Shown here in pieces: positions 1-54,300 of a stretch of 54,300 nt of DNA. The translations under genes were made by a program, and so were the position numbers. The notes beneath the pieces are model-generated. The model had not been told where the DNA came from and ran no database searches. It saw only the letters and a program-made list of their open reading frames with translations. The DNA comes from Frankiales bacterium (GTDB lineage: Bacteria > Actinomycetota > Actinomycetes > Mycobacteriales > SCTD01), in contig JAOPWI010000214.1 of the NCBI GenBank assembly GCA_025965755.1, positions 1 to 54,300 on the forward strand. Reading direction: 5' to 3'. Numbering within the stretch: position 1 is the stretch's first letter; the number at the start of each line of letters is the position of its first letter.

Positions 1-549
1 GGGCGTCGGGCGGGGGCGACCGCGCTGGCCGGCCTGCCGACCGGATGGCGCAACCTGCGCAGCCAGCCGCAGCGGGCGTCGTACGACGGGCTGGTCGTGA
101 CCTATGCGCACGGGCGCGACGGACTGACGGTCACCGTCGACGGCACGCCGCTGGACGGCGTGCGGCTGTGGTCGGCGAGCTCGTCCCTGGTCGACCTGCA
201 GGTGGCCGGCGTCCGCCGCCGCTACGAGGTGTCCGTGGTCGGCGGCACCACCTGGGTCGACTCGCCGCTGGGCAGCAGCGCCATGGTCGAGGACGAGCCG
301 CTCCCCCTGCCCGGGTCGGCGCTGGCGCCCGGCTCGCTCACCGCCCCCATGCCCGGAACGGTCCTGCGGGTCTCTGCCGGAGTGGGCGCGCAGGTGGCCG
401 AAGGCGACGTCCTGCTCGTTCTGGAGGCCATGAAGATGGAGCACGCGGTCCGCGCGCCGGTCGCCGGGACGGTGACGGCGCTCGAGGTTCAGGCCGGCCA
501 GCAGGTCGACGCAGGCGCTGTGCTGGCAGTGGTGGAGAGCGCCGCCTGA
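1..549 (+). CDS. Acyl-CoA (acetyl/propionyl/methylcrotonyl-type) carboxylase alpha subunit, C-terminal biotinyl-attachment domain; 5' end outside window
   Basis: Frame 1 is open from nt 1 (..LPTGWRNLRSQPQRASY..). Biotinyl-lysine motif LEAMKMEH sits near the C-terminus. Stop at 547-549. Confidence 0.85.
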   Translation, partial: GRRAGATALAGLPTGWRNLRSQPQRASYDGLVVTYAHGRDGLTVTVDGTPLDGVRLWSASSSLVDLQVAGVRRRYEVSVVGGTTWVDSPLGSSAMVEDEPLPLPGSALAPGSLTAPMPGTVLRVSAGVGAQVAEGDVLLVLEAMKMEHAVRAPVAGTVTALEVQAGQQVDAGAVLAVVESAA

Positions 550-594
550 CCCGCCGGTACCGTTGGCGGCGATGAGCAGCAAACGGAGCAGCAG

Positions 595-945
595 GTGAGC
601 GGCTGGCGACGGTGCGACCGGTGCCGGAGGGTCCTGTCGGGGGAGGAGTTCGACGGGGACAGCACGACGTGCCGGGACTGCCTGGCCGGTCCCCCGCCGC
701 CCGCCCCCAAGAAGGCCAAGGCCGGCCCGGTGACCCGCAGCAAGGTCGCCGCGGCGCGCGCCGCGGTTCCCCCCGACGAAGCCGGCCCGCGGCGCCCGCT
801 GCTGGGCGTGGCCGGCAGCGGCGACCTCGAGGTGCGCGAGCGCCGAGCCCGCCGCTCCGCGCAGGAGGCGCTGGCCGAGCTGCACCCCGAGGAGTTCGAG
901 CAGCTGCTGCAGGCCGCCCGCAGCACGGAGGGTCTGCGGACCTAG
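595..945 (+). CDS. Hypothetical small protein with an N-terminal CxxC..CxxC zinc-ribbon-like motif
   Basis: GTG start. Motif CDRCRR..(14)..CRDC. Third-position GC is very high (only about 6 A/T-ending codons in 116), consistent with real coding. Confidence 0.55.
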   Translation: MSGWRRCDRCRRVLSGEEFDGDSTTCRDCLAGPPPPAPKKAKAGPVTRSKVAAARAAVPPDEAGPRRPLLGVAGSGDLEVRERRARRSAQEALAELHPEEFEQLLQAARSTEGLRT

Positions 946-952
946 GGGTCCG

Positions 953-1180
953 TCAGTCGCTGTTGCCGGAGGGGCTCGGACGGCCGTTGATCGCGTCCGT
1001 CCCGTCCTCGACCACCAGGGCCACCGCCGCGAGGGCAAGAGCGTGCGCCCGGCCGTGGTGGCCGCAGAACAGCAGGTCTCCGCCGGGCAACACCGCCCGG
1101 ATGAACGCCTGCGCGCCGCAGCGGTCACAGCGATCGTCGTGGGTGAGCACGCGAGTGGGAGCGAAGGCAGGTGCAGTCAT
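953..1180 (-). CDS. Conserved actinobacterial small Cys/His-rich protein (CDRCG...CGHH motif), function unknown
   Basis: 75-aa ORF. The pattern RCDRCGAQAFIRAVLPGGDLLFCGHHGRAH is typical of a small protein family common in Actinobacteria. Confidence 0.65.
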   Translation of the reverse strand: MTAPAFAPTRVLTHDDRCDRCGAQAFIRAVLPGGDLLFCGHHGRAHALALAAVALVVEDGTDAINGRPSPSGNSD

Positions 1181-1280
1181 GGCGGCCGTCCTCGGGTCGG
1201 TGTCCGGCTCCAGCTGTATCGGCAGGCCCGGCCGAACCCGTAGTGGCGGGAACTGGTAATGTTCCGCGCCGTACCACCCA

Positions 1281-1353
1281 GCGCCGCTAGCTCAATTGGC
1301 AGAGCAGCGGACTCTTAATCCGCGGGTTCGGGGTTCGAGTCCCTGGCGGCGCA
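1281..1353 (+). tRNA. tRNA-Lys (anticodon CTT)
   Basis: 73-nt cloverleaf folded by hand. Acceptor GCGCCGC/GCGGCGC, D stem GCTC/GAGC, anticodon stem GCGGA/TCCGC with loop CT-CTT-AA, T arm CGGGG-TTCGAGT-CCCTG, discriminator A. CCA is not encoded. Confidence 0.95.
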
Positions 1354-1865
1354 CCCCGTGTGACCTGGCCCTTCACCTTCCGAGGTGCGGGGCCAGCGTC
1401 GTCTCCGGCGAGATCGTCAGTTCAGACTCAGTTTCAGCCGGAGCTGATCTTCTCTCCGTGGCGGTGCGCCCGGGTGCCCACGGGGCCCCACGATCGCTGG
1501 AGTTGCCTGCTGCGCGACAGTGTCCTTGACTGCTGAGCCTGCGAGCGCAAAGGCTGACGGACGCGCTACCCGGTGACGGCCTCGCCACCTCCGGTGCCGA
1601 CGGCCGCGACCCCGTGGGGTAGTTCCGGCGGCCCAGGCGCGAAGGCCTTGGCTCGCGACGGTCTCGTGGCCCACCGCGCGTCAGGTGCCCTCAGCCATGC
1701 GCTGCGCTACAGCTCCTGGCCGGTGCCACCGGGCGCGAGTCGCACCCTGTCGACCTGTAGCTCAGGGACGCGTCCGGTTCGAGCCCCGTGATCCGCCGGT
1801 CCCTGCCGCAGCCAGCGCCTCGTCGTCCCGCGGGTGGGAGACGGCACCCAACGGGGAGGGCTGAC

Positions 1866-3569
1866 TCACCCGGCGAGCGTCGAGACGCGAGCCGGTGCCG
1901 CCGACCAGAGCGCGCCGCGGGCGTGCGGGGGGACCGCTGGAGACATCGGCGGTACCGCGGCGAGGCGCACGTACTCCTCCCCCTGCGCCGGGCGCACGTC
2001 CTGCTCGCCCTTGTTCGGCCACAGCGCCAGCGCCCGCTCTGCCTGGGCCGTGATGGTGAGCGACGGGTTGACCCCGAGGTTGGCGCTGATGGCCGAGCCG
2101 TCGACGACGGAGATCGACGGGTGTCCCCAGAGCCGCTGGTACGGGTCGACGACCCCGGTCGCCGGCGACTCACTGATCGGGCAGCCGCCGATGAAGTGGG
2201 CGGTCATCGGCACGTTCGCGAGCTCCCCGACCGTGCCGGTCGTGTAGCCGCCCATCTTCTCGGCGAGTCGGGTCGCGACCTCGTCGCCGGCCGGGATCCA
2301 CGTGGGATTCGGCGCGCCATGGCCCTGGCGCGACGTGAGCCGGCCGCGCCGCAGGAACGTGGTCACGGAGTTGTCAAGGGTCTGCATCACGAGCACGACG
2401 ACGGACCGCTCCGACCACCGGTACGGGACCAGGGTGCGCAGGAAGACCAGTGGGTGGCGGAGGGGACCGGCCAGACCGCGCAGCCAACGCGGCAGCCGGC
2501 CGCTGCCGCCGATCATCACCGTGGTGACGAAGGCCATCGCGTTCGAGCCCTTGCCGTACCGGCAGGGCTCCACGTGCGTCACGTCGTCGGGGTGGAAGGA
2601 CGAGGTGATCGCGACCCCTCGGGTGAAGTCGTCCTTCGTCGTCCACTGCGCCGCGACGCGCAGCGACTCGCTGTTGGTGCGGGTGAGGTGGCCGAGCCGC
2701 TCGGACAACCGGGGCAGGGTGCCGGCGTCGCGGTGGGAGTGCAGCAGCGTCTGCGTGCCGAGCGCCCCCGCGGCCAGGACGACGTGGCGGGCGCGGAACA
2801 CGGTCCTGCGGCCGCCGAGGGCCCGCGTCGCGCGGGCGGTGACCCGCACGCCGTCGCCGAGGTCGCGCAGCTCGGTCACGGTGGTGTCGGGGACGATCCG
2901 TGCGCCGAGGCCCTCGGCCAGGTGCAGGTAGTTCTTCACGAGCGTGTTCTTGGCACCGACACGGCACCCCGTCATGCAGGAGCCGCACTCCGTGCAGCCG
3001 GTGCGCTCGGGGCCTGCCCCGCCGAAGTAGGGGTCGGCGACCTTCGTGCCCGGCTGCTTCTGCCCGTCACCGAAGAAGACGCCAACGGGGGTGAGGCGGA
3101 AGCTGCGCCCGACACCCATGTCGTTCGCGACGTCGCGCATCAGCTCGTCGCTGCGGGTCACCGTCGTGTTGTCCGTGACCCCGAGCATGCGGCTCGCCTG
3201 CTCGTACCAGGGCGACAGCTCGGCGTCCCAGTCGGTGATGTGCGACCACTGCGGGTCGCGGAAGAACGGCGACGGCGGCTTGTAGAGCGTGTTCGCGTAG
3301 TTCAACGACCCGCCACCGACTCCGGCGCCCGCGAGCACCAGCACCTGGCCGACCTTGACGATGCGCTGGATGCCGTGGAGCCCGAGCCGGGGTGCCCACA
3401 CGAACCTGCGGATCGACCAGGACGTCGTGGGAAGCTCGTCGTCGGCCCACCGGCGCCCGGCCTCCAGCACGACGACCGAGTAGCCCTTCTCGGCGAGGCG
3501 CAGCGCGGCGACGCTCCCGCCGAAGCCGGATCCCACGACCACGACGTCGACGTCCTCAGTGCTGGGCAT
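1866..3569 (-). CDS. FAD-dependent GMC-family oxidoreductase (cholesterol-oxidase / long-chain alcohol oxidase-like)
   Basis: N-terminal DVVVVGSGFGGSVAALRLAEKGYSVVVLEAG Rossmann motif. 567 aa. GAAGGAG Shine-Dalgarno sequence upstream of the ATG. Last gene of the alkB operon. Confidence 0.85.
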   Translation of the reverse strand: MPSTEDVDVVVVGSGFGGSVAALRLAEKGYSVVVLEAGRRWADDELPTTSWSIRRFVWAPRLGLHGIQRIVKVGQVLVLAGAGVGGGSLNYANTLYKPPSPFFRDPQWSHITDWDAELSPWYEQASRMLGVTDNTTVTRSDELMRDVANDMGVGRSFRLTPVGVFFGDGQKQPGTKVADPYFGGAGPERTGCTECGSCMTGCRVGAKNTLVKNYLHLAEGLGARIVPDTTVTELRDLGDGVRVTARATRALGGRRTVFRARHVVLAAGALGTQTLLHSHRDAGTLPRLSERLGHLTRTNSESLRVAAQWTTKDDFTRGVAITSSFHPDDVTHVEPCRYGKGSNAMAFVTTVMIGGSGRLPRWLRGLAGPLRHPLVFLRTLVPYRWSERSVVVLVMQTLDNSVTTFLRRGRLTSRQGHGAPNPTWIPAGDEVATRLAEKMGGYTTGTVGELANVPMTAHFIGGCPISESPATGVVDPYQRLWGHPSISVVDGSAISANLGVNPSLTITAQAERALALWPNKGEQDVRPAQGEEYVRLAAVPPMSPAVPPHARGALWSAAPARVSTLAG

Positions 3570-3654
3570 GCGTGCTTCTCCTTCGTTCGACGTGCGGTGA
3601 CGGCTGGGTGAGGGCGGGCGCCACCCGTCGGCGGCCAGGAGGCGGAGGAACGGG

Positions 3655-4875
3655 TCAGCGGGTGACAGCGAGGACGTCCAGCTCGCGCGCGAACGTCACC
3701 GCCTCGTCCCAGTCGCCCGCATCGGCGATGCGGCGGCGCAGCTTCATCACCACGCGCTGCCGGTCGACCGTCAAGGCTCCGACGACACGGTTGCCGCGGC
3801 GGTACAGCGCGATGGCACCCGGTCCCGGCGGCCCCACGAGCAGCACCTCGTCCGCGCCGGGCGTGCCCACGAACTGCACGCGGTGGCCGTACCAGTCGGA
3901 CCAGAAGTAGGGGACGCTGTCGAGCAGCTCAGGTTCCTGGCGGGACACCGCGTTGCGACCCGCCAGCGAGCCCTGCTCCGCGGCGTTGGTCCAGTGCTCG
4001 AGCCTCATCAGCTCGCCGTCGAACAGCGCCTGCGGGGCGTGCGCCACGTCCCCAGCGGCCCAGATGCCGGGGACCGAGGTCGCGAGGGACGCGTCGCACA
4101 CGATGCCTCCGTCGCGGTGCAGGTCGACGGCCGCGCCCAGCCACCCGGTGGCAGGGGTGACCCCCAGCCCCGCGACGACGAGGTCGGCCTCGACCACCGA
4201 CCCGTCCGCGAGGCGCACGCCGGTCACCTGGCCGTTCGCGTGCAGCACCTGTTCGACGCCGACGCCGAGCCGCACCGCGGTGCCGGCCTCACGGTGCAGG
4301 TCGGTGAGCATCTCGCCCACGGCAGGTCCGACCGAGCGCGACAGCGGCGTGGGCATGGCCTCGATCAGGGTGACCGACAGGCCGCGCTTGTGCGCCGCGG
4401 ACGCGACCTCGGAGCCGATGAAGCCGGCACCGATGATGATCACTCTGGCGCCCGCGTCCATGGCAGTGCGTACGTCCCGGGCGTCGTCCAGGGTGCGCAG
4501 CGTGCTCACGCCGCGCAGCCCCTCGGTGCCGGGGAGCTGCCGTGGTGTCGCGCCGGTCGCGATGACGAGGGCGTCGTAGCGGATTCGCGTCCGGTCCGTG
4601 ACGACGTCGCGGGCCGCCAGGTCGAGGCCCTGGGCTCGTTCGCCGAGGTGGAGGTCGACCCCGAGGTCGTCGCGCAGCTCGCGGTCGCTGATGAGCGTCA
4701 CCATCTCCGCGTTCTGCTCGGTCAGGTAGGCCTTGGCCAGCGAGGTCCGGTCGTACGGCGCCCACAGCTCCTCCCCGACCAGGCTGATCTCGCCTTGGTA
4801 GCCGGCCGACCTGGCCCCCTCGACGGCCCGCAGCCCCGCCAGGGAGGCGCCGACCACCACAAGCCGGTGGGGCAT
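3655..4875 (-). CDS. NAD(P)H-dependent ferredoxin/rubredoxin reductase (FAD pyridine-nucleotide-disulfide oxidoreductase family)
   Basis: Two dinucleotide folds (VVVGASLAG, IIIGAGFIGSEVA). 406 aa. One-nt spacing to the upstream ferredoxin gene. Confidence 0.85.
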   Translation of the reverse strand: MPHRLVVVGASLAGLRAVEGARSAGYQGEISLVGEELWAPYDRTSLAKAYLTEQNAEMVTLISDRELRDDLGVDLHLGERAQGLDLAARDVVTDRTRIRYDALVIATGATPRQLPGTEGLRGVSTLRTLDDARDVRTAMDAGARVIIIGAGFIGSEVASAAHKRGLSVTLIEAMPTPLSRSVGPAVGEMLTDLHREAGTAVRLGVGVEQVLHANGQVTGVRLADGSVVEADLVVAGLGVTPATGWLGAAVDLHRDGGIVCDASLATSVPGIWAAGDVAHAPQALFDGELMRLEHWTNAAEQGSLAGRNAVSRQEPELLDSVPYFWSDWYGHRVQFVGTPGADEVLLVGPPGPGAIALYRRGNRVVGALTVDRQRVVMKLRRRIADAGDWDEAVTFARELDVLAVTR

Positions 4876-4876
4876 C

Positions 4877-5068
4877 TCACCCCGCCAGGCGCAGGGCGCT
4901 CACGGGGCAGGCCGCGACTGCTGCCATCACGTGCTTGCGGTGCTCCTCGGCGGGCGCGGCGTCGAGGACGTCGACGTAGCCGTCCTCGCCGACCTCGAAG
5001 AAGTCCGGCGCCATGGCCTCGCACATCCCGAGGCCCTGGCAGGTATCCACGTCAGCGGCGATCTTCAC
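4877..5068 (-). CDS. Small 3Fe-4S-type ferredoxin
   Basis: 63 aa with the Cys pattern C-x5-C ... CP (CQGLGMC ... ACPVSA), typical of actinobacterial P450-partner ferredoxins. Confidence 0.8.
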   Translation of the reverse strand: MKIAADVDTCQGLGMCEAMAPDFFEVGEDGYVDVLDAAPAEEHRKHVMAAVAACPVSALRLAG

Positions 5069-5069
5069 G

Positions 5070-6485
5070 TCAGGCCTCGACTCGCTCGAGCGGGCGAAAG
5101 TCGATCTTGTCCCGGACGCCGCAGTCAGGGCAGGTCCAGTCGTCGGGGATGTCGGTCCACGCCGTGCCGGCGGGAAAGCCCTCGAGCTCGTTGCCCGCCT
5201 CGACGCGGTACGTGTAGGAGCAGCCCGGGCAGCGCGCGGCGAGGACGTCGGCAGGCGGGGCCTCGACGAGGTCGACCGGCAGGTCCGCGGTCACGAGCGG
5301 CTCGGCCGGCAGGGGGTACTTCTTCAGGAGCTTGTCCAGCTTGCCCGGCTGCACGTTCGCCCGCCGCAGGTCACCGCTGTAGTGCTCGACAACGCGCTGG
5401 TCCATGAGCTTGCGGAACACGGGTGGGATGCACGCCACCACCATCATCCCGGTGTAGCCGGTGGGCAGGACGGGGGCCTCGGTGAAGTCGCGCAGGGTCT
5501 GAAAGCGCCGCGTGGGATTGGCGTGGTGGTCGCTGTGGCGCTGCAGGTGGTAGAGCAGCACGTTGGTCGCGATGTTGTTCGAGTTCCACGAGTGCTCGGG
5601 CAGGACGCGCTCGAAGCGGACGCGGTCGCCGCTGCCGACCTTCTGGCGCAGCAGGCCGTAGTGCTCCATGTAGTTGACCAGCTCGAGCAGGGTGAAGCCG
5701 AAGACCGCCTGGACGATCAGGTACGGGGCGATACCGAGGCCGAGCCACACGAGCAGCGCACCCCAGAGCACGACGGTCATCAGCCAGGCGTTGAGGACGT
5801 CGTTGTTGATCTTGAAGGGGTGGCTCTGCTTGCGGGCGAAGCGCTTGGCCTCGACCTCCCAGGCGCTGGTCAGCGAGCCGAGCACGGTGCGCGGCCAGAA
5901 GCGGTAGAAGGACTCGCCCATCCGTGCGGAGGCGGGGTCGTCGGGGGTCGCCACCCGGACGTGGTGGCCCCGGTTGTGCTCGATGTAGAAGTGGCCGTAG
6001 AAGCACTGCGCCAGGGCGATCTTGCCGAGCCAGCGCTCGAGCTCGTCCTTCTTGTGCCCGAGCTCGTGCGCCGTGTTGATGGCGACGCCGGAGACCGTCC
6101 CGAGGGTGAGCGAGAGGCCGATGTTTCCCCAGACGCCGTAGCCGGCAGTGGCGATCGCGTACATGGCCACCACGAACCCGACGTACTGCAGGGGCAGGTA
6201 GAGGTAGGTGACCCAGCGGTAGTAGCGGTCCGCCTCGAGCTGCTCCATCACCTCCTCCGGGGGGTTCGTCGGGTCGTGGCCGGCGAACAGGTCGATCACC
6301 GGCACGATGACGAGCAGCACGACCGGGCCGAGCCACAGGACGGCGGCGAGGTCCACCACGGTGTGCAGGGCGACGGCGAGCAGCGGCAGCACGGGGACGA
6401 CGAGACCGAGCATCCAGGCGCGGCGCTTGCCGTCCTGCCAGGTGCTGCGGCCGTCTACCGGCGTCGGCAGGGCGTAGGTCTTCAT
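5070..6485 (-). CDS. alkB: Alkane 1-monooxygenase (integral-membrane di-iron hydroxylase) fused to a C-terminal rubredoxin domain
   Basis: His boxes HELGHK, EHNRGHH and LQRHSDHH. C-terminal rubredoxin CPGC..(x28)..CPDC. Start moved to the MKTYALP ATG at 6485, which is preceded by GAAGGAG; the track ORF begins 19 codons earlier. Confidence 0.9.
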   Translation of the reverse strand: MKTYALPTPVDGRSTWQDGKRRAWMLGLVVPVLPLLAVALHTVVDLAAVLWLGPVVLLVIVPVIDLFAGHDPTNPPEEVMEQLEADRYYRWVTYLYLPLQYVGFVVAMYAIATAGYGVWGNIGLSLTLGTVSGVAINTAHELGHKKDELERWLGKIALAQCFYGHFYIEHNRGHHVRVATPDDPASARMGESFYRFWPRTVLGSLTSAWEVEAKRFARKQSHPFKINNDVLNAWLMTVVLWGALLVWLGLGIAPYLIVQAVFGFTLLELVNYMEHYGLLRQKVGSGDRVRFERVLPEHSWNSNNIATNVLLYHLQRHSDHHANPTRRFQTLRDFTEAPVLPTGYTGMMVVACIPPVFRKLMDQRVVEHYSGDLRRANVQPGKLDKLLKKYPLPAEPLVTADLPVDLVEAPPADVLAARCPGCSYTYRVEAGNELEGFPAGTAWTDIPDDWTCPDCGVRDKIDFRPLERVEA

Positions 6486-6570
6486 CAGAGGCTCCTTCTG
6501 TGGCGTCCCGCACACGCTAGGGACCGCGCAGCACGAAATCATCGGCTCCTCAGCCCATACCTGCGCGATG

Positions 6571-6593
6571 GCGTTGTGCGCTGCGCACGACGC
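6571..6593. promoter_or_regulatory. Imperfect 11-1-11 palindrome in the alkB / pucR-like divergent intergenic region (candidate operator)
   Basis: GCGTTGTGCGC-T-GCGCACGACGC, with one mismatch between arms. It lies 18 nt upstream of the regulator start and 86 nt upstream of the alkB start. Confidence 0.3.
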
Positions 6594-6610
6594 AGCGCTA
6601 CCGTGCGCGC

Positions 6611-7831
6611 GTGGCCTCTGCCCAGACCCTCGCCCTGCTGGCGACGACGGCCGGCACGGCGCTCGCGCGCTTCGACGAGCTCGTCGTCCTCGTCGTCGCC
6701 GACATCGAGCGGCAGCTGCCGGAACTGGCCTCCGACGCAGGTCTGCGCGAGTCCCTCGCGGTCACGATCTCCGAGAACCTCGGCGCCGCGCTGCGGCTGC
6801 TCGCCGATCCCGACGTCGGGCCGCCGCCTGCCCCGCGCCCGTCCCTGGACCACGCCCGGCGGATCGCCCAGCGCGGGCTGCCGCTGTCGGCCCTGCTGCG
6901 GGCCTACCGGCTCGGGCAGGCCGTCTTCCAGCAGTACGTCATCGCCGAGGTCGCGGGCGCCTCGTCCGACGCGGCCGTCGTGGCCGAGGGGGCGCAGCTC
7001 GTGTCGAGCGTGTCCTTCAGCTACGTCGACCGCATCTCGGGCGAGGTCGTCCAGGCCTACCAGACCGAGCGCGACTACTGGCAGCACCAGCGGATCGCCG
7101 CCCGCTCCGCCCAGGTGGACTCGGTCCTGTCGGGGCGCACCACAGAGCTGGGCGGGGTCGAGCGCGCCCTCGGCTACGCGGTCGACCAGCAGCACCTCGC
7201 GGCCGTCCTCTGGACCGACGCCACCGACGACGCGCTGCCGTCGCTCGAGCGGGCAGCCGGTGCGTTGGCCACCTCCGCCCGCTGCACGGGGCACCCCCTC
7301 GTGGTCGCTCGCGACGTGAGCACGGTGTGGGCCTGGCTGCCCTCGCCCCTCACGCCGCCGGACGTCGTGCTGGGCCCGGGTATCCGCGCCGCGCTGGGAA
7401 CCGAGCGCTCAGGGCTGTCCGGGTTCCGGGCCAGCCACGTGGAGGCCCTGGAGACCCAGCGCGTCGTGACGACGGCCGCGCCGTCGCGACGCCTGTCGAC
7501 GACGTCGGCGTCCTCCGTCGGCCCGCTGCGGCTGCTCTGCGACGACGTGGACCGTCTGCGGTCGTGGGTCCTCGGTGTGCTCGGGGCGCTCGCGCTGGAC
7601 GACGCTGGCACCGACGCGCTGCGGGAGACGGTCGCGGTGTTCCTCGCGTCGGGGCGCAGCTACGTGCACACCGGCAAGCAGATGAGCCTGCACCGCAACT
7701 CCGTGCAGTACCGCGTCAAGAAGGCTTGCGACGTGCTCGGCGAGCAGGCCCTGGAACGCCCCCTGGACCTGCAGCTCGCGCTGCTCGCCTGCCGGGTGCT
7801 GGGCGCTCCCGTGCTCACGCCGAAGGGCTAG
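6611..7831 (+). CDS. PucR/CdaR-family transcriptional regulator
   Basis: 406 aa. C-terminal HTH GRSYVHTGKQMSLHRNSVQYRVKKACDVLG is typical of the PucR C-terminal domain. Divergent from alkB. Confidence 0.75.
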   Translation: MASAQTLALLATTAGTALARFDELVVLVVADIERQLPELASDAGLRESLAVTISENLGAALRLLADPDVGPPPAPRPSLDHARRIAQRGLPLSALLRAYRLGQAVFQQYVIAEVAGASSDAAVVAEGAQLVSSVSFSYVDRISGEVVQAYQTERDYWQHQRIAARSAQVDSVLSGRTTELGGVERALGYAVDQQHLAAVLWTDATDDALPSLERAAGALATSARCTGHPLVVARDVSTVWAWLPSPLTPPDVVLGPGIRAALGTERSGLSGFRASHVEALETQRVVTTAAPSRRLSTTSASSVGPLRLLCDDVDRLRSWVLGVLGALALDDAGTDALRETVAVFLASGRSYVHTGKQMSLHRNSVQYRVKKACDVLGEQALERPLDLQLALLACRVLGAPVLTPKG

Positions 7832-7860
7832 CAGCCGACGGCGACGGGGCCGGCACCCGG

Positions 7861-8265
7861 TCAGCCCCGCCGGTCGCGCAGACCCGCAGCTGCTCGCCCC
7901 GCCAGCGCGCCGACGACGACGGCGAAGACGGCGCTGACAGCGAAGGCGTACGGGGACTGCTCCGAGCGGCTGAGCAGTCGCAGGGGCAGGGTGAGGGTGA
8001 GCGCGGCCAGGGCGGCCACCGCTCCCTGCACGAGGGCGCGCCGTGCCAGACCGACCCGTCGCCCGGCGACGACGAAGCCGGCGGCGCCCACCAGCGAGAG
8101 CCACAGCCCAGCAAGCAGCTCGCTGACCGCGCCCGCCAGGGGCGAGAGGAGCTCCCCCAGGAGCAGGACGGTGAACCCGCTGGACGCGCCCTTGGCCAGC
8201 GCACCGATGTCGATCTCCGGGGCGCTCCGGCCGGCGGGTGCGGGTCCCGTGCGCTGCGGCGGCAT
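7861..8265 (-). CDS. Hypothetical integral membrane protein (about 4 TM)
   Basis: Hydrophobic segments run from IDIGALAKGASSGFTVLLLGELL onward. Start set at the internal ATG (MPPQRT); the upstream part of the track ORF is Arg/Ser-rich and non-protein-like. Confidence 0.5.
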   Translation of the reverse strand: MPPQRTGPAPAGRSAPEIDIGALAKGASSGFTVLLLGELLSPLAGAVSELLAGLWLSLVGAAGFVVAGRRVGLARRALVQGAVAALAALTLTLPLRLLSRSEQSPYAFAVSAVFAVVVGALAGRAAAGLRDRRG

Positions 8266-8341
8266 GCCCGGCAGGGCGGGTCGCGGACCGCGGCGGCGAC
8301 GACGCTCTCGTCGGCTGGTCACCGGCGATCGCTGGACTGCG

Positions 8342-8840
8342 TCAGGACACCCACGGCAGGACGTCCTCGACCGCCCCGTCCGGGCGCTGCTGCCGCCGGA
8401 CGCGCACGTCCTGCACGACGACACGACCGTCGGCGACCAACGCCACGCTGTCCGCTCTGACGGCCCAGTCGTCCACGGCGCAGCCAGCAATCACGGCCGC
8501 CTCGACGTGGTCCGCCTGCGCGAGCAACGCGGACAGCAGCGGCTGCAGCGTGGCGTCGAGGTGGGCGGGAGCGGCGGCGGCAGTGTCGAGCACGGTCTGG
8601 TCGAGGAACACCCCGTCGCCCTGCGGTACCCACCCGATCAGCGCCGGCAGCGCCTTGCGGTCGATGACCCGGTCGTACAGTCTGACCACGCTCGTGCGGT
8701 CCAGCCCCAGCAGCCTGCGGAGCACAGCGGTCTTCCCGGCACCGGATGCGCCGCGGAGCGCCGCGGAGCGCCACACCTGCGCCGAAGGGGACGACCAGCG
8801 TGCCCACGTCCGGCGAGTCGAGACGCAGGAAGGGAGTCAC
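8342..8840 (-). pseudogene. Decayed ABC-transporter ATP-binding protein, with a frameshift in Walker A and an apparent internal deletion
   Basis: The N-terminus VTPFLRLDSPDVGTLVVPFGAGVALRG is in one frame and ASGAGKTAVLRRLLGL..IGWVPQ (Walker A, Q-loop) in another. A perfect 10-bp tandem duplication at 8749-8768 separates them. No LSGGQ or Walker B region is recognisable. Confidence 0.6.
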
Positions 8841-8846
8841 CGGTCG

Positions 8847-10097
8847 ATGCTAGGGGTCGTCAGCACGCCGGGCGGTGCCGACACCTACGGCAGCATGCGC
8901 AGCCGGCTCATGCACATCGCACGCCTGCTGGTCGGTGGCGTCGAGGTGGCCGAGGTTCTGCAGAACGTCGCTCGCGCAGCCTGCGAGGTGGCCGGTTACG
9001 ACCGCTGCGTCGTCGCGACGGCGGAGGGTCTGACGCTGCGCGGCCGGGCTGGGTACGGAGTCTCTGACGCCGATGTCGAGAGCATCGACCTGAGCCTGGC
9101 GGAGGTGCCCGAGCTGGCCCGCCTGCTGCCCGGCCGCGAGCCGCTCGTGCTCGTCGCCGAGGAGGTGGCGCGTGCCATCCCCGAGGACTACGTCGACCTG
9201 TTCGACATCGCGGGCACGCTGGTCGTCATCCCGCTGTCGTCGTCGTCGACGGATCTGCGCGGCCTCGTCTTCGTCGATCGCGCGGGCAAGCGCTTCACGC
9301 CGTCGCAGGACGAGCTGCGAGCACTGGTGGACTTCGCTGACGTCGCCGCACTGGTGCTGCAGAACGCGATCCTGTCGGAGGACAGCCGGGTGCTGGCGGC
9401 GGTCCTGGAGCGCAGCCGCATGGCCACCGGACTGCACGACGGCGTGACGCAGATGCTCTTCGCCGTCGACCTGGCCCTGCAGGAGGCGCTGGCGGTGCCC
9501 CGTCTGCCGGCCGGGGCCCGACAGCACATCGTGCGCGCGCAGCAGGACGTGGCCTCCAGCAGTCAGCAGCTGCGTGCTGCTCTCTTCGAGCTCACGCAGG
9601 AGCCGGAGCAGGTCCCCGCGGCGCGGCATGACGCGCAGCTCGCTCCCGCGCCGCCCCGCGACCAGGACCCATGGCTGAGCGACGTCCGCGTCATCGTGGA
9701 CGAGTTCTTCCGACGGTCCGGCATCGGCGTGGACTTGCAGGTGCGTGGCGAAGGCCGCAAGCCGCAGACCGCAGCCCTCGACATCTTGCTGCGCACGGTT
9801 CGTGAAGGTCTGGCGAACGTCGTCAAGCACGCCCAAGCGACCGAGGTGACGGTGGTGGTCCGGCGCAGCGACCACTGGTGGATGGCCGAGGTCCACGACG
9901 ACGGGGTCGCCGATCCGACTGCCCTGCGGCGAGCACTCGCGGTGGCGGGAGCACGCCCTGGGGCTGACAGCGGCTACGGGCTGCTGAGCCTCAAGCAGCA
10001 GGCCAGCCGGGTCGGCGGGCGCCTGTGGTTGTCGACGTCGACCCGGCTGCAGGGCCTGCAGGTGACCACGTCCGTGCCGACGGGGCCGGAGGCGTGA
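8847..10097 (+). CDS. GAF-domain sensor histidine kinase (HisKA_3 / NarX-DevS type)
   Basis: N-terminal GAF-like region. Phospho-His box LHDGVTQMLF. HATPase_c region (REGLANVVKHA ... GYGLLSL). ATG at 8847 is preceded by AGGAAGGGAG. The upstream part of the track ORF is not protein-like. Confidence 0.85.
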   Translation: MLGVVSTPGGADTYGSMRSRLMHIARLLVGGVEVAEVLQNVARAACEVAGYDRCVVATAEGLTLRGRAGYGVSDADVESIDLSLAEVPELARLLPGREPLVLVAEEVARAIPEDYVDLFDIAGTLVVIPLSSSSTDLRGLVFVDRAGKRFTPSQDELRALVDFADVAALVLQNAILSEDSRVLAAVLERSRMATGLHDGVTQMLFAVDLALQEALAVPRLPAGARQHIVRAQQDVASSSQQLRAALFELTQEPEQVPAARHDAQLAPAPPRDQDPWLSDVRVIVDEFFRRSGIGVDLQVRGEGRKPQTAALDILLRTVREGLANVVKHAQATEVTVVVRRSDHWWMAEVHDDGVADPTALRRALAVAGARPGADSGYGLLSLKQQASRVGGRLWLSTSTRLQGLQVTTSVPTGPEA

Positions 10098-10708
10098 CGC
10101 TCACCGTCGCGGTCCTCGACGACCACGAGGTCGTGCTGGAGGGGCTGATCCGTGGGTTGGAGCGCCACGGGGTCGACGTGGTGGTCAACGAGACGGCAGC
10201 CACGCCGTACCTGGTGGAGGTCGAGCGCCATCGGCCCGCTGTCTGCCTGGTCGACCTGCGTCTCGGAGGTGAGGTCACCGGCTTCGACGTCGTCGCCCGC
10301 TGCCGCGAGCTCTCGCCGGACAGCCGCGTCGCCGTTCTGACGAGCAACGAGGACCCACGTGCTGCCGCGCGCGCCATCGAGGCCGGTGCCTCCGGGTACC
10401 TGCTGAAGGACATCGCGATGAAGCAGCTGGTCGACCGGCTGGAGGCGGTGCGCGACGGGAACCTCGTCCTCGACGAGAGGGTGGCCGAGGGCGTGCTGCG
10501 CCCGCAGCCCGGCACACGCAGTCCGCAGAACCGGCAACTCCTCAAGCTGGTGGCCGCCGGGCTGACCAACCGCCAGATCGGCGCGGAGATGCACCTGTCT
10601 CCGCACACCGTCAAGGAGTACTTGAGCAAGATCATGCGTGAGCTGGGGACCCACACTCGAGCGGAGACGGTCGCGACGGCGTCCCAGCGCGGCCTGCTCG
10701 ACGACTGA
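10094..10708 (+). CDS. NarL/LuxR-family response regulator (DevR/DosR-like)
   Basis: GTGA overlap with the kinase stop. REC motifs LDDHEVV, LVDLRL, GASGYLLKD. C-terminal LuxR HTH GLTNRQIGAEMHLSPHTVKEYLSKIM. Confidence 0.9.
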   Translation: MTLTVAVLDDHEVVLEGLIRGLERHGVDVVVNETAATPYLVEVERHRPAVCLVDLRLGGEVTGFDVVARCRELSPDSRVAVLTSNEDPRAAARAIEAGASGYLLKDIAMKQLVDRLEAVRDGNLVLDERVAEGVLRPQPGTRSPQNRQLLKLVAAGLTNRQIGAEMHLSPHTVKEYLSKIMRELGTHTRAETVATASQRGLLDD

Positions 10709-10714
10709 GCGCGT

Positions 10715-10951
10715 TCAGTCGCGCAGGACCCCCAGCGCCACGGCCGCCACCAGGCACAGACCTGCCCCCGCGCAGGCGACGCTGCCGCGACGGAGCATGC
10801 GGGCGCGCAGGTCGCGCTCGTGCTCGTCCAGCACCGCGGGCGCCAGGACGGGCGCGTTGCGCCACCCCCAGATGCCGAGGCCCAGGAGCACGAGGGCGAC
10901 CAACACCACGAGGGCTGTCGTGAGCGCAGTGGCTCCCGCGGTCCTCGTCAC
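10715..10951 (-). CDS. Small 2-TM membrane protein, last gene of the Mce operon
   Basis: 78 aa with two hydrophobic helices. GTGA start/stop overlap with the upstream PPIase gene. Confidence 0.55.
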   Translation of the reverse strand: MTRTAGATALTTALVVLVALVLLGLGIWGWRNAPVLAPAVLDEHERDLRARMLRRGSVACAGAGLCLVAAVALGVLRD

Positions 10952-12249
10952 CTGGGCGGCGTCGCGGTCGGGACCGTCGAGGCGGCCGGCGGAGTGGGCA
11001 CCCCGAGGTCGGGCTCGGGATCGGCCGGGCGGTAGTCGGCCGCGTACTCGACGTCCGCGTCCACGACCAGGTCGATCACGTGGTCCCGCCAGACAGCGAC
11101 AGCCCGTTCCGTCTCCTGCTGCTGGCGCAGCTGGTCTCGCACCTGCTCGAAGGTGCTGGGGGCGCTTGGCACGACGCGGTCGACGCGACCGAGGTGCCAG
11201 CCCAGGGACGTCTGCACAGGCCCGAACAGGGCGCGCGCGGGCACGGCGAAAGCAGCAGCGGCGAAGGCGGGGTCGAGCTCCGCAGCAGTGAGCAGGCCCA
11301 GCTCACCGCCCTTGTCCTTGGTGCTGGTGTCGAGCGAGGTCTGTGCCGCGACAGCGGTGAGGTCCTGGCCGGCGCGCAGTCTGCGCAGAACTGCCTGTGC
11401 GACCGCCTGTTCCGCCACGACGATGTGCCGGACCTGCCGCCGCTCCGGCACGGCGTACGTGGCCGGGTCCGCTGAGAACATCGCCTGCAGCTCGGCGTCG
11501 GTGACCTCGACCTCGTCGGTCGTGCGGTCGAACAGGTCTCGCACCTCGAGCTGGCGGCGGATCTCGGCGAGCACGTCCTTCTCCCCCACCCCCTGCGCCC
11601 CGAGCGCCTGCACGTACGCGGCCCGGCCGCCCTGCGGGTAGCGCTGGAGCAGGAAGCGGTCGAGGGCGTCGCTCACCGTCTTGTCGGCGATGCGGATGTC
11701 CTGTGCGCGCGCGGCGTCATCCAGGACGAGGCTGATGGCCATCGCCTTGGCGGTGTCCCTGCGGAAGCGGTCGAGGCCGGCGGCGTCCTCGGGCACCTGC
11801 ACCCCGTACAGCGCCCGCAGGACGTCGGTGCGTCGCTGGACCGCGGCCTCCGTGACCACGCGGTCCCCCACCCGAAAAGCCGCATCCTGCGGGAGGCCGG
11901 CCCACGGCGCCCAGCGCACCAGGCCGGCCGCACCGACCGCGACGACCAGCACGGCGAGCAGGGCCACCTTCGCCGTCCGACGGGAGCGGGCAGCCGGAGC
12001 GGGTCCCCCGTCCGCGACGGGGGGTGTGACCGCTTCCGCCACGCTCTCGCTGTCGGCACCAGGGAGCGACGCACGGCTGCCCTGCGTCCGGGCGACGTCG
12101 GGCGTCGGCGGGCCGACCTGGACGGCCTCAGCGAGCTGCTCCAGCTGCGGCGGGGTCGCCCCGTGCTTGGCGCGACCCTCGTGGGTGTCGTCGGCGACGC
12201 CGACCGCGGTCGTGTCGCTCCCGGGTTCTTCGACGTTGCTGTCGCTCAT
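10948..12249 (-). CDS. Membrane-anchored peptidyl-prolyl cis-trans isomerase (parvulin/PpiC domain, PrsA/SurA-like)
   Basis: N-terminal TM (AKVALLAVLVVAVGAAGLV). C-terminal rotamase region RQVRHIVV...GGELGLL...FGPVQTSLGWHL. Start set at the ATG at 12249, which overlaps the MMPL stop as ATGA. Confidence 0.8.
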   Translation of the reverse strand: MSDSNVEEPGSDTTAVGVADDTHEGRAKHGATPPQLEQLAEAVQVGPPTPDVARTQGSRASLPGADSESVAEAVTPPVADGGPAPAARSRRTAKVALLAVLVVAVGAAGLVRWAPWAGLPQDAAFRVGDRVVTEAAVQRRTDVLRALYGVQVPEDAAGLDRFRRDTAKAMAISLVLDDAARAQDIRIADKTVSDALDRFLLQRYPQGGRAAYVQALGAQGVGEKDVLAEIRRQLEVRDLFDRTTDEVEVTDAELQAMFSADPATYAVPERRQVRHIVVAEQAVAQAVLRRLRAGQDLTAVAAQTSLDTSTKDKGGELGLLTAAELDPAFAAAAFAVPARALFGPVQTSLGWHLGRVDRVVPSAPSTFEQVRDQLRQQQETERAVAVWRDHVIDLVVDADVEYAADYRPADPEPDLGVPTPPAASTVPTATPPR

Positions 12250-14561
12250 CGGGTGGCCAGCTCCGGTTCCGGAGTGCTCGTCCTGCACGTGTTCTCATCC
12301 TTCGTGTCCGTCTTGCTCTTGGCAGCCCCTGCACAGGCGACGACGAGGGCACTGCTCATGTAGGCGAGCAGGAGCGACCCGACGAGGACGAGGCCGAACT
12401 CCTGGATCACCCGGAGGTCGCTCGCGAGCAGGGCCAGGAAGCCGGCGACCCCGGTGGCCGCCGCGACGCCCACGGCGTGCTGCACGGGCCGGTGCCCGGA
12501 CTGCCGCGCGTACAGCCCGAGCAGGGTGAACTCGCAACCGACGGCGGCGACCAGCGCACCGAGCGAGGTGGTCAGCGGTGACACGCCGAGCCCGCTGACG
12601 GCGAGGGCGGCGAAGCCCCAGCCGGCGGCCAGGCCGGCCGCGAGCAGCGCCCACAGCGCGTCCCGCCGCCGTCTCAGCCCGAGAGCGGCCACCACGGTGA
12701 GCACGGCCAGGGCGATCAGGTTGGGCAGGACGCGGTCGCGCGTCAGGGCGTCGTAGCCCTCAACGGCCACGACCGGCAGGCCGGCGACCCGCACGCTCGC
12801 TCCGGGCGGAGGCGGGGGCAGGGCGGCGCGCACGTCGTCGAGCAGGACCTGCAGCTGCGCCAGGTCAGCGATGCGGATGCCGAGCGTCACGACCGACTCG
12901 CGCCGGTCACTGCGCACCACCGCCCCGAGCAGGTACGGCGGTACGAGGTCAGCCGCTGCGAGGACCTGGCTGGACGTCGGGGACGGACCGACGAAGCCCA
13001 GCAGCGTGTCTGGGCTCGCGAGGACGCGCAGCCGGTCCCCCAGCCTGACGACGAGAGCCTCCTCGGCGGCCCGGCTCCAGGCCAGGGCCTCGGGGGCGAG
13101 CACGTCGGGCGCGCGCAGGACCACCGCGACCTCGCCGGTAGCGCCGAGGACGCGCTCCGCCTGCTCGGCCTCGTGGACGGCCGGCAGACCTCTCGCAGTG
13201 CTCTGCGGACTGGCCTCGACCTCCAGCCGGGGCAGGCTCCACCAGCCTCCTGCGGCGAGCACCGTCCCGGCCAGGAGCAGCGCGAGCAGCCGAGGCCGAC
13301 GCGACGGAGCCCGCACCGGCTCCCCGACAGGGACGGCCGCGGATCGCGCGCCGGCCGTAGCCCGTGGCGTCGTGACGAGCGCTACCGCGAGCGAGGCGAG
13401 CACCCCGAGCGCGAGGGCGAGACCGAGCCCGCGGACGAAGGGCAGCGGGGACAGCCCGAGGGAGGCGAAGGCGGCCGCGCTCGCCACGCCCACGACGACC
13501 ACGACGCGACGGTCTGGTCGACCGGCGAGGTAGACGGGGTAGTTGTTGCCGACACCGATGAGGATGGGCATCAGCGCCAGCATGCCGAGCGACAGCGGCG
13601 CACCCACGAGCCCGAGCACCGCGAGCGTCGTCGCGGTCGCCGTGACGGCGGCCAGCAGGGGCAGCAGTCGCGCACGACGCGGTCCGCGGCCCGTCCCGAG
13701 CAGCACCACGCCGACCAGGACGACCGCGAGCGCGCCGAGACCGGGCAGCTCGCGCCGCACGGTGTCCGCGAGCGCGGCGGACAGGACGGGCGTCCCGGTG
13801 ACCCGGACCTGCGCGCCGTCGAGGTCGGCTTCGCGCACAGCCGAGCGGACGGCTCGTGTCAACGCCTCGGTGTCCAGCTGGTCCAGGTCCTCGCGCGGAC
13901 GCACCAGGACGGCGACGCTGCGCGGCGACGGCAGCACGAACCGGTACTGCGGTCGCGGCCGCGCGTCGGGGCCGTACGCGACGCTCTTGACGAAGCCGGG
14001 GTTGCTCAACGTCGGCAGGCCCGCGTCGAGACCTCCGGCGAGCAGCGAGCCGTACCGCCGGTCGAACCCGGCGGTCGCACGGTCCCCCGCTGCCTGCACC
14101 TGCGCGGCGGACCCGCCCGCGTCCTGCGCCTTCTTGCGCGCCACGTCCCGTAGTCCGTCGCGGCGTCCGCTGATGCGTGCCAGCAGCTGCTGCGTCTGCG
14201 CCGCGACCTGGTTCAAGGAGGTGGCCGGTCCGTAGACGACGGCGACGTCCTCCAGCCCCGCCAGCCGACCCTCGAGCCGCAGGAGCTCCGGCAGCACCTC
14301 CGGCGACAGCATCCCGCCGTCGGTGCGCGCGGTGAGCAGCACGACGACGGGGTCTCCGCCGAAGGAGCTCTGCAGGTCCCGCAGGTCGTCGGCGCTGGTC
14401 GACGTCGCAGGCAGGAAGGACCGGATGCCGGTGTCCACCTCGAGCCGGACCAGGCCGGCGACGGCGAGCGCCCCGACGAGCAGGAGTCCGGCGGCCCGCC
14501 GCAGGGCGGGGGCTCCTGCCGCTCCTGCCCGCAACGGGCGCCCGGTTCGTCGCCACCTCAC
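12246..14561 (-). CDS. MMPL/RND-superfamily (HAE3-like) membrane transporter-like protein
   Basis: 771 aa. Two-fold repeat of large extracytoplasmic loops plus TM bundles. The N-terminal pattern VDTGIRSFLP..GGDPVVVLL is typical of MMPL/HpnN-like proteins. GTGA overlap with the last mce gene. Confidence 0.8.
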   Translation of the reverse strand: MRWRRTGRPLRAGAAGAPALRRAAGLLLVGALAVAGLVRLEVDTGIRSFLPATSTSADDLRDLQSSFGGDPVVVLLTARTDGGMLSPEVLPELLRLEGRLAGLEDVAVVYGPATSLNQVAAQTQQLLARISGRRDGLRDVARKKAQDAGGSAAQVQAAGDRATAGFDRRYGSLLAGGLDAGLPTLSNPGFVKSVAYGPDARPRPQYRFVLPSPRSVAVLVRPREDLDQLDTEALTRAVRSAVREADLDGAQVRVTGTPVLSAALADTVRRELPGLGALAVVLVGVVLLGTGRGPRRARLLPLLAAVTATATTLAVLGLVGAPLSLGMLALMPILIGVGNNYPVYLAGRPDRRVVVVVGVASAAAFASLGLSPLPFVRGLGLALALGVLASLAVALVTTPRATAGARSAAVPVGEPVRAPSRRPRLLALLLAGTVLAAGGWWSLPRLEVEASPQSTARGLPAVHEAEQAERVLGATGEVAVVLRAPDVLAPEALAWSRAAEEALVVRLGDRLRVLASPDTLLGFVGPSPTSSQVLAAADLVPPYLLGAVVRSDRRESVVTLGIRIADLAQLQVLLDDVRAALPPPPPGASVRVAGLPVVAVEGYDALTRDRVLPNLIALAVLTVVAALGLRRRRDALWALLAAGLAAGWGFAALAVSGLGVSPLTTSLGALVAAVGCEFTLLGLYARQSGHRPVQHAVGVAAATGVAGFLALLASDLRVIQEFGLVLVGSLLLAYMSSALVVACAGAAKSKTDTKDENTCRTSTPEPELATR

Positions 14562-15853
14562 TCGCGCTCCTCGACCACCCGGGTGTAGTCGCCGTCGAAC
14601 GGCCCCGGGCTCGCCGCTTGCCCGGGGCGGGGATAGGCGTTGGACTTGTCGAGGGCCCCGGTGTTCGTGGCGTAGGGCAGTCCTCGCACGGACTGCTCGT
14701 TGGCGATGGCGAACACCCGCAGGTAGTGGCCGTTCGCGTCCGACTGACGCAGGTTCGCCGAGAAGTTGGAGAAGAAGGCCCCGAGGTCGGCGCCGTAGGG
14801 CTGCAGGTAGGCCAACATCGGGTTCAGGTCCGCGAGGGCGACACGTGCGCGCGGTACGAGGGCCTGTCCCTGCTTCGCGAGCCGCGGCGTGCGCTGCAGC
14901 GTGGCCGGCGCCTTGTCCAGCACGCCCTGCAGCGCCGGCACCGACGACCGGAGCTCGCGTGCCGTCGCCGGCAGCTCGAGCAGGGCGGCGTCCAGGGCGG
15001 GCGCCGCCAGGCGCAGGTCCGCGGCGACCGGCGCCAGCACGGTCGCCAGCTCCTGCAGGTCGCGGGTCGCGGTGGTGGCGGACGAGGCGAGCCCCGGGAG
15101 TGCCTGCACGGACGAGGCCACGTCGGTCGACCGTGCGGCCGTGACTGAGGACAGCTGCTGCGCCGACTCGACGAGGCGGGTGATGTCGCCGTGTCCGCCG
15201 TCGAGCGCGCTCAGCAGGACGGCGGTCTGCCGTGACAGGGCCGTCAGGTCGGCCGACTGAGCGGCGAGAGCGTCGACGGTGGTCGCGCCCTCACGGCCGA
15301 GCCCGCCTGCTCCTTCGAGCAGAGCGTCGAGGTCGGCGCCGCGCCCGTCCGTGCTCCTGGCCAGGGACTGGACCGTCTGCTGCAGCGCGGTCCTCGTCTT
15401 CGGGTCCAGGGAGCGCAGGACGTCGTCGAGCTGGACGGAGGCCAGCTCGGCCGTCGCCGGCAGCGTGCCGCCGTCCTCGATCTGGGGCCCGCTGCCGTCC
15501 ACGACTTCGAGGTAGGACTCCTCGATCAGGGTCTTGCTGCGCAGGCGGAGCGTGGCGCCCTGGTGCAGGGGAGCCGTGTCCTCGTCCAGCTGCATGACCA
15601 CGCGGGCGGCCCCGTCCCGCGTCTCCAGCTCCCGCACCTTGCCGGCCAGGACGCCGGCGATGCGCACGTCCGAGTCGTAGGACAGGTTCTGCACGTCCGA
15701 GACCGTGGCAGCCACGCGGTACCCCTCGGTGAGGGGCCCGAGCTGACCGCCCATCTTCACCCACATGAACAGGAAGAACGCGAGGCAGGCCAGGAGGAAG
15801 GCGAGCACCACGCCCAGCCGGACCTTCGGGAGCGACGCTGCGGGGATCCTCAT
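14558..15853 (-). CDS. Mce-family substrate-binding protein (6th of 6, MceF position)
   Basis: N-terminal TM, then an MCE domain (..DVRIAGVLAGKVRELE..), then a long helical region. 4-nt overlaps with both neighbours. Confidence 0.85.
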   Translation of the reverse strand: MRIPAASLPKVRLGVVLAFLLACLAFFLFMWVKMGGQLGPLTEGYRVAATVSDVQNLSYDSDVRIAGVLAGKVRELETRDGAARVVMQLDEDTAPLHQGATLRLRSKTLIEESYLEVVDGSGPQIEDGGTLPATAELASVQLDDVLRSLDPKTRTALQQTVQSLARSTDGRGADLDALLEGAGGLGREGATTVDALAAQSADLTALSRQTAVLLSALDGGHGDITRLVESAQQLSSVTAARSTDVASSVQALPGLASSATTATRDLQELATVLAPVAADLRLAAPALDAALLELPATARELRSSVPALQGVLDKAPATLQRTPRLAKQGQALVPRARVALADLNPMLAYLQPYGADLGAFFSNFSANLRQSDANGHYLRVFAIANEQSVRGLPYATNTGALDKSNAYPRPGQAASPGPFDGDYTRVVEERE

Positions 15854-17115
15854 CGGGTGGTGCCCTTCTCGGCAGCGCTGACGTCGGGCAGGCCCATCGG
15901 GACGGAGTTGGGGCTGACCTGGAACAGGCCGCGCAGGATGCCTCCGTTGGCGTCCTCCAGGCTCGTCACGCTCGTCGTGTTGTAGACGAAGTCCTTGACG
16001 TCAGGGAGGTACTCCACGAGCTCGGCGGTGGCCGCGTCGGCTCGGCTGGTCACCCGACGGACGTCGGACAGGACGGGCCGCAGGTCAGCCAGGACCGGGC
16101 GCAGGTCGGCCACGAGGGGCCGGGCCTGCCGCGCCAGCGGGCCCGCGACGTCGAGCGTGCTGTCCAGCCGCCCGACCGTCTTCTGCAGCTGGTCGAGGGC
16201 GGCCGGGAGCTCCTCGCTGGCACCGCTGAGCGCGTCCAGAGCCGGGTCGAGCTCCTCGGTCAGGGCGCTCACGCTGGTCGTCGCCCGCTGCAGCTCCGCC
16301 GTGACGCCCGGCAGCTCGGCGAGAGCGGCGTCCAGCTCGTCGTCGCTGTCGCGCAGGACGGACAGGGTGGCCCGCGCGTCGGAGACGAGCGAGGTCAGAC
16401 GGACGTCGTCGCGGCCGGCGGCCGCCGCGATGTCGGACAGGGAGGTGACGAGCCGGCGGATCGTGTCGCGGCGCTGCGCCAGCTGCTCGACGACCGGTTG
16501 CAGCGACGTCAGGGTGCCGTCCGCAGCCTCGAGGCCGGGGGGCAGGTCGACGGCAGCGTTGGCCAGCCCGACGTCGGCCTCAGCCAGGAGGCTGCCGACC
16601 GCCGTGCGCGACTCCTCGTCGAGGTGCTGGAGGACCTCGTCCACCTGCTCGGGGTCCTCGGTCTGGCTGGCCGGGATGACGCCACCCTCGCGGAGCGGCT
16701 TGCCGGGTGCGCCTCCAGCCGCGACCTCGACGTACATCTCGTTCAGCGGGCTCTTGGGCCGCAGAACGAGACGCGCGTTGTCGTAGACCCGGCTCGCTCG
16801 GTCGCCATCGAGCTTGAGCGTGAGGCGGGCGCGGCCGTCGTCCGTGACGTCAGCGCCCACGATGTCGCCGACGGTGACGCCGGCCATGCGCACCTCCTGA
16901 CCGTTGCCGGGGCTGATACCGGGTGCTTCCTCGAAGTCCGCCGCGAAGGTGAAGCTGTCGTCCCAGGGCGAGGAGACCCGCTGCTGGCTGAGGATGTAGC
17001 CCCCGACGACGAGACCCAGGACGACGAGTCCGGCGATCACGGCGGTGTCCCGAGGGAGGCCAGGGGTGCGGCGCAGCCGGTCGAGCAGCCGGGAGGTGCG
17101 GGTGGGGCTGCTCAC
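15850..17115 (-). CDS. Mce-family substrate-binding protein (5th, MceE position)
   Basis: GTG at 17115 forms a GTGA overlap with the upstream stop. TM AVIAGLVVLGLVVGGYIL, then an MCE domain (VRMAGVTVGDIVG). The N-terminal 460 aa of the track ORF is Arg/Pro junk read across the neighbouring gene. Confidence 0.85.
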   Translation of the reverse strand: MSSPTRTSRLLDRLRRTPGLPRDTAVIAGLVVLGLVVGGYILSQQRVSSPWDDSFTFAADFEEAPGISPGNGQEVRMAGVTVGDIVGADVTDDGRARLTLKLDGDRASRVYDNARLVLRPKSPLNEMYVEVAAGGAPGKPLREGGVIPASQTEDPEQVDEVLQHLDEESRTAVGSLLAEADVGLANAAVDLPPGLEAADGTLTSLQPVVEQLAQRRDTIRRLVTSLSDIAAAAGRDDVRLTSLVSDARATLSVLRDSDDELDAALAELPGVTAELQRATTSVSALTEELDPALDALSGASEELPAALDQLQKTVGRLDSTLDVAGPLARQARPLVADLRPVLADLRPVLSDVRRVTSRADAATAELVEYLPDVKDFVYNTTSVTSLEDANGGILRGLFQVSPNSVPMGLPDVSAAEKGTTR

Positions 17116-18392
17116 GGTGTGGTCCCTTCGAGGCCGAGCAGGTCGGCGAACAGGGCGTCGACCGGCAGGGGCGGGACGCCGCCGACGCTCTCGGTGCCCG
17201 GGCCGGGGTGGAAGGCGAGGGTCGCGCCGTTGGCATCGGTCATCTTCGCGGTGGCGGCCAGCCCGGCGAACATGTAGCCGAGCTCCTGATAGAGCGGCGT
17301 CTTCCCGCGGTAGGGGCTCAGGACGGCCTTGAGGACGGGGCCGCGCAGACGGTCGACGACCGGGCCGCGGACGTCCTCCGTGACCTGCTCCGCCTGGCGC
17401 ACCACGGGAACAGCGTCGACCAGCATCGGACGCAGGTCGCGGGCCAGCAGCCGGACGTCGGCCACGACGGGGCGGGCCTCGGCGAGGACAGGCCGTGCGG
17501 CCCGCAGGAGCTGCGCGCCCTCCCTCATCGTGGCCTGGAGTCGGGGCGCGGTGTCCTGAACCTTGGTCAGCGTGCGGTCGAGGCGGGTCAGGGCAGCCCG
17601 GGTGACCTCGAGGGTCCGCGGCGCGGCCACGATCGTGCGGGCGATCGCCTCCCGCTGTCCGTTCAGCACTCCGGTCGCGCCTGCACCGGCCCGGAGCATG
17701 CCGTCGAGCTCGCCCTGCTCGGCGGACAGCGCACGGCCCGTGTCCTCGAGGCCTTGGACGAGGGACGACAGGTCGTCCTCCGGCTCCGAGCCGCGGAGGG
17801 CCTGCAGGACCTGGCCGGCCGGCTGCAGCGTGTCGGGGGCACGTTCGACCAGGGCCTGGGCGGCCGCTGCACCCCGCGGCTGCGTCGCGCCCTCGAGCTG
17901 CGTGATGGACGTCCTGAGGCCGTCCCTCTGCTCCGGCCCGATCTGCTCGAGGACCCGGTCGAGCTCGACGGGGACCGTGGTGCGGGCGGCCGGGACACGG
18001 CCGACGGGCTTGCCCGGGTCCCCGCCGGGCGAGAGCGCGACGTAGTAGTTCCCACCCAGCAGCGTGGTCGGACGGATGGCTGCGCTCGGGCTGGTTCCCA
18101 GCTTGGCCAGCGTGCCCTTGTCGAGCTTGACCGTCAGCAGGGCGTTCTCCCCCGCCTTCTCCACGCCGGTCACCACGCCGACCGGCACGCCGGCCACCTT
18201 GACCCGGCTCTGGTTGTCCCGGAGCCGGTAGTCCCGCTCGGCCTCGATGAGCAGCGTGTCGCCGGAGGCGAGCCGGACCGCGAGGGCGGACTTGTTGAAG
18301 AGCAGCACGCCGACGAGGGCGGCGACGCTCAGGAGCAGGGCCCCCAGCTGCAGCCGGCTCAGCCGTGGCAGTCGGCCTGTGAGCGCCTTCAT
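17112..18392 (-). CDS. Mce-family substrate-binding protein (4th, MceD position)
   Basis: TM plus MCE domain (VKVAGVPVGVVTGVE). 426 aa. Overlapping start and stop codons. Confidence 0.85.
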   Translation of the reverse strand: MKALTGRLPRLSRLQLGALLLSVAALVGVLLFNKSALAVRLASGDTLLIEAERDYRLRDNQSRVKVAGVPVGVVTGVEKAGENALLTVKLDKGTLAKLGTSPSAAIRPTTLLGGNYYVALSPGGDPGKPVGRVPAARTTVPVELDRVLEQIGPEQRDGLRTSITQLEGATQPRGAAAAQALVERAPDTLQPAGQVLQALRGSEPEDDLSSLVQGLEDTGRALSAEQGELDGMLRAGAGATGVLNGQREAIARTIVAAPRTLEVTRAALTRLDRTLTKVQDTAPRLQATMREGAQLLRAARPVLAEARPVVADVRLLARDLRPMLVDAVPVVRQAEQVTEDVRGPVVDRLRGPVLKAVLSPYRGKTPLYQELGYMFAGLAATAKMTDANGATLAFHPGPGTESVGGVPPLPVDALFADLLGLEGTTP

Positions 18393-19651
18393 CGTGGCTG
18401 TCCTGACGTCGTCTGCTTCTGCGCCTCACCGGGAGCGGGGTAGGCGTTGCGTGAGGTGATCGGGTCGGGGAGCGTCGTGCCGAGCGGCCCCGCACCCGAG
18501 AACGACTCGCTGTTCGCGAGGGTGTTCAGCCGGAGCCAGTGGCCGTTCTTGTCCCCCTCGGACAGCGCGTCGCTGGCGTACGCGAACCACAGCGAGACCT
18601 CCGGGCTGTACGGCGCGAGCACGTCCAGCGGCGTCGCGGCCAGCGTGACGGCGCGCCGCACCTTCGGTGCGAGCGGACGGGCGTCGGTCACGAGGCCGGT
18701 CAGTCCGTCGACGGCCGGCAGCGCCTGCTGCGCGACGCCCGGCACGTCCTGCAGCGGCTCGACGACGTCGCGCAGCGTGGCGCGGATGTCGGCCGTGCTG
18801 TCACCCAGCGCCGCACCACCGTCGCGCAGGCCGCCGGCCGTCACCCGGAGGTCGTCGAGGGGACGCCCGAGGTCGACCAGCGCCTTCCGGGTCTCCCCGA
18901 GCGTCGTGGGCAAGCGCTCCAGCGTGCTGTCCAGCGGGGCCCCGTCGTCGACGGCGAGGTCCCCGAGGTTCACGTCCATCTCCCGGACGAGGTCGCCGAG
19001 CTCCTGCTCACGGCCCTTGAGACGCTGGGACAGCGTCCGCGCCGTCGTGAGGAGCGTGTCGAGGTCCGCCTCCGGTGCGCTCAACGCCCGGCTCACCCGT
19101 GCGCTGTCCTCCAGCAGGTCCGGGCTGGCGCCGAGCAGGTCGTTCAGGTCCTCGGCGTGCCGGGCCGCGCCCCGACCGGCCGTGCGCACGGTGGCCGCCA
19201 ACGCGGTCCGGGTCGGCTCGTCGAGCACGGCGAGCAGGGCGTCCAGGTCCGTGGCGTTGCCGGCAGGACCCGGCTCGAGGACCGCGCCGTCGGGCAGCCG
19301 GCCGGCGGCCGGTGTGCCCGGGTCGAACTGCACGAGCTTCTGCCCCAGAGCGCTGCGGGCGTCGACGAAGGCCTTCGCGTCGCGGTAGACCGGCCGCTCC
19401 CCGTCGAGCTGCAGCACGAGGCGCGCCTTGCCGGCCTTGCCGGCGATGTCGCGCACCTGGCCCACGCGGACCCCGTTGCTGCGGACGTCGTTGCCGACGC
19501 GCAGGGCCGGGCCGATGTCCTCGAAAGCCACGTCGACGAGGGTGTAGTCACGACCGACGAGGCCGCGCTGGCTGGTGAAGGCGATACCGAGGCTCAAGGT
19601 GAAGGCCACGAGAACTGCACCGCCGGTCACGGTCGCCTTGTTGAGGCTCAT
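18389..19651 (-). CDS. Mce-family substrate-binding protein (3rd, MceC position)
   Basis: TM plus MCE domain (VRSNGVRVGQVRDI). 420 aa. Overlapping start and stop codons. Confidence 0.85.
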   Translation of the reverse strand: MSLNKATVTGGAVLVAFTLSLGIAFTSQRGLVGRDYTLVDVAFEDIGPALRVGNDVRSNGVRVGQVRDIAGKAGKARLVLQLDGERPVYRDAKAFVDARSALGQKLVQFDPGTPAAGRLPDGAVLEPGPAGNATDLDALLAVLDEPTRTALAATVRTAGRGAARHAEDLNDLLGASPDLLEDSARVSRALSAPEADLDTLLTTARTLSQRLKGREQELGDLVREMDVNLGDLAVDDGAPLDSTLERLPTTLGETRKALVDLGRPLDDLRVTAGGLRDGGAALGDSTADIRATLRDVVEPLQDVPGVAQQALPAVDGLTGLVTDARPLAPKVRRAVTLAATPLDVLAPYSPEVSLWFAYASDALSEGDKNGHWLRLNTLANSESFSGAGPLGTTLPDPITSRNAYPAPGEAQKQTTSGQPR

Positions 19652-21045
19652 CGCCGGCCACCCAGCAGGGTGCCGAGCAGGCTCTTCTCCTGCTCGACGG
19701 TCAGCCCGGTGGCGCTGCCCGGGTCGACGAGCGGCAGCGTCGGCCGTCCGGGGAGCTTCGGCAGCACGGTGGTCGGCGCGGCCGTGGTCGGCGCCTTGCC
19801 CGCGAGCGACGGCAGGTTTTTCGTGATGCCCTTGACCGGTGTGTCGACCGGGACCGGACCCATCAGGGTCTCCTCGCTGATGATGGCGTGGGCGCGGAAG
19901 TAGTGGCTGAGCCCGTCCCTGCCGTTCGTGGTCAGCGCCCAGTTGCGGATGAACTCGAGCAGGTTCGAGAGCTTCTGGTCGTCCCCGATCAGGCCCAGTG
20001 CGACCGGCGCTGCGTCCCTCGCCGCCGACCGTGCGGCCGGGCCGGCCGCCTCGAGGTCGGCCGCGACGGGACGGGCCTGGGTGACGAGCTGCTGCGCCTT
20101 CTCGAGGACGGGCTGCAGGCTGGCGAGCGCCGGGTCCACCGTCCTCCCGAGCCGGTCCAGCTCGCCGCTGATCTCACGGATGTCGCTCGTGACCGGGCGC
20201 ACGTCCTGCAGCAGCGGGGTGGCCTGCTCCGACGTCGCCGCCAGAGCCGCCAGCCGCGACCGGGCCTCCCGCAGCGTGGCGGGAAGCACCTGCAGCGTCT
20301 GCCGCAGGGCTGCCTGCCGCCGCGCGGTCGTGTCGAGCAGCAGGCTCGCACTGTCGACGAGGCCGTCCAGGCGCTTCCCCCGGTCGGCGCCGAGCGAGGC
20401 CGCCACCGGCGTCACCGCGTCGACGAGCTCGTTGAGGGTGCCGTTCTGCTCGCGCAGGATGCCGACGAGCTCATCGGCGTCCTGCAGGGCGCCCGGCAGC
20501 GTGCGCAGGGCGGTACCGGCGGCGGCGCCGTTGCCCCGCACACCGATGCCGAGCGTCGTGAGCGTCGCGGCCAGCGCCTCCCCGGTCGGCTCGTCGACGA
20601 CGTCCAGCACCTCGTCGAGGTCAGCGAGACGGCCGGTCTGCGACGGCGGCAGCTCCGCGCCGTCCTCGAGGAGCGGCGCGGCGGCGCTCCCGGTGTCGAG
20701 GTCGACGTAGCGCTCCCCCAACAGGCTGACCGGCTTGATGACGGCCTTCGCGTCGCGGTGGACGGGCAAGAACTGGGGCGCGACGGTGAAGGTCATGACG
20801 GCCTTGCCCTTGACGAGCTGGATGGAGTCGACCTTTCCGGCCGTGACGCCGCCGACCTTGACCTCGTTGCCGGGGATCAGGGCGCTGGCGTCGGTGAACA
20901 CGGCAGTCAGCTCGAGCGCGTCGTCCTGCTGCACGCGTTGGGAGGTCGCGCCTGCGGTCAGCGCGACGAGCGCGACGGCGGCGACGCCGAGGACAGGAGC
21001 CTGTCGCCGGCCGCGGGGCCCGAGGCGGGGCAGAGTGCGCGTCAT
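19648..21045 (-). CDS. Mce-family substrate-binding protein (2nd, MceB position)
   Basis: ATG at 21045 forms an ATGA overlap with the upstream stop. MTRTLPRLGP.., TM, then an MCE domain (VKVGGVTAGKVDSI). The upstream part of the track ORF is not protein-like. Confidence 0.85.
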   Translation of the reverse strand: MTRTLPRLGPRGRRQAPVLGVAAVALVALTAGATSQRVQQDDALELTAVFTDASALIPGNEVKVGGVTAGKVDSIQLVKGKAVMTFTVAPQFLPVHRDAKAVIKPVSLLGERYVDLDTGSAAAPLLEDGAELPPSQTGRLADLDEVLDVVDEPTGEALAATLTTLGIGVRGNGAAAGTALRTLPGALQDADELVGILREQNGTLNELVDAVTPVAASLGADRGKRLDGLVDSASLLLDTTARRQAALRQTLQVLPATLREARSRLAALAATSEQATPLLQDVRPVTSDIREISGELDRLGRTVDPALASLQPVLEKAQQLVTQARPVAADLEAAGPAARSAARDAAPVALGLIGDDQKLSNLLEFIRNWALTTNGRDGLSHYFRAHAIISEETLMGPVPVDTPVKGITKNLPSLAGKAPTTAAPTTVLPKLPGRPTLPLVDPGSATGLTVEQEKSLLGTLLGGRR

Positions 21046-22313
21046 CGGATCGGGCTCCCGTTCGCGTCGGTCCACGGCTGACCCTCGAGCTCGCCCGGCT
21101 GACGCTGCGGGTTGGTCTTGACCAGGCCGAGGTCGCCCAGCGCCGGTCCGAGCGCACCCGGCGAGCCGAGGACGGACGCGGGACCTGCCTGGACGTAGAT
21201 GCGCGTGTAGTTGCCGTACACGTCGTAGTTGGCGGTGGCCGAACCCCAGTTGGCCAGCCAGCCGGTGACCTCGGGCGTGTAGGGCCGCAGGAAGTCGAGC
21301 GCGGGCAGCGCGCCCTTCGTCAGCTGGGTGAGGCCGGGCAGGACCGCGTTCGCGCCGTCGAGCAGGCGGGGGGCGTCGTCCAGGAGGACGGACACCTGGT
21401 TCAGCGTGGGCCGAAGGTCCTGCAGGGCGGGGCGCAGGTCCTGCAGCAGCGGCCGGAGGTCCGCCGACACGGCCGGCAGCTGCGCGGCGAGCGGGGCCGC
21501 ATCGCGCAGCAGCGGGTCCGCCGCGGCGACCGTGCCCGGCACGCGGTCGAGGGTCGACGTCGCCTGGCGCAGCGTGCCCGGCAGGGCGGCGAGCGTGGCG
21601 TCCAGGCTGGACCGCTCCCTCGCGGCGCGCTGGGTGAGGCTCGTCAGGTCTGCGACGACGGCCCGCACGTCCTGGCGCCGTGTCGTGGTCACGTCTGTCA
21701 CGTCCCGCAGACGGGTGACGAGGCTCTTGAGTGCCTCGCCGTCGCGCCCGACGGACGCGGCGATGCCGCCGAGGGCCTGGACGACTGGTCCGGCGGTGCG
21801 CAACGTGCCGTTGACGTCGTCCTCGCTCCCCCGCAGGGTCGCGGCGAGGTTCTGGGTGAGGCGCTGCAGGCGGGCGCGGGTCGGCGCATCGAGCGCGGCG
21901 AGCAGCTGGTCGAGCTCGACGCGCTGCCGGCTGCCCTCGACGCGACCGCGGTCGGGCAGGTCGGGGTTGCTGGCAGGTCCCGGCTCGATGACCAGGGTCC
22001 GCTCCCCGAGCAGTGCCTTCCACTCGATGCGGGCGGTCGTCCCGGTCCGCAGCGGCGCGTACTCGTCGGCGATGGACACCGTGACGAGCGCCTGACCGTC
22101 GCGGACCTCGAGGGACTGGACGCGTCCGGCGTCGGCGCCGTCGACCTCGACCTTGCCACCCTTCACGAGGTTCGGCGCGGACGGCATGACGACGGTGACC
22201 TCGTAGCCACCGCCGGTCAGACCGCCCGCGGCGGCCTGACCGGCGGCGAACAGGACGAGCAAGCCGGCGACGCCGGCGGCCGCGGGACGGAGGCGTGCGG
22301 AAAGCGCTGGCAT
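21042..22313 (-). CDS. Mce-family substrate-binding protein (1st, MceA position)
   Basis: TM plus MCE domain (KVEVDGADAGRVQSLE). The start at 22313 (MPALSARL) lies 1 nt after the ATPase stop. The alternative start at 22346 would overlap the ATPase gene by 32 nt. Confidence 0.8.
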   Translation of the reverse strand: MPALSARLRPAAAGVAGLLVLFAAGQAAAGGLTGGGYEVTVVMPSAPNLVKGGKVEVDGADAGRVQSLEVRDGQALVTVSIADEYAPLRTGTTARIEWKALLGERTLVIEPGPASNPDLPDRGRVEGSRQRVELDQLLAALDAPTRARLQRLTQNLAATLRGSEDDVNGTLRTAGPVVQALGGIAASVGRDGEALKSLVTRLRDVTDVTTTRRQDVRAVVADLTSLTQRAARERSSLDATLAALPGTLRQATSTLDRVPGTVAAADPLLRDAAPLAAQLPAVSADLRPLLQDLRPALQDLRPTLNQVSVLLDDAPRLLDGANAVLPGLTQLTKGALPALDFLRPYTPEVTGWLANWGSATANYDVYGNYTRIYVQAGPASVLGSPGALGPALGDLGLVKTNPQRQPGELEGQPWTDANGSPIR

Positions 22314-22314
22314 G

Positions 22315-23091
22315 TCAGTCCATCCCGAGCGGGCCAGCGCTGTCACCGGCGAGGAACTGCCGCACGAACGGGTCCTCCGACTCGAACGCCTCCTCGGTCG
22401 GGCCGTAGTGGATCAGCCGGCCCTGCCAGATGAGGCCCACGTAGTCGCTGACCTTGCGGGTCGTGGGGATGTTGTGCGTGACCAGCACGTACGTCCCGCC
22501 GTGCTCGGCGTGCATGTCCAGGATGACGTCGTTCAGCAGGCTGGTGCGGACGGGGTCGAGGCCGGAGTCGGGCTCGTCGAACAGGACGACGTCGGGGTTC
22601 AGCACCAGGGCGCGGGCGAAGCCGGCGCGCTTGCGCATGCCGCCGGACACCTCGTTCGGAGACTTGCCGGCGGCGGCCTCGAGACCAACCTCGGCCATGC
22701 GTCGCATGACCAGCTCCTCGATCTCGCTCTCGCTCATGTCCGTGTGCTTGCGGAGCGGGAAAGCGATGTTGTCATAGATGTTCATGGAGCCGAACAGGGC
22801 GCCGTCCTGGAACAGCACCCCGTAGCGGATGCGCATCTCCCGACGCTCCTTCTCCGACATCTCGCTCACCGGCCGGCCGAAGAAGCGGATCTCGCCCTGG
22901 TCCGGGTCGAGCAGCCCGACCAGGTGCTTCAGCAGGACGCTCTTGCCGGTGCCGGACGGGCCGAGCACGGTCGTGATGGCGCCGTCGACGAAGGGGATGG
23001 TCAGACCCCGCAGGATCTTGAAGTCGCCGAAGGCCTTGTGGACGTCGTCCACCTGGACGGCGACCTTGGTCTCGGGGGGTGCGATGCTCAC
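22315..23091 (-). CDS. ABC ATP-binding protein of the MlaF/Mkl (MceG) family
   Basis: Walker A GPSGTGKS, signature VSGGMRKR, Walker B VVLFDEPDSGLD. GTG start at 23091 is preceded by GGAGA. 258 aa. Confidence 0.9.
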   Translation of the reverse strand: MSIAPPETKVAVQVDDVHKAFGDFKILRGLTIPFVDGAITTVLGPSGTGKSVLLKHLVGLLDPDQGEIRFFGRPVSEMSEKERREMRIRYGVLFQDGALFGSMNIYDNIAFPLRKHTDMSESEIEELVMRRMAEVGLEAAAGKSPNEVSGGMRKRAGFARALVLNPDVVLFDEPDSGLDPVRTSLLNDVILDMHAEHGGTYVLVTHNIPTTRKVSDYVGLIWQGRLIHYGPTEEAFESEDPFVRQFLAGDSAGPLGMD

Positions 23092-23171
23092 GGGGTCTCC
23101 ACGTCGTTCGGGCAGGGCGAGGCGAGCTCGCTGCGGGCAGTGCGGGCGCGGCAGCGCTGGCCGCGGGTGGG

Positions 23172-24041
23172 CTAGTTCGAGATGGGCGCGTTCGGGCTCA
23201 GACCCCAGAACAACATCGTCCCCAGGACCCCGATGACGTGGATCAACACCATGTTCACCATCATCGATGTGGCGGTGGCCTTGCCCACCCCGATCGGTCC
23301 GCCTCGGGCGTTGTAGCCGTAGTAGCAGCCGACGACCACGATCACGACACCCATGGTCATGACCTTGATGAGGCTGTACAGCAGGTCGAGCGGGTTCTGG
23401 TACAGCCAGAAGATGAAGTCGTAGCCGCCGGAGGAGACTTCGCCGAACTGCAGGACGACGACGATGTACTCCGCCGTGTACATGACGCCGAGACCGACGA
23501 TGTAGAGGAACGGCATCGCCAGCAGGGCGGCGGCGAGCCGGCTCGCGACCAGGTAGGTCTTCGAGTCGACGCCCATGACCTCCATCGCGTCGATCTCGTC
23601 GCTGATGCGCATGGAGCCGATCTCGGCGACGAGCCCGCAACCGACCTTCGCCGCGAGGATGTATCCCCACATGTAGGGCGCCATCTCCCGGATCGCGCAC
23701 CAGGCGGTGAAGATGCCGGAGTAGAGCGGCGCCCCGATCTGCTTCAGGACGTAGTTGCCCTCGATGCCGCACTGCGCTCCGATGACGAACAGCATCAGCC
23801 AGATGATCAGCCCGCTGGACAGGATCAGCACGGCGGTCTGGCGCACCACCTCGCTCGGGTACTCGCGCAGGTCGACGATCCGGCGTCCGATCGACACACC
23901 GAAGCGGGTGATGTCCGCCGTCACCTCGGCCAGGTGCCTGGCCTGCCCGACGACGAAGCCAGCGGTCAGCTCGACGTCGGGGACGCTCTGCGGTGCGCGG
24001 CCAGGAGCGGAGCGCCGAGGGGTCTGGTCGAGGAGCGTCAC
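23172..24041 (-). CDS. MlaE/YrbE-family ABC permease (YrbEB position)
   Basis: 289 aa polytopic membrane protein with typical YrbE sequence (..ISDEIDAMEVMGVD..). 4-nt overlap with the upstream permease gene. Confidence 0.9.
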   Translation of the reverse strand: MTLLDQTPRRSAPGRAPQSVPDVELTAGFVVGQARHLAEVTADITRFGVSIGRRIVDLREYPSEVVRQTAVLILSSGLIIWLMLFVIGAQCGIEGNYVLKQIGAPLYSGIFTAWCAIREMAPYMWGYILAAKVGCGLVAEIGSMRISDEIDAMEVMGVDSKTYLVASRLAAALLAMPFLYIVGLGVMYTAEYIVVVLQFGEVSSGGYDFIFWLYQNPLDLLYSLIKVMTMGVVIVVVGCYYGYNARGGPIGVGKATATSMMVNMVLIHVIGVLGTMLFWGLSPNAPISN

Positions 24042-24958
24042 TTGAACACCTGCATCTGCGGGTTGAGGCCGAGCAGGATCGTGGTGAAGACGTAGTTGAA
24101 GATCCAGATCGTCGCGAAGGCGATGACGACCGCCTGGTTGACCGCCCTACCGACGCCAGCGGGACCGCCCTTGGTGTTCAGCCCCTTGTAGCAGCAGATG
24201 ACGGCGATGAACAGACCAAAGATGGCCGTCTTCAGCACGCTGCCCCACAGGTCCGTCACCGTGGCGTTGGCGAAGAAGTTCGCGAAGAACCCTCCGCTCG
24301 TCGCCCCCAGGAGCGGCACCGAGGCGATCCAGCCGCCGGCGATGCCGAAGCTGAGGGCCACCAGGTCGAGGGCACCGGTGATGATGGTCAGCGCGATCAC
24401 GCGAGGCAGCACGAGGCTCCGCACGGGGTCGACGCCCAGGACCTCCATCGCGTCGATCTCCTCGCGGATGCGCCGCGCGCCCAGGTCAGCGGTGATGGCC
24501 GTGCCGATGACGCCGGCCACCACCATGGCGTTGATCCAGGGCGCGAACTCGCGCACGCTGGCCATGATGAAGAAGCTGCCCAGCCGCTCCGGGACCCCGA
24601 ACAGGCTGAAGAGGTTGCCGCCCTGCAGTCCCGGTGCGCCGAGGCCGAAGGCCAGGGTGCTGACGATCATGGGGAACCAGCACTTGCGGAGGATGTCGGC
24701 CATGACGTCGCGGACGTCGCCCCAGTAGCCCCGCGGCTGCAGGACGGCGCTCTTGATGACCTGTCCCAGCAGGAGCACCATCTCACCGGTCTCGTTGAGC
24801 CCCCGGACGAGCACCCCCGGGCCGCTCTTGTTCTTCTGGCGCTCGCGCCGGGGAGCCGGCGCGCTCAACGACGGTGCCGCGGGCGCACGGCGGCCGACGG
24901 CGCGCGTGCTCGCCGGGGCATGCGCCGTCTCAGAGGCGCCGTCGAACTGCAGGCTCAT
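24038..24958 (-). CDS. MlaE/YrbE-family ABC permease (YrbEA position), first gene of the Mce operon
   Basis: 306 aa with the motif IREEIDAMEVLGVDPV. Confidence 0.9.
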   Translation of the reverse strand: MSLQFDGASETAHAPASTRAVGRRAPAAPSLSAPAPRRERQKNKSGPGVLVRGLNETGEMVLLLGQVIKSAVLQPRGYWGDVRDVMADILRKCWFPMIVSTLAFGLGAPGLQGGNLFSLFGVPERLGSFFIMASVREFAPWINAMVVAGVIGTAITADLGARRIREEIDAMEVLGVDPVRSLVLPRVIALTIITGALDLVALSFGIAGGWIASVPLLGATSGGFFANFFANATVTDLWGSVLKTAIFGLFIAVICCYKGLNTKGGPAGVGRAVNQAVVIAFATIWIFNYVFTTILLGLNPQMQVFK

Positions 24959-25582
24959 ACCGACTCAATCCGCTTGAAGGGTGGCAAGTGCCACTTTGCG
25001 GGCAGGAGTTCGACGTGGTCCAGGCCACACCGGGGGGTGTTGGGCGTGCAACGGGGGGAAACGACCCCCCGAACGGGGGGTCGCTCACCTCGTCCCCGAG
25101 CGGCGATCCGGAGCGGCTGGGAGGCCGTGGGCGCAGACCTGTGCTGACCGGTGTGCCGGGCGGCTCGGCCGCCGCGGCGGTCGCCGACGGCACGGCCGGC
25201 GCGGCCATCGTGGCGGCGGCCTCCGCCAGCAGCGCGATCACCTGCGCGCTGGGTGGCCGGCCGCCCAGGCCCGAGCGGACGTAGCCCGCGCACGACAGCG
25301 CGTCCCCGCCCGGTCCGTGAGGACTCGGCGAGCTCGCGCTCGAGGGCGTCGGCGACCAAGCGCCCCCTCTCGCTGTCCGCGTCGAGGGGGACGACCTGCC
25401 CTGAGGGCAAGCCCGGTCCGCCGGCGTGCCAGGCCCAGCCTGATCGCCAGGTCGGTCAGTCCTGCGTCGCGCTGCGCACGCGTCCAGCGCTGCAGCGCGA
25501 CGTCCGGCCCGACCGGCCAGCCGGGCCGGCTCGCGAGCACCAGAGCAAGCCCCACCGCACGCCACCGAACGCCAGGCGCCAC
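24955..25582 (-). pseudogene. Possible frameshifted gene (remnant of a regulator?) immediately upstream of the Mce operon
   Basis: Minus-strand coding-like signal moves through three frames. These are ..VALQRWTRAQRDAGLTDLAI.., then GWAWHAGGPGLPSGQVVPLDADSERGRLVADALERELAE (GC3 about 97%), then DALSCAGYVRSGLGGRPPSAQVIALLAEAAATMAAP.. (GC3 about 96%). One frame ends in a TGA that overlaps the yrbEA ATG. The 3' extent is uncertain. Confidence 0.35.
24981..24994. promoter_or_regulatory. Perfect 14-bp palindrome just upstream of the Mce operon start (candidate operator)
   Basis: GTGGCA-AG-TGCCAC, 23-36 nt upstream of the yrbEA ATG, in a locally lower-GC patch. Confidence 0.3.
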
Positions 25583-25612
25583 GCCAACGACCTGCCTGCC
25601 GTCGCTACCCTC

Positions 25613-26065
25613 TCAGGCCCGCGGGTCGAAGCAGCCGTCGAACTCGAAGACCGGGTTGGGCACGTCGTTGCCATGCGTGTCCGTGATCGTGGTCAGGCCG
25701 ACGAGCTTGGACGGCCCTCCGGCGACGAAGCACGCGTTGCTCTTGGCCTGCACCTCGAACTTGCCCTGGTGCGTGCCCTGCTTGTGGTCCGTGAAGGTCA
25801 CGAGACAGATCCAGTCGGCGCCAGGTCCGGCATCGGCGACCCTGGGACCGCCCTTGTCGCATGCGGCGCTCGCGGCGATCTGGGCGACGCTGACGCCGGA
25901 GTAGCCCAGGATGCCGGCCTGCTGCACGTACAGGTTGGCGAACGTCGCGGCGAGCGCGCTCTCGAGCCGAGGCCTGGTGACGCCCGTGCCACCGCACCCG
26001 GACAGCGATGCCGCGGCGGCGAGCGCGAGCCCGCCGGTCAGGGCAGCCTTGAGGATCGGATGCAT
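25613..26065 (-). CDS. Secreted lipoprotein, function unknown
   Basis: The ATG at 26065 gives MHPILKAALTGGLALAAAASLSGC, a lipobox with Cys. 150 aa. The rest of the 351-aa track ORF is not protein-like. Confidence 0.7.
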   Translation of the reverse strand: MHPILKAALTGGLALAAAASLSGCGGTGVTRPRLESALAATFANLYVQQAGILGYSGVSVAQIAASAACDKGGPRVADAGPGADWICLVTFTDHKQGTHQGKFEVQAKSNACFVAGGPSKLVGLTTITDTHGNDVPNPVFEFDGCFDPRA

Positions 26066-26067
26066 GA

Positions 26068-26943
26068 TCACCCTCCGGTGATGTCGCGGCGGCGCAGGAC
26101 CGCGTAGGCGACGGCCAGGCAGACCACGGTCCAGCCGGCGGAGACCAGCAGGCCGTCGATCAGGGGGCCGGAGAAGCGGTCCTCGGTCAGCAGGCCGTGC
26201 CAGGACTCGAACGGTGTGGTCAGCAGCAGGTGCCGCACTGCGTCCAGCCCACCGAGGCTGCCGGCGAGCTGCATGACCAGGCCGATCACCACCGGCCCGA
26301 CGACGCCGACCGCCGGATTGCGGCTGACCACCGACAGCAGCACCGCGACGGCGGTGAACCCGATCAGGGGCGCGATCGCGGTGGCCCAGCTGGCCAGGAC
26401 CAGCGGCAGAGCGGCGTGGGAGGGGAGCAGCTGGCCGGTCAGTCCGACAAGGCTCTGCCGGCCGACGATCAGCGAGCTGGCCGTGATGGTGCTCGCGGCG
26501 AGCAACAGCAGGACCGAGAGCGCGAAGAGCACGGACGCGACGGTCTTGGCCCAGAAGATCTGGGTGCGGCTGACCGAGCGGGTCAGGACGGTCTTCCAGG
26601 TGCCGTGCTGGTCCTCGCTGGCGAAGATGTCGCCGGCGACCAGTGCCGTGAGCAGCGGAAAGACCCACTGGGCGGCGAACCCCAGCACCAGCAGCGGCAT
26701 CGCGTAGCCGCTGTCGTGGATGTGCCGTCCGTAGATGTTGTCCTTGGGCGGCCGCTGTTGCCCGTCGAGGACGAGCACGAGCAGGACGGGGGCGAGCAGG
26801 CTGCCGAGCAGGGTGTAGCGGGCCCGGGCCTGCGCCGCGAGCTTGCGAAGCTCCCAGCGAAGTGCGGTCGGCGTGCCAGGTCGCCGGTTGGCGGCTCCCG
26901 GGCGCCGAACCTCCCGGATTCGGGCGCTGGTCGTGGCGGTCAT
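26068..26943 (-). CDS. ABC-2-type transporter permease
   Basis: 291 aa with six predicted TM segments. ATGA overlap with the upstream ATPase gene. Confidence 0.75.
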   Translation of the reverse strand: MTATTSARIREVRRPGAANRRPGTPTALRWELRKLAAQARARYTLLGSLLAPVLLVLVLDGQQRPPKDNIYGRHIHDSGYAMPLLVLGFAAQWVFPLLTALVAGDIFASEDQHGTWKTVLTRSVSRTQIFWAKTVASVLFALSVLLLLAASTITASSLIVGRQSLVGLTGQLLPSHAALPLVLASWATAIAPLIGFTAVAVLLSVVSRNPAVGVVGPVVIGLVMQLAGSLGGLDAVRHLLLTTPFESWHGLLTEDRFSGPLIDGLLVSAGWTVVCLAVAYAVLRRRDITGG

Positions 26944-27902
26944 GGCCTGGCTCCGGTCGGGGATCGGTCGAGGCTGCCGGGGACGGTCTCGGGCGAGGTC
27001 TCGGTGAGCATGAAGAACAGTGACTGCAGCGGCGCCTCCTGCAGGCTCAGGGCGCGCAGTGCCAGGCCGTGCCGGACCACCGCCGACAGGTAGGCGTCCA
27101 CTGCGTCCAGCGAGCCGCGCACGGCTAGCGCCCCGTCAAGGGCGAGGACCGTCAGTCCGGGCCGGCCGGCGGCGAGCGCGAGCGCGGACTGGTCGTCACT
27201 CGTCGACAGCCGGTGCGCCGGCTCCGGTGCCTGCTCGCGGAGCGTCGCGATGGTGCCGTGGTAGACGACCGTGCCCGTCCGCATGATGGTGACGTTGTCG
27301 CAGATCTGCTCGACCTCGCCCATGTCGTGGCTGCTGAGCAGGACCGTCAGGCCGCTGGCGGCGAGCTGCCCGACCAGGGCGCGCATGTCTCGGATCCCGG
27401 CGGGATCCAGCCCGTTCGCCGGCTCGTCGAGGACCAGCAGGCGAGGTTCGCGCAGCAGCGCTGCCGCGACCCCCAGGCGCTGCCGCATCCCGAAGGAGTA
27501 GCCGCCGACCTTGTCGCGGTCCCGACCGGTCAGGTCGACGGTGTCGAGCACCCGGTCGATGCGGGTGGGCGCATCGCCGCCGTCCAGGCCGGCCAACAGC
27601 TCGAGGTTCACCCGGCCGCTGAGGTAGGGGTAGAACCTGGGGCTCTCGAGGAATCCGGCCACGCCGTCCAGCGCCCGGGTGCCGTCCCGCTGCCAGGTCC
27701 GACCAAGAACCTGCAGCGTCCCGCCGTCGGGCCGGATGAGCCCGAAGAGCATCCGCAGGAACGTCGTCTTGCCGGCGCCGTTGGGCCCCAGCACCCCGTA
27801 GACCTCGCCCTGCGCGACGGCCATCGAGATGCCGTCGACGGCCGTCAGCGCGCCGTAGCGCTTGGTCACGTCGACGGCGTTCACCGCCAGGATGTCGCTC
27901 AT
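26940..27902 (-). CDS. ABC transporter ATP-binding protein (ABC-2/DrrA-like)
   Basis: Walker A GPNGAGKTT, signature YSFGMRQR, Walker B LLVLDEPANGLD. Confidence 0.9.
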   Translation of the reverse strand: MSDILAVNAVDVTKRYGALTAVDGISMAVAQGEVYGVLGPNGAGKTTFLRMLFGLIRPDGGTLQVLGRTWQRDGTRALDGVAGFLESPRFYPYLSGRVNLELLAGLDGGDAPTRIDRVLDTVDLTGRDRDKVGGYSFGMRQRLGVAAALLREPRLLVLDEPANGLDPAGIRDMRALVGQLAASGLTVLLSSHDMGEVEQICDNVTIMRTGTVVYHGTIATLREQAPEPAHRLSTSDDQSALALAAGRPGLTVLALDGALAVRGSLDAVDAYLSAVVRHGLALRALSLQEAPLQSLFFMLTETSPETVPGSLDRSPTGARP

Positions 27903-27971
27903 GTGGGCGACGGTAGGGATCGCGCATGAAGGGACGATGAAGAGCGTGACTGACCAGCTGCGCGTGGTCGG

Positions 27972-29492
27972 CTACGGCTGCACGGGGAGCAGCACGCTCG
28001 CTGTCGTTCCCTCGGGCCCGTGAGCACACGAAAGCCCGAAGCGGTCCTGGTAGCGATGGTGCGTGCCGTTCGAGCACAGGCGAAGCTCGCCGCCGGCCTG
28101 CTCGACCAGGGTGCGGACCAGCGCGAGTCCGAGGCCGGCGCCGGGCCGGGACCGGGCCCCGTCGGCGCGTGCGAACCGGTCAGCGGCGGTCGGCAGGAGT
28201 GCCGGGTCGACGCCCGTTCCGTCGTCGGTCACCGTGAGCACGGCGGTGTCCTCGACCCCCCGGACGTGAACAGCCACCGGGCCCTGTCCGTGCAGCAGGG
28301 CGTTGCCGATCAGGTTGTTCACCGCCTGGCGCACGTGAGCTGCCGACATCGGTACCGGCAACGGCTGTCCGGCCGTCTGGGCGCTGAACGCGACGGTCCG
28401 GCGGCCGTGATCGTCGGCGCTGCGGGCTGCCTCGTCGCGCTCGGCCGTGACGGCGCGCGCGATGTCCGCCAGGTCGCACCGGCTTGCCGCGGTCCCTCGC
28501 CTGGCCTCCCGCTGCCCGCTCCGGTTGTCGCTCGTGCTGATCTGCAGGAGCTGCTCGGCGAGCGCGATGAGGGTGTCGACGTCCTGCCCGAGCTCGCGCA
28601 GCGTCGCCTCGTGCTCGGAGGCGCTGCGCGTCCGTCGTCGCGCCAGCTGGATCCGCGTGGACAGCAGCGTCAGCGGGGTCCGCAGCTCGTGCGAGGCGTC
28701 CTGCGTGAACCGGCGCTCCCGATCGACTGCCTGCTCCAGCGCCTCCAAGACCTCGTTCAGCGTCTGCCCGAGCCGGGTGACCTCGTCGTCGCGGTCGACG
28801 GGGACATCCAGCCGGACACCTCGCGCTCCTGCGGCGATCGACGCGGCTTGCGCGCGGTAGCGCTCGACCGGGGTCAGCGCCGCCTTGGCGAGCCGTTCGC
28901 CGACCACGGCCGTCACCACGAGCGAGGCCAGGCCGGCCACCAGGAGCTGGGCGAGCAGCTCGCGCAGCGCCTCGTCACGGGCGTCCTTGCGATCGGCGAC
29001 GAGCAGCACCCGGGCCGGGCCGGGACCGGGCAGCGGGACCGTCAGCAGCCGAAGCGGCCGTCGACTCGCCGGCAGGAGCGCGCCGATGTCGGCGATGACC
29101 TCCCCGTCAACAGCGGTGCGCGCCTGCCTGGGTGTGAGCAGCGGCGCGGCCCCGAGCTCGGGGCCGTGCGCCAGGACCCGGCCGGCCGCGTCCAGCACCT
29201 GGTACCGGCCGGCGCCGGGCACAGGTGGGAACGAGCCGGTGAGCTCGAGCTGCCCCGTGCTCGCGACCAGCGGCGCCAGGGCGACGGCCTCGTTGCGCAG
29301 GTCGGTGTTCAGGCGCAGGTCCAGGGCGTAGGAGACGCGCCAGTAGACGAACGACCCGGCAGCCGCCAGGACCAGGCTGATCGCGACGACGAAGCCGGCG
29401 ACGAGGCGCACCCGCAGCGGAAGGCTGGACAGCGTCCGCCGGCCTGCCCCCACCGGGCTCACCCGTGGCCGGGTCTGCGGTGGCTCCCTCAC
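27972..29492 (-). CDS. Membrane sensor histidine kinase (two TM, periplasmic loop, HAMP, HisKA, HATPase_c)
   Basis: H-box FTQDASHELRTPLT. G boxes DDGTGV and GAGLGLALV. The GTG at 29492 forms a GTGA overlap with the response regulator stop. Confidence 0.85.
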   Translation of the reverse strand: MREPPQTRPRVSPVGAGRRTLSSLPLRVRLVAGFVVAISLVLAAAGSFVYWRVSYALDLRLNTDLRNEAVALAPLVASTGQLELTGSFPPVPGAGRYQVLDAAGRVLAHGPELGAAPLLTPRQARTAVDGEVIADIGALLPASRRPLRLLTVPLPGPGPARVLLVADRKDARDEALRELLAQLLVAGLASLVVTAVVGERLAKAALTPVERYRAQAASIAAGARGVRLDVPVDRDDEVTRLGQTLNEVLEALEQAVDRERRFTQDASHELRTPLTLLSTRIQLARRRTRSASEHEATLRELGQDVDTLIALAEQLLQISTSDNRSGQREARRGTAASRCDLADIARAVTAERDEAARSADDHGRRTVAFSAQTAGQPLPVPMSAAHVRQAVNNLIGNALLHGQGPVAVHVRGVEDTAVLTVTDDGTGVDPALLPTAADRFARADGARSRPGAGLGLALVRTLVEQAGGELRLCSNGTHHRYQDRFGLSCAHGPEGTTASVLLPVQP

Positions 29493-30166
29493 CCGCCGGC
29501 CGGGTCCAGCCGGTAGCCGACGCCCCGGACGGTCTGGATGGACCGGCGTCCGAACGGACGGTCGATCTTGGACCGGAGGCTGGCGACGTGGACGTCGATC
29601 GTGTTGGACCGCAGGTCGGTGTCGCCGTCCCACACCTCGTCCAGGATCGCGAAGCGGCTGACCACCTGTCCGGACCGGCCCAGCAGCAGCGCGAGGATGT
29701 CGAACTCCCGCGCCGACAGCGCGACGGACTGACCCGCTCGCGACACCTGCCGACCTATCGGGTCGAGGACCAGGTCACCCGCCCGGGCCGCGATCAGCCC
29801 GCTGCCACCACTTCGCCGGTGCAAGGCCCGCAGCCGGGCCAGGAGCTCGTCGAGCTCGAAGGGCTTGGCGAGGTAGTCATCCGCCCCGGCGTCGAGCCCT
29901 CCGACGCGGTCGGACAGGCCTCCCCGAGCCGTCAGCAGCAGAGCCGGAGTCCGGTGCCCCTCGGCCCGCAGGGTCCGGACGATGTCCGGGCCTTCGATCC
30001 CAGGAAGCATCCAGTCCAGCAGCAGGACGTCGAACCCGCCATGACGAGCCGCTCCCAGCGCCGCGACGCCGTCGTGATGCACCGAGGTGGTGCAGCCGCC
30101 TTCGGTCAGCGCCTGCTCGAGCAGTTCGGCCAGTCGCACCTCGTCCTCCGCAACCAGCACCCGCAC
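29489..30166 (-). CDS. OmpR/PhoB-family response regulator
   Basis: VRVLVAEDE.., LLLDWMLPG, DDYLAKPF. Winged-helix C-terminus (..IDVHVASLRSKI..VRGVGYRL). Start set at the GTG at 30166, giving 225 aa. Confidence 0.85.
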   Translation of the reverse strand: MRVLVAEDEVRLAELLEQALTEGGCTTSVHHDGVAALGAARHGGFDVLLLDWMLPGIEGPDIVRTLRAEGHRTPALLLTARGGLSDRVGGLDAGADDYLAKPFELDELLARLRALHRRSGGSGLIAARAGDLVLDPIGRQVSRAGQSVALSAREFDILALLLGRSGQVVSRFAILDEVWDGDTDLRSNTIDVHVASLRSKIDRPFGRRSIQTVRGVGYRLDPAGG

Positions 30167-30175
30167 CGGGACAGT

Positions 30176-30211
30176 CTGGCTCAGCACCGCAACCTGGCTC
30201 AGCACCGCAAC
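30176..30211. repeat. Perfect 18-bp tandem direct repeat (2 copies) directly upstream of the OmpR-type regulator gene
   Basis: CTGGCTCAGCACCGCAAC occurs twice, at 30176-30193 and 30194-30211, ending 10 nt from the GTG start at 30166. Confidence 0.9.
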
Positions 30212-31010
30212 GCCTCGACGGCACGTCCGCAGTGCTGGCACGGGCCCACGCTCCCGTGGCTTCAGCGCCTCCGCGCTTCCCGGGGCGGTTCACTGCTGCG
30301 CGCCGTCGACGTGCTCGCGGACGGCCCGCCGCCGCGAGCGCGCCGGGCGCGCCGTGTGGGCCCTCGCCAGGCGCGTGAAAGGGTCATCCGTCACCGCGGT
30401 ATCAGACACTGTCCGCCACCATCAGCGTGGGCAGTACGGGTGGCGGCGGGGATGTGCGGCCCGGGCCTGACGGCGCCGGCCCGGCGCGGGCGGTGGAGGG
30501 ATCGACAGGAGTGAGGGAGGGGTTGACGCAGCCGCATGCTCAGTTCGCGCACCGTGGTGCCGCCTCGGGCCACGCGCCGGTGCCCTGCGCGCCGGCGCCG
30601 CAGCTCAGGTCCTGTCCCGCTCCGGCAGCTCCGAGCGCCCGTGCCGGCAGGACCCGCCGGTCGACAGGACGGACCGCGGTCCCGGTTCCCGTCGGAGCTG
30701 GCGGCGGTGACGGCGTGACGGCAGTGACCTCGGCCGGCGCTCCCGCGACCGGGCGTCGTGCGGTGAGCCCGCTTCGGCGCCGCCCGGGCGCCGGCGGTGG
30801 CGGCGTCCCCGCGCAGGCGCACCGGCCGCGGCAGGGGCCCGGCTCACGCGAGGTGTGGTCAGGACGGCTTCTCCGGCAGACCGTCGCCCGCCCGCCCGCC
30901 TGCCCGGCCGGCACCCGCAGCGCGTACGACGCTGAGCCGGATGCGGGCCGGTCCGTGACCGCGCCCGATCCGGTCGAGGCGCCGGTGGCCGAGGGAAACG
31001 GGCCCTCCCG

Positions 31011-32171
31011 GTGATCGGTTCATCGGGGAGGCCGCGCCTCTGGCTGGTCGACGACGAGCAGCACGTCCTGTCCGGACTGAAGCGGACGCTGCGCACCCAC
31101 TGGGACGTGACGACCATGACCGAGCCGGTCCTCGCCCTGGCTCGGCTGGAGGCCGCGGTCGCTGACCAGCTCGAGCCGGCTGTGCTGGTCAGCGACATGC
31201 GCATGCCCGGGCTGGACGGGGCTCAGATGCTGGCTCGCGCCCGGTTGCTGTCCCCCGACACGGTGCGCGTGCTGCTGACCGGAGAGGCGGACATCGCCGC
31301 CGCGATCCGCTCTGTCAACGACGGGGGCATCTTCCGGTTCCTCACCAAGCCCTGTCCCCCGGAGGAGCTGGACCGGGCGCTGGAGGCCGCGCTCGAGCAG
31401 CACCGCCTGGTCACAGCGGAGAAGGTCCTGCTCGAGCGCACGCTGGCCGGTGCGGTGGGCGCGCTGAGCGACACGCTGTCGCTGGCCGCGCCGGGCCTGT
31501 TCACGCGGGTCGTCCGGATCAAGCGGATGGCCCTGGCGATCGCCCGGCAGGCCGGGCACAGCCTGCCCTGGCACGACGAGATCGCGCTGACGCTGACGCA
31601 CCTGGGCACGGTCAGCCTGCCGCGCGCGGTGCTGGACAAGCTGGACCGGGACCAGGACCTGCTGCCCGACGAGCAGGCCATGGTGGAGCGGGTGCCCGCC
31701 CTGTCGGCCCGGCTCCTCAACGGCATTCCGCGCCTCGAGGCGGTGCAGGCGGCGGTCACCGCGAGCCCGCTGCGGTTCGACGGCCGCGGTTCACCGTGCG
31801 GCGAACCGACCGGCGCCGAGCTGCCGTTGTCGTCCCGACTGCTGCGCCTGGCCGGCGACCTCGACCGGCTGATCTCCGGCGGCATGCCGGCTGCCGATGC
31901 CGTCAACGTGCTCGCGCAGGACCCCGGCGCCTACGACCCGGACCTGCTGGCTGCCGCCCGGGTCACGGGCGGCTCCGCCAAGCGCAACTTGCAGATGCTG
32001 CCCATCGATCGGCTCGAACGGGGAATGATCATCGCCGTGGACGTGACGTCCGCGTCTGGCGCGCTGCTGATCGGGCGGGGCAGCACCGTCACCGCGGGCC
32101 TGGTCGAGCATCTGAGCAACCACAAGGAGAGCGGCAGCTTTCGGGGCACCATCGTGGTCGAGGTCGTGTGA
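31011..32171 (+). CDS. Response regulator: REC domain plus degenerate HD-GYP-like output domain plus a short C-terminal beta-rich module
   Basis: REC motifs are intact (LVDDE, LVSDMRMPGLDG, LLTG, FLTKP). The HD-GYP positions read FTRVV, THLGTV and SPLRFDGRGSP instead of H..RV, HDxGK and HHExxDGxGYP. Confidence 0.8.
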   Translation: MIGSSGRPRLWLVDDEQHVLSGLKRTLRTHWDVTTMTEPVLALARLEAAVADQLEPAVLVSDMRMPGLDGAQMLARARLLSPDTVRVLLTGEADIAAAIRSVNDGGIFRFLTKPCPPEELDRALEAALEQHRLVTAEKVLLERTLAGAVGALSDTLSLAAPGLFTRVVRIKRMALAIARQAGHSLPWHDEIALTLTHLGTVSLPRAVLDKLDRDQDLLPDEQAMVERVPALSARLLNGIPRLEAVQAAVTASPLRFDGRGSPCGEPTGAELPLSSRLLRLAGDLDRLISGGMPAADAVNVLAQDPGAYDPDLLAAARVTGGSAKRNLQMLPIDRLERGMIIAVDVTSASGALLIGRGSTVTAGLVEHLSNHKESGSFRGTIVVEVV

Positions 32172-32210
32172 CCTGGGCTCAGCCCCCGGGCCCGGTCCCG
32201 GCCGGAGCGG

Positions 32211-33893
32211 TCACAGCCCGGCGACGTCCTCCTGCAGGAACATCGTGCTCAGCAGGTTGAGCAGCTCATCCGGTTCGAAGGGCTTCACCAGGAAGAAGTC
32301 GGCACCGGCCGTCCACGCCGAGGCGCTGGTCAGCGAATCGGTCGCCGCGGTCAGCATGATGACGGGCAGCGGCTGACCCGGCAGCGCGCGAATCCGCTCC
32401 AGAACCTGCAGTCCGCTGATACCCGGCATCATCACGTCGAGGACCACGCAGTCGGGCCGGGCCAGGCCGATCTCCGTCAGCCCGTCCTGGCCGTTCCCCG
32501 CGCTGCGGGTGGAGAAGCCCTCCATCTCGAGGATGTCGACCAGGAGCTGCCGGATGCTCTCGTCGTCGTCGACGACCAGCACCTCCGGAGCGGTCCGGGT
32601 GATCCCCAGGGGGTCCGCCGAGCGTTCCGGGCGGAACGCCGGGGCGGCCCCGGCTGTCGCACTCAGTTCGGGTCGACACTGCTGGCGGGCCAGTCGCGAG
32701 GCCCGCTCGGCGGCCTGGCGCCAGTCGGTGGCGCGCCCCCGCAACTGTGGGTGCTGCAGCAGTGACTCGAGCTCGTCGCGACCCTCCGGCTCACCGTCGG
32801 CCGAGGCCCCGCCGGCCCGGAGGAGCAGGTGTGCGGCCCGCAGGACGCCGTGCACTCCCAGCCCGGCGCCACTGGTACGGGCAGGCTGGTCCTGGGTGGC
32901 GACGGCGGTGACGATCTGCTGAGGCAGACCCCACAGGTTGAGCAGCTCGGCCCCTACCTCGGACCAGGCGAAGCCGGCCCGCTCGGTCGTCACCTGCTCC
33001 ACGGGACGCCCCTCGCGTCGCGCGCGGCGCAGGTCGTCGCAGACGGTGTGGGGATCAGCGGCCGCGGCCGCGAGCATCCCGACATCGCGCAGCGAGGCGG
33101 CAACCTCCACGAAGGGCGCCAGCGCCGGGCTCGCCATCTCGGGGGCCAGCAGCCCGATCGCCACCGAGTGCTCCCAGCCTGCCAGCAGCGCGTCATGCAG
33201 TTCCTGGCCGGCCTCTGGCCAGCTCCACAGGCCGCCCTCCGCCGCGAGCAGCGCTCGGATCATGGGCAGGCCCAGGGTCGCCAGCGCATAGTCGACGGAG
33301 ACGACCCGGGGGCGGGCGCCGTAGAACGCCGAGTTCGCGAGCTGGAGCACCTTGGCGGTCAGCGCAACGTCCCGGTGCGCATGCTCGATGAAGCGCCCGA
33401 GGGTCGCCCCCGGGTCCCCCAGCACGGCTGTGAGGTCCTGCATCAGCCGAGGCGGGCTGGGCAGGGTCCGCAGGGCACCGGCCACGGCCCGCAGCTCAGC
33501 GGCGTTGTCGCGGGCCAGCCCGGCCGTCAGCTGTCGCACGACCTGCGTCAGGTGGGTGACCTCGCACGGCTTGTTGAGGAAGCGGTGCGCCACGAACGCG
33601 GCGCGCACGGCAGCGTCGGGCTCGGTGTGGCCGGAGAGCACCACCCGGGCGACACCGGGATGCTGCTCACGGACACGCGTCAGCAGCTCCGCGCCGCCCA
33701 TGCCGGGCATGCGCATGTCCGAGATCAGGACGTCGCAGGGCTGCTCGGCGATCATCTCCAGCGCGGAGAACCCGCTCGTGGCGAACCGCATGTCCCACTC
33801 ACCCCGCATGCCCCGCAGGGACCTGCGCAGGCCGTCGAGAATGCGCGGCTCGTCATCGACGAACAGCAACCGTGCGTGCGCCGGCTCGGTCAC
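32211..33893 (-). CDS. Dual-receiver signalling protein REC-HDOD-REC
   Basis: The GTG at 33893 forms a GTGA overlap with the kinase stop. REC1 (FVDDE, ISDMRMPGMGG, FLNKP). HDOD region (LPSPPRLMQDL..VLQLANSAFYG). REC2 (VVDDDESI, VLDVMMPGISG, FLVKPF). Confidence 0.85.
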   Translation of the reverse strand: MTEPAHARLLFVDDEPRILDGLRRSLRGMRGEWDMRFATSGFSALEMIAEQPCDVLISDMRMPGMGGAELLTRVREQHPGVARVVLSGHTEPDAAVRAAFVAHRFLNKPCEVTHLTQVVRQLTAGLARDNAAELRAVAGALRTLPSPPRLMQDLTAVLGDPGATLGRFIEHAHRDVALTAKVLQLANSAFYGARPRVVSVDYALATLGLPMIRALLAAEGGLWSWPEAGQELHDALLAGWEHSVAIGLLAPEMASPALAPFVEVAASLRDVGMLAAAAADPHTVCDDLRRARREGRPVEQVTTERAGFAWSEVGAELLNLWGLPQQIVTAVATQDQPARTSGAGLGVHGVLRAAHLLLRAGGASADGEPEGRDELESLLQHPQLRGRATDWRQAAERASRLARQQCRPELSATAGAAPAFRPERSADPLGITRTAPEVLVVDDDESIRQLLVDILEMEGFSTRSAGNGQDGLTEIGLARPDCVVLDVMMPGISGLQVLERIRALPGQPLPVIMLTAATDSLTSASAWTAGADFFLVKPFEPDELLNLLSTMFLQEDVAGL

Positions 33894-35278
33894 GACGCAC
33901 CAGCCCCGGGGCCCTCGACGGGCAGCCGGACCTCGAACCGGGTACCTGAGCCGGGTTCGGAGAACACCTCGATGCTGCCCCCATGGTTCTGCACGACCAC
34001 GGCTCGCGCCAGGGCCAGTCCCTGTCCGGTGCCGTGACCGACGTCCTTGGTGGTGAAGAACGGCTCGAAGATCTTCCCGATGATGTCCGGCGGGATACCA
34101 GGCCCGTTGTCCTGCACGCTGACCGTGACCCATCCGGCGTCATGGCTGGTGGTCACCGAGATGGTCCCCCGGGTGCTCGCGCCCTGCAGCGCGTCGGCCG
34201 CGTTGACCAGCAGGTTCAGGAAGACCTGGTTGAGGCTTCCGACGTGGCACACGACAGGAGGGATGTCCCCCAGCTGCAGGGCGATGTCCGCCACGTACTT
34301 GATCTCGTTGCGCGCGACGGTCAGGGTCGTGCGGAGGGCGTCGTTGAGATCGGCGTGCCCGCGCTCGGCCTGGTCGCGGTAGCTGAACGCCTTCATGGCC
34401 CGCACCAGCGTCGCCACCCGCTCGATGCCCTCCAGGCTCTGCTGAACGGCGAGGGGAACCTCGCTGGCGAGGTAGTCGATGTCCGCTGCGGCCTCGGCAT
34501 TGGTCATCCGGTCGCGGCGCTCCTGCCACGACAGCGCGCCGGGGCCGCCGTCCAGGCACGCCCGGTACTCCAGCAGCAGCTCCAGCATCGTGCTGTACGA
34601 GGAGGCCAGGAAGCGGGTGTTGTCACCGACGAACTGGATCGGCGTGTTGATCTCGTGGGCGATGCCGGCGGACAGCCGTCCCAGGGCTTCCAGCTTCTGG
34701 TCGTGCCGCGACTCGATCTCCCGGCTGAGGGCCTTCTCGGCGTCGGCGAGCCGTCGGCTCTCGGCCTGCGCGGCGTGCAGCCGGGTCGCCAGCTGAGCCG
34801 CGTCGCGTACCGCGATGGCCTGGGCCTGATTCACATAGAGCCGGTCGAGCAGCGAGTCGTGGACGGCGAAGTCCTCCATGGACAGGCCGTGGTCGAACAG
34901 CTCCGCGGCGTCGTTGACGGCCGGCGACCCCAGGAACAGGGCGGTGCGGCTGTCGTCGTCGACGACGACCTGGCCGCGCAGCGTCAGTCCGGGTCCGGTA
35001 GGCGGAAGCAGCCGAAGCAGAACGAGGGCGCCCGGGTGCGCCGCGAAGTCGGCGACGGTGAACGGCAACGGCGGGGACACGAGGTGCGCCACGTCCGTGA
35101 CGGGCTGGCCGATCCGGGCCTGCGGCACCAACCGTTGCAGCACCGGTCCCAGACCGCGGATCATGAGCTGCTCGTCGAAGGCCAGGTAGAAGGGGAAGGC
35201 GGCGTCCAGGACACGGGGAGGCAGCGTCAGGCCGCCCCGGTGCTCAGGGGGGCCCGCGCTCGACGCGGAACTCGTCAC
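33890..35278 (-). CDS. Soluble histidine kinase with an N-terminal HNOBA-like (heme-NO-binding-associated, PAS-like) domain
   Basis: No TM segment. FPFYLAFDEQLMIRGLGPVLQRLVPQ resembles the FPFHIIFDRDL..RVLPQ signature of soluble guanylate cyclase HNOBA domains. H-box SAGIAHEINTPIQF. Complete HATPase_c (NLLVNAADA, DNGPGI, GTGQGLALA). Confidence 0.8.
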   Translation of the reverse strand: MTSSASSAGPPEHRGGLTLPPRVLDAAFPFYLAFDEQLMIRGLGPVLQRLVPQARIGQPVTDVAHLVSPPLPFTVADFAAHPGALVLLRLLPPTGPGLTLRGQVVVDDDSRTALFLGSPAVNDAAELFDHGLSMEDFAVHDSLLDRLYVNQAQAIAVRDAAQLATRLHAAQAESRRLADAEKALSREIESRHDQKLEALGRLSAGIAHEINTPIQFVGDNTRFLASSYSTMLELLLEYRACLDGGPGALSWQERRDRMTNAEAAADIDYLASEVPLAVQQSLEGIERVATLVRAMKAFSYRDQAERGHADLNDALRTTLTVARNEIKYVADIALQLGDIPPVVCHVGSLNQVFLNLLVNAADALQGASTRGTISVTTSHDAGWVTVSVQDNGPGIPPDIIGKIFEPFFTTKDVGHGTGQGLALARAVVVQNHGGSIEVFSEPGSGTRFEVRLPVEGPGAGAS

Positions 35279-35390
35279 AGCCCCCGCCCTCCTGCCGATG
35301 GCCGGGCAGCGTCACCGGGACCGTGGTGGCGGGCCCCTCGCCCGGGCCCCGGGTCCATGAACGCGGCGCTGCCGTCGTGCCCGCCCGCGG

Positions 35391-38300
35391 TCATGCGTCG
35401 CTCCGGGGCAGCCACAGGGTCACGACGCACGCGCCGGACCGTTGCGCGCGCGCGTCGATCGTGCCGCCGGTGGCCTCGATCAGCGTGCGGGCGAGGAACA
35501 GCGCCCCCGTCAGATCCGTGGTCTCGAGCGTCCCGACCCGGCCGGCGGGAAGCGGGGCGAACAGGTCGGCGGTCGCCGGCCAGGCGGGGCCGGCGTCGCG
35601 CACCTGCACGGCGACGCCGTCACCGATGCATTCCACGTCGATGCTGACGGCGGTTCCGGCGGCGCAGCGACGGGACGTGAGGTCCAGCACGGCCGCGACG
35701 GCCTGCTGCAGCGCGACCCGATCGGTCAGCACGCGGACGTCGTCCTGACCGCTCAGGGTGACCGCATTCGTGGTCGACAGACCCGACGCTTGCAGCGAGG
35801 CCGCAAGCTGCGGCTGCAGCAGCAGCGGCTCGAGGTTCACGGCGTGACGCAAGATCTCTCCCCGCGCCTGGTCCAGCAGTTGGTCCAGGTGCCGGCGGAC
35901 CTGCGCCGTGCTGTCCGCCAGGGCCAACAGCGCCTGCCGGATCTGGACCTCGGGCAGGGCGGTCCACGACGCGGCCAGGCGATCACTGGAGATCGACAGG
36001 GTGTTCAAGGGCTCGCGGAGCCGGGCTTCGGCGGTGGCCAGCACCATGGCCTGCGCATGCTGGTGCCGCTGCACCGACCGGTGGCGTTCCTGCTCGGCCT
36101 CGGCGAGTCGCTTGTGGGAGATGCGTTCGCCGAGAATCTGGGCGTAGAACGCCACGGTGTCCAGGGTGTGCCGGTCGACCTCGACGACGCTGGCGCTCGC
36201 GGCACAGAGCGTGCCGACCAGCTTTCCGTCGTCGTCCAGGATCGGAACGCCCAGGTAGCTGCGGATGCCGAGGTCCGTCGCGGCGGAGCATGTCGGGAAC
36301 GTCTCGCGGGCGTCCCTGAGGAAGACCGGCCCGTCGGTGATGGCCCGCGAGCACAGCGAATCCGACCAGCTCACCTGCAGCCCCTCGGTGATCTGCAGAT
36401 CGCCGGTGTTGCTCGCCACCAGGATGTCCTGCCGCCCGTCGGCGACATGGGTGAGGTAGGTCGACTCGAGGCCGGTCATGCGCCGCAGGTGCTCGAGCAG
36501 CGGGCGCGCCAGCTGGTCGATGCCGGCCGGGTCGACCGGCCGCAGGTCGGTTCCGGGCACGTGCGGAACGTCCGGAGCAGGAAAGCCGGGGAGCGGTTCG
36601 TTCTGCCCGAGCAGGCCCACGAGCTGGGCGGCGTCAACCGGCCGGGCGAACAGGTAGCCCTGCGCGAACTGACATCCCTGCGCCCGCAGGAACGCCAGCT
36701 GGGCAGGGGTCTCGACGCCTTCCGCGACGACGTCCAGGCCGAGGCCGCGGGCCATGGCCATCATGGCGACGACCAGCGGCGCCCCTGCCTGCTCGTCGCA
36801 TTCCTTGACGAAGGACCTGTCGATCTTGAGCCGTACGAACGGCAGCTGCCGGAGCTGGCCGAGCATGGAGTAGCCGGTTCCGAAGTCATCGATCGACAGG
36901 GCGACGCCCAGGTCGGCCAGCTGGCGGAGCACGGCAACGCACGCTGACGCCTGCTCCACCGCGGCGGTCTCGGTCAGCTCGAGGTCCAGCCGCTGGGCGG
37001 GAACCCCGCTGTCCCGCAGGGCCTGGGTGACGTCGTCGACGAACCGGCCGTCCAGTTGAACGGCGGAGACGTTGACGGCCATGACGAGGTGGCCGTAGCC
37101 GGCCGCGTGCCACCGGGCCAGCTGGGCGCAGGCGGTGTCCAGCACCCACTTGCCAAGCGGCACGATGAGCCCGGTCTGCTCGGCGAGACCGATGAACTCG
37201 TCGGGGCGGACCAGGCCCCGGGTCGGGTGCTGCCAGCGGACCAGCGCCTCCACACCGACGATCTGCCCGGTGCTCACGTCGACCTGCGGCTGGTAGCGCA
37301 GCTCGAACTCCTGCTCGTCCAGAGCCCGCTGCAGGTCGGCCTGCAGAGCCAGCCGCTGGCAGAGCACGTCCTTCATTCCCTCGCGGTACATGACCAGCCG
37401 GCCTGGCCCGGCGGCGACCGCCGCCGCGAGCGCCACCCGGGCCTCGTGCAGCAGGTCGGAGGTGCTGCCGTCGACCGTGCCGGCCGCGCCGATGCTCACG
37501 CTGAAGCGGGTCGCGTTCACCGCCTCGTCGGGGCGCTCCAGTGCCGCCATGAGCCGCTGCGCCACGGGCAGCAGGCTCTCCGGCTGGTTGCCGCGGCTGA
37601 TCACGGCGAACTCGTCGAGGTCACTGCGAGCCAGCGTGGCGTCGTCCCGCAGGCTGTCCCTCAGCCGGTGGATGATCTCCTGGACGAGCTTCTCCCCTTC
37701 CGGCTCGCCGCGCCCGGTGGTGACCGCCCGCACGTCGTGGACCCGCACCAGCAGCAGGCCGCGGAACGTGGAGTCCGCACCCGGCCGGTCCAGCTCGTCG
37801 CGCAGGCCGGAGGCGTTCAGCAGGCCGGTCATCGCGTCGTGCCGGCTGCTGTGCTCGGCCAGGTCCGCCACGGCGGTGCTCTCGGTGACGTCGTGGAAGG
37901 TCGCCACGGCACCCAGGCACGCGCCCGACTCGTCGTAGAGGGGTCGGGCGGAAGCGACGAACCGGGTCCTGTTGCCCCCTGCCTGGGTCACCGTCAGGGC
38001 CTGCGATTCCACGACCTGCCCCTGCAGCGCCCGGGACAGCGGGGCCTGACTGAGCGGCAGCGGCGCGCCGTCGGGGTGGGACAGGACGAGGTCCTCCAGG
38101 CGCTGGCTGCTCTGGCCGTCGAGCCGGCCGCTCAGGCCGAGCTTGCGCTGCAGCGCGCCGTTCATGAGGATGATCTGCCCTCGGGGGTCACAGGCCGCGA
38201 CACCTTCGGTGAGTGACTCCAGGGTGGCGTCGAGGAACAGTCGCTGCCTGGCTGCCTCGGCCTGCGCCTCCAGGACCTCGCTGACGTCCCGGACGAACGC

Positions 38301-39614
38301 CGACAGCCGCCAGCCCCCCGCGTCCTGGCGGAACGAGGTGGCCAGCTCGACGGTGAACCGGTGGCCGTCACGGCGCTGGACCATGCGTCGGGGCCCGTCG
38401 ATCCCGAGCGACGGACCCTGGATGAGCTGCTTGACGACTGCGCTGAACGTCCCGTGGAGCTCCGCGGGAATGATGAGGTCCGCCAGCCGGCGCCCGCGGG
38501 CCTCCGCAGCGGACCAGCCAAAGGTCCGCTCGGCCTGCCGGTTCCACTGCGTGACGCAGCCGGCCTGGTCGAACTCGATGAAGGCGTCGTGGCCCTGTTC
38601 CACGACCGCCCGGGCCTGTTCCTGGCTGGCGCGCAGCATGGCGGCGTCCTGCTCGCGGGCCATGGCGTGTCCCAGCTGCGCGGCGATCGACAACAGCGCG
38701 CGCTCGTCGACCGGAACGGCCCGGGTCGGATCGCCGAGGAACTGCAGATGGCCGACGACTCCGTTGCGGGCCAGCACCGGAAGGCTGACGAGCTCGTCGC
38801 CGCCGGGTCGGCCGCCCGCCTGCTCGGGGGCGAGAGGATGGCGCGTCAGTCCCTGGTACGCCGCGGCCGACGGCGGGTTGCTGAGCGCCGCGACCGCCTG
38901 CGCGGTGGACGCCCCGACGGTGGCGCCGAACCACTCACCTGCCGTCCAGGGCCCCTGCGTGCCGGGCACCGCAGCGAGCAGACGGCCGGCGGACCAGCCG
39001 GTGACGGCGCAGAGGCGGTCGATCGTGACCTGCACGACAGTGCCCAGGTGCTCGGCCTCGCTGGCGACCCGGGCGACCTCGTGCACCGTCTCGAGCAGCT
39101 GCTCCTGGCGGGCGTGGGCGGCCTCGACGACGCGAGCCTGCGTGAGGTCCTCGACGTGCGCGATCAGGTAGAGCAGCCGCCCGGTGACGTCCTCGACCCG
39201 GGTGCCCTCCACCCGGACCCAGACGACGTCGCCGTCCGGCCGGACGTAGCGCTTGGTGAGTCGAAGGGTGCGCCGCTCGCCCGCGGCCAGCTGCCGGCGA
39301 CCCTGCGTGGTCATCTCCCAGTCATCGGGATGCGTGAACTCGTTGATGGACAGGCGCTGCAGTGCCGGTTCATCACGCCCGACGAGGCGGCAGAAGGCGC
39401 CGTTGCCGGCCAGGATGCGTCCCTGCGCGTCGACCACGGCCGTGGCGATCTGCGCCTCGTAAAAGGCGTTGCGGAACAGACTCTCGAGGTAGACGGCCGC
39501 CGGCTGACTGGAAAGCACCGTGCTCCGTTCTCGATGTGGCGGCTTCGCGCCAGTTGTCCCCTCAGCCGTGTGGCCCAGCGTTCGGTGCATCGGCTCCGTC
39601 GCTGTCGGAATCAA
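35391..39614 (-). CDS. 1407-aa multidomain signalling protein: PAS-GAF-PAS-PAS-GGDEF(degenerate)-EAL-GAF-histidine-kinase-like (degenerate)
   Basis: The GGDEF motif is replaced by SDLDEF. The EAL motifs are all present ([31 protein letters not shown]). A GAF domain follows the EAL. The C-terminal DHp-like box reads [12 protein letters not shown] with no His at the canonical position. The HATPase-like region lacks the N-box Asn and has DAGPA instead of DxGxG. Confidence 0.85.
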
Positions 39615-39697
39615 CGGTATGCCGGGCGGGAGGCTCCCCCGGAAACTTGGACGTCCTTAGCGTCTCGCTAACGCGAGTCGCCCGGGCTCCGCCCGTG

Positions 39698-39743
39698 CTG
39701 CGCGCGCACCGGCCGGCGGGCGTGACGGCCGGTGCGCGCGCAG
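39698..39743 (-). terminator. Strong GC hairpin immediately after the glutamine-synthetase-like gene
   Basis: Perfect 17-bp arms CTGCGCGCGCACCGGCC / GGCCGGTGCGCGCGCAG with a 12-nt loop, 7 nt past the stop codon. No U-tract, which is common in Actinobacteria. Confidence 0.6.
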
Positions 39744-39749
39744 CCGTGG

Positions 39750-41132
39750 CTACAGGGCCAGCAGGTAGCGGTCGCGCTCCCAGGGGGTGACCTGGGCGTG
39801 GAAGGCGTCCCACTCGCCGTGCTTCATGTCGACGTACTCCTGCACGAAGCCGCCCGGGAACACCTGGTGCACGAGCGGGTCCGCCTCGAACGCCTCCACG
39901 GCCTCCAGCAGGGTGCGCGGCAACCGGACGCTGTTGGTGCCCGGCTGCGACCGCCCGTCGGTGAGCGCGGCGTCGACCGGGTCACCGGGGTCCAGGGCCT
40001 GCTGCACGCCCTCGAGGCCGGCAGCCAGCAGGAACGCCGCCGCGAGATAGGTGTTGGCCGCCGAGTCCACGACACGGTTCTCGATGGCCGGGCGGTTCAC
40101 CGGCAGGCGCAGCATGCAGGAGCGGTTCTGCTCGCCGTAGGCCGACCACACGGGAGCCCAGGAGGCCGAGCCGTCGGCGAGCCGGGGATTGAGCCGCTTG
40201 TAGGAGTTCACCGTCGGCGTCGTGATTGCCGACAGGGCGCCGGCGTGGCGCATGATGCCGGCGGTGAACCCGTACGCGATCTTGCTCCAGCCCTTGCCCC
40301 GCGGGTCGCCCGGATCGCGCATGAGGTTCTCGCCCGTGGTGGCGTCGGCGAGGCTCATGTTGTAGTGGTGGCCCGAGCCCCAGGCCTCGGTGTACGGCTT
40401 GGGCATGAAGGTGGCCAGCAGCCCGCACTCCTTCGCGATCTGGCGGGTCATCAGCCGGAAGAAGGAGAGGCGATCGGCCATCTCGAGGGCCGGCGCGTAG
40501 TCGAAGTCGAACTCGAACTGGCCGTTCCCGCCCTCGTGGTCGAAGCTGTAGACGCCGAAGTCGGTCTCCTGCATCGCTGCGACCATCCGGCTCAGGAACG
40601 GCATCGCATCCAGCGTGCTCTCCAGGTCATAGGCCGGCGTGGGGGACATCGCGCCGCTGCGCGCCATGGGCACCAGGTAGCCGTCCGTGCGCTCGAGCGA
40701 CTCGGGCAAAAAGGCGTAGAACTCGGTCTCGATCCCGAGGTTCATGGTGAACCCGGCGGCTGCGGCCCGGTCCAGCTGGCGCTTGAGGATGGAGCGCGGG
40801 CAGTGCACGAAGGGCTCGTCCCCGGCGAAGAGCAGGTCGGCGGCCATCCAGGCAAACCGCCGGTCCCAGGGCAGGACCCGCAGGGTGGTCAGGTCGGGCA
40901 TCGCGACCGACTCGTCCTCGTTGGGCGTCATCTCCCCCAGGCCGCTGATGCCCCGGGGGGTGTAGCGCTCGGAGCCGGCCAGCAGGTTCGGCAGGTGGTC
41001 GATCGGCACCACCTTGGACTTGCTGCGCCCGAAGACGTCGATCCAGCCGCCGACCGCGAACTCCACGCCGCTCGCGGCCAGCTGCTCGGCCAGCGCCCGG
41101 TGGGCCGGGTCCATCTCACGCACGGTGTCCAC
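39750..41132 (-). CDS. Glutamine synthetase family protein (GlnA3/GlnA4-like gamma-glutamyl-amine ligase)
   Basis: 460 aa. Typical GS catalytic-domain sequence (..NLGIETEFYAF.., ..FMPKPY..GSGHHYNMSL..). GTG start is preceded by GAGGAG. Confidence 0.8.
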   Translation of the reverse strand: MDTVREMDPAHRALAEQLAASGVEFAVGGWIDVFGRSKSKVVPIDHLPNLLAGSERYTPRGISGLGEMTPNEDESVAMPDLTTLRVLPWDRRFAWMAADLLFAGDEPFVHCPRSILKRQLDRAAAAGFTMNLGIETEFYAFLPESLERTDGYLVPMARSGAMSPTPAYDLESTLDAMPFLSRMVAAMQETDFGVYSFDHEGGNGQFEFDFDYAPALEMADRLSFFRLMTRQIAKECGLLATFMPKPYTEAWGSGHHYNMSLADATTGENLMRDPGDPRGKGWSKIAYGFTAGIMRHAGALSAITTPTVNSYKRLNPRLADGSASWAPVWSAYGEQNRSCMLRLPVNRPAIENRVVDSAANTYLAAAFLLAAGLEGVQQALDPGDPVDAALTDGRSQPGTNSVRLPRTLLEAVEAFEADPLVHQVFPGGFVQEYVDMKHGEWDAFHAQVTPWERDRYLLAL

Positions 41133-41422
41133 TCGGTCTCCTCGTTGGGGGACGCGTCAGGCACGTGCACGTCACACGTGGCATATTCGTCGTCCCGGGG
41201 AACCGTAGAGTCGAGGTTCGACGATGTCGAGGCAAACAACAATTGTTAATCGAACGGCAACACGGCTGCCCCGGCGCGCGGATCCCGGCCGGGCGGTGAC
41301 CGCGCGACCCGGTGGTTCGGCGTCGCGGGCGGCGCGCGTCCGGCGCTCCGGGCGGGGTCGACACGAGGACCTGCCGCCCCACCTCCCGACCGCCCAGCCA
41401 GGCGCACAGCAGGATGCGCCCC

Positions 41423-41866
41423 ATGCTGGATGAGATGGACAAGCGGATCGTCCGGCTTCTGCAGCGCAACGCGCGGGTGCCGAACACCGAGATCGCGCGG
41501 ACGCTCAACGTCACCGAGACCACCGTCCGCAACCGGGTCAGCCGGCTCCTGGACGAGGGGCTCATCGAGATCGTCGCCGTCCTTGACCCCAAGGCGGTGG
41601 AGGCCAACATCTCGGCCTTCCTGGCCCTGACCGTGCACCAGTCGCAGGCCGAGCAGGTCGCCGAGAGCCTGCGGGAGCGGTCCGAGGTGCGCTACGTCGC
41701 CAGCGTGCTGGCCCGCGCCCAGATCCTCGTCGAGGCCTTCTTCCGCGACCACGAGCACCTGCTCGCCTTCCACACGGGCTTCCTGCCGACCCTGACCGCC
41801 GTCAGCTCGGTCGAGACCTCGATCGTGCTGCGCGTGCACAAGCTGTCGTACGAGTGGGAGATCTGA
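41423..41866 (+). CDS. Lrp/AsnC-family transcriptional regulator
   Basis: MLDEMDKRIVRLLQRNARVPNTEIARTLNVTETTVRNRVSRL HTH, then a RAM-like C-terminal domain. Start chosen at the ATG at 41423, with AGGA 8 nt upstream; the ATG at 41414 is also possible. Confidence 0.85.
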   Translation: MLDEMDKRIVRLLQRNARVPNTEIARTLNVTETTVRNRVSRLLDEGLIEIVAVLDPKAVEANISAFLALTVHQSQAEQVAESLRERSEVRYVASVLARAQILVEAFFRDHEHLLAFHTGFLPTLTAVSSVETSIVLRVHKLSYEWEI

Positions 41867-41885
41867 CCGCAGGCGCAACCTGCGG
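41867..41885 (+). terminator. Short hairpin directly after the Lrp gene stop
   Basis: CCGCAGG-cgcaa-CCTGCGG, a 7-bp stem starting 1 nt after the TGA. Confidence 0.3.
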
Positions 41886-42102
41886 CGCGTCCTCGTGGCC
41901 TGGCCGCGAGCGGCGCGGACAGGCCCACTGCACTCCCCCCGCGGGGGTTCTGCGCGTCCGTCGCGTCACGGTGGGGCTCCCTCCTGGGGCGTGCGTGTCG
42001 TTCCTGTTCCGTCTCCATGAAGATCGTTCACCGGGACCGGTTCGCGGCTTCTGCGGCCCGCAAGATGGCGACCCGACTCGCCCCCCCAGTCCGAGGAGCT
42101 CC

Positions 42103-44274
42103 ATGCCCGCCCCCCTCCGCCGGCTCGTACCGCTGGCCGTCGCTGCCTCCCTGGCCGCTGCCGCGCTGGCGAGTACCCCCGCGCTTGCCGCCCCCGACGT
42201 GTCCGCCAAGGCCCTCGGCCCGTTCGTGCTCGAGGAGGCGACGATTGCCGACGTGCGGTCAGCGCTGCTCGCGGGCCGGACGTCGTGCAGCGCGATCGTC
42301 GACACCTACCTGGCCCGGATCGGCGCCTACGACGATGCCGGCCCGGCCATCAACTCGCTCATCGCGGTCGCCGACGACGCCCGTGCGCAGGCGGCGGCGC
42401 TGGATGCCCGGTACGCCGCCGGCGGGCCCGTCGGCTCGCTGCACTGCATCCCGATGGTCCTGAAGGACAACATCGACACCAAGGACATGGCGACGACTGC
42501 CGGGTCGAAGACGCTCGCAGGGTCCGTGCCCACCCGCGACGCCACGATCACCGAGCGGCTCCGCGCCGCTGGCGCGCTGGTGCTGGCCAAGGGCAACCTC
42601 GACGAGTGGGCGCACGGCGGCATGGCCGGCTACAGCTCCGTCAACGGCCAGACCAAGAACCCGTACGACCTGACCCGCTCGCCCGCGGGATCCAGCGGCG
42701 GCCCGGCCGCTGCGGTCGCCGCCAACCTCGCGATGGCCGGAGTCGGCAGCGACACTCTGGGCTCCCTGCGCGGACCCATCGACGCCGAGTCGCTCGCCGG
42801 CGTGAAGCCCACGCTCGGGCTCATCAGCGGCGCGGGCGTGGTTCCGTTCTCGCTGACCTTTGACGTCGCCGGCCCGCTGACCCGGTCCGTCGCCGACAGC
42901 GCGGAGATCTTGAACGTCATTGCCGGTGTCGACCCCGACGACGCCCGCACCGCCGCGGCGCGGGGCAAGGTCGCCGCCGACTACCGCGCAGGCCTGACGC
43001 CCCACGCGCTGCAGGGCGTCCGTATCGGACTCCTGCGAAACCTGGTCACCGGAGGCAACACCGCAGTGTTCGACCAGGCGCTCGCGACGATGCGTCGGCT
43101 CGGCGCGGAGATCGTCGAGCTGCAGGCACCTGCCGCCATCGGCCAGCTGTCGACCGACTACTACACGATCATCTCCCAGACCGAGTTCAAGACCCAGCTC
43201 GGCGAGTACCTCGCGAGCCGCCGGCCCGGCGCCGCGGTGACGTCGCATGCCGACGTCCTGGCGGCGAGCTCGCAGCCCGGCTTCGGCATGGCTCCGGCCG
43301 TGCTCGCCCGCCTGCAGGCGGAGGCCCGGCGGGGCACGCTGAACGAGCCCGAGTACGTCAAGGCGGTGCAGACCGGTCCGCAGGCCATGCGGGACGTCGT
43401 CGACGGCCTGCTCGCCAACAACGACGTCGACGTGCTGCTGCACCCGGCGTCCACCGCCTCGGCGATGGCCAGCCTGTCGGGCTACCCGGCCGCGCTCGTG
43501 CCGGGCGGCACCAACGCCGCCGGCATCTCGGTCGGTCTCGCCCTGCAGGGCGCCGCCTTCACCGAGCCCCGGCTGCTCGGGTACGCCTACGCGTTCGAGC
43601 AGGCCGCGCAGGCACGGACCACCCCGGCGCTGACCCCCCGGCTCGCGTCGACGCCGTCCGCCACCCCGACCGTCACCGCAACGCCCTCGGCCACGCCGAC
43701 CGCGACCACGACGTGCGGCACCAAGCCCGTCCTCACCCTGAGCAGCACGACGATGTCCGCCACCGGAGCCACCGGCGTCTCGGTGAGCGGCGCGCCGGGC
43801 TCGACCGTCGACCTGCTCGCCTACACGCGCCCGTCCACCAGCTACCAGGTCGTGCGCAGCGGCACCGTGGCGGCCGACGGGACACTGGCGTTCCCGGCGC
43901 TTGCGCCGCCAGCCAACACCCGGCTGTACGCGCGAACGCGGGGCTGCCCGGCCAACCCGGCGGATGACAGCCAGGTGCTCCACGTCCGCACCACGCTGAC
44001 CCTCACGGCCAGCCGCCTCGGCGCCAAGAGCTACGAGTTCAGCGGTGCCGCACTCCCGGCGCGGCCCGGCGGCCTGGTCGTGTCGCTCTACCGGATCGCG
44101 GCCGACGGTCGGCAGGTGCTGGCCGCGCAGACGCGGGCCAGCGCCACGACCGGCGGCTGGACGATCCGCCGGACCTTCACCGGCTCCGGCCGGTACGGGT
44201 TCGTCGTGCGCACCGGACAGGACCTGCAGAACGCTGCAGGCGCCAGCAACGTGCGCAGCACGCTCGTCTTCTGA
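42103..44274 (+). CDS. Secreted amidase-signature-family amidase with a Thr/Pro linker and two C-terminal beta-sandwich-like modules
   Basis: Signal peptide MPAPLRRLVPLAVAASLAAAALASTPALA. AS motif GSSGGPAAAVAA with upstream K (VLKDN). Linker ATPSATPTVTATPSATPTATTT. ATG at 42103 is preceded by GAGGAG. Confidence 0.85.
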   Translation: MPAPLRRLVPLAVAASLAAAALASTPALAAPDVSAKALGPFVLEEATIADVRSALLAGRTSCSAIVDTYLARIGAYDDAGPAINSLIAVADDARAQAAALDARYAAGGPVGSLHCIPMVLKDNIDTKDMATTAGSKTLAGSVPTRDATITERLRAAGALVLAKGNLDEWAHGGMAGYSSVNGQTKNPYDLTRSPAGSSGGPAAAVAANLAMAGVGSDTLGSLRGPIDAESLAGVKPTLGLISGAGVVPFSLTFDVAGPLTRSVADSAEILNVIAGVDPDDARTAAARGKVAADYRAGLTPHALQGVRIGLLRNLVTGGNTAVFDQALATMRRLGAEIVELQAPAAIGQLSTDYYTIISQTEFKTQLGEYLASRRPGAAVTSHADVLAASSQPGFGMAPAVLARLQAEARRGTLNEPEYVKAVQTGPQAMRDVVDGLLANNDVDVLLHPASTASAMASLSGYPAALVPGGTNAAGISVGLALQGAAFTEPRLLGYAYAFEQAAQARTTPALTPRLASTPSATPTVTATPSATPTATTTCGTKPVLTLSSTTMSATGATGVSVSGAPGSTVDLLAYTRPSTSYQVVRSGTVAADGTLAFPALAPPANTRLYARTRGCPANPADDSQVLHVRTTLTLTASRLGAKSYEFSGAALPARPGGLVVSLYRIAADGRQVLAAQTRASATTGGWTIRRTFTGSGRYGFVVRTGQDLQNAAGASNVRSTLVF

Positions 44275-44277
44275 GTC

Positions 44278-44321
44278 GTACGGGAGGGGCGGTCCGCTGA
44301 CGCGGGCCGCCCCTCCCGTAC
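44278..44321 (+). terminator. Strong hairpin after the amidase gene
   Basis: 15-bp perfect arms GTACGGGAGGGGCGG / CCGCCCCTCCCGTAC, beginning 4 nt after the stop. Confidence 0.6.
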
Positions 44322-44486
44322 GCGCGCGTCGCCCGTGCAGGACGTGGTCGCCCCCGAGGGCCGGCCGGCTGGACCCGGCCGCATCCCGGGAAGGCCGTGG
44401 CCGGATGTCCTTGCCATGCGTGGGGGCAGGGAGGACGGTTGCCACAGGGATCTGCGGCGGTGCGTCCGCGGAGGGCAGGACGTTGC

Positions 44487-44759
44487 ATGACCAGACATAC
44501 CGGCACGGTGAAGTGGTTCGACGTCGTCAAGGGCTACGGGTTCGTGACGCGCCCTGAGGGCGAATGGGACGTCTTCGTCTACGCCGCTGCCGTGCTCTCG
44601 AGCGGGTGCGGGCCGGTGCAGGCGGGCGACCGCCTGGAGTTCGACGTCGTGGACCACGGGAGCGGGCCCGGAGCGGAGAACATCCTGTTCGCGTCCCCGG
44701 GTGCGCTCCGGACCGGTGGGGGCCCGGCGGGTGTTCAGCCCCCCACTCGGGCTGCCTAG
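44487..44759 (+). CDS. Cold-shock-domain protein with a C-terminal Gly/Pro-rich tail
   Basis: GTVKWFDVVKGYGFV (RNP1-like) and DVFVY (RNP2-like). ATG at 44487 is preceded by GGAGGGCAGGA. Confidence 0.8.
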   Translation: MTRHTGTVKWFDVVKGYGFVTRPEGEWDVFVYAAAVLSSGCGPVQAGDRLEFDVVDHGSGPGAENILFASPGALRTGGGPAGVQPPTRAA

Positions 44760-44812
44760 CTAGCGCCCCGCCGGGCAGCACGTGGACCGCCGGGCCCGTT
44801 GCGACGGCCGGC

Positions 44813-45670
44813 TCAGGCGTGCACGACCACGACGGGGCAGGTCGCGTGCTGCGCGACCGACGTGCTCGTCGAGCCCAGGAGCAGTCCCGCGAAGCCGCCG
44901 CGGCCGCGGGAGCCGACGACGAGCAGGTCCTGCGGCCGGGCGGCCGCCAGCAGCCGCTCCGCAGGGTGACCGACCAGGACCTCCGCCTGCACGTCCGTGG
45001 CGCCGGCGGCCTGCGCGGCGACCTCGAGCGCGTGCCGCCCGCTGGCCTCGAGCAGCGCGAGGTCCGGAGGGTGGGCCCCGCCACGGGGCATGTCGATCGG
45101 TGCGTGCACGTGGAGCGCGACGAGGGTCGCGCCGCGGCGGCGGGCCTGGTCGGCTGCCACGGCCAGGGCGGCAAGCGACGCCGGCGAGTGGTCCACCCCG
45201 ACGATCACGCGGGGCGCTGCCGTGTCGGTGGCCCGGGGCTCAGGCACGATCGTGACCGGGCAGGTCGCGTGGTGCAGGACCGACGAGCTGACCGAGCCCA
45301 GGACGGCCCGCGACAGCGCACCGTGGCCGCGCGAGCCCATGACGACCAGAGCGCTGTCCCGGGCCTGCTCGACGAGCATCTGCGAGGCGGGACCGCAGGC
45401 GACGGCGGACGTGCACGTCACCGTGTCGGAGCCGGCGACGCGCTCGGACGCGAGCTTGATCTGCTCGTCCGCGTCCAGCTGCGCTTGGGCCGCCTCCCGC
45501 GTCCCGAGATCGCGGGTCGAGGAGGAGTACGCCTCCACGGCGTAGGCGCCGAGTGACCAGGCCCGGACCGCGTGCAGGGGCAGGCCCGTCGAGACGGCCT
45601 CGCGCAGAGCCCACTCCATGGCCGCGGCCCCGGACGGACTCGGGTCGACGCCGACCAGGATCCGGCTCAT
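44813..45670 (-). CDS. Tandem universal stress protein (two UspA domains)
   Basis: Two repeats each end in G..GHGALSRAVLGSVSSSVLHHATCPV / GSRGRGGFAGLLLGSTSTSVAQHATCPV. The ATG at 45670 overlaps the CBS gene stop as ATGA. Confidence 0.9.
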   Translation of the reverse strand: MSRILVGVDPSPSGAAAMEWALREAVSTGLPLHAVRAWSLGAYAVEAYSSSTRDLGTREAAQAQLDADEQIKLASERVAGSDTVTCTSAVACGPASQMLVEQARDSALVVMGSRGHGALSRAVLGSVSSSVLHHATCPVTIVPEPRATDTAAPRVIVGVDHSPASLAALAVAADQARRRGATLVALHVHAPIDMPRGGAHPPDLALLEASGRHALEVAAQAAGATDVQAEVLVGHPAERLLAAARPQDLLVVGSRGRGGFAGLLLGSTSTSVAQHATCPVVVVHA

Positions 45671-46212
45671 GACCGGGCACCGGCCATCGCGACCGGCATG
45701 TCGGCGACCGCGCCGACCGATCCGGGTGGGCCGCCGGCCCGGCGGGGCACCGACTGCTGCGTGGCGCTGCCCAGCGCGACGGCCGTCACGACGTCGACCA
45801 TGGTGATGATGCCGAGCAGCCGGGCCTGCGCGTCCACGACCACGACGGCGTCGCACCGGCTGGTGCGCAGCACGTGCGCGACGCGGTCCAGCGGGTCGCC
45901 TGGCGCGACGTGCGGCACGTAGTGCGTCATGGCCGTGCTGACCGGCTGCTCCAGGACACCGTCCGGCCCACCCGTGCTCAGCAGCGAGAAGGCCACCATG
46001 CGGTCGTCGACCAGGCCGACGAAGCGACCGTCCCCGAGCACGGGCAGGTGGCGGATGTTCAGGGTCCGCATCAGTTCCAGTGCCTCGCCGACGGTGGTCG
46101 TGGTCAGCACGGTCGCGACATCGCTGGTCATGACGTCGTGGGCCCTCAGACCGACCAGCGGCGACTCCCCCTGCGAGGCGGGGTGGCTGGCAGTGGTCGT
46201 GGTCGTGGTCAT
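45667..46212 (-). CDS. CBS-pair domain protein
   Basis: Two CBS motifs (VMTSDVATV...IRHLPVL and AMTHYVPHV...CDAVVVVD..LLGIIT). ATG at 46212 is preceded by GAGGAG. Confidence 0.85.
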   Translation of the reverse strand: MTTTTTTASHPASQGESPLVGLRAHDVMTSDVATVLTTTTVGEALELMRTLNIRHLPVLGDGRFVGLVDDRMVAFSLLSTGGPDGVLEQPVSTAMTHYVPHVAPGDPLDRVAHVLRTSRCDAVVVVDAQARLLGIITMVDVVTAVALGSATQQSVPRRAGGPPGSVGAVADMPVAMAGARS

Positions 46213-46521
46213 GGCTGCTCCTCTGCTGATGTGGGCGAACGCGCCCGTGCTCGCAGTGCTCCCCCGCCCGCCAGGTGACGGTCGAGGGGTGGATCGGCTG
46301 CCGCAGGTCAGGTCCCTCAGGGACGTCGAGCCGGGCGGAGAGGACACGCGAGGGGCGGACGCCTGCCGTGCTCGTGAGTGACCCGACAGGAGCCGGGCTC
46401 GTGAGGGAGTTCGCGAGGGAGAGGGGTCCCGACGGGCCTGGGCCATGCCGCACTGTGCCGCGCCGGCCCGTCACCCACCAGTGCCGAAGGTCCCGGAGCA
46501 TCAGGTGCGGCGCGGCCGCCC

Positions 46522-47253
46522 TCAGCGCCGGGCGGGCGGAGCGGCGCGTCGGCGCCGGCTGCCGGGAGCCGGGGCCTGTTGCTCAACGGCCTGCAGTCCG
46601 TTGAGCAACAGGTCCAGGCTCTCGTCGAGAGCCGCCGCGCCGTCGTAGCCGGCCAGCAGCGCCTTGGCCAGTCCGCGCAGCCTGGGGAACTCCTCGGGCG
46701 GCAGGCGGTCCAGGCCCAGCCGCAGCAGCGCGTCGGTCGCCTCGGGATCGACCACCACCTCCTGCAGTTCGTTCAGGACGTGGCCGTGCAGCAGGCCCCA
46801 GTAGCTGCGGTAGAGGTGCAGCGCGCGGACGGGCGGGTAGCCGGCGGCGATGAGCAGCTCGAGCATCTGCTCGAGCGGTCGCAGTGTGCCGATCGGCCGC
46901 AACGCCAGCGGCGTCGCCAGCGGCCGGGTGACGATCAGCGGGACGACGTTCGGATGCGCGAGCGCCAGCTGCCGGAACTGGTGCGCGGCCCGGCGCAACT
47001 GCTCCTGCCAGTCCGGCGTGTCCGCGGAGATGACGAGCTGGGCCAGCACGAGCTCGGCCACCCCGTCGAGCAGTGCTGCGCGGTTGGTGGCGTACCGGTA
47101 CAGCGCCATCGGGTCGCGACCCAGCTCCTGGCCGAGCCGGCGCATGGTCAGGGCTTCCAGACCCTGCTCGTCGACCAGGCGCAGCGCCGCGTGGAGCACG
47201 AGTTCCCGGCTCAGCCTCGGCCGGCGCGGCGCGCCTTCCGGCCCGTCGGTCAT
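46522..47253 (-). CDS. TetR/AcrR-family transcriptional regulator
   Basis: N-terminal HTH LSRELVLHAALRLVDEQGLEALTMRRLGQELGRDPMALYRY. 243 aa. Confidence 0.85.
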   Translation of the reverse strand: MTDGPEGAPRRPRLSRELVLHAALRLVDEQGLEALTMRRLGQELGRDPMALYRYATNRAALLDGVAELVLAQLVISADTPDWQEQLRRAAHQFRQLALAHPNVVPLIVTRPLATPLALRPIGTLRPLEQMLELLIAAGYPPVRALHLYRSYWGLLHGHVLNELQEVVVDPEATDALLRLGLDRLPPEEFPRLRGLAKALLAGYDGAAALDESLDLLLNGLQAVEQQAPAPGSRRRRAAPPARR

Positions 47254-47290
47254 CCGGTCACCCTCACTGCGGGAGCGCTCACGAGCGGAC

Positions 47291-47303
47291 TCTACGGCGT
47301 AGA
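47291..47303. promoter_or_regulatory. Candidate TetR operator 1 (TCTAC-N3-GTAGA palindrome)
   Basis: TCTACG-G-CGTAGA, 38 nt upstream of the TetR start. It shares half-sites with the site at 47437-47451. Confidence 0.4.
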
Positions 47304-47395
47304 CACCAGGCGCGGGTCCTCCGCGGCCGCCGCGTCAGGACGCCGCGGCCGGCGACGCGCGAGGCGTGAGGGGCCGCCGCGCGAGGGGCGGAGAC

Positions 47396-47409
47396 GGGAC
47401 CAAGGTCCC
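47396..47409. promoter_or_regulatory. Perfect 14-bp palindrome with DosR-box architecture (GGGAC-N4-GTCCC)
   Basis: GGGACCAAGGTCCC, 117 nt upstream of the membrane-protein/ADH operon start. Confidence 0.35.
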
Positions 47410-47436
47410 TGGTTGGCAGGGGATCGCCGACGTAGC

Positions 47437-47451
47437 GTCTACACCGTAGAC
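47437..47451. promoter_or_regulatory. Candidate TetR operator 2 (TCTAC-N3-GTAGA palindrome)
   Basis: GTCTAC-ACC-GTAGAC, 75 nt upstream of the start at 47526. Confidence 0.4.
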
Positions 47452-47525
47452 ACGTTGAGCCACCTGACCCTGAGCACCGTTCCGGTGCGGCCCGGCGACC
47501 GGCAAGGCATCACCCGGAGGCCGGC

Positions 47526-48032
47526 ATGACCAGCACCCAAGTTCCCGACGCACCCGGCGCCCTCAGGGGTCAGGCGAGCGGGCGCCGACGCGGCAAGCCC
47601 GCCGGCTCGGCACAGGGAGACAGGCGCGTCAGCCTGCTCGGCACCCTTGTCGTTGCCGCCGGAGTGGTCCTCGCCCTGTCCGGTGCCGGAACCTGGGCCA
47701 TGGTCCAGAGCAGCCTCGCCGGCGAGAACATCACGGTCGCCGACGACGCCGCGCGCTTCGCGGGGCAGCAGGTCAACGGACCGCTCACCGCCTATTACGA
47801 GGCGGACATCATCGAGCACCACGCCCTCGAGGCCAGCGGTGGCAAAACCTACGCCGAGCTCGACCGCGACGACCCCGCCCGGGCCACCGTCATGACCGGC
47901 AGCTTCCTGCGCGCCAGCCTCTTCACCAGCGTCGTCAGCTTCGGCATCGCCGCCATGGCCATGGGACTCGGCCTTCTGTTCGCCCTCATCGGCTTCGCGC
48001 TGCGGGCGGTCGGCAGCCCTCGCACCGCCTGA
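47526..48032 (+). CDS. Hypothetical membrane protein (N- and C-terminal TM helices flanking a soluble loop)
   Basis: 168 aa with high GC3. TM segments LLGTLVVAAGVVLALSGAGTWAMV and LFTSVVSFGIAAMAMGLGLLFALIGFAL. Confidence 0.65.
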   Translation: MTSTQVPDAPGALRGQASGRRRGKPAGSAQGDRRVSLLGTLVVAAGVVLALSGAGTWAMVQSSLAGENITVADDAARFAGQQVNGPLTAYYEADIIEHHALEASGGKTYAELDRDDPARATVMTGSFLRASLFTSVVSFGIAAMAMGLGLLFALIGFALRAVGSPRTA

Positions 48033-48100
48033 CAACGGCCCGCACGGCTCGACCGGCACCGGGTCTCCGGCGCCGCCGCCTTCCAGCACGGGAGTGCATC

Positions 48101-49150
48101 ATGAGAGCCCTCGTCTACCACGGCCCCGGCAACAAGAGCTGGGACCAGGTCCCCGACCCGACGATTCTGCACAGCACCGACGCGGTCGTGCGGGTCGACA
48201 CCACGACCCTGTGCGGCACCGACCTGCACATCCTCAAGGGTGACGTCCCCGCGGTCACCGACGGCCGGATCCTGGGCCACGAGGCGGTCGGCACCGTCAC
48301 GGAAGTCGGTCCCGCAGTGACCTCCATCCGCGTCGGGGACCGCGTGCTGGTCTCGTGCGTCAGCGCCTGCGGCCGTTGCCGCTACTGCCGGGAGGGGCAG
48401 TACGGCCAGTGCCTGGGCGGAGGCGGCTGGATCCTCGGCCACACCATCGACGGCACCCAGGCCGAGCTCGTCCGGGTGCCCTTCGCCGACACCTCCACCT
48501 ACCTGCTGCCTGCCGGCCTGGACGACGAGTCCGCTCTGATGCTCTCCGACATCCTGCCCACCGCGTACGAGGTCGGTGTCGTCAACGGCGGCATCCGCCC
48601 GGGCGACACCGTCGCCGTCGTCGGCGCCGGGCCGATCGGCCTGGCGGCCGTGCTGGCCGCGCGGCTGTTCAGCCCGGCCCACATCGTGGCGATCGACCTC
48701 GTCGACGCCCGGCTCGACGCGGCGAAGCAGTTCGGCGCCGACGTCACGATCAACCCGTCCCGGGAGGATCCGGCCGAGCAGCTGGCCACCCTGACCGGTG
48801 GGCTCGGGGTGGACGTGGCGATCGAAGCCGTCGGGACACCAGGCACCTTCGAGACCTGCACGAGGCTGGTGCGCCCCGGAGGGCGCGTCGCCAACGTCGG
48901 CGTCCATGGCACCCCGGCCACGCTGCACCTGGAAGACCTGTGGTCGCGCAACGTCACCATCACCACCGGCCTGGTGGACACCTGGTCGACCCCGACCCTG
49001 CTCAAGCTCGTCGCGGCGGGCCAGCTCGACGCGAAGCGCTTCGTCACCCACCGCTTCGCCCTGGCCGACATCGTCAGCGCCTACGACACCTTCAGCCGGG
49101 CCGCAGACACCGCGGCGCTCAAGGTGGTCCTGACCGGCACGCCCGCCTGA
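48101..49150 (+). CDS. Zn-dependent NAD(P) alcohol dehydrogenase (MDR family)
   Basis: Catalytic-Zn ligand region CGTDLH..GHEAVG. Structural-Zn loop CGRCRYCREGQYGQC. Cofactor fold VVGAGPIGL. Confidence 0.9.
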   Translation: MRALVYHGPGNKSWDQVPDPTILHSTDAVVRVDTTTLCGTDLHILKGDVPAVTDGRILGHEAVGTVTEVGPAVTSIRVGDRVLVSCVSACGRCRYCREGQYGQCLGGGGWILGHTIDGTQAELVRVPFADTSTYLLPAGLDDESALMLSDILPTAYEVGVVNGGIRPGDTVAVVGAGPIGLAAVLAARLFSPAHIVAIDLVDARLDAAKQFGADVTINPSREDPAEQLATLTGGLGVDVAIEAVGTPGTFETCTRLVRPGGRVANVGVHGTPATLHLEDLWSRNVTITTGLVDTWSTPTLLKLVAAGQLDAKRFVTHRFALADIVSAYDTFSRAADTAALKVVLTGTPA

Positions 49151-49197
49151 GCTCGCCCAGCCGCGACCCGCTGCTGGCACCCAGAGCGCGACGTGAC

Positions 49198-49233
49198 GCT
49201 GCCCGGCGCCGGCCGACACCGGCGCCGGGCAGC
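49198..49233 (+). terminator. Hairpin downstream of the ADH gene
   Basis: Perfect 15-bp arms GCTGCCCGGCGCCGG / CCGGCGCCGGGCAGC with a 6-nt loop, 48 nt after the stop. Confidence 0.55.
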
Positions 49234-49236
49234 GGC

Positions 49237-49398
49237 GTAGCCACCGTCCAGGTCCTGCGCGGGCGGGTCCGCCTCGGCGCCGGCGACGACCGGTGGGACG
49301 GCGGCCCGGGAGAGCTCCTCGTCGTCCCCGACGCCCGCCATGACCTGGAAGCACTCGAGGACTGCGTGGTTCTGCTCACCGTTGCCCCGCGCGCCTGA
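49237..49398 (+). pseudogene. C-terminal remnant of a small cupin-domain protein (no start codon, N-terminal half missing)
   Basis: ATVQVLRGRVRLGAGDDRWDGGPGELLVVPDARHDLEALEDCVVLLTV matches the last beta-strands of about 110-aa cupins. GC3 is high. No in-frame ATG, GTG or TTG lies between the ADH stop and this segment. Confidence 0.45.
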
Positions 49399-52182
49399 TC
49401 AGGCGAGGTCGGCGCTCACCTCACCGCGCAGCGTCGGCTGCGGCTCGTGCCGCTCCCCGCCGGGGCGGCGCAGCGCCTTGTGCGCCTCGATGAAGACGAC
49501 GTAGAGCAGCGCGATGCCGACGGCCAGCGCCCAGTGCCGGGCGGCCATCGGCGCAAGGCCCAGAACCTCACGCGCGACCGGCACCGTGACCAGCAGGACC
49601 TGCAACGCGGCGGTGAGCGCGACCGCCGCGACGAGGGCGCGATTGGTGAGCAGCCCCAGCCGGCGCAGGGACAGCTGTTCGGACCGCATGGCGAAGCCCC
49701 CGGCCAGCTCGGCGAAGGCGATCGAGGTGAACAGCACCGTCTGCCAGGCCGGGTCCCCGGCGCGCCACAGCAGGTACGCCGGCAGCAGCGCGAGCAGCGT
49801 CAGGGCGCTCCCTCGCACGAGGATGCGCCGGCCGCGGTCTGGACCGAACACGCTCTCCCGTCGTGAGGTCGGCGGCCGGAGCATGACGCCCTGCTCGGCC
49901 GGCTCGACGGCCAGCGCGATCGCCGGCAACCCGTCGGTGGCCAGGTTCAGCCACAGAATCTGCAGGGGCAGCAGCGGGATCGGCATGCCGAGCAGCGGTG
50001 CGACGATCATGACGGAGACCTCGGCCAGGTTTCCGCTGAGAATGTTGCGGATGAACTTGCGGATGTTGTCGAAGACGACCCGGCCCTCACGGACGGCCCG
50101 CACGATGGTGGCGAAGTCGTCGTCCTGCAGGACCATGTCGGCCGCGTCCTTGGTGACGTCGGTGCCGGTGATGCCCATGGCGACGCCGATGTCGGCCTGC
50201 TTGAGCGCCGGAGCGTCGTTGACCCCGTCGCCCGTCATCGCGACGACCTGACCGTCGGCCTGGAGCGCCCGCACGAGGCGCATCTTGTCGGCGGGTGAGA
50301 CGCGGGCGTAGACGGCCGTCGAGCGGAGCGTCGCCAGCAGGTCGGGTGCGGTCAGCGCGCCGACCTCGTTGCCCGTGACGGCCCGGTCACCGGCCTGCGC
50401 CAGGCCGAGATCTCGGGCGATGGCCATCGCGGTCAGCGGGTGATCGCCGGTGATCATGACGGCGCGGATCCCGGCCTCCCGGCAGGTGCGCACGGCGGCG
50501 GACGCCTCCGGTCGGACCGGATCGGTCATCCCCTGCAGCCCGAGCAGCGTCAGCCCCGACTCCACCTGCCGAGCCGGCGCCTCCGGCTGCGCGGGCCAGC
50601 GGCGCATGGCGACGCCCAGAACGCGGATGCCGGCAGCGGCCATCTCCTGCGCCGCGACGCGTACGCCGTGGCGCCGCTCCTCATCCAGCGGCACCGGTCG
50701 GCCGTCCTCCAGCACGTGGTCGCAGCACGCCAGCAGGCCATCGAACGCGCCCTTGGTGAAGCAGACCCGGCTGGCTGCCGAGCCGGTGAGCTGGCCCGCC
50801 GCGAACGCCGCGCGCAGGCCAGCCGGAACCGCCTCGGGCGTCGCCGGAACCGCGTGCATGGTGGTCATCCGCTTGCGGTCGGAGTCGAACGGCAGCTCGC
50901 CGCACCGGGGAAGCGCGGCCTGCATCGCACGCAGGTCCAGGCCGTACCGGGCCGCCACAGCGACCAGCGCCGTCTCGGTCGGGTCGCCGGCCAGGGAACC
51001 GTCCTGCGCGACCTCGGTGTCGTTGCACAGCGCGCCGCCCAGCAGGAGCAGCCGCAGCGGGCCGTCGTGGTCGCCCGCGGGCTGAACCGGGTCGCCCGGT
51101 CCGGCGGTGACGCGCCGGCCGGCGACCTCGAGCGCCGTCACGGTCATCCGGTTCTGCGTCAGGGTGCCGGTCTTGTCGGAACAGATGGTCGTCACCGACC
51201 CCAACGTCTCCACGGCGTACAACCGGCGGATCAGCGCGGAGCGCCGGAGCATGCGCTGCGCTCCCAGCGCCAGGGTGATCGTCACGACGACGGGCAGGCT
51301 CTCGGGAATCGCCGCCACCGCGAGGCTGACCGCGGTCAGCAGCAACGTGTCCCACGCCTCGTCGCGGACCAACCCCAGCAGCAGGACGACGGTCACGACC
51401 CCTCCGACGCCCACCGCCAGCCGGCGCACCAGCGCGTCCAGGCGCAGCTGCAGCGGCGTCTTGCCCGGGCTGGCGCCCTGCAGCAGCCCGGCGATGCGTC
51501 CCAGCTCCGCCCGCATGCCCGTCGCGGTGACGAGGACCGTGCCGCGGCCCGCGGTGACACTGGTGCCCGCGTAGGCCATCGACGTCCGCTCGGCGAGCGG
51601 TGCGTCCCGGCCCACGGCGGCCACCTGCTTGTCCACGCCGGCGGACTCACCGGTGAGCGCCGACTCCTCCACCCGCAGCGCGTGCGCCTCGAGGACCCGC
51701 CCGTCGGCGGGCACTCGGGAGCCGGCCTCCAGCCGCACCAGGTCTCCGGCCACGAGGTCAGCGGCCGGCACCGCGCGCCGCCGGCCGTCCCGGATCACGC
51801 TCACGGTGGGTGCCGCCATGGCCGCCAGCGAGGCCATCGCCCTGCCTGCCCGGGCCTCCTGCCGGAAGCCGATGGCCGCGTTGAGCGCAACGACGCCGAG
51901 GATCACCTGCGCCTCGGTCAGGTCACCGAGTGCCGCCGACAAGGCGCCCGCACCGATGAGCAGCAGGATCATCGGTGACGTGAGCTGGCGCGCCAGGAGC
52001 CGGCCCCACGGCACCTGCGCGTCGCGGTCCAGCTGGTTCGCCCCGTCTCGGCGGAGCCGTCCAGCCGCCTCGTCCCCGGTCAGGCCGCGGGTCGGGTCGG
52101 CGCCCATGCGGGCGGCGACGTCCGCCGGAGTCCGGGCGTGGTCGGCCTGTGCCTCGTTCCCGGATGCGGCGGGGTCGCGCAT
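49399..52182 (-). CDS. Cation-transporting P-type ATPase (type II, CtpF/SERCA-like)
   Basis: 927 aa. TGES motif (LTGESAGV), phosphorylation site DKTGTLTQN, hinge [12 protein letters not shown], and 10 predicted TM helices. Confidence 0.9.
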
Positions 52183-52352
52183 GCTGCACGCTAGGCGCCG
52201 GTGCGCCGCCGCGCGGGGCGAACCCGAAGCTGAGCAGCGCAGGTGTCACCGGCGCCCGCGGCCACCGCAGGCCCGCCGACCGTGCCTACGGCAGGTCCGG
52301 CGAGGTCCGGCTCGCGCCCGTCCAGCACGCGCTCGGGTCGCGCCGCCGGCCG

Positions 52353-54300
52353 CTACCGCGCGGCGTCGTAGAGCGCGTCCGCGCGGGCCAGGTCGGCCGG
52401 CAGGGGTACGCCGTCACGGGCCAGCGCGTCGGCCAGCCCACCGACGCTGCCGGGGTCGGTCGCGGCGGCCGTCCAGCCGGCGACCGGCGCGCCGGGCACC
52501 ACCGTCGTGGGCTGCACCGGTGGCGCGCTCGACGCTCCGGCGACGGCCTTCGCCTGCCGGGCCGCGGCGCTGTCGGCCGGGAGCGGCTGCAGGTCCGCCT
52601 GCCCGCGGTCCTCGCCCGGCAGCACCACCAGGGCACTCGGCACGGCCCGCTCGCGGCCGTCCGAGGGGCGGTTGCCCTGCAGCCCGTTGACCACCATGGT
52701 GGAGGAGCCGCCGCCATCGAGGTTGATGGCGTCGCGGGCGCCCAACGTCGCCATGAAGTCGGCCAGCTCGCCCAGCGTCATGCCGGCGCTGTAGGAGCCC
52801 TGCCGCCCGTCGACGACCACCAGCAGCATCCGGCCGTCCCCGGTGACACCGACTGCGGTGCGCGGGTTGCGGGCGAAGAAGGCTCCGGACCCCGACAGGT
52901 CCTGGCTCTGGCGGACTCCGTCCTGGATCAGCAGCGGGTTGCCGCCCAGCACGTCCACCGCACCCGGAAAGCCCAGGTGCTGGGTCATCGGCACGCTCTG
53001 CCCGGCGCGCAGCGAGCGGATGAGCGCCTCAGCTCCCGTCAGCGGCTGACCCGCGAGGACCGTGGTCGAGGGCCCGATGAAGGGCGCCCTGCCGTAGCAG
53101 CGGGTTCCCGTCACCTGCAGGTCGGTCTCCACGCCACCGTCCGGGTCCACCCGGCGCGGACCCGTGGTGCCGCCCGCGTAGCAGGCGTCGTCCGGAGGGG
53201 TGTCCAGGCCGGCCCCCACGCCGGTGAACCCGGCGAGCTCGTCGCCGGACGGCGCGCCGGAGTTCCACCGGGTGAGCACGGTGGAGGTGGCCGGATCCGG
53301 CCGCAGGACGACCCGGGTGTCGGGGAAGCCCATCCGCACCTGCGTGCCGGTCAGGTCCAGCGAGAAGGCGCGGCCGAGCAGCTGCGGCGTCTGCAGCAGG
53401 CGGCCGTCCGCGGCCATGGCGTGCACCGGACGGCCGCTGGACAGGCCGTAGTCCGCGTTGATGGCGAGCGGCGCGCCGGTGCGCCGCGCCATCGACGTGG
53501 TGGGCTCGAACGCTGGCAGGTCGTCGCCGGCGAGCACGGCGTCCGGCGTGGACGCGGCGAGGAGGTCGACCGTCGCGACGTGCGCGACGGACTCGCCGGT
53601 GCGCACCACCCGGTGGGTCACCCCGGGCGCCAGCCCCGGCGTACGCCGGACGACCGGCAGGTCTCCGGTCGTCCCGAGCACCGTGGTCTGGTGCGTGCCG
53701 AAGCCGTTGCCCTGCTTGAAGAACCACGTGCCGTTGCGGAACACGCCGGGCGTGTCCCGGCCGTCGTGGTCCCAGTCGCCGGCGACCGGCCGGTCCCCCG
53801 CCACGCCGAACACGAAGGTGCGGCTGCTCGGGCCCCCCGTGGCGCTGTCGCGCTGGTACCAGCGGGCCCCGCGGCGTACCGCGATGTCGGTGCGGCCGTC
53901 GGCGCTCCAGTCCCCGACCACGGCGACGTCACCCGGCTGGCCGAAGCCGAACACGCGCGCGGGAGCCGGCGATGACGCGTTCGACGCGCGCAGGTACCAG
54001 CGCCCGCCCCGGAACACGCCGAGCGTGTCGACGCCGTCGCCATCCCAGTCGCCGAGCACGGGCTGGTCGCCTCTGAGGCCGAAGCGCACCGTGCGCGCCG
54101 GCCCCTGCGGGCTCTCCCGCAGCACCCAGACGCCGTCGCGGAACAGGCTCAGCGAGTCCTCGCCGTTCCCGTCCGTGTCACCGGCGACGGGCCGCCAGCC
54201 GGAGCCCCCCTCGGCGTACGACCGGGCGGTGCCCCCCGCCAGGCTGTCCCGCAGCAACCAGGTGTCGCCCCGGCGCACGCCGATCCGGTCGTAGCCGAGC
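52353..54300 (-). CDS. Secreted protein with FG-GAP/VCBS-like repeats and a C-terminal phosphodiester glycosidase (NAGPA/DUF2233-like) domain; 5' end outside window
   Basis: At least four repeats of GDWDGDG.D..GVFR.G.W.LR. C-terminal region ..AINADYG.. and VGVTGDGRMLLVVVDGRQ..GMTL.ELA..M..LGARDAINLDGGGSSTM. The reading frame stays open to nt 54300. Confidence 0.75.
   Translation of the reverse strand, partial: LGYDRIGVRRGDTWLLRDSLAGGTARSYAEGGSGWRPVAGDTDGNGEDSLSLFRDGVWVLRESPQGPARTVRFGLRGDQPVLGDWDGDGVDTLGVFRGGRWYLRASNASSPAPARVFGFGQPGDVAVVGDWSADGRTDIAVRRGARWYQRDSATGGPSSRTFVFGVAGDRPVAGDWDHDGRDTPGVFRNGTWFFKQGNGFGTHQTTVLGTTGDLPVVRRTPGLAPGVTHRVVRTGESVAHVATVDLLAASTPDAVLAGDDLPAFEPTTSMARRTGAPLAINADYGLSSGRPVHAMAADGRLLQTPQLLGRAFSLDLTGTQVRMGFPDTRVVLRPDPATSTVLTRWNSGAPSGDELAGFTGVGAGLDTPPDDACYAGGTTGPRRVDPDGGVETDLQVTGTRCYGRAPFIGPSTTVLAGQPLTGAEALIRSLRAGQSVPMTQHLGFPGAVDVLGGNPLLIQDGVRQSQDLSGSGAFFARNPRTAVGVTGDGRMLLVVVDGRQGSYSAGMTLGELADFMATLGARDAINLDGGGSSTMVVNGLQGNRPSDGRERAVPSALVVLPGEDRGQADLQPLPADSAAARQAKAVAGASSAPPVQPTTVVPGAPVAGWTAAATDPGSVGGLADALARDGVPLPADLARADALYDAAR

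What the first reader, a model, noticed from the sequence alone, without database searches (positions are those of the whole stretch)
10715..24958. Mce lipid-transport operon fused into a single translationally coupled 12-gene unit with an MMPL-like protein, a parvulin foldase and a 2-TM peptide
Reading the minus strand from 24958 to 10715, the order is yrbEA, yrbEB, Mkl-type ATPase, six Mce proteins, MMPL/RND-like protein, membrane-anchored PpiC-type PPIase, 78-aa 2-TM protein.

Nine junctions are 4-nt ATGA/GTGA start/stop overlaps: 24041/24038, 21045/21042, 19651/19648, 18392/18389, 17115/17112, 15853/15850, 14561/14558, 12249/12246 and 10951/10948.

In mycobacterial mce loci the genes after mceF are Mas/Mam accessory proteins, and the ATPase is usually encoded elsewhere. 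Here that slot holds a second, normally PMF-driven lipid transporter type plus an extracytoplasmic foldase. The tight coupling argues for stoichiometric co-production. It suggests a composite envelope lipid-trafficking machine in which an ABC-driven Mce system and an MMPL module are physically or functionally linked.
Basis: partly seen in the sequence, partly recalled or inferred. Interest (0 to 1): 0.72.

Follow-up and report, generated by a model that had tools for sequence, protein, structure and literature searches.

The report
Mce lipid transporter with built-in RND partner
This is a 12-gene operon in which a Mce-type lipid transporter always travels with its own RND membrane transporter, a chaperone and a tiny membrane protein; the same package recurs in more than a hundred loci from several groups of soil actinobacteria, and I found no description of it in the literature I could search.

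Summary
On the minus strand, 24958-10715 encodes YrbEA, YrbEB, a MceG-like ATPase, six Mce proteins, a 12-TM RND protein, a membrane-anchored parvulin chaperone and a 78-aa 2-TM protein. All nine stated 4-nt overlaps are real.

The adjacency is not chance. In 80 genome loci found through the RND protein alone:
- mceF lies directly upstream in 74/75.
- The parvulin gene lies directly downstream in 74/76.
- The full ATPase plus six-mce set is upstream in 68/70.

The 4-nt or 1-nt overlaps at mceF/RND and RND/parvulin are conserved, and the 2-TM gene recurs. Genomes carry two or three whole-operon paralogs, each with its own accessory set.

The host taxa are Pseudonocardiales, Nocardioidaceae, Frankiales and Acidimicrobiia. 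The reciprocal, parvulin-anchored metagenome search found the RND gene upstream in 23/25 loci.

The RND model (pLDDT 90) resembles MmpL4/5, HpnN and MmpL3. A TM10 Glu is invariant, but the TM4 Asp is variable and is Asn here. Most family parvulins replace both catalytic His with Asn, so a chaperone role is more likely than catalysis.

Some copies sit beside AlkB, CYP108 or Rieske oxygenase clusters, which hints at uptake of hydrophobic substrates.

A functional unit is strongly supported. A physical complex, the transport direction and the substrate are all inferred. I rate it a new variant of a known kind.

The parts
24038..24958 (-). yrbEA: MlaE-type ABC permease with an N-terminal extension of about 60 aa
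   Evidence: Pfam MlaE 8e-60. Best PDB match is M. smegmatis YrbE1A in 8FED, 9e-32.
23172..24041 (-). yrbEB: second MlaE-type permease; its start overlaps the yrbEA stop by 4 nt (GTGA)
   Evidence: Pfam MlaE 3e-57. Junction verified.
22315..23091 (-). MceG/Mkl-like ABC ATPase, 258 aa: NBD core only, without the roughly 100-aa C-terminal tail of MceG
   Evidence: ABC_tran 2e-27. Best NCBIfam match is MlaF, 3e-59. Best PDB match is MceG residues 3-250, 2.8e-79. A GGAG lies 7 nt before the GTG start.
21042..22313 (-). mceA (alternative start GTG 22346)
   Evidence: MlaD 1e-11. N-terminal TM segment. Collinear ortholog in 68/70 loci.
19648..21045 (-). mceB
   Evidence: MlaD 1.7e-13. ATGA overlap.
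18389..19651 (-). mceC
   Evidence: MlaD 2.7e-12. ATGA overlap.
17112..18392 (-). mceD
   Evidence: MlaD 1.5e-9. ATGA overlap.
15850..17115 (-). mceE
   Evidence: MlaD 5e-10 and Mce4_CUP1 6e-7. GTGA overlap.
14558..15853 (-). mceF
   Evidence: MlaD 7e-11. NCBIfam MCE family 2e-29. ATGA overlap.
12246..14561 (-). Mce-associated RND transporter, 771 aa: 12 TM helices and two extracytoplasmic porter domains. PD1 carries a helical hairpin at residues 112-178. Glu677 in TM10 is invariant.
   Evidence: Pfam MMPL 5e-15. NCBIfam HAE3 1e-40, below its cut-off. AF2 model pLDDT 90. Foldseek top matches are MmpL4/5, HpnN and MmpL3. Residue conservation. Synteny. A GAGGAG lies 5 nt before the GTGA start.
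10948..12249 (-). Membrane-anchored PrsA/SurA-like parvulin chaperone: disordered cytoplasmic N-terminus (1-89), TM helix (90-113), then an NC chaperone domain and a parvulin domain. Alternative start GTG 12288.
   Evidence: Rotamase_2 9e-22 and SurA_N_3 1e-8. Best PDB sequence matches are PrsA. AF2 model plus Foldseek give YacD, PrsA and SurA. His275/His352 are Asn in 64/67 and 62/67 of the family.
10715..10951 (-). 78-aa 2-TM hairpin protein with a conserved Arg-rich loop (G-x-W-G-x-R-N-A..L-V-P ... R-R-G)
   Evidence: No Pfam or NCBIfam family above threshold. A homologous small ORF follows the parvulin gene in at least 45 of 76 loci (alignment). It is called as a gene in independent assemblies.
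24959..25612 (.). 654-nt upstream gap with no convincing ORF; presumed promoter and regulatory region of the operon
   Evidence: The GC frame plot is ambiguous. No Rfam match. No sigma-70 consensus match. Short palindromes only. The role is inferred, not shown.

Best explanation
The locus is one copy of a widespread but apparently undescribed subtype of actinobacterial Mce transporter operon.

Core. It has the canonical ABC machinery: the YrbEA/YrbEB permease pair, its own MceG-like ATPase, and six different Mce proteins that by homology form the heterohexameric ring and needle.

Accessory set. Mycobacteria carry Mam/Mas genes in the slot after mceF. This subtype instead carries three dedicated, co-inherited membrane proteins:
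- an MmpL/HpnN-like RND transporter;
- a TM-anchored PrsA/SurA-like parvulin chaperone;
- a 2-TM hairpin with a basic cytoplasmic loop.

Most likely mechanism (inferred).
- All twelve products work in one envelope pathway for very hydrophobic substrates in actinobacteria that lack a mycolate outer membrane.
- The Mce needle and ring, with YrbEAB and the ATPase, move the substrate across the wall and into the membrane. By analogy with Mce1 and Mce4 the direction is import.
- The RND protein handles the same substrate at the outer leaflet of the membrane. It loads or clears the site next to the Mce ring and probably uses the proton gradient through the invariant TM10 glutamate.
- The parvulin protein acts mainly as a holdase or assembly chaperone for the large exported domains of the six Mce proteins and the RND protein.
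- The 2-TM hairpin binds the transmembrane or cytoplasmic face of the transporter, in the way the small mycobacterial factors LucB and Mce1N do.

Shown versus inferred. Shown: gene identities, fold, operon structure, conservation, co-duplication and reciprocal exclusivity. Inferred: physical complex, direction, energy coupling and substrate.
For: - Domain identities.
- Nine 4-nt overlaps; the largest gap is 80 nt.
- RND-anchored scan of one genome per species gave 80 loci. ATPase plus six mce genes lie upstream in 68/70, mceF directly upstream in 74/75, the parvulin gene directly downstream in 74/76.
- The three exceptions either keep all parts in another order (L038, L066) or have lost only the parvulin gene (L055).
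- Overlaps are conserved. mceF>RND is 4-nt in 35/70 and 1-nt in 8/70. RND>parvulin is 4-nt in 45/76 and 1-nt in 16/76.
- The 2-TM gene with its conserved motif is present in at least 45/76 loci.
- Reciprocal test: in parvulin-anchored metagenome loci the RND gene is upstream in 23/25. The parvulin subfamily is a discrete group; scores then fall to generic PrsA/PpiD proteins that lie outside any mce context.
- Pairwise divergence of the RND and parvulin proteins tracks that of MceA-F, r = 0.84-0.90 over 66 loci.
- Eleven within-genome paralog pairs are about equally diverged in the RND, parvulin and Mce proteins (39-58% identity). The operons therefore duplicated as whole units, and each kept its own accessory set.
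- The RND model (pLDDT 90) has 12 TM helices and two porter domains. Its top structural matches are lipid-type RNDs: MmpL4/5, HpnN, MmpL3, NPC1L1 and Patched. Glu677 is invariant in 60/60 sequences.
- Several independent lineages place hydrocarbon oxygenase clusters next to the operon. The window has an AlkB-rubredoxin fusion with its reductase. L031, L044 and L081 have a CYP108-like P450 with a ferredoxin reductase; L031 and L044 also carry ADH and ALDH genes and L031 and L081 a ferredoxin. L004, L005 and L014 have a Rieske dioxygenase cluster (checked for L005 and L014 by tblastn).
Against: - Nothing here shows a protein-protein contact. No multimer prediction was possible.
- The canonical TM4 Asp of the MmpL proton relay is present in only 31/60 family members and is Asn in the window copy, so PMF coupling is uncertain.
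- RND transporters usually export, whereas Mce1 and Mce4 import. A serial pathway therefore needs an unusual direction for one partner.
- Downstream neighbours are heterogeneous. Only 11/63 loci have an oxygenase component within the flank, so the substrate inference is weak, and no background rate was measured.
- Two parvulin-anchored loci (L088, L099) lack a recognisable RND gene upstream.
- There are no expression data, and the promoter and terminator scans were uninformative.
Confidence: 0.6

Rival explanations
1. Two independent transporters that are only co-regulated. The Mce system imports a hydrophobic, potentially toxic substrate. The RND protein is a separate efflux or membrane-homeostasis pump that protects the membrane, as solvent-efflux pumps encoded beside hydrocarbon catabolic genes do. 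There is no shared pathway or complex.
For: The RND fold is that of autonomous lipid and siderophore exporters such as MmpL3/4/5 and HpnN. Some copies lie beside hydrocarbon oxygenase clusters. Exporter and importer directions would not need reconciling.
Against: Simple co-regulation rarely gives near-absolute, position-fixed adjacency with start/stop overlaps across classes. It also rarely gives one private RND protein per paralogous operon, or a subfamily essentially never seen elsewhere.
Confidence: 0.2
2. The RND protein, parvulin and 2-TM protein are purely a biogenesis and stability module. In this view they are functional replacements for Mam, LucA and LucB. The RND protein serves as a scaffold and has lost transport activity.
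For: The three genes occupy the Mam/Mas slot (PMC1810536; PMC13492129). The TM4 Asp is lost in half the family, including the window copy. The parvulin catalytic His residues are replaced in about 95% of members, which fits a non-enzymatic role. Small TM partners are known to stabilise or regulate Mce1.
Against: The complete 12-TM architecture, the invariant membrane-embedded Glu677 and the strongly conserved porter domains are what is expected of an active transporter. A SecDF-like pulling role was considered, but the fold matches MmpL/HpnN and not SecDF.
Confidence: 0.17
3. Chance juxtaposition of an mce operon and an unrelated MMPL-parvulin gene pair in this one genome.
For: None beyond the fact that this combination is unknown in mycobacteria.
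Against: The same order is found in 74/75 and 74/76 loci from Pseudonocardiales, Nocardioidaceae, Frankiales and Acidimicrobiia, and in 23/25 metagenome loci.
Confidence: 0.01

Closest known systems
Mycobacterial Mce1/Mce4 lipid importers (YrbEAB, MceA-F and MceG, with Mam/Omam, LucA, LucB and Mce1N)
   Same: Two MlaE-type permeases followed by six different single-MCE-domain proteins, each with an N-terminal TM segment. The best PDB matches of YrbEA, MceF and the ATPase are the M. smegmatis Mce1 chains in 8FED. Small membrane partners exist in both systems.
   Different: The ATPase is encoded inside the operon, between yrbEB and mceA, and lacks the MceG C-terminal tail. There are no Mam/Mas genes; an RND protein, a parvulin chaperone and a 2-TM hairpin occupy that slot. 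By general knowledge the host taxa lack a mycolic-acid outer membrane.
MmpL/HpnN-type RND lipid transporters (MmpL3, MmpL4/5, HpnN; TCDB HAE2/HAE3)
   Same: 12 TM helices and two porter domains. Foldseek probability is 1.0 and TM-score about 0.62 to MmpL4/5, HpnN and MmpL3. Pfam MMPL is above its threshold. An acidic residue sits in TM10.
   Different: About 15% identity. The protein falls below every NCBIfam family cut-off. TM10 reads Glu-Phe instead of Asp-Tyr, and the TM4 Asp is variable. The helical hairpin is inserted in PD1, not PD2. There is no C-terminal cytoplasmic domain and no MmpS partner. The gene is always embedded in an mce operon.
PrsA / SurA / PpiD / YacD parvulin chaperones
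   Same: An NC chaperone domain interrupted by one parvulin domain, facing outside the membrane.
   Different: Anchored by a TM helix after a disordered cytoplasmic N-terminus of about 90 aa, rather than by a lipid anchor. Most members carry Asn/Asn in place of the dual catalytic His. Dedicated to one operon rather than being a general secretion factor.
Streptomyces / Nocardia-type mce loci (mkl-yrbEAB-mceA-F-mas)
   Same: An actinobacterial mce operon with an ATPase encoded in the operon (PMC1810536).
   Different: In those loci the ATPase gene comes first and Mas genes follow mceF. Here the ATPase gene sits in the middle and the RND, parvulin and 2-TM genes follow.
Gram-negative MlaFEDB
   Same: MlaF-, MlaE- and MlaD-type components encoded together. 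The ATPase here is MlaF-sized.
   Different: Mla has a homohexamer of one MlaD and a homodimer of MlaE. It has a STAS partner (MlaB) and soluble and outer-membrane partners (MlaC, MlaA). It has no RND protein or parvulin.

Membership tests
Actinobacterial Mce transporter operon | Two tandem MlaE/YrbE permease genes | tested here: met
   PF02405 8e-60 and 3e-57.
Actinobacterial Mce transporter operon | Six tandem genes for MCE-domain (MlaD) proteins, each with an N-terminal TM anchor | tested here: met
   PF02470 above its cut-off in all six. One N-terminal TM segment each. A-F orthology is collinear across loci.
Actinobacterial Mce transporter operon | Mkl/MceG-type ATPase | tested here: met
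   Best PDB match is MceG, 2.8e-79. It is encoded in the operon and lacks the MceG C-terminal extension.
Actinobacterial Mce transporter operon | Mas/Mam accessory genes downstream of mceF (mycobacterial and Streptomyces type) | tested here: not met
   The three downstream genes are an RND protein, a parvulin and a 78-aa 2-TM protein. At 78 aa the last is too short to hold a Mas domain of about 160 aa (PMC1810536).
Actinobacterial Mce transporter operon | Heterohexameric ring and needle assembly; lipid import activity | not testable with these tools
   Needs multimer modelling, cryo-EM or uptake assays.
MmpL (MMPL) family of RND transporters | 12 TM helices with two extracytoplasmic porter domains (after TM1 and after TM7) | tested here: met
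   AF2 model with pLDDT 90. Foldseek matches to MmpL3/4/5.
MmpL (MMPL) family of RND transporters | Sequence-profile membership | tested here: inconclusive
   Pfam MMPL scores 55.7 bits against a cut-off of 20.5, so it is met. NCBIfam TIGR00833 scores 26.6 against 874.7 and HAE3 TIGR00921 scores 139 against 351.9, so neither is met.
MmpL (MMPL) family of RND transporters | Asp-Tyr proton-relay pairs in TM4 and TM10 (MmpL3-type; recalled from the literature) | tested here: not met
   In the window, TM4 reads N-N-Y and TM10 reads C-E-F. Across the family the TM4 Asp is present in 31/60 and the TM10 Glu in 60/60.
HpnN hopanoid transporter | Equivalog-level sequence match | tested here: not met
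   TIGR03480 scores 33 bits against 751.85. NF052374 scores 24 against 1100. The resemblance is structural only.
PrsA/SurA-type parvulin chaperones | Parvulin (PpiC-type) domain inserted in a SurA-N-like chaperone domain | tested here: met
   Rotamase_2, Rotamase and SurA_N_3 are all above their cut-offs. Foldseek matches PrsA, SurA and YacD.
PrsA/SurA-type parvulin chaperones | Intact dual-histidine active site | tested here: inconclusive
   The window copy has His275 and His352. In 64/67 and 62/67 family members these positions are Asn.
PrsA/SurA-type parvulin chaperones | Lipoprotein anchor (PrsA) or soluble periplasmic location (SurA) | tested here: not met
   A single TM helix at residues 90-113 follows a disordered N-terminal region of about 90 aa. 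All NCBIfam equivalog cut-offs are missed.
SecDF-YajC / PpiD-YfgM holotranslocon accessory module (considered as an analogy) | SecDF-type RND fold | tested here: not met
   No SecDF entry is among the 50 Foldseek matches listed; all are MmpL, HpnN, NPC1L1 or Patched.

The most novel reading that the evidence does not exclude
The RND protein docks physically onto the YrbEAB/Mce ring. This would make a doubly energised (ATP plus proton gradient) hybrid ABC-RND translocon for hydrocarbons or lipids in actinobacteria that lack a mycolate outer membrane. The His-less parvulin would be its dedicated assembly chaperone, and the 2-TM hairpin a built-in regulatory subunit. No transporter of this architecture has been described.
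Probability: 0.3. Interest if true: 0.85.

Novelty: new variant of a known kind. Interest (0 to 1): 0.68.

Why it matters
Mce systems and MmpL-type RND proteins are the two main families known to move lipids across actinobacterial envelopes, and they have been studied as separate machines. Here they form a fixed, co-duplicating gene package that also includes a private chaperone and a micro-protein. The package is found in industrially and ecologically important genera: Amycolatopsis, Pseudonocardia, Saccharopolyspora, Nocardioides and Frankia.

This gives a directly testable case of cooperation between an ABC system and an RND system.

It also gives a candidate uptake route for alkanes, terpenes and aromatics in hydrocarbon degraders. 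And it offers a fresh angle on what accessory factors such as Mam and LucA do in the tuberculosis systems. Nine full-text searches, the founding phylogenomic paper and a July 2026 review of Mce systems in M. tuberculosis turned up no mention of this arrangement.

Tried and rejected
1. SecDF-YajC/PpiD-YfgM analogy (RND plus anchored parvulin plus small TM protein acting as a secretion or assembly motor). Rejected as a family assignment because the RND model matches MmpL/HpnN/NPC1-type proteins and not SecDF. A chaperone role for the parvulin protein is kept.
2. Promoter and terminator consensus scan over 9500-26500: no hits on either strand. Uninformative for a 73% GC actinobacterium.
3. Rfam scan of the window: only one tRNA, and nothing in the 654-nt leader. 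Palindromes there are short and unremarkable.
4. Substrate assignment from neighbours. The first two downstream genes of 55 loci are heterogeneous; LuxR-type response regulators, kinases, TetR regulators and SDRs are the most frequent. AlkB is next to the operon only in the window. Oxygenase clusters recur, but in only about 17% of loci.
5. Sequence search of the RND protein against the PDB: no meaningful hit. Only the fold comparison was informative.
6. Literature: nine full-text searches and five papers read gave no description of an mce-RND-parvulin operon. Subscription-only literature was not searchable.
7. Clustering concordance with 8 clusters was only moderate (ARI 0.3-0.6). I relied on distance correlation and the paralog comparison instead.
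8. The single contig labelled 'Mycobacterium sp.' (L060) is closest to a Pseudonocardia copy, at 75% RND identity. I do not count it as evidence for mycolata.

Full report
OBSERVATION

The window is 73% GC. Between 24958 and 10715 the minus strand carries twelve consecutive ORFs. Profile searches identify them as follows.
- Two MlaE/YrbE permeases (8e-60 and 3e-57).
- An ABC ATPase.
- Six MlaD/MCE-domain proteins.
- A 771-aa protein matching Pfam MMPL (55.7 bits against a cut-off of 20.5).
- A 433-aa protein with SurA_N_3 and PpiC-type rotamase domains.
- A 78-aa protein with no family above threshold.

Simple hydropathy gives one N-terminal TM segment in each Mce protein. It gives one TM segment at residues 91-117 of the parvulin protein and two in the 78-aa protein.

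The remaining two junctions are an 80-nt gap before the ATPase GTG at 23091, which is preceded by GGAG, and a 1-nt gap (TGAcATG) before mceA.

Outside the operon, 6 of 18 same-strand gene pairs in the window also overlap by 4 nt. Inside it the figure is 9 of 11. The overlaps are therefore good evidence of operon membership, but they are not a special signal of stoichiometry.

Gene calls in public assemblies that carry the identical sequence agree on the RND gene and the 78-aa gene. They start the parvulin gene at GTG 12288 instead of ATG 12249.

IS THE ADJACENCY REAL?

The RND protein has hundreds of homologs at 45-79% identity. They are named only 'RND transporter' or 'MMPL family transporter', and they come from Frankiales, Pseudonocardia, Amycolatopsis, Saccharopolyspora, Haloechinothrix, Nocardioides, Frankia and Acidimicrobiia.

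I scanned a collection holding one genome per species, using an alignment of the RND protein only, and kept 80 loci with 10-kb flanks. I then mapped all twelve window proteins onto these loci with tblastn. Among loci with enough flanking sequence:
- The ATPase plus all six mce genes lie upstream in 68/70.
- mceF is the immediate upstream neighbour in 74/75.
- The parvulin gene is the immediate downstream neighbour in 74/76.

The exceptions are instructive. L038 has the order mceF-parvulin-2TM-RND. L066 has the ATPase gene moved to the end. L055 has lost only the parvulin gene, and a 2-TM-like ORF follows its RND gene directly.

The overlaps are conserved as well. At mceF>RND, 35/70 loci have a 4-nt overlap and 8/70 a 1-nt overlap. 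At RND>parvulin the figures are 45/76 and 16/76.

A small 2-TM ORF follows the parvulin gene in at least 45/76 loci. It carries a conserved G-x-W-G-x-R-N-A..L-V-P ... R-R-G loop between the two helices.

The reciprocal test used the parvulin alignment against metagenome contigs. It found the RND gene upstream in 23 of the 25 loci that have at least 1 kb of upstream sequence. L088 and L099 are the exceptions.

The parvulin subfamily is discrete. About 96 clusters score at least 148 bits; scores then fall to generic PrsA/PpiD proteins. One of those generic proteins lies in an unrelated housekeeping context.

THE PARTS EVOLVE AS ONE UNIT

Over 66 complete loci, pairwise divergence of the RND protein correlates with that of each Mce protein at r = 0.86-0.90. 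For the parvulin protein the correlation is 0.84-0.86.

Many genomes carry two or three copies. Examples are Pseudonocardia sp. H11422, P. bannensis, Nocardioides Root190 and Root682, Amycolatopsis acidicola, Haloechinothrix species and Protofrankia coriariae. In eleven within-genome pairs, the RND, parvulin, MceA and MceF proteins are all 39-58% identical. This pattern is what old duplications of the entire operon would produce. It also means that each operon has kept a private RND protein and chaperone rather than sharing one. That is the strongest comparative argument for a specific partnership.

WHAT THE ACCESSORY PROTEINS ARE

RND protein. An AlphaFold2 model built on 60 homologs has mean pLDDT 90. 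It shows 12 TM helices and two ferredoxin-like porter domains, after TM1 and after TM7. A 67-residue helical hairpin (112-178) is inserted in the first porter domain.

Foldseek against the PDB gives MSMEG_3496, MmpL5, MmpL4, HpnN and MmpL3, followed by NPC1L1 and Patched. The TM-score is about 0.62 and identity about 15%. No SecDF entry is among the 50 matches listed.

By sequence the protein misses every NCBIfam cut-off; the best match is HAE3 at 139 bits against a cut-off of 351.9. It is therefore a separate RND subfamily of the lipid-transporter type.

Glu677 in TM10 (motif G-C-E-F) is invariant in 60/60 sequences. The TM4 position that holds the relay Asp in MmpL3 is Asp in only 31/60, and it is Asn in the window. 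The first porter domain holds the densest set of invariant residues.

Parvulin protein. The model has pLDDT 82 overall and above 95 from residue 120 onward. It shows a disordered cytoplasmic N-terminus, a TM helix at 90-113, and a PrsA/SurA/YacD-like chaperone domain with one inserted parvulin domain.

The two active-site histidines are present in the window copy (His275 and His352). They are Asn in 64/67 and 62/67 family members. Only the window, L001 and L002 keep both. The conserved role of the family is therefore more likely chaperone or scaffold than prolyl isomerase.

ATPase. Its best PDB match is M. smegmatis MceG (2.8e-79), but only over residues 3-250. It lacks the C-terminal extension of MceG.

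MECHANISM

Shown: this is a conserved, tightly packed, co-duplicating operon. It combines a complete Mce ABC system with an MmpL/HpnN-like RND protein, a PrsA-like anchored chaperone and a 2-TM hairpin.

Inferred: all of these act in one pathway for very hydrophobic molecules.

By general knowledge, Pseudonocardiales, Nocardioidaceae and Frankiales have no mycolic-acid outer membrane. One contig labelled Mycobacterium (L060) is closest to a Pseudonocardia copy.

The neighbours give a hint about substrate.
- In the window an AlkB-rubredoxin fusion (2e-157 to PDB 8F6T), a reductase and a GMC oxidoreductase lie about 4 kb past the operon end.
- L031, L044 and L081 have a CYP108-like P450 (5e-163 to P450tol/P450terp) with a ferredoxin reductase. 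L031 and L044 also carry ADH and ALDH genes, and L031 and L081 a ferredoxin.
- L004, L005 and L014 have a Rieske dioxygenase, BphC, a hydrolase and an SCP2 protein; this was scanned in L004 and found in L005 and L014 by tblastn.

This holds for only 11/63 loci. Other neighbours are mostly regulators. I therefore treat the idea of paralogous uptake systems for different hydrophobic carbon sources, as with Mce1-4, as the most likely reading but a weakly supported one.

I favour a model in which the RND protein works at the outer leaflet beside the Mce ring, using the invariant TM10 Glu. The parvulin protein would assemble the exported domains. The hairpin would bind the TM or cytoplasmic face, as LucB and Mce1N do in mycobacteria.

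The rivals are co-regulated but independent import and efflux, a pure assembly or stability module, and chance. The first two cannot be excluded in silico. Chance is excluded.

KNOWN OR NEW?

The founding survey of actinobacterial mce operons describes Mas genes downstream and mkl upstream, and it never mentions RND proteins or isomerases (PMC1810536). [quoted passage not shown] Nine full-text searches for combinations of mce, MMPL, RND and parvulin terms found nothing relevant.

Within the limits of the searchable library, this is an undescribed subtype of a known system. All parts belong to known superfamilies, but the combination is fixed, widespread and new.

VERDICT

The claims of a physical complex, PMF drive, foldase activity and stoichiometry remain unproven. 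Interest 0.68; new variant of a known kind.

Noticed in passing
window 1866-7831: An alkane-hydroxylase cluster about 4 kb beyond the operon end. It comprises an AlkB-rubredoxin fusion (5070-6542, minus; 2e-157 to PDB 8F6T), a rubredoxin/ferredoxin reductase (3655-4875, minus), a GMC oxidoreductase (1866-3569, minus) and a divergent PucR-type regulator (6611-7831, plus). The closest relative, L002, keeps the regulator, reductase and GMC genes in the same order but has no AlkB.
   Followed up: partly
window 8238-10708 (+): A GAF-HisKA_3 histidine kinase and a NarL/LuxR response regulator converge on the operon end, with only 6 nt between the opposing stop codons. A LuxR-type response regulator lies next to the 2-TM gene in at least 9 related loci, on the same strand in several Pseudonocardia copies. 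This suggests a linked two-component regulator.
   Followed up: partly
window 10948-12249 (residues His275 and His352) and 66 related loci: The parvulin subfamily has Asn/Asn in place of the dual catalytic histidines in about 95% of members. Only the window clade (window, L001, L002) has His/His. It is not resolved whether this is a reversion or ancestral retention.
   Followed up: partly
L066, L090, L096, L121, L038: Order variants of the operon. In L066, L090, L096 and L121 the ATPase gene has moved to after the parvulin gene. In L038 the RND gene has moved to after the parvulin and 2-TM genes. All components are retained.
   Followed up: partly
L088 288-3062 and L099 263-3754: Two metagenome members of the parvulin subfamily with no recognisable RND gene upstream. 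L088 reads as a 924-aa ORF with an N-terminal region of about 500 aa that has no family match. L099 is preceded by a 450-aa ORF with no Pfam hit.
   Followed up: partly
window 24959-25612: A 654-nt gap upstream of yrbEA with an ambiguous GC frame signal, no Rfam hit and only short palindromes. It could hold the promoter and operator, or an unrecognised small gene.
   Followed up: partly
window 25613-30205 (-): Upstream, on the same strand, lies a separate unit: an OmpR-type response regulator, a HAMP histidine kinase, an ABC ATPase, an ABC-2-type permease and a small lipoprotein-like ORF (MHPILKAALTGGLALAAAASLSGC...). The ATPase and permease were identified from their translated sequences, not by a profile search. 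Several of these junctions also overlap by 4 nt.
   Followed up: no
window 31011-39614: A dense signalling block: an HD-domain response regulator, an HDOD double-receiver protein, an HNOBA-domain histidine kinase, and a 1407-aa protein with PAS, GGDEF, EAL, GAF and HATPase domains.
   Followed up: no
window 1281-1353 (+): A single tRNA gene (Rfam RF00005, 66.9 bits). It is the only Rfam match in the window.
   Followed up: no

Follow-up and report, generated by a model that had tools for sequence, protein, structure and literature searches.

The 54,300-nt window analyzed here (the whole stretch, positions 1 to 54,300 of contig JAOPWI010000214.1 from a Frankiales bacterium) probably carries a rare variant of a widespread, uncharacterized signaling cassette. 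The cassette consists of a histidine kinase, a REC-HDOD response regulator, and a response regulator with a dead HD-GYP domain; the variant belongs to a sub-lineage in which the kinase has an HNOBA sensor, and its H-NOX gene appears to have been truncated to the last ~45 codons beside a gene for an EAL protein. The features concerned, by position in the window, are these:

31011..32171 (+): REC + degenerate HD-GYP (HD_5) regulator with a C-terminal module, 386 aa (Pfam Response_reg, 54.9 bits; HD_5, 90 bits)
nt ~31044-31382 (+): REC of this regulator, Asp62
nt ~31464-31946 (+): its HD_5-like domain
nt ~31983-32168 (+): its C-terminal ~65-aa module
32211..33893 (-): REC-HDOD-REC response regulator, 560 aa (Pfam Response_reg twice, 173 bits; HDOD, 108.9 bits)
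nt ~33531-33869 (-): its REC1, Asp59
nt ~32883-33464 (-): its HDOD domain
nt ~32253-32582 (-): its REC2, Asp485
33890..35278 (-): soluble mosaic histidine kinase, 462 aa (Pfam HNOBA and HATPase_c)
nt ~34724-35230 (-): HNOBA/H-NOXA and S-helix of the kinase, residues ~17-185
residues ~187-462 of the kinase (-): DHp/CA core, H-box AHEINTP
nt 34655-34657 (-): predicted phospho-acceptor His208 of the kinase
35244..35390 (-): putative 3' remnant of an H-NOX (HNOB) gene, 48 codons plus stop (PRAGTTAAPRSWTRGPGEGPATTVPVTLPGHRQEGGGCDEFRVERGPP, then the stop codon; phmmer and Smith-Waterman)
35391..39614 (-): soluble protein of 1407 aa, PAS x3-GGDEF (SDLDEF)-EAL-GAF-DHp-like (no His)-HATPase_c (degenerate) (Pfam)
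nt ~37407-37844 (-): its GGDEF domain, 56 bits
nt ~36639-37340 (-): its EAL domain, 239.6 bits, full length
nt ~35403-36524 (-): its GAF-pseudokinase tail (HATPase_c, 29 bits; cutoff, 26.4)

The four open reading frames were delimited in the first-pass annotation, and both its coordinates and its domain assignments stand. All four have a coding-type composition (GC3 0.90-0.93, GC2 ~0.5), and the domains are recovered with Pfam and through the PDB match to Nostoc STHK H-NOXA and sGC. The GTGA overlap that it described between the kinase stop codon and the start codon of REC-HDOD-REC is also seen in the sequence. The kinase operon and the gene for the degenerate HD-GYP regulator are convergent, with 39 bp between them, and no hydrophobic stretch of transmembrane strength is found in any of the four proteins. 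Between 29 and 41.5 kb, neither Rfam nor promoter/terminator scans turned up anything meaningful. The Pfam-scanned neighbors, which lie outside 15850-25565, are ABC transporter, OmpR/HAMP two-component system, GlnA-like, AsnC, amidase, and Mce-type genes, with no flagellar or chemotaxis context among them.

Scanning genomes with REC-HDOD yielded 573 confirmed relatives. Adjacency was counted in 79 kept loci, retrieved through REC-HDOD alone, with the HDOD gene found by BLAST. A homologue of the kinase core adjoins REC-HDOD on the same strand in 65 of the 79, and a dead HD-GYP gene is adjacent in 49/79 and within 10 kb in 61/79. Co-conservation of kinase, REC-HDOD, and REC + degenerate HD-GYP, which the initial proposal of a multicomponent system presupposed, is thus strong. 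The phyla represented include Actinomycetota, Acidobacteriota, Planctomycetota, Gemmatimonadota, Nitrospirota, Chloroflexota, and Pseudomonadota. Sensors vary and are mostly PAS: in 54 other cassette kinases, PAS, GAF, REC, MHYT, or Cache domains stand in place of HNOBA. HNOBA does not define the cassette. The window has the same arrangement, with a kinase core of the AHEINTP type co-directional with REC-HDOD and a dead REC-HD_5 partner that retains its C-terminal module.

Three loci (L001-L003) have kinase, REC-HDOD, and dead HD-GYP genes together, along with a separate single-domain REC gene; the cassette of L003 sits inside a flagellar cluster. REC-HDOD-REC of the window is 46-51% identical to the REC-HDOD proteins of these loci, and its C-terminal REC is 45-52% identical to the products of their separate 127-aa REC genes. 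These alignments identify REC-HDOD-REC as a fusion of the cassette REC-HDOD with the single-domain REC whose gene comes next in other Actinobacteria.

The convergent regulator had been called a degenerate HD-GYP protein, and rightly so: THLG takes the place of HDIGK and LRFDGRGSP that of HHEKWDGSGYP, and the metal-binding HD, HHE, and GYP motifs of an active HD-GYP phosphodiesterase of the RpfG type are absent. Indeed, HD and HHE/GYP are lost throughout the dead HD-GYP family (66 sequences), which has the motifs SQ[IL]G and Q.K instead. The window protein is 37-46% identical to the cassette partners of L001-L003; its THLG departs from the family SQ[IL]G at the HD position, and the IPRLE motif is present. 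The C-terminal module of ~65 aa is kept in all 66 of the 66 family sequences, and a Pfam search of ten such modules gave no match. NCBIfam NosR (NF053512) is the best-scoring curated family for the whole protein, at 193 bits, which is far under the cutoff of 400 and thus too low for NosR membership. A single-sequence structure model was unusable (mean pLDDT, 36.7).

The sensor of the window kinase is a true HNOBA/H-NOXA module, as the first-pass annotation had supposed, and not a generic PAS domain. Pfam HNOBA (PF07701) scores 80.9 bits against a cutoff of 23.4, with 100.8 bits for HATPase_c and only 16.5 bits for HisKA. The best PDB matches of the N terminus are 2P04/2P08 (Nostoc STHK H-NOXA; E, 1e-11) and sGC beta1/alpha1, and HNOBA is matched by 60/60 aligned top representatives. 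A word-indexed search with the N terminus alone returned no match, the query itself included, which reflects the sensitivity limit of that search; a full HMMER search found the relatives. Like the window kinase, STHK of Nostoc punctiforme (PDB 2P04) has an N-terminal HNOBA module of PAS-like fold followed by a signaling helix. Residues 6-193 of the kinase share 46% identity with P0121, an HNOBA-PAS-GGDEF-EAL protein, and residues 177-461 share 79% with P0002, which has a different N terminus; the core also shares 65-70% identity with the L001-L003 kinases, whose genes come before REC-HDOD. The kinase is therefore a mosaic of an HNOBA module and a cassette-type core. The outputs of other H-NOXA pairs are HisKA (SHELRTPL) or GGDEF-EAL, in contrast to the cassette DHp/CA core (AHEINTP) found here. 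Among the 150 best HNOBA representatives, only P0268 of locus L089, a collinear homologue with 43% identity to the window kinase, likewise joins HNOBA to a cassette-type DHp/CA core.

The gene for the 1407-aa protein lies 112 bp upstream of the kinase gene on the same strand, and the first-pass annotation suggested that all four genes could be one H-NOX-independent, Hno-like unit, with a single EAL phosphodiesterase under the joint control of HD-GYP, HDOD, and pseudokinase modules. What it said of the protein itself is borne out. SDLDEF aligns with the GGDEF of P0121, and the RxxD I-site is gone; the EAL domain appears intact by eye (EALxR, N, ExxE, DDFGTGYS, KxD, EGVE, and Q are all there); and the tail, judged from alignments to P0153, P0123, and P0287, has Ala at the phospho-acceptor His (AEARLREPL vs SHELRTPL) and degenerate N and G2 boxes, as expected of a pseudokinase. 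By Pfam, the protein has its own PAS/GAF sensors and no Response_reg domain. NCBIfam gave matches to PDEs of the DosP/DibA type, all under cutoff. A derivation of its GGDEF-EAL part from the HNOBA-PAS-GGDEF-EAL lineage was considered and dropped, the identity to P0121 being only 38%, which is ordinary for the family. Besides the adjacency of the genes, a four-gene unit has in its favor that EAL is the sole predicted catalytic c-di-GMP domain of the cluster (Pfam), that one other actinobacterial cassette, that of L052, houses a PAS-GGDEF-EAL gene among genes that overlap, that a REC-EAL gene lies near the cassette of L083, and that the dead HD-GYP protein HnoD inhibits an EAL enzyme (PMC8846402). 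We nevertheless consider such a unit unlikely and do not count the EAL protein as a conserved member of the cassette. EAL genes occur within 10 kb of the cassette in only 8/83 other loci, the window's EAL protein has no receiver, and a word-indexed search found no relatives of its tail beyond the GAF level. Moreover, the junction between the EAL and kinase genes coincides with the break that truncates the H-NOX gene, so that their adjacency looks secondary, and the absence of H-NOX itself seems to be the product of decay.

This brings us back to the preferred reading, a cassette that has lost most of its H-NOX gene. It had been claimed that nearby sequence shows no H-NOX gene in any reading frame. 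Although no complete HNOB gene is present among the Pfam-scanned neighbors or the six-frame fragments of the window, the claim is wrong with respect to the 48-codon 3' remnant at 35244-35390(-). The remnant starts right behind the stop codon of the EAL gene and shares the first 35 nt of the kinase gene. H-NOX is encoded directly upstream of 5/6 other HNOBA genes examined. In the actinobacterial H-NOX -> HNOBA-PAS-GGDEF-EAL operons (L084-L088, L090), its gene comes right before the HNOBA gene and runs into the start of the latter, where the window has only a stub, and L089 has an intact H-NOX followed by the HNOBA kinase and a cassette-type REC.

Alternatively, the likeness of the stub to H-NOX could be due to chance or constraint; the kinase would then never have had an H-NOX in cis, and HNOBA would be a stand-alone PAS-type sensor or a dimerization module. 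The match covers ~30-35 residues of GC-rich sequence, Pfam HNOB finds no match in the 48 aa, and a profile of four H-NOX sequences gives the remnant an E of only 0.069, yet ranks no other fragment of the window above it. Some of the likeness might also stem from a constraint on translation initiation, because the final 11 codons run into the start and ribosome-binding region of the kinase gene, and one HNOBA kinase (L091) has no H-NOX within its 5-kb contig. Against this, the remnant aligns in a single register to the C termini of three independent H-NOX proteins, those of L085, L086, and L089 (residues ~148-182). With the L085 H-NOX as the phmmer query, it is the best match among 739 six-frame fragments of the window (E, 0.007). 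Its Smith-Waterman score against the same protein is 56 (shuffles, 24.9+/-4.1), which none of 2000 shuffles reaches; against L089 it is 49 (24.1+/-4.1), reached by 0/5000, and against L086 it is 34, reached by 28/2000. Compared in phase, the DNA is 51% identical over 120 nt, above all 4482 background comparisons (31+/-4%; maximum, 47%). The distance from CDEF to the stop codon is 11 residues both in the remnant and in the L085 H-NOX, and the stop codon and the downstream kinase start codon are placed as in L085. Finally, the fragment occupies the position of H-NOX in five of the six relatives, the collinear L089 included. A fortuitous or purely constrained match is therefore quite improbable in our judgment. 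Still less probable is a mis-join between the EAL gene and the kinase in a genome with an intact upstream H-NOX, since, although the contig is metagenome assembled, the exact kinase sequence is on record in one copy from this contig alone, and the break falls exactly at a gene boundary, base composition is even across the junction and both flanking ORFs are complete, with clean ends or starts. No repeat likely to cause a mis-join was noticed there.

The missing H-NOX thus appears, from the sequence, to reflect decay and not design. The idea of a purpose-built variant that dispenses with H-NOX is not sustained, given a remnant at the site expected for H-NOX and an intact version in L089.

To our knowledge, HnoK carries no HNOBA module, unlike the window kinase. 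The likeness to the Hno system of Shewanella oneidensis and Vibrio cholerae (HnoX, HnoK, HnoB, HnoC, HnoD) that was noted at the outset holds only in part. Both have one kinase with several receivers (in the window, predicted ones), among them that of a REC + dead HD-GYP protein, and a presumed link to c-di-GMP turnover, and the window lineage would have had an H-NOX input ancestrally (a stub here, intact in L089). The resemblance to HnoD is one of motifs alone: HD is replaced by SE and HHE by QLE in HnoD (bioRxiv 10.1101/2021.11.05.467447), compared with TH(L) and L(RF) in the window and SQ and Q.K in the family. The Hno wiring from kinase to a REC-EAL target, HnoB, is absent here, as the window EAL protein has no receiver. 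Moreover, REC-HDOD(-REC) has no counterpart in Hno, and the H-NOX of the window, unlike that of Hno, is truncated.

In the NosP-NosK-NosR system (NahK/NarR), a soluble kinase with an HEIN-type H-box phosphorylates NosR, a REC + degenerate HD-GYP protein with HG-GTP motifs (PMC12570481). The window resembles it in both the H-box and the regulator; NosRPK has no HDOD regulator, whereas the window has REC-HDOD-REC. No FIST/NosP gene was found among the Pfam-scanned neighbors (26068-30241 and 39750-47253) and other scanned ORFs, a set that excludes 15850-25565. On the HDOD side, the REC-HDOD protein DVU0330 of Desulfovibrio vulgaris does not hydrolyze c-di-GMP (PMC4114195), and in GsmR of Xanthomonas campestris the conserved active-site His is missing and there is neither phosphatase nor phosphodiesterase activity (summarized in PMC4114195). 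The HDOD-containing SadB binds c-di-GMP (PMC6543031). Like the window protein, GsmR and DVU0330 are REC-HDOD proteins with a noncatalytic HDOD; the window protein differs in the second receiver at its C terminus. GsmR and SadB are linked to motility, to be set beside the flagellar location of the L003 cassette. In none of the studies of GsmR, DVU0330, and SadB is the triad of kinase, REC-HDOD, and dead HD-GYP described.

We propose that the cassette comprises a cytoplasmic kinase whose sensor can be exchanged and which is translationally coupled to REC-HDOD, plus REC + dead HD-GYP. In Actinobacteria, a single-domain REC is added, which is fused in the window, and in its intact form the HNOBA sub-lineage has a stand-alone H-NOX heme/NO sensor gene ahead of the kinase. 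The kinase would autophosphorylate on His208, and its HEINT motif suggests a bifunctional kinase/phosphatase. By gene order and by analogy, phosphate may pass to three receivers, all of them intact: at Asp59 and Asp485 of REC-HDOD-REC and at Asp62 of the dead HD-GYP regulator. The HDOD and HD-GYP-like outputs could then act on c-di-GMP enzymes through protein contacts, c-di-GMP binding, or both, on the model of HnoD acting on HnoB, as has likewise been proposed for NosR; the neighboring EAL enzyme is a candidate target. Without H-NOX in cis, the window kinase may be unregulated or constitutive, may be served by an H-NOX encoded elsewhere, or may rely on the PAS-like HNOBA alone.

HDOD is a common output domain of bacterial response regulators and still has no known function, and dead HD-GYP regulators are known from few cases only (HnoD, NosR, and RpfG-like). 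The cassette, which ranges from Actinobacteria to Acidobacteria and Proteobacteria, lends itself to experiments on both points, as it has one kinase, two or three receivers, and, in some genomes, a candidate PDE partner. The sub-lineage of L089 and the window would extend H-NOX/HNOBA signaling to a new output, and it suggests that sensor modules are swapped at the signaling helix and that decay of an auxiliary sensor gene can leave the kinase intact. Tentatively, and with the odds against us for the whole of it, the triad, which occurs in at least several hundred species representatives from more than seven phyla, may be an uncharacterized module in which the dead HD outputs with their 65-aa module serve as phospho-switched c-di-GMP receptors or as allosteric regulators of c-di-GMP enzymes; H-NOX/HNOBA would be one plug-in input among many, and the module in the window would have been caught shortly after the loss of its NO sensor and its arrival beside an orphan EAL/pseudokinase enzyme, which it would now control.

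The contig, part of a MAG labelled 'Frankiales bacterium', is 54.3 kb long with a G+C content of 73%. Between 31011 and 39614, coding-type codon composition (GC3 ~0.9, GC2 ~0.5) is confined to the four ORFs proposed in the first-pass annotation, and a Pfam search confirmed every domain call made for them:

31011-32171, + strand, REC + HD_5 protein
32211-33893, - strand, REC-HDOD-REC protein
33890-35278, - strand, HNOBA + HATPase_c kinase
35391-39614, - strand, protein with three PAS domains, GGDEF, EAL, GAF and HATPase_c

None of the four proteins has a membrane-spanning segment. The GTGA stop/start overlap thought to couple the kinase and REC-HDOD-REC genes is present in the sequence. The kinase, whose AHEINTP-type H-box explains its weak HisKA match, retains its phospho-acceptor His208, and all three receivers keep their acidic pocket, Asp, Thr/Ser and Lys residues. 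Motif inspection also upheld the earlier calls of degeneracy and of an intact EAL domain. The HD-GYP motifs of the REC-HD_5 protein read THLG and FDGRGSP; in the 1407-aa protein the GGDEF motif is SDLDEF and RxxD is lost, the EAL motifs are complete, and in the C-terminal kinase-like tail Ala replaces the phospho-acceptor and the N and G2 boxes are degenerate. By their motifs, then, the HD-GYP, GGDEF and tail-kinase domains are dead. Upstream of the REC-HD_5 gene, a ~770-bp G+C-rich gap (30242-31010) separates it from an OmpR-type regulator gene; its codon composition is not of the coding type in any frame, and searches for Pfam, Rfam, promoter and terminator matches found none. A 195-codon ORF in this region (30427-31014, +), whose end would share GTGA with the REC-HD_5 start, is non-coding in composition.

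Elsewhere in the window, a long gene run (14558-24958, -) looks, by size and layout, like an Mce-type lipid/steroid uptake operon: it has a Pfam MlaD-domain gene (14558-15853), candidate MlaD-like genes (14558-22346) and two permease-size genes (23172-24958), with an MMPL-family gene (12246-14561) just downstream of the MlaD-domain gene. An alkane-hydroxylase-like fatty-acid desaturase fused to rubredoxin (5070-6542) adjoins a rubredoxin/ferredoxin-reductase-type flavoprotein (3655-4875) and lies beside a divergent PucR-type regulator (6611-7831). Pfam Amidase covers only residues 148-537 of an 806-aa ORF (41854-44274), which has long N- and C-terminal extensions; its start codon may be over-extended.

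To survey the cluster, an alignment of REC-HDOD was scanned against one genome per species, confirming at least 573 relatives. The best 80 loci, chosen by REC-HDOD similarity alone, come from Actinomycetota, Acidobacteriota, Planctomycetota, Gemmatimonadota, Nitrospirota, Chloroflexota, Verrucomicrobiota and several proteobacterial classes. Among the 79 in which the HDOD gene was recovered by BLAST, a homologue of the window kinase core was adjacent and on the same strand in 65; a homologue of the window HD_5 domain was so placed in 49 and lay within 10 kb in 61. The commonest order is kinase, REC-HDOD, REC-HD_5. None of 66 partner proteins retains the catalytic HD, for which SQ[IL]G is the typical replacement, and in each of them HHE...GYP has either disappeared or been cut down to Q.K.[FY]DGxGxP. 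All 66 keep, across phyla, a C-terminal module of ~65 aa (consensus L.pGMvLaeDV..G.LLv.kGqEVT..L..RL.NF...I..pv.V) that Pfam does not recognise even at E<=10; in the window it occupies 31983-32168 (REC-HD_5 residues ~325-386), and there are 65 homologues in the cassette loci. The sensors of 54 cassette kinases include PAS (45), REC (17), GAF (6), MHYT (4), 4HB_MCP, Cache and others, and HNOBA occurs in none of these kinases. The proposed co-conservation thus holds for kinase, REC-HDOD and dead HD-GYP, which form a conserved cassette, and fails for HNOBA, which is not its defining feature. In three actinobacterial genomes the kinase is followed by REC-HDOD, with overlapping stop and start, and then by a 127-aa REC, with a REC-HD_5 gene nearby; the window REC-HDOD-REC is, by this comparison, a fusion of those REC-HDOD and REC genes. 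No published description of the triad was found in the literature searched. Individual REC-HDOD proteins (GsmR, DVU0330; PMC4114195) and the dead HD-GYP regulators HnoD and NosR (PMC8846402, PMC12570481, bioRxiv 10.1101/2021.11.05.467447) have been studied before.

In L001 (a Mycobacteriales MAG, 13519-18550) and L002 (Couchioplanes, 13330-18487) the cassette is extended, a subtilisin-like peptidase S8 gene and a second PAS or GAF/PAS kinase parting the dead HD-GYP gene from REC-HDOD/REC; the window lacks this form. L004 (Dactylosporangium) also has a kinase-core homologue, a weaker one (33%), immediately before its dead HD-GYP gene. The cassette of L003 (a soil metagenome contig; 1-9748, 14304-21671) sits inside a flagellar gene cluster, with FliE/F/G/H/I/J on one side and flagellin, FliD and FliS on the other. 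The closest kinases come from genera (Actinoplanes, Couchioplanes, Dactylosporangium, Catenuloplanes) that are largely motile-spore Micromonosporaceae. A link to motility is possible.

The N-terminus of the window kinase matches the solved H-NOXA structure of the Nostoc punctiforme STHK (2P04, E 1e-11), the PAS-like domain of soluble guanylate cyclase subunits, and Pfam HNOBA. Because of these matches it is not an ordinary PAS domain unrelated to HNOBA, and the HNOBA assignment first suggested is real. An exhaustive HMMER search with this N-terminus returned 1607 representative proteins (630 at E<=1e-10), the module forming the extreme N-terminus in nearly all of the best 150. Pfam HNOBA was matched in all 60 representatives scanned among the best of the 1607; 37 were fused to histidine kinases and 13 to GGDEF/EAL enzymes, and HNOB was in the same chain in one. 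The window kinase shares 46% identity over residues 6-193 with the N-terminus of an HNOBA-PAS-GGDEF-EAL protein and 79% over residues 177-461 with a kinase whose N-terminus differs; the latter core is 60-70% identical to many actinobacterial kinases with PAS or GAF sensors. On these identities the kinase is a mosaic.

The closest HNOBA relatives placed in genomic context have a stand-alone HNOB gene just upstream: with a methyltransferase gene between (L084, L086-L088), overlapping the start of the HNOBA gene (L085, L090), or directly before it (L089). The sole exception is L091, a 5-kb contig with no HNOB gene. The order in L084 (8536-13316) and L086 (4538-8220), both Acidimicrobiales-type, is H-NOX, SAM-methyltransferase, HNOBA-(PAS-)GGDEF-EAL, and in L084 a Haem_oxygenas_2 gene follows. 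The most telling comparison is with L089, whose kinase P0268 is collinear with window kinase residues 19-459 (43% identity, AHEINTP H-box in both). An intact 186-aa H-NOX gene precedes it with a 4-nt overlap, and the gene after it starts MRVLFVDDEPRILDGLR, the cassette REC-HDOD receiver signature, before the contig ends. The HNOBA version of the cassette is therefore an established lineage and not an assembly accident.

The absence of H-NOX in any frame nearby, noted in the first-pass annotation, stands for a complete HNOB gene, and not for its remains. An open frame at 35244-35390(-), running from just past the EAL gene stop into the kinase gene, is the best H-NOX match among 739 six-frame fragments. 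Three H-NOX proteins align to it through their final ~35 residues, all in one register (e.g., window VPVTLPGHRQEGGGCDEFRV, L089 VSVTLDRTRDEGHDHDEFVV, L085 ASVTQTASREAGGRCDEFLV), with Smith-Waterman scores of 56 (L085; reached by 0/2000 shuffles), 49 (L089; 0/5000) and 34 (L086; 28/2000). CDEF lies 11 residues from the stop in both the window and L085, and in both the start codon of the downstream gene falls inside the CDEF codons. In-phase DNA identity is 51% over 120 nt (background mean 31%, maximum 47%, 4482/4482 lower). The match is short, a small H-NOX profile gives an E of only 0.069, Pfam did not detect H-NOX in the fragment, its last codons overlap the translation-initiation region of the kinase, and the contig is of MAG origin. 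We read 35244-35390 as the putative 3' stub of a deleted H-NOX gene. With this stub and the intact L089 version, the lack of H-NOX looks like loss, not design. The stub is in frame with the 1407-aa EAL gene, only a TGA stop lying between (35391-35393 / 35390); a shared frame would arise by chance one time in three and is probably coincidental. Read-through of that TGA would add 48 residues.

The GGDEF-EAL part of the 1407-aa protein is 38% identical to P0121, an HNOBA-PAS-GGDEF-EAL protein, and the DosP/DibA-type NCBIfam matches are all below cutoff; it is an ordinary family member. The GAF domain resembles those of GAF-GGDEF proteins, and a word-indexed search found no relatives of the pseudokinase portion. 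Only 8 of 83 other loci have an EAL gene within 10 kb of the cassette, which argues against this protein as a member of a conserved unit. A notable exception is L052 (an uncultured actinomycete): there a PAS-GGDEF-EAL gene is flanked by the dead HD-GYP gene and a cassette-type kinase, and the reading frames overlap. In the window, the H-NOX stub follows the end of the EAL gene without a gap. The simplest account of why that gene now lies next to the kinase is therefore that a rearrangement or deletion took out H-NOX and brought the two together. A functional tie to the cassette is possible, and conservation does not support one.

We propose that the kinase phosphorylates the three receivers and probably also dephosphorylates them through its HEINT motif. 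The HDOD and dead HD-GYP outputs would work by binding partners and/or c-di-GMP, by analogy with HnoD, which inhibits HnoB (PMC8846402), with NosR (PMC12570481) and with the HDOD-containing SadB, which binds c-di-GMP (PMC6543031). Ancestrally, H-NOX would have modulated the kinase via the HNOBA module; here this input may have disappeared or may be provided in trans.

Like the Hno and NosP systems, the cluster pairs a soluble kinase with a dead HD-GYP regulator linked to c-di-GMP, and its ancestry lies in an H-NOX-coupled kinase. It falls outside the Hno network in its present definition, because it lacks the REC-EAL target and a complete H-NOX and has an HDOD regulator foreign to Hno; its REC-HD_5 protein also scores below the NosR family cutoff. 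The original observation is confirmed and its interpretation supported only in part. We classify the cluster as an H-NOX/HNOBA-input sub-lineage, with H-NOX decayed here, of a widespread, uncharacterised kinase + REC-HDOD + dead-HD-GYP cassette, and it is the cassette as such, above the specific four-gene layout, that is the best lead.

Follow-up and report, generated by a model that had tools for sequence, protein, structure and literature searches.

A predicted c-di-GMP phosphodiesterase with a histidine pseudokinase tail in a Frankiales bacterium

A contig of a Frankiales bacterium (JAOPWI010000214.1, of which positions 1 to 54,300 were analyzed and are referred to as the window) encodes a protein of 1407 amino acids in which an apparently intact EAL phosphodiesterase domain is followed by a complete GAF-DHp-CA module of histidine kinase descent. 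Judged by its sequence, this module has lost kinase chemistry. EAL enzymes and pseudokinases are each known, and histidine pseudokinases are already established as a class by DivL and PsmA. For an EAL enzyme joined to a complete but dead GAF-DHp-CA module we found no description, and the combination is very rare among public sequences. We consider it reasonably probable that the protein is a soluble multi-sensor c-di-GMP phosphodiesterase whose pseudokinase tail acts as a GAF-controlled dimerisation or docking module.

The open reading frame occupies 35391..39614 on the minus strand, as do all features described below. Candidate start codons are a TTG at 39614, an ATG at codon 9 and a GTG at codon 33. 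All of them lie 5' of the first PAS domain, and the public gene call (P0002) takes the GTG at codon 33 as start. Domain mapping with Pfam and NCBIfam gave the order PAS, weak GAF, PAS, PAS, GGDEF, EAL, GAF, DHp and CA. The three PAS domains were matched by Pfam PAS_9/PAS_3 (residues 59-159, 39138..39440), PAS (residues 334-444, 38283..38615) and PAS_4 (residues 465-579, 37878..38222). Between the first two lies a GAF-like region (residues about 191-318, 38661..39044) that remained below threshold, with GAF_2 reaching 18.2 bits against a cut-off of 28.6 over profile positions 5-135 of 136; the homologue P0010 has a GAF_3 match at the equivalent place. The PAS domains are followed by a degenerate GGDEF domain (residues 591-736, 37407..37844; Pfam and alignment), the EAL domain (residues 759-992, 36639..37340; Pfam and alignment to 5m3c and MorA 4rnh) and a Pro-rich linker of low pLDDT that is predicted to be flexible (residues 1000-1027, 36534..36617). 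The C-terminal part consists of a GAF domain (residues 1031-1162, 36129..36524; Pfam), a DHp-like helical hairpin (residues 1170-1262, 35829..36107; alignments and AlphaFold2) and a degenerate CA domain (residues 1263-1407, 35394..35828; Pfam HATPase_c over residues 1298-1404 and alignments). The initial annotation had described a giant PAS-GAF-PAS-PAS-GGDEF-EAL-GAF protein with a degenerate GGDEF and a kinase-like end, and apart from the sub-threshold N-terminal GAF both the reading frame and its domains were confirmed. An assembly error could be ruled out as the origin of the reading frame because a near-identical contig from a second metagenome carries the same sequence: 3 of 5632 bases differ, and the gene itself differs by one nucleotide, resulting in D1406G. 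As a taxonomic hint, a GS-like gene nearby shows 85% identity to a gene of Geodermatophilus sp.

The GGDEF domain is predicted not to be a diguanylate cyclase. Its signature reads DLDEF (residues 665-669, 37608-37622), with DL in place of GG, and aligns to the GGDEF of 5m3c and MorA. In the alignment to these two proteins the magnesium- and guanine-binding positions (DxD...N...D) are replaced: the template idlDrfkhiND...gD is matched by a stretch of 11 residues followed by ...gE. The RxxD I-site is missing as well and its place is occupied by RDDA. The domain scored 56 bits in the Pfam map of the protein (PF00990) and 61 bits in the comparison across the genome, where it is the second-weakest among 34 GGDEF matches and most GGDEF domains score 120-165 bits. 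The replacement of signature, substrate, Mg and I-site residues strengthens the earlier suspicion that the domain is likely no cyclase.

The EAL domain scored 239.6 bits (Pfam PF00563, cut-off 31.3) and covers profile positions 2-236 of 236. Its motifs were located at residues 789 (EAL), 848 (NVS), 879 (ELTE), 909 (DDFGTGYS), 930 (KIDRSF) and 965 (EGVE). All catalytic motifs are present, making up a string of 29 letters, and the individual residues are EALVR 789-793, N848, E879/E882, D909-D910, the residue at position 930, E965 and QG. The catalytic and metal-binding residues as well as loop 6 match identical residues in 5m3c and MorA; Pfam and this alignment thus both support the previous statement that every EAL catalytic motif is present. 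These data indicate that the protein probably degrades c-di-GMP via its EAL domain. Residues 590-1005 matched MorA (4rnh), 5m3c and DosP best (E 1e-78 to 1e-65). These are PAS-GGDEF-EAL phosphodiesterases whose GGDEF domain is degenerate or regulatory, and their EAL catalytic motifs are identical to those of our protein. Unlike our protein, none of them has a GAF-DHp-CA tail behind the EAL domain.

The tail (residues 1028-1407) descends from a family of soluble, cytoplasmic actinobacterial GAF-HisKA-HATPase kinases of about 400 amino acids and was fused once to a PAS-degenerate GGDEF-EAL protein. It is homologous over its full length to stand-alone members of this family, with 20 representatives found at E<1e-30, and the GAF-HisKA-HATPase architecture of these relatives was confirmed by Pfam. 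An HMM of stand-alone members only matched the tail with 276.9 bits over HMM positions 23-399 of 401, and the posterior was in the top class across the H-box. Stand-alone kinases such as P0009, P0011 and P0021 agree with the tail in their GAF subfamily and in the layout of helix, hairpin and CA. They lack an EAL domain and keep the family consensus motifs AEHxLKTPL, ENAxKY, DxGxG and GxGLGLH, whereas the tail has lost all four.

Four independent alignments (phmmer to PDB kinases, two MAFFT family alignments and the HMM of stand-alone members) place Ala1197 (codon 36024-36026) in the column of the phosphorylated His, within a local AEARLREPL that starts at residue 1195. Outside the PAS-GGDEF-EAL clade, the motif table shows a His in this column for 31 of 34 rows. 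The residue at H+4, where Thr or Asn forms part of the HisKA phosphatase motif (PMC12963549), is Glu1201 in the tail instead of the family Thr. The N-box (35655-35705) reads LDLTSRR, so that DLTSRR stands opposite the family ENAxKY and Leu1312 takes the place of the Asn. In the G1 box (35577-35603), which reads DAGPA at residue 1340, the second Gly is replaced by Ala, and Asp1340 and the first Gly are still present. The G2 box (35487-35528) is lost, with a gap or non-Gly residues in a stretch of ten letters that corresponds to GxGLGLH. Consistently, HisKA remained below threshold on the DHp fragment (17.6 bits, cut-off 26.9), and HATPase_c reached 29 bits on the tail (cut-off 26.4) compared to 81-89 bits in intact family members. 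Because the His, Thr, Asn and the G1/G2 glycines are lost, it is not plausible that the tail binds ATP, autophosphorylates or transfers phosphate, and on the strength of these replacements we classify it as a histidine pseudokinase. The initial annotation had already proposed the change from His to Ala in the H-box and the absence of the N-box Asn; profile alignment placed the tail at top confidence, with Ala1197 and Leu1312 at the catalytic columns. Its further claim that the ATP-lid motifs are lost applies to G2 and to the altered G1, but not to the Asp and first Gly of G1, which are kept.

The degree of degeneration differs along the tail. Family-conserved positions are kept at 13 of 13 sites in the GAF domain (among them Cys1137), 7 of 13 in DHp and 13 of 28 in CA; Cys1088 of the GAF domain, near-invariant in alignment A2, is kept too. 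AlphaFold2 modelled GAF-DHp-CA with a pLDDT of 89.9 as a GAF domain, a continuous 69-residue helix that joins GAF to DHp (model residues 139-207), a hairpin and a CA domain of alpha/beta type; confidence in the model is lowest at the ATP lid. The best Foldseek matches of this model were a bacteriophytochrome kinase, HK853, DivL (4q20), WalK and RetS (E 1e-16 to 1e-11), and the probability was 1.00 for HK853, DivL, WalK and CusS. The predicted fold thus agrees with the initial description of a DHp/CA-like module. A second model spanning EAL to CA had a pLDDT of 90.7, with the EAL-GAF linker disordered (pLDDT 46-59). The first model likewise began with values below 50. With a pTM of only 0.59-0.67, the two models do not establish how the domains are arranged.

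Among 1.84 billion representative proteins, five clusters at 50% identity carry the tail behind a PAS-degenerate GGDEF-EAL protein, and full-text literature searches returned no description of EAL-HisKA or EAL-GAF-HisKA architectures, which bears out the earlier remark that the architecture is unusual. A scan of species genomes with a single tail yielded only unrelated kinases and no fusion in a named species. The five fused tails form one clade (SH-aLRT 98) that is sister to the stand-alone family, and none of them retains both the His and the ATP site: P0003 retains the His only, P0010 and G019 retain the ATP site only, and our protein and P0038 retain neither. The phospho-His column holds A in our protein and H, Y, L and V in the four others. 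At H+4, all five have Q or E, the family residue being T. Pairs within the clade share 26-36% identity in DHp and CA versus 58-60% in EAL, and DHp, CA and the dead GGDEF domain evolve fastest. Compared with the family mean, identity of the tail to stand-alone members is 34% vs 35% in GAF, 23% vs 32% in DHp and 25% vs 37% in CA. The CA domains of our protein and P0003 are 27% identical; stand-alone pairs with similar GAF identity average 36% (sd 7), which is no more than a modest signal of relaxed constraint on CA. Fast evolution of DHp and CA would equally be expected of a decaying relic.

Kinase cores that are used for something other than phosphotransfer have a precedent in DivL of Caulobacter crescentus (PMC4211667). 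DivL (PDB 4q20) and the tail share a class I DHp-CA fold without phospho-His that is preceded by cytoplasmic sensor domains (E about 1e-13). In DivL, which acts on CckA and has no enzyme attached, a Tyr takes the place of the His. In contrast, the tail has an Ala at this position, its ATP site is destroyed and it forms the end of an EAL phosphodiesterase. Like the tail, the pseudokinase PsmA of Streptomyces venezuelae is actinobacterial and has neither a His in the H-box nor the D/ExxT/N phosphatase motif; it was proposed to be a scaffold (PMC12963549). PsmA belongs to the polarisome, resembles a hybrid kinase, binds DivIVA and lacks c-di-GMP domains, and its kinship with the tail was seen no further than the class I fold. 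Spo0B of Bacillus subtilis combines a DHp-like bundle with a CA-like domain to which ATP does not bind; like the tail, it derives from a kinase and its ATP domain is dead. Spo0B is a phosphotransferase that keeps its phosphorylatable His, which the tail of our protein lacks; it is the best analogue of P0003, where the His is kept and the ATP site is lost.

How might a phosphodiesterase benefit from such a tail? We propose that the four-helix bundle of DHp would hold two chains together. The GAF domain, linked to DHp by a helix and carrying two conserved cysteines, might shift the state of the bundle upon binding a ligand. Tethered to EAL by the flexible Pro-rich linker, the dimeric tail could then set the geometry and activity of the EAL dimer or give a partner a surface to dock on. 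As its output, the protein would hydrolyse c-di-GMP rather than transfer phosphate. A flexible linker counts against rigid helical coupling of the tail to EAL, and dimerisation might already be provided by the domains on the N-terminal side (PAS, GAF-like and GGDEF).

The neighbouring genes raise the possibility of a different role. At a distance of 112 nt downstream lies a histidine kinase gene (HNOBA-HisKA-HATPase_c, 33890..35278) whose H-box is intact, followed by that of a REC-HDOD-REC protein (32211..33893). The GTG start of the latter and the stop codon of the kinase overlap in a GTGA, pointing to translational coupling. With all three genes on one strand, the dead DHp-CA might bind a (phospho-)receiver, the candidate being REC-HDOD-REC phosphorylated by the HNOBA kinase, and phosphodiesterase activity would report the phosphorylation state of this pair. 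Such reversed signalling is how DivL works (PMC4211667), and the DHp-CA of DivL ranks high among the structural matches. A related phosphodiesterase in a genome of the same family (L003) has a receiver as its C-terminus (GGDEF-EAL-GAF-REC), which argues that such tails wire phosphodiesterases into two-component signalling, and HisKA, REC and Hpt fragments follow the frameshifted clade member L018. However, we regard this role as unlikely, as the linkage is not conserved. Neither kinase nor receiver was found beside the clade members L011, L012 and L013, and the gene order with HNOBA kinase and REC-HDOD-REC was conserved neither in these loci and L018 nor in 40 related genomes. Nor does conserved synteny favour the suggestion of the initial annotation that the tail could dock the neighbouring receivers or the kinase. 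An HNOBA-kinase homologue was absent from five related loci (tblastn) and from 24 of 24 same-genus or same-family genomes searched, and upon inspection the H-box neighbourhoods of the tail and of the HNOBA kinase DHp showed no similarity. No H-NOX partner for the HNOBA kinase was found in this 81%-complete genome. It is likewise doubtful, though conceivable, that the clade captures a kinase becoming a phosphodiesterase appendage with a DivL-like gating input. A single fusion, possibly via the GAF common to EAL-GAF proteins and GAF-kinases, would have been followed by loss of the phosphatase Thr and then by independent loss of the His, the ATP site or both in each lineage. The dimeric GAF-DHp-CA would sense receiver phosphorylation, or redox or a ligand via the GAF cysteines, and gate c-di-GMP hydrolysis. 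If true, this would represent a direct protein bridge from two-component signalling to c-di-GMP turnover without phosphotransfer to the enzyme.

The mosaic decay within the clade, the low conservation of CA and DHp, which are the least conserved parts apart from the dead GGDEF, and the replacement of 15 of 28 family-conserved CA positions would also fit a kinase part that became dispensable after fusion and is drifting, being harmless or a folding aid. Yet the frame stayed open in four of five lineages at only 25-50% DHp/CA identity (the fifth lies on a frameshifted contig), fold confidence exceeds 90 over most of DHp and CA, and conserved core and turn residues are kept (P1202, L1203, L1213, L1246-1247, D1298, G1320, D1350, F1352, G1384 and L1402). 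End-branches of 0.38-0.97 compare with a family median of 0.7, and only that of P0038, from an error-rich contig, is long, making a functionless relic rather improbable. A sensory role, in which the CA pocket or the GAF domain binds c-di-GMP, pGpG or another nucleotide and feeds back on EAL, has a precedent in CckA, whose HATPase_c domain has been documented to act as a receptor for c-di-GMP (PMC7288161). The GAF subfamily of the tail occurs almost only beside GGDEF, EAL or kinase modules, and Asp1340 of G1, an adenine contact in kinases, is kept; but the pocket-forming ATP lid is the least reliable part of the model and the G1 Asp is lost in P0003 and P0038, and we consider this role very improbable. 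That the tail is a working non-canonical kinase with His1184 or His1186 as acceptor is hardly credible. Both histidines (RHQHAQ) lie 11-13 residues upstream of position 1197 in the same helix, and by helix geometry His1186 would share a face with it. However, they do not align to the family His and are conserved in no relative, the weak HATPase_c match speaks against an active domain, and no ATP site is left in the tail, which lacks the Asn of the N-box, the second Gly of G1 and all of G2. An acceptor His in RHQHAQ together with intact boxes, as considered in the initial annotation, is absent from the family alignments.

With a GAF-controlled dimerisation or docking module as our preferred reading, the clade would be a test case for the control of an EAL dimer by a flexibly tethered C-terminal module. 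As a natural series (His only, ATP site only, neither), it also bears on why dead kinase cores persist. The two-cysteine GAF subfamily is far more widespread, being found beside GGDEF, EAL and kinase outputs, and the identity of its ligand would matter broadly for actinobacterial c-di-GMP signalling. A paper on an M. tuberculosis disulfide has no bearing on the C-terminal GAF domain. Degeneration is also seen in a member of the stand-alone family, WP_182559308.1 of Microlunatus kandeliicorticis.

The protein under study (1407 amino acids) is encoded at 35391-39614 on the minus strand of the window, which has a G+C content of about 73%. The 54.3-kb contig comes from a metagenome-assembled genome (2.9 Mb, 81% complete) in which 34 GGDEF-domain hits point to a c-di-GMP network of unusual density for a genome of that size. 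A GS-like gene near the ORF shares 85% identity with a Geodermatophilus sp. gene, which places the organism among the actinobacteria, close to Geodermatophilaceae. Since a 5.6-kb contig from another metagenome (L019, JGI 3300057020) is 99.95% identical to window positions 34098-39729, with 3 mismatches, the same organism was present in a second sample. Pfam assigned two PAS domains (residues 59-159 and 334-444), a PAS_4 domain (465-579), GGDEF (591-736), EAL (759-992), a C-terminal GAF domain (1031-1162; window 36129-36524, minus strand) and HATPase_c (1298-1404; 29 bits, cut-off 26.4). Profile matches below cut-off were seen for a further GAF domain (residues about 191-318) and for HisKA over the DHp region, the helical hairpin that bears the phospho-His in kinases (17.6 bits).

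Residues 588-1007 match GGDEF-EAL structures including 5m3c and MorA with E-values from 1e-78 to 1e-75, and with NCBIfam models residues about 590-1005 group with DosP- and DibA-type phosphodiesterases, far under all equivalog cut-offs. In alignments to 5m3c and MorA all EAL catalytic elements are present ([27 protein letters not shown] and QG). The same alignments show DLDEF as the GGDEF signature, substituted Mg- and guanine-binding positions and no RxxD I-site in the GGDEF domain, which is the second-weakest among the GGDEF hits of the genome. The initial annotation had called every EAL catalytic motif present and the GGDEF domain likely not a cyclase, and both calls are borne out here. Taken together, intact EAL elements and a degenerate GGDEF domain point, by sequence, to a phosphodiesterase and not a cyclase, with a likely active EAL domain next to a dead GGDEF domain.

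Beyond the EAL domain, residues about 1170-1400 aligned in phmmer searches of PDB sequences with the bacteriophytochrome kinase, KdpD, FixL chimeras, SrrB and ZraS, and an alanine of the window protein falls where KdpD and the bacteriophytochrome kinase have their phospho-His. When 1.84 billion representative proteins were searched exhaustively with HMMER, residues 1010-1407 matched, along their entire length, a family of soluble proteins of about 400 amino acids, which Pfam reads as GAF-HisKA-HATPase_c and whose consensus motifs are AEHxLKTPL, HLxENAxKYSP, DxGxG and GxGLGLH. In the window protein the H-box reads AEARLREPL, the N-box (HLxENAxKY in the family) AVLDLTSRR, G1 DAGPA and G2 [10 protein letters not shown]. 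An HMM built from stand-alone family members only scored the tail at 277 bits and aligned it with maximal posterior probability across the H-box, so the replacement of His by Ala does not stem from misalignment. The family alignment thus agrees with the initial annotation, which had described a C-terminal module without the phospho-His and the N-box Asn and with DAGPA at G1. As a refuting outcome it had named a conserved His at the acceptor position, for example one of the nearby RHQHAQ histidines, together with intact N, G1 and G2 boxes. We rejected His1184 and His1186, as neither is aligned to the family His nor conserved, and all three boxes are altered.

The confident AlphaFold2 model of the tail (pLDDT 89.9) comprises the GAF domain, one continuous 69-residue helix, the helical hairpin and a CA domain of alpha/beta type, the ATP-lid region being its sole weak part. 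In line with the suggested comparison with HK853, Foldseek matched the model to HK853 as well as to Pseudomonas bacteriophytochrome kinase, DivL (4q20), WalK, RetS and CusS. In a second model, from the EAL domain to the C-terminus (pLDDT 90.7, pTM 0.59), the domains are each well folded and the Pro-rich linker 1003-1028 is disordered. Family alignment and predicted fold indicate that the tail is a well-folded GAF-DHp-CA pseudokinase descended from a real kinase family.

An EAL domain with a C-terminal pseudokinase had been thought unusual, and the tail was indeed found behind EAL in only a handful of the 1.84 billion representatives. P0003 (1062 aa), P0010 (1272 aa), the G019 homologue (on contig L011, 1260 aa) and P0038 (on the frameshifted contig L018, with upstream PAS, GGDEF and EAL fragments) form a single clade with the window protein (SH-aLRT 98). 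At the His position the window protein carries Ala, P0003 His and P0038 Tyr, each with a dead ATP site; P0010 carries Leu and the G019 homologue Val, both with intact ATP-site motifs. Position H+4 is Gln or Glu in all five members versus Thr in the family. Identity of the window protein to P0003, P0010 and the G019 homologue is 58-60% in EAL (58-63% over all six pairs among the four), 46-54% in GAF (46-60%), 33-36% in DHp (33-53%), 26-31% in CA (26-49%) and 30-32% in GGDEF (26-46%). The natural series of partial kinase losses that the clade offers is one of the two most useful by-products of this analysis. On L018 (JGI 3300041964, 940-4332), the PAS, GGDEF-EAL, EAL and tail parts of P0038 are annotated as four separate genes whose frames differ, with HisKA, REC and Hpt fragments downstream; the split probably reflects a sequencing or assembly indel problem or, less probably, real pseudogenisation.

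We propose that the tail serves as a dimeric module under the control of its GAF domain, which sets the activity of the EAL dimer or docks a partner. With Ala at the acceptor position and a dead ATP site, it is very unlikely to be an active kinase. Less probably, it is a slowly decaying relic. Where at least 80% of the family agree on a residue, the window protein has it at 13/13 positions in GAF, 7/13 in DHp and 13/28 in CA. Its GAF domain is 34% identical to stand-alone members, which share 35% among themselves; in DHp and CA its identity to stand-alone members falls about 10 points below theirs to each other.

Histidine pseudokinases are already known, namely DivL (PMC4211667) and, in Streptomyces, PsmA (PMC12963549), and a full-text literature search with EAL-HisKA or EAL-GAF-HisKA architecture terms found no paper. 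A DivL-like role, in which the tail reads a receiver, is attractive for this particular operon. The next gene, 112 nt downstream of the ORF, encodes an HNOBA-HisKA-HATPase kinase (33890-35278, minus strand) and is followed by REC-HDOD-REC (32211-33893, minus strand) with a GTGA stop/start overlap that suggests translational coupling; a divergent REC-HD_5 gene (31011-32171) comes thereafter, and no terminator-like site was found. However, conserved linkage lends receiver reading no support. None of the three remaining clade members whose contigs are intact has the HNOBA kinase/REC-HDOD-REC pair beside it, no HNOBA-kinase homologue was detected in any of the five related loci tested, a search of 24 genomes of the same genus or family did not find the kinase in any of them, and the 81%-complete genome of the window has no H-NOX gene. 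The linkage is therefore probably local. Of these readings, we favor the GAF-controlled module.

The C-terminal GAF subfamily, the other most useful by-product of this analysis, is widespread and found upstream of many GGDEF cyclases and at the end of many GGDEF-EAL proteins. Its motifs are [11 protein letters not shown](T/S)LC.RA and DG..GTLCAAS. Across 72 aligned sequences Cys1137 is invariant and Cys1088 occurs in at least 90%, whether the domain lies after EAL, before GGDEF or before a kinase core, suggesting a redox, metal or cofactor site. P0024 (L017 515-2491, JGI metagenome 3300072658) is a singleton EAL-GAF-HisKA-HATPase_c protein with all kinase motifs intact, possibly a bifunctional phosphodiesterase-kinase. 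It clusters with the stand-alone kinase P0021 and is a fusion independent of the window-protein clade. One half of it resembles EAL-GAF proteins, the other a stand-alone GAF-kinase, and the two overlap on GAF, suggesting that EAL-kinase fusions arise through the GAF domain common to both. Another way to wire such phosphodiesterases to two-component signalling is seen in a same-family genome (L003, G020:C89, ORF 1-2580 of the locus), where a GGDEF-EAL-GAF protein ends in REC and has no kinase-like tail. Among the stand-alone GAF-kinases, P0025 (WP_182559308.1; L020 4001-5281) of the cultured strain Microlunatus kandeliicorticis is degenerate: Glu replaces the His, Tyr replaces the N-box Asn and G1 reads GQGIR. 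Its gene is an orphan at its locus, and the protein could be a tractable pseudokinase model.
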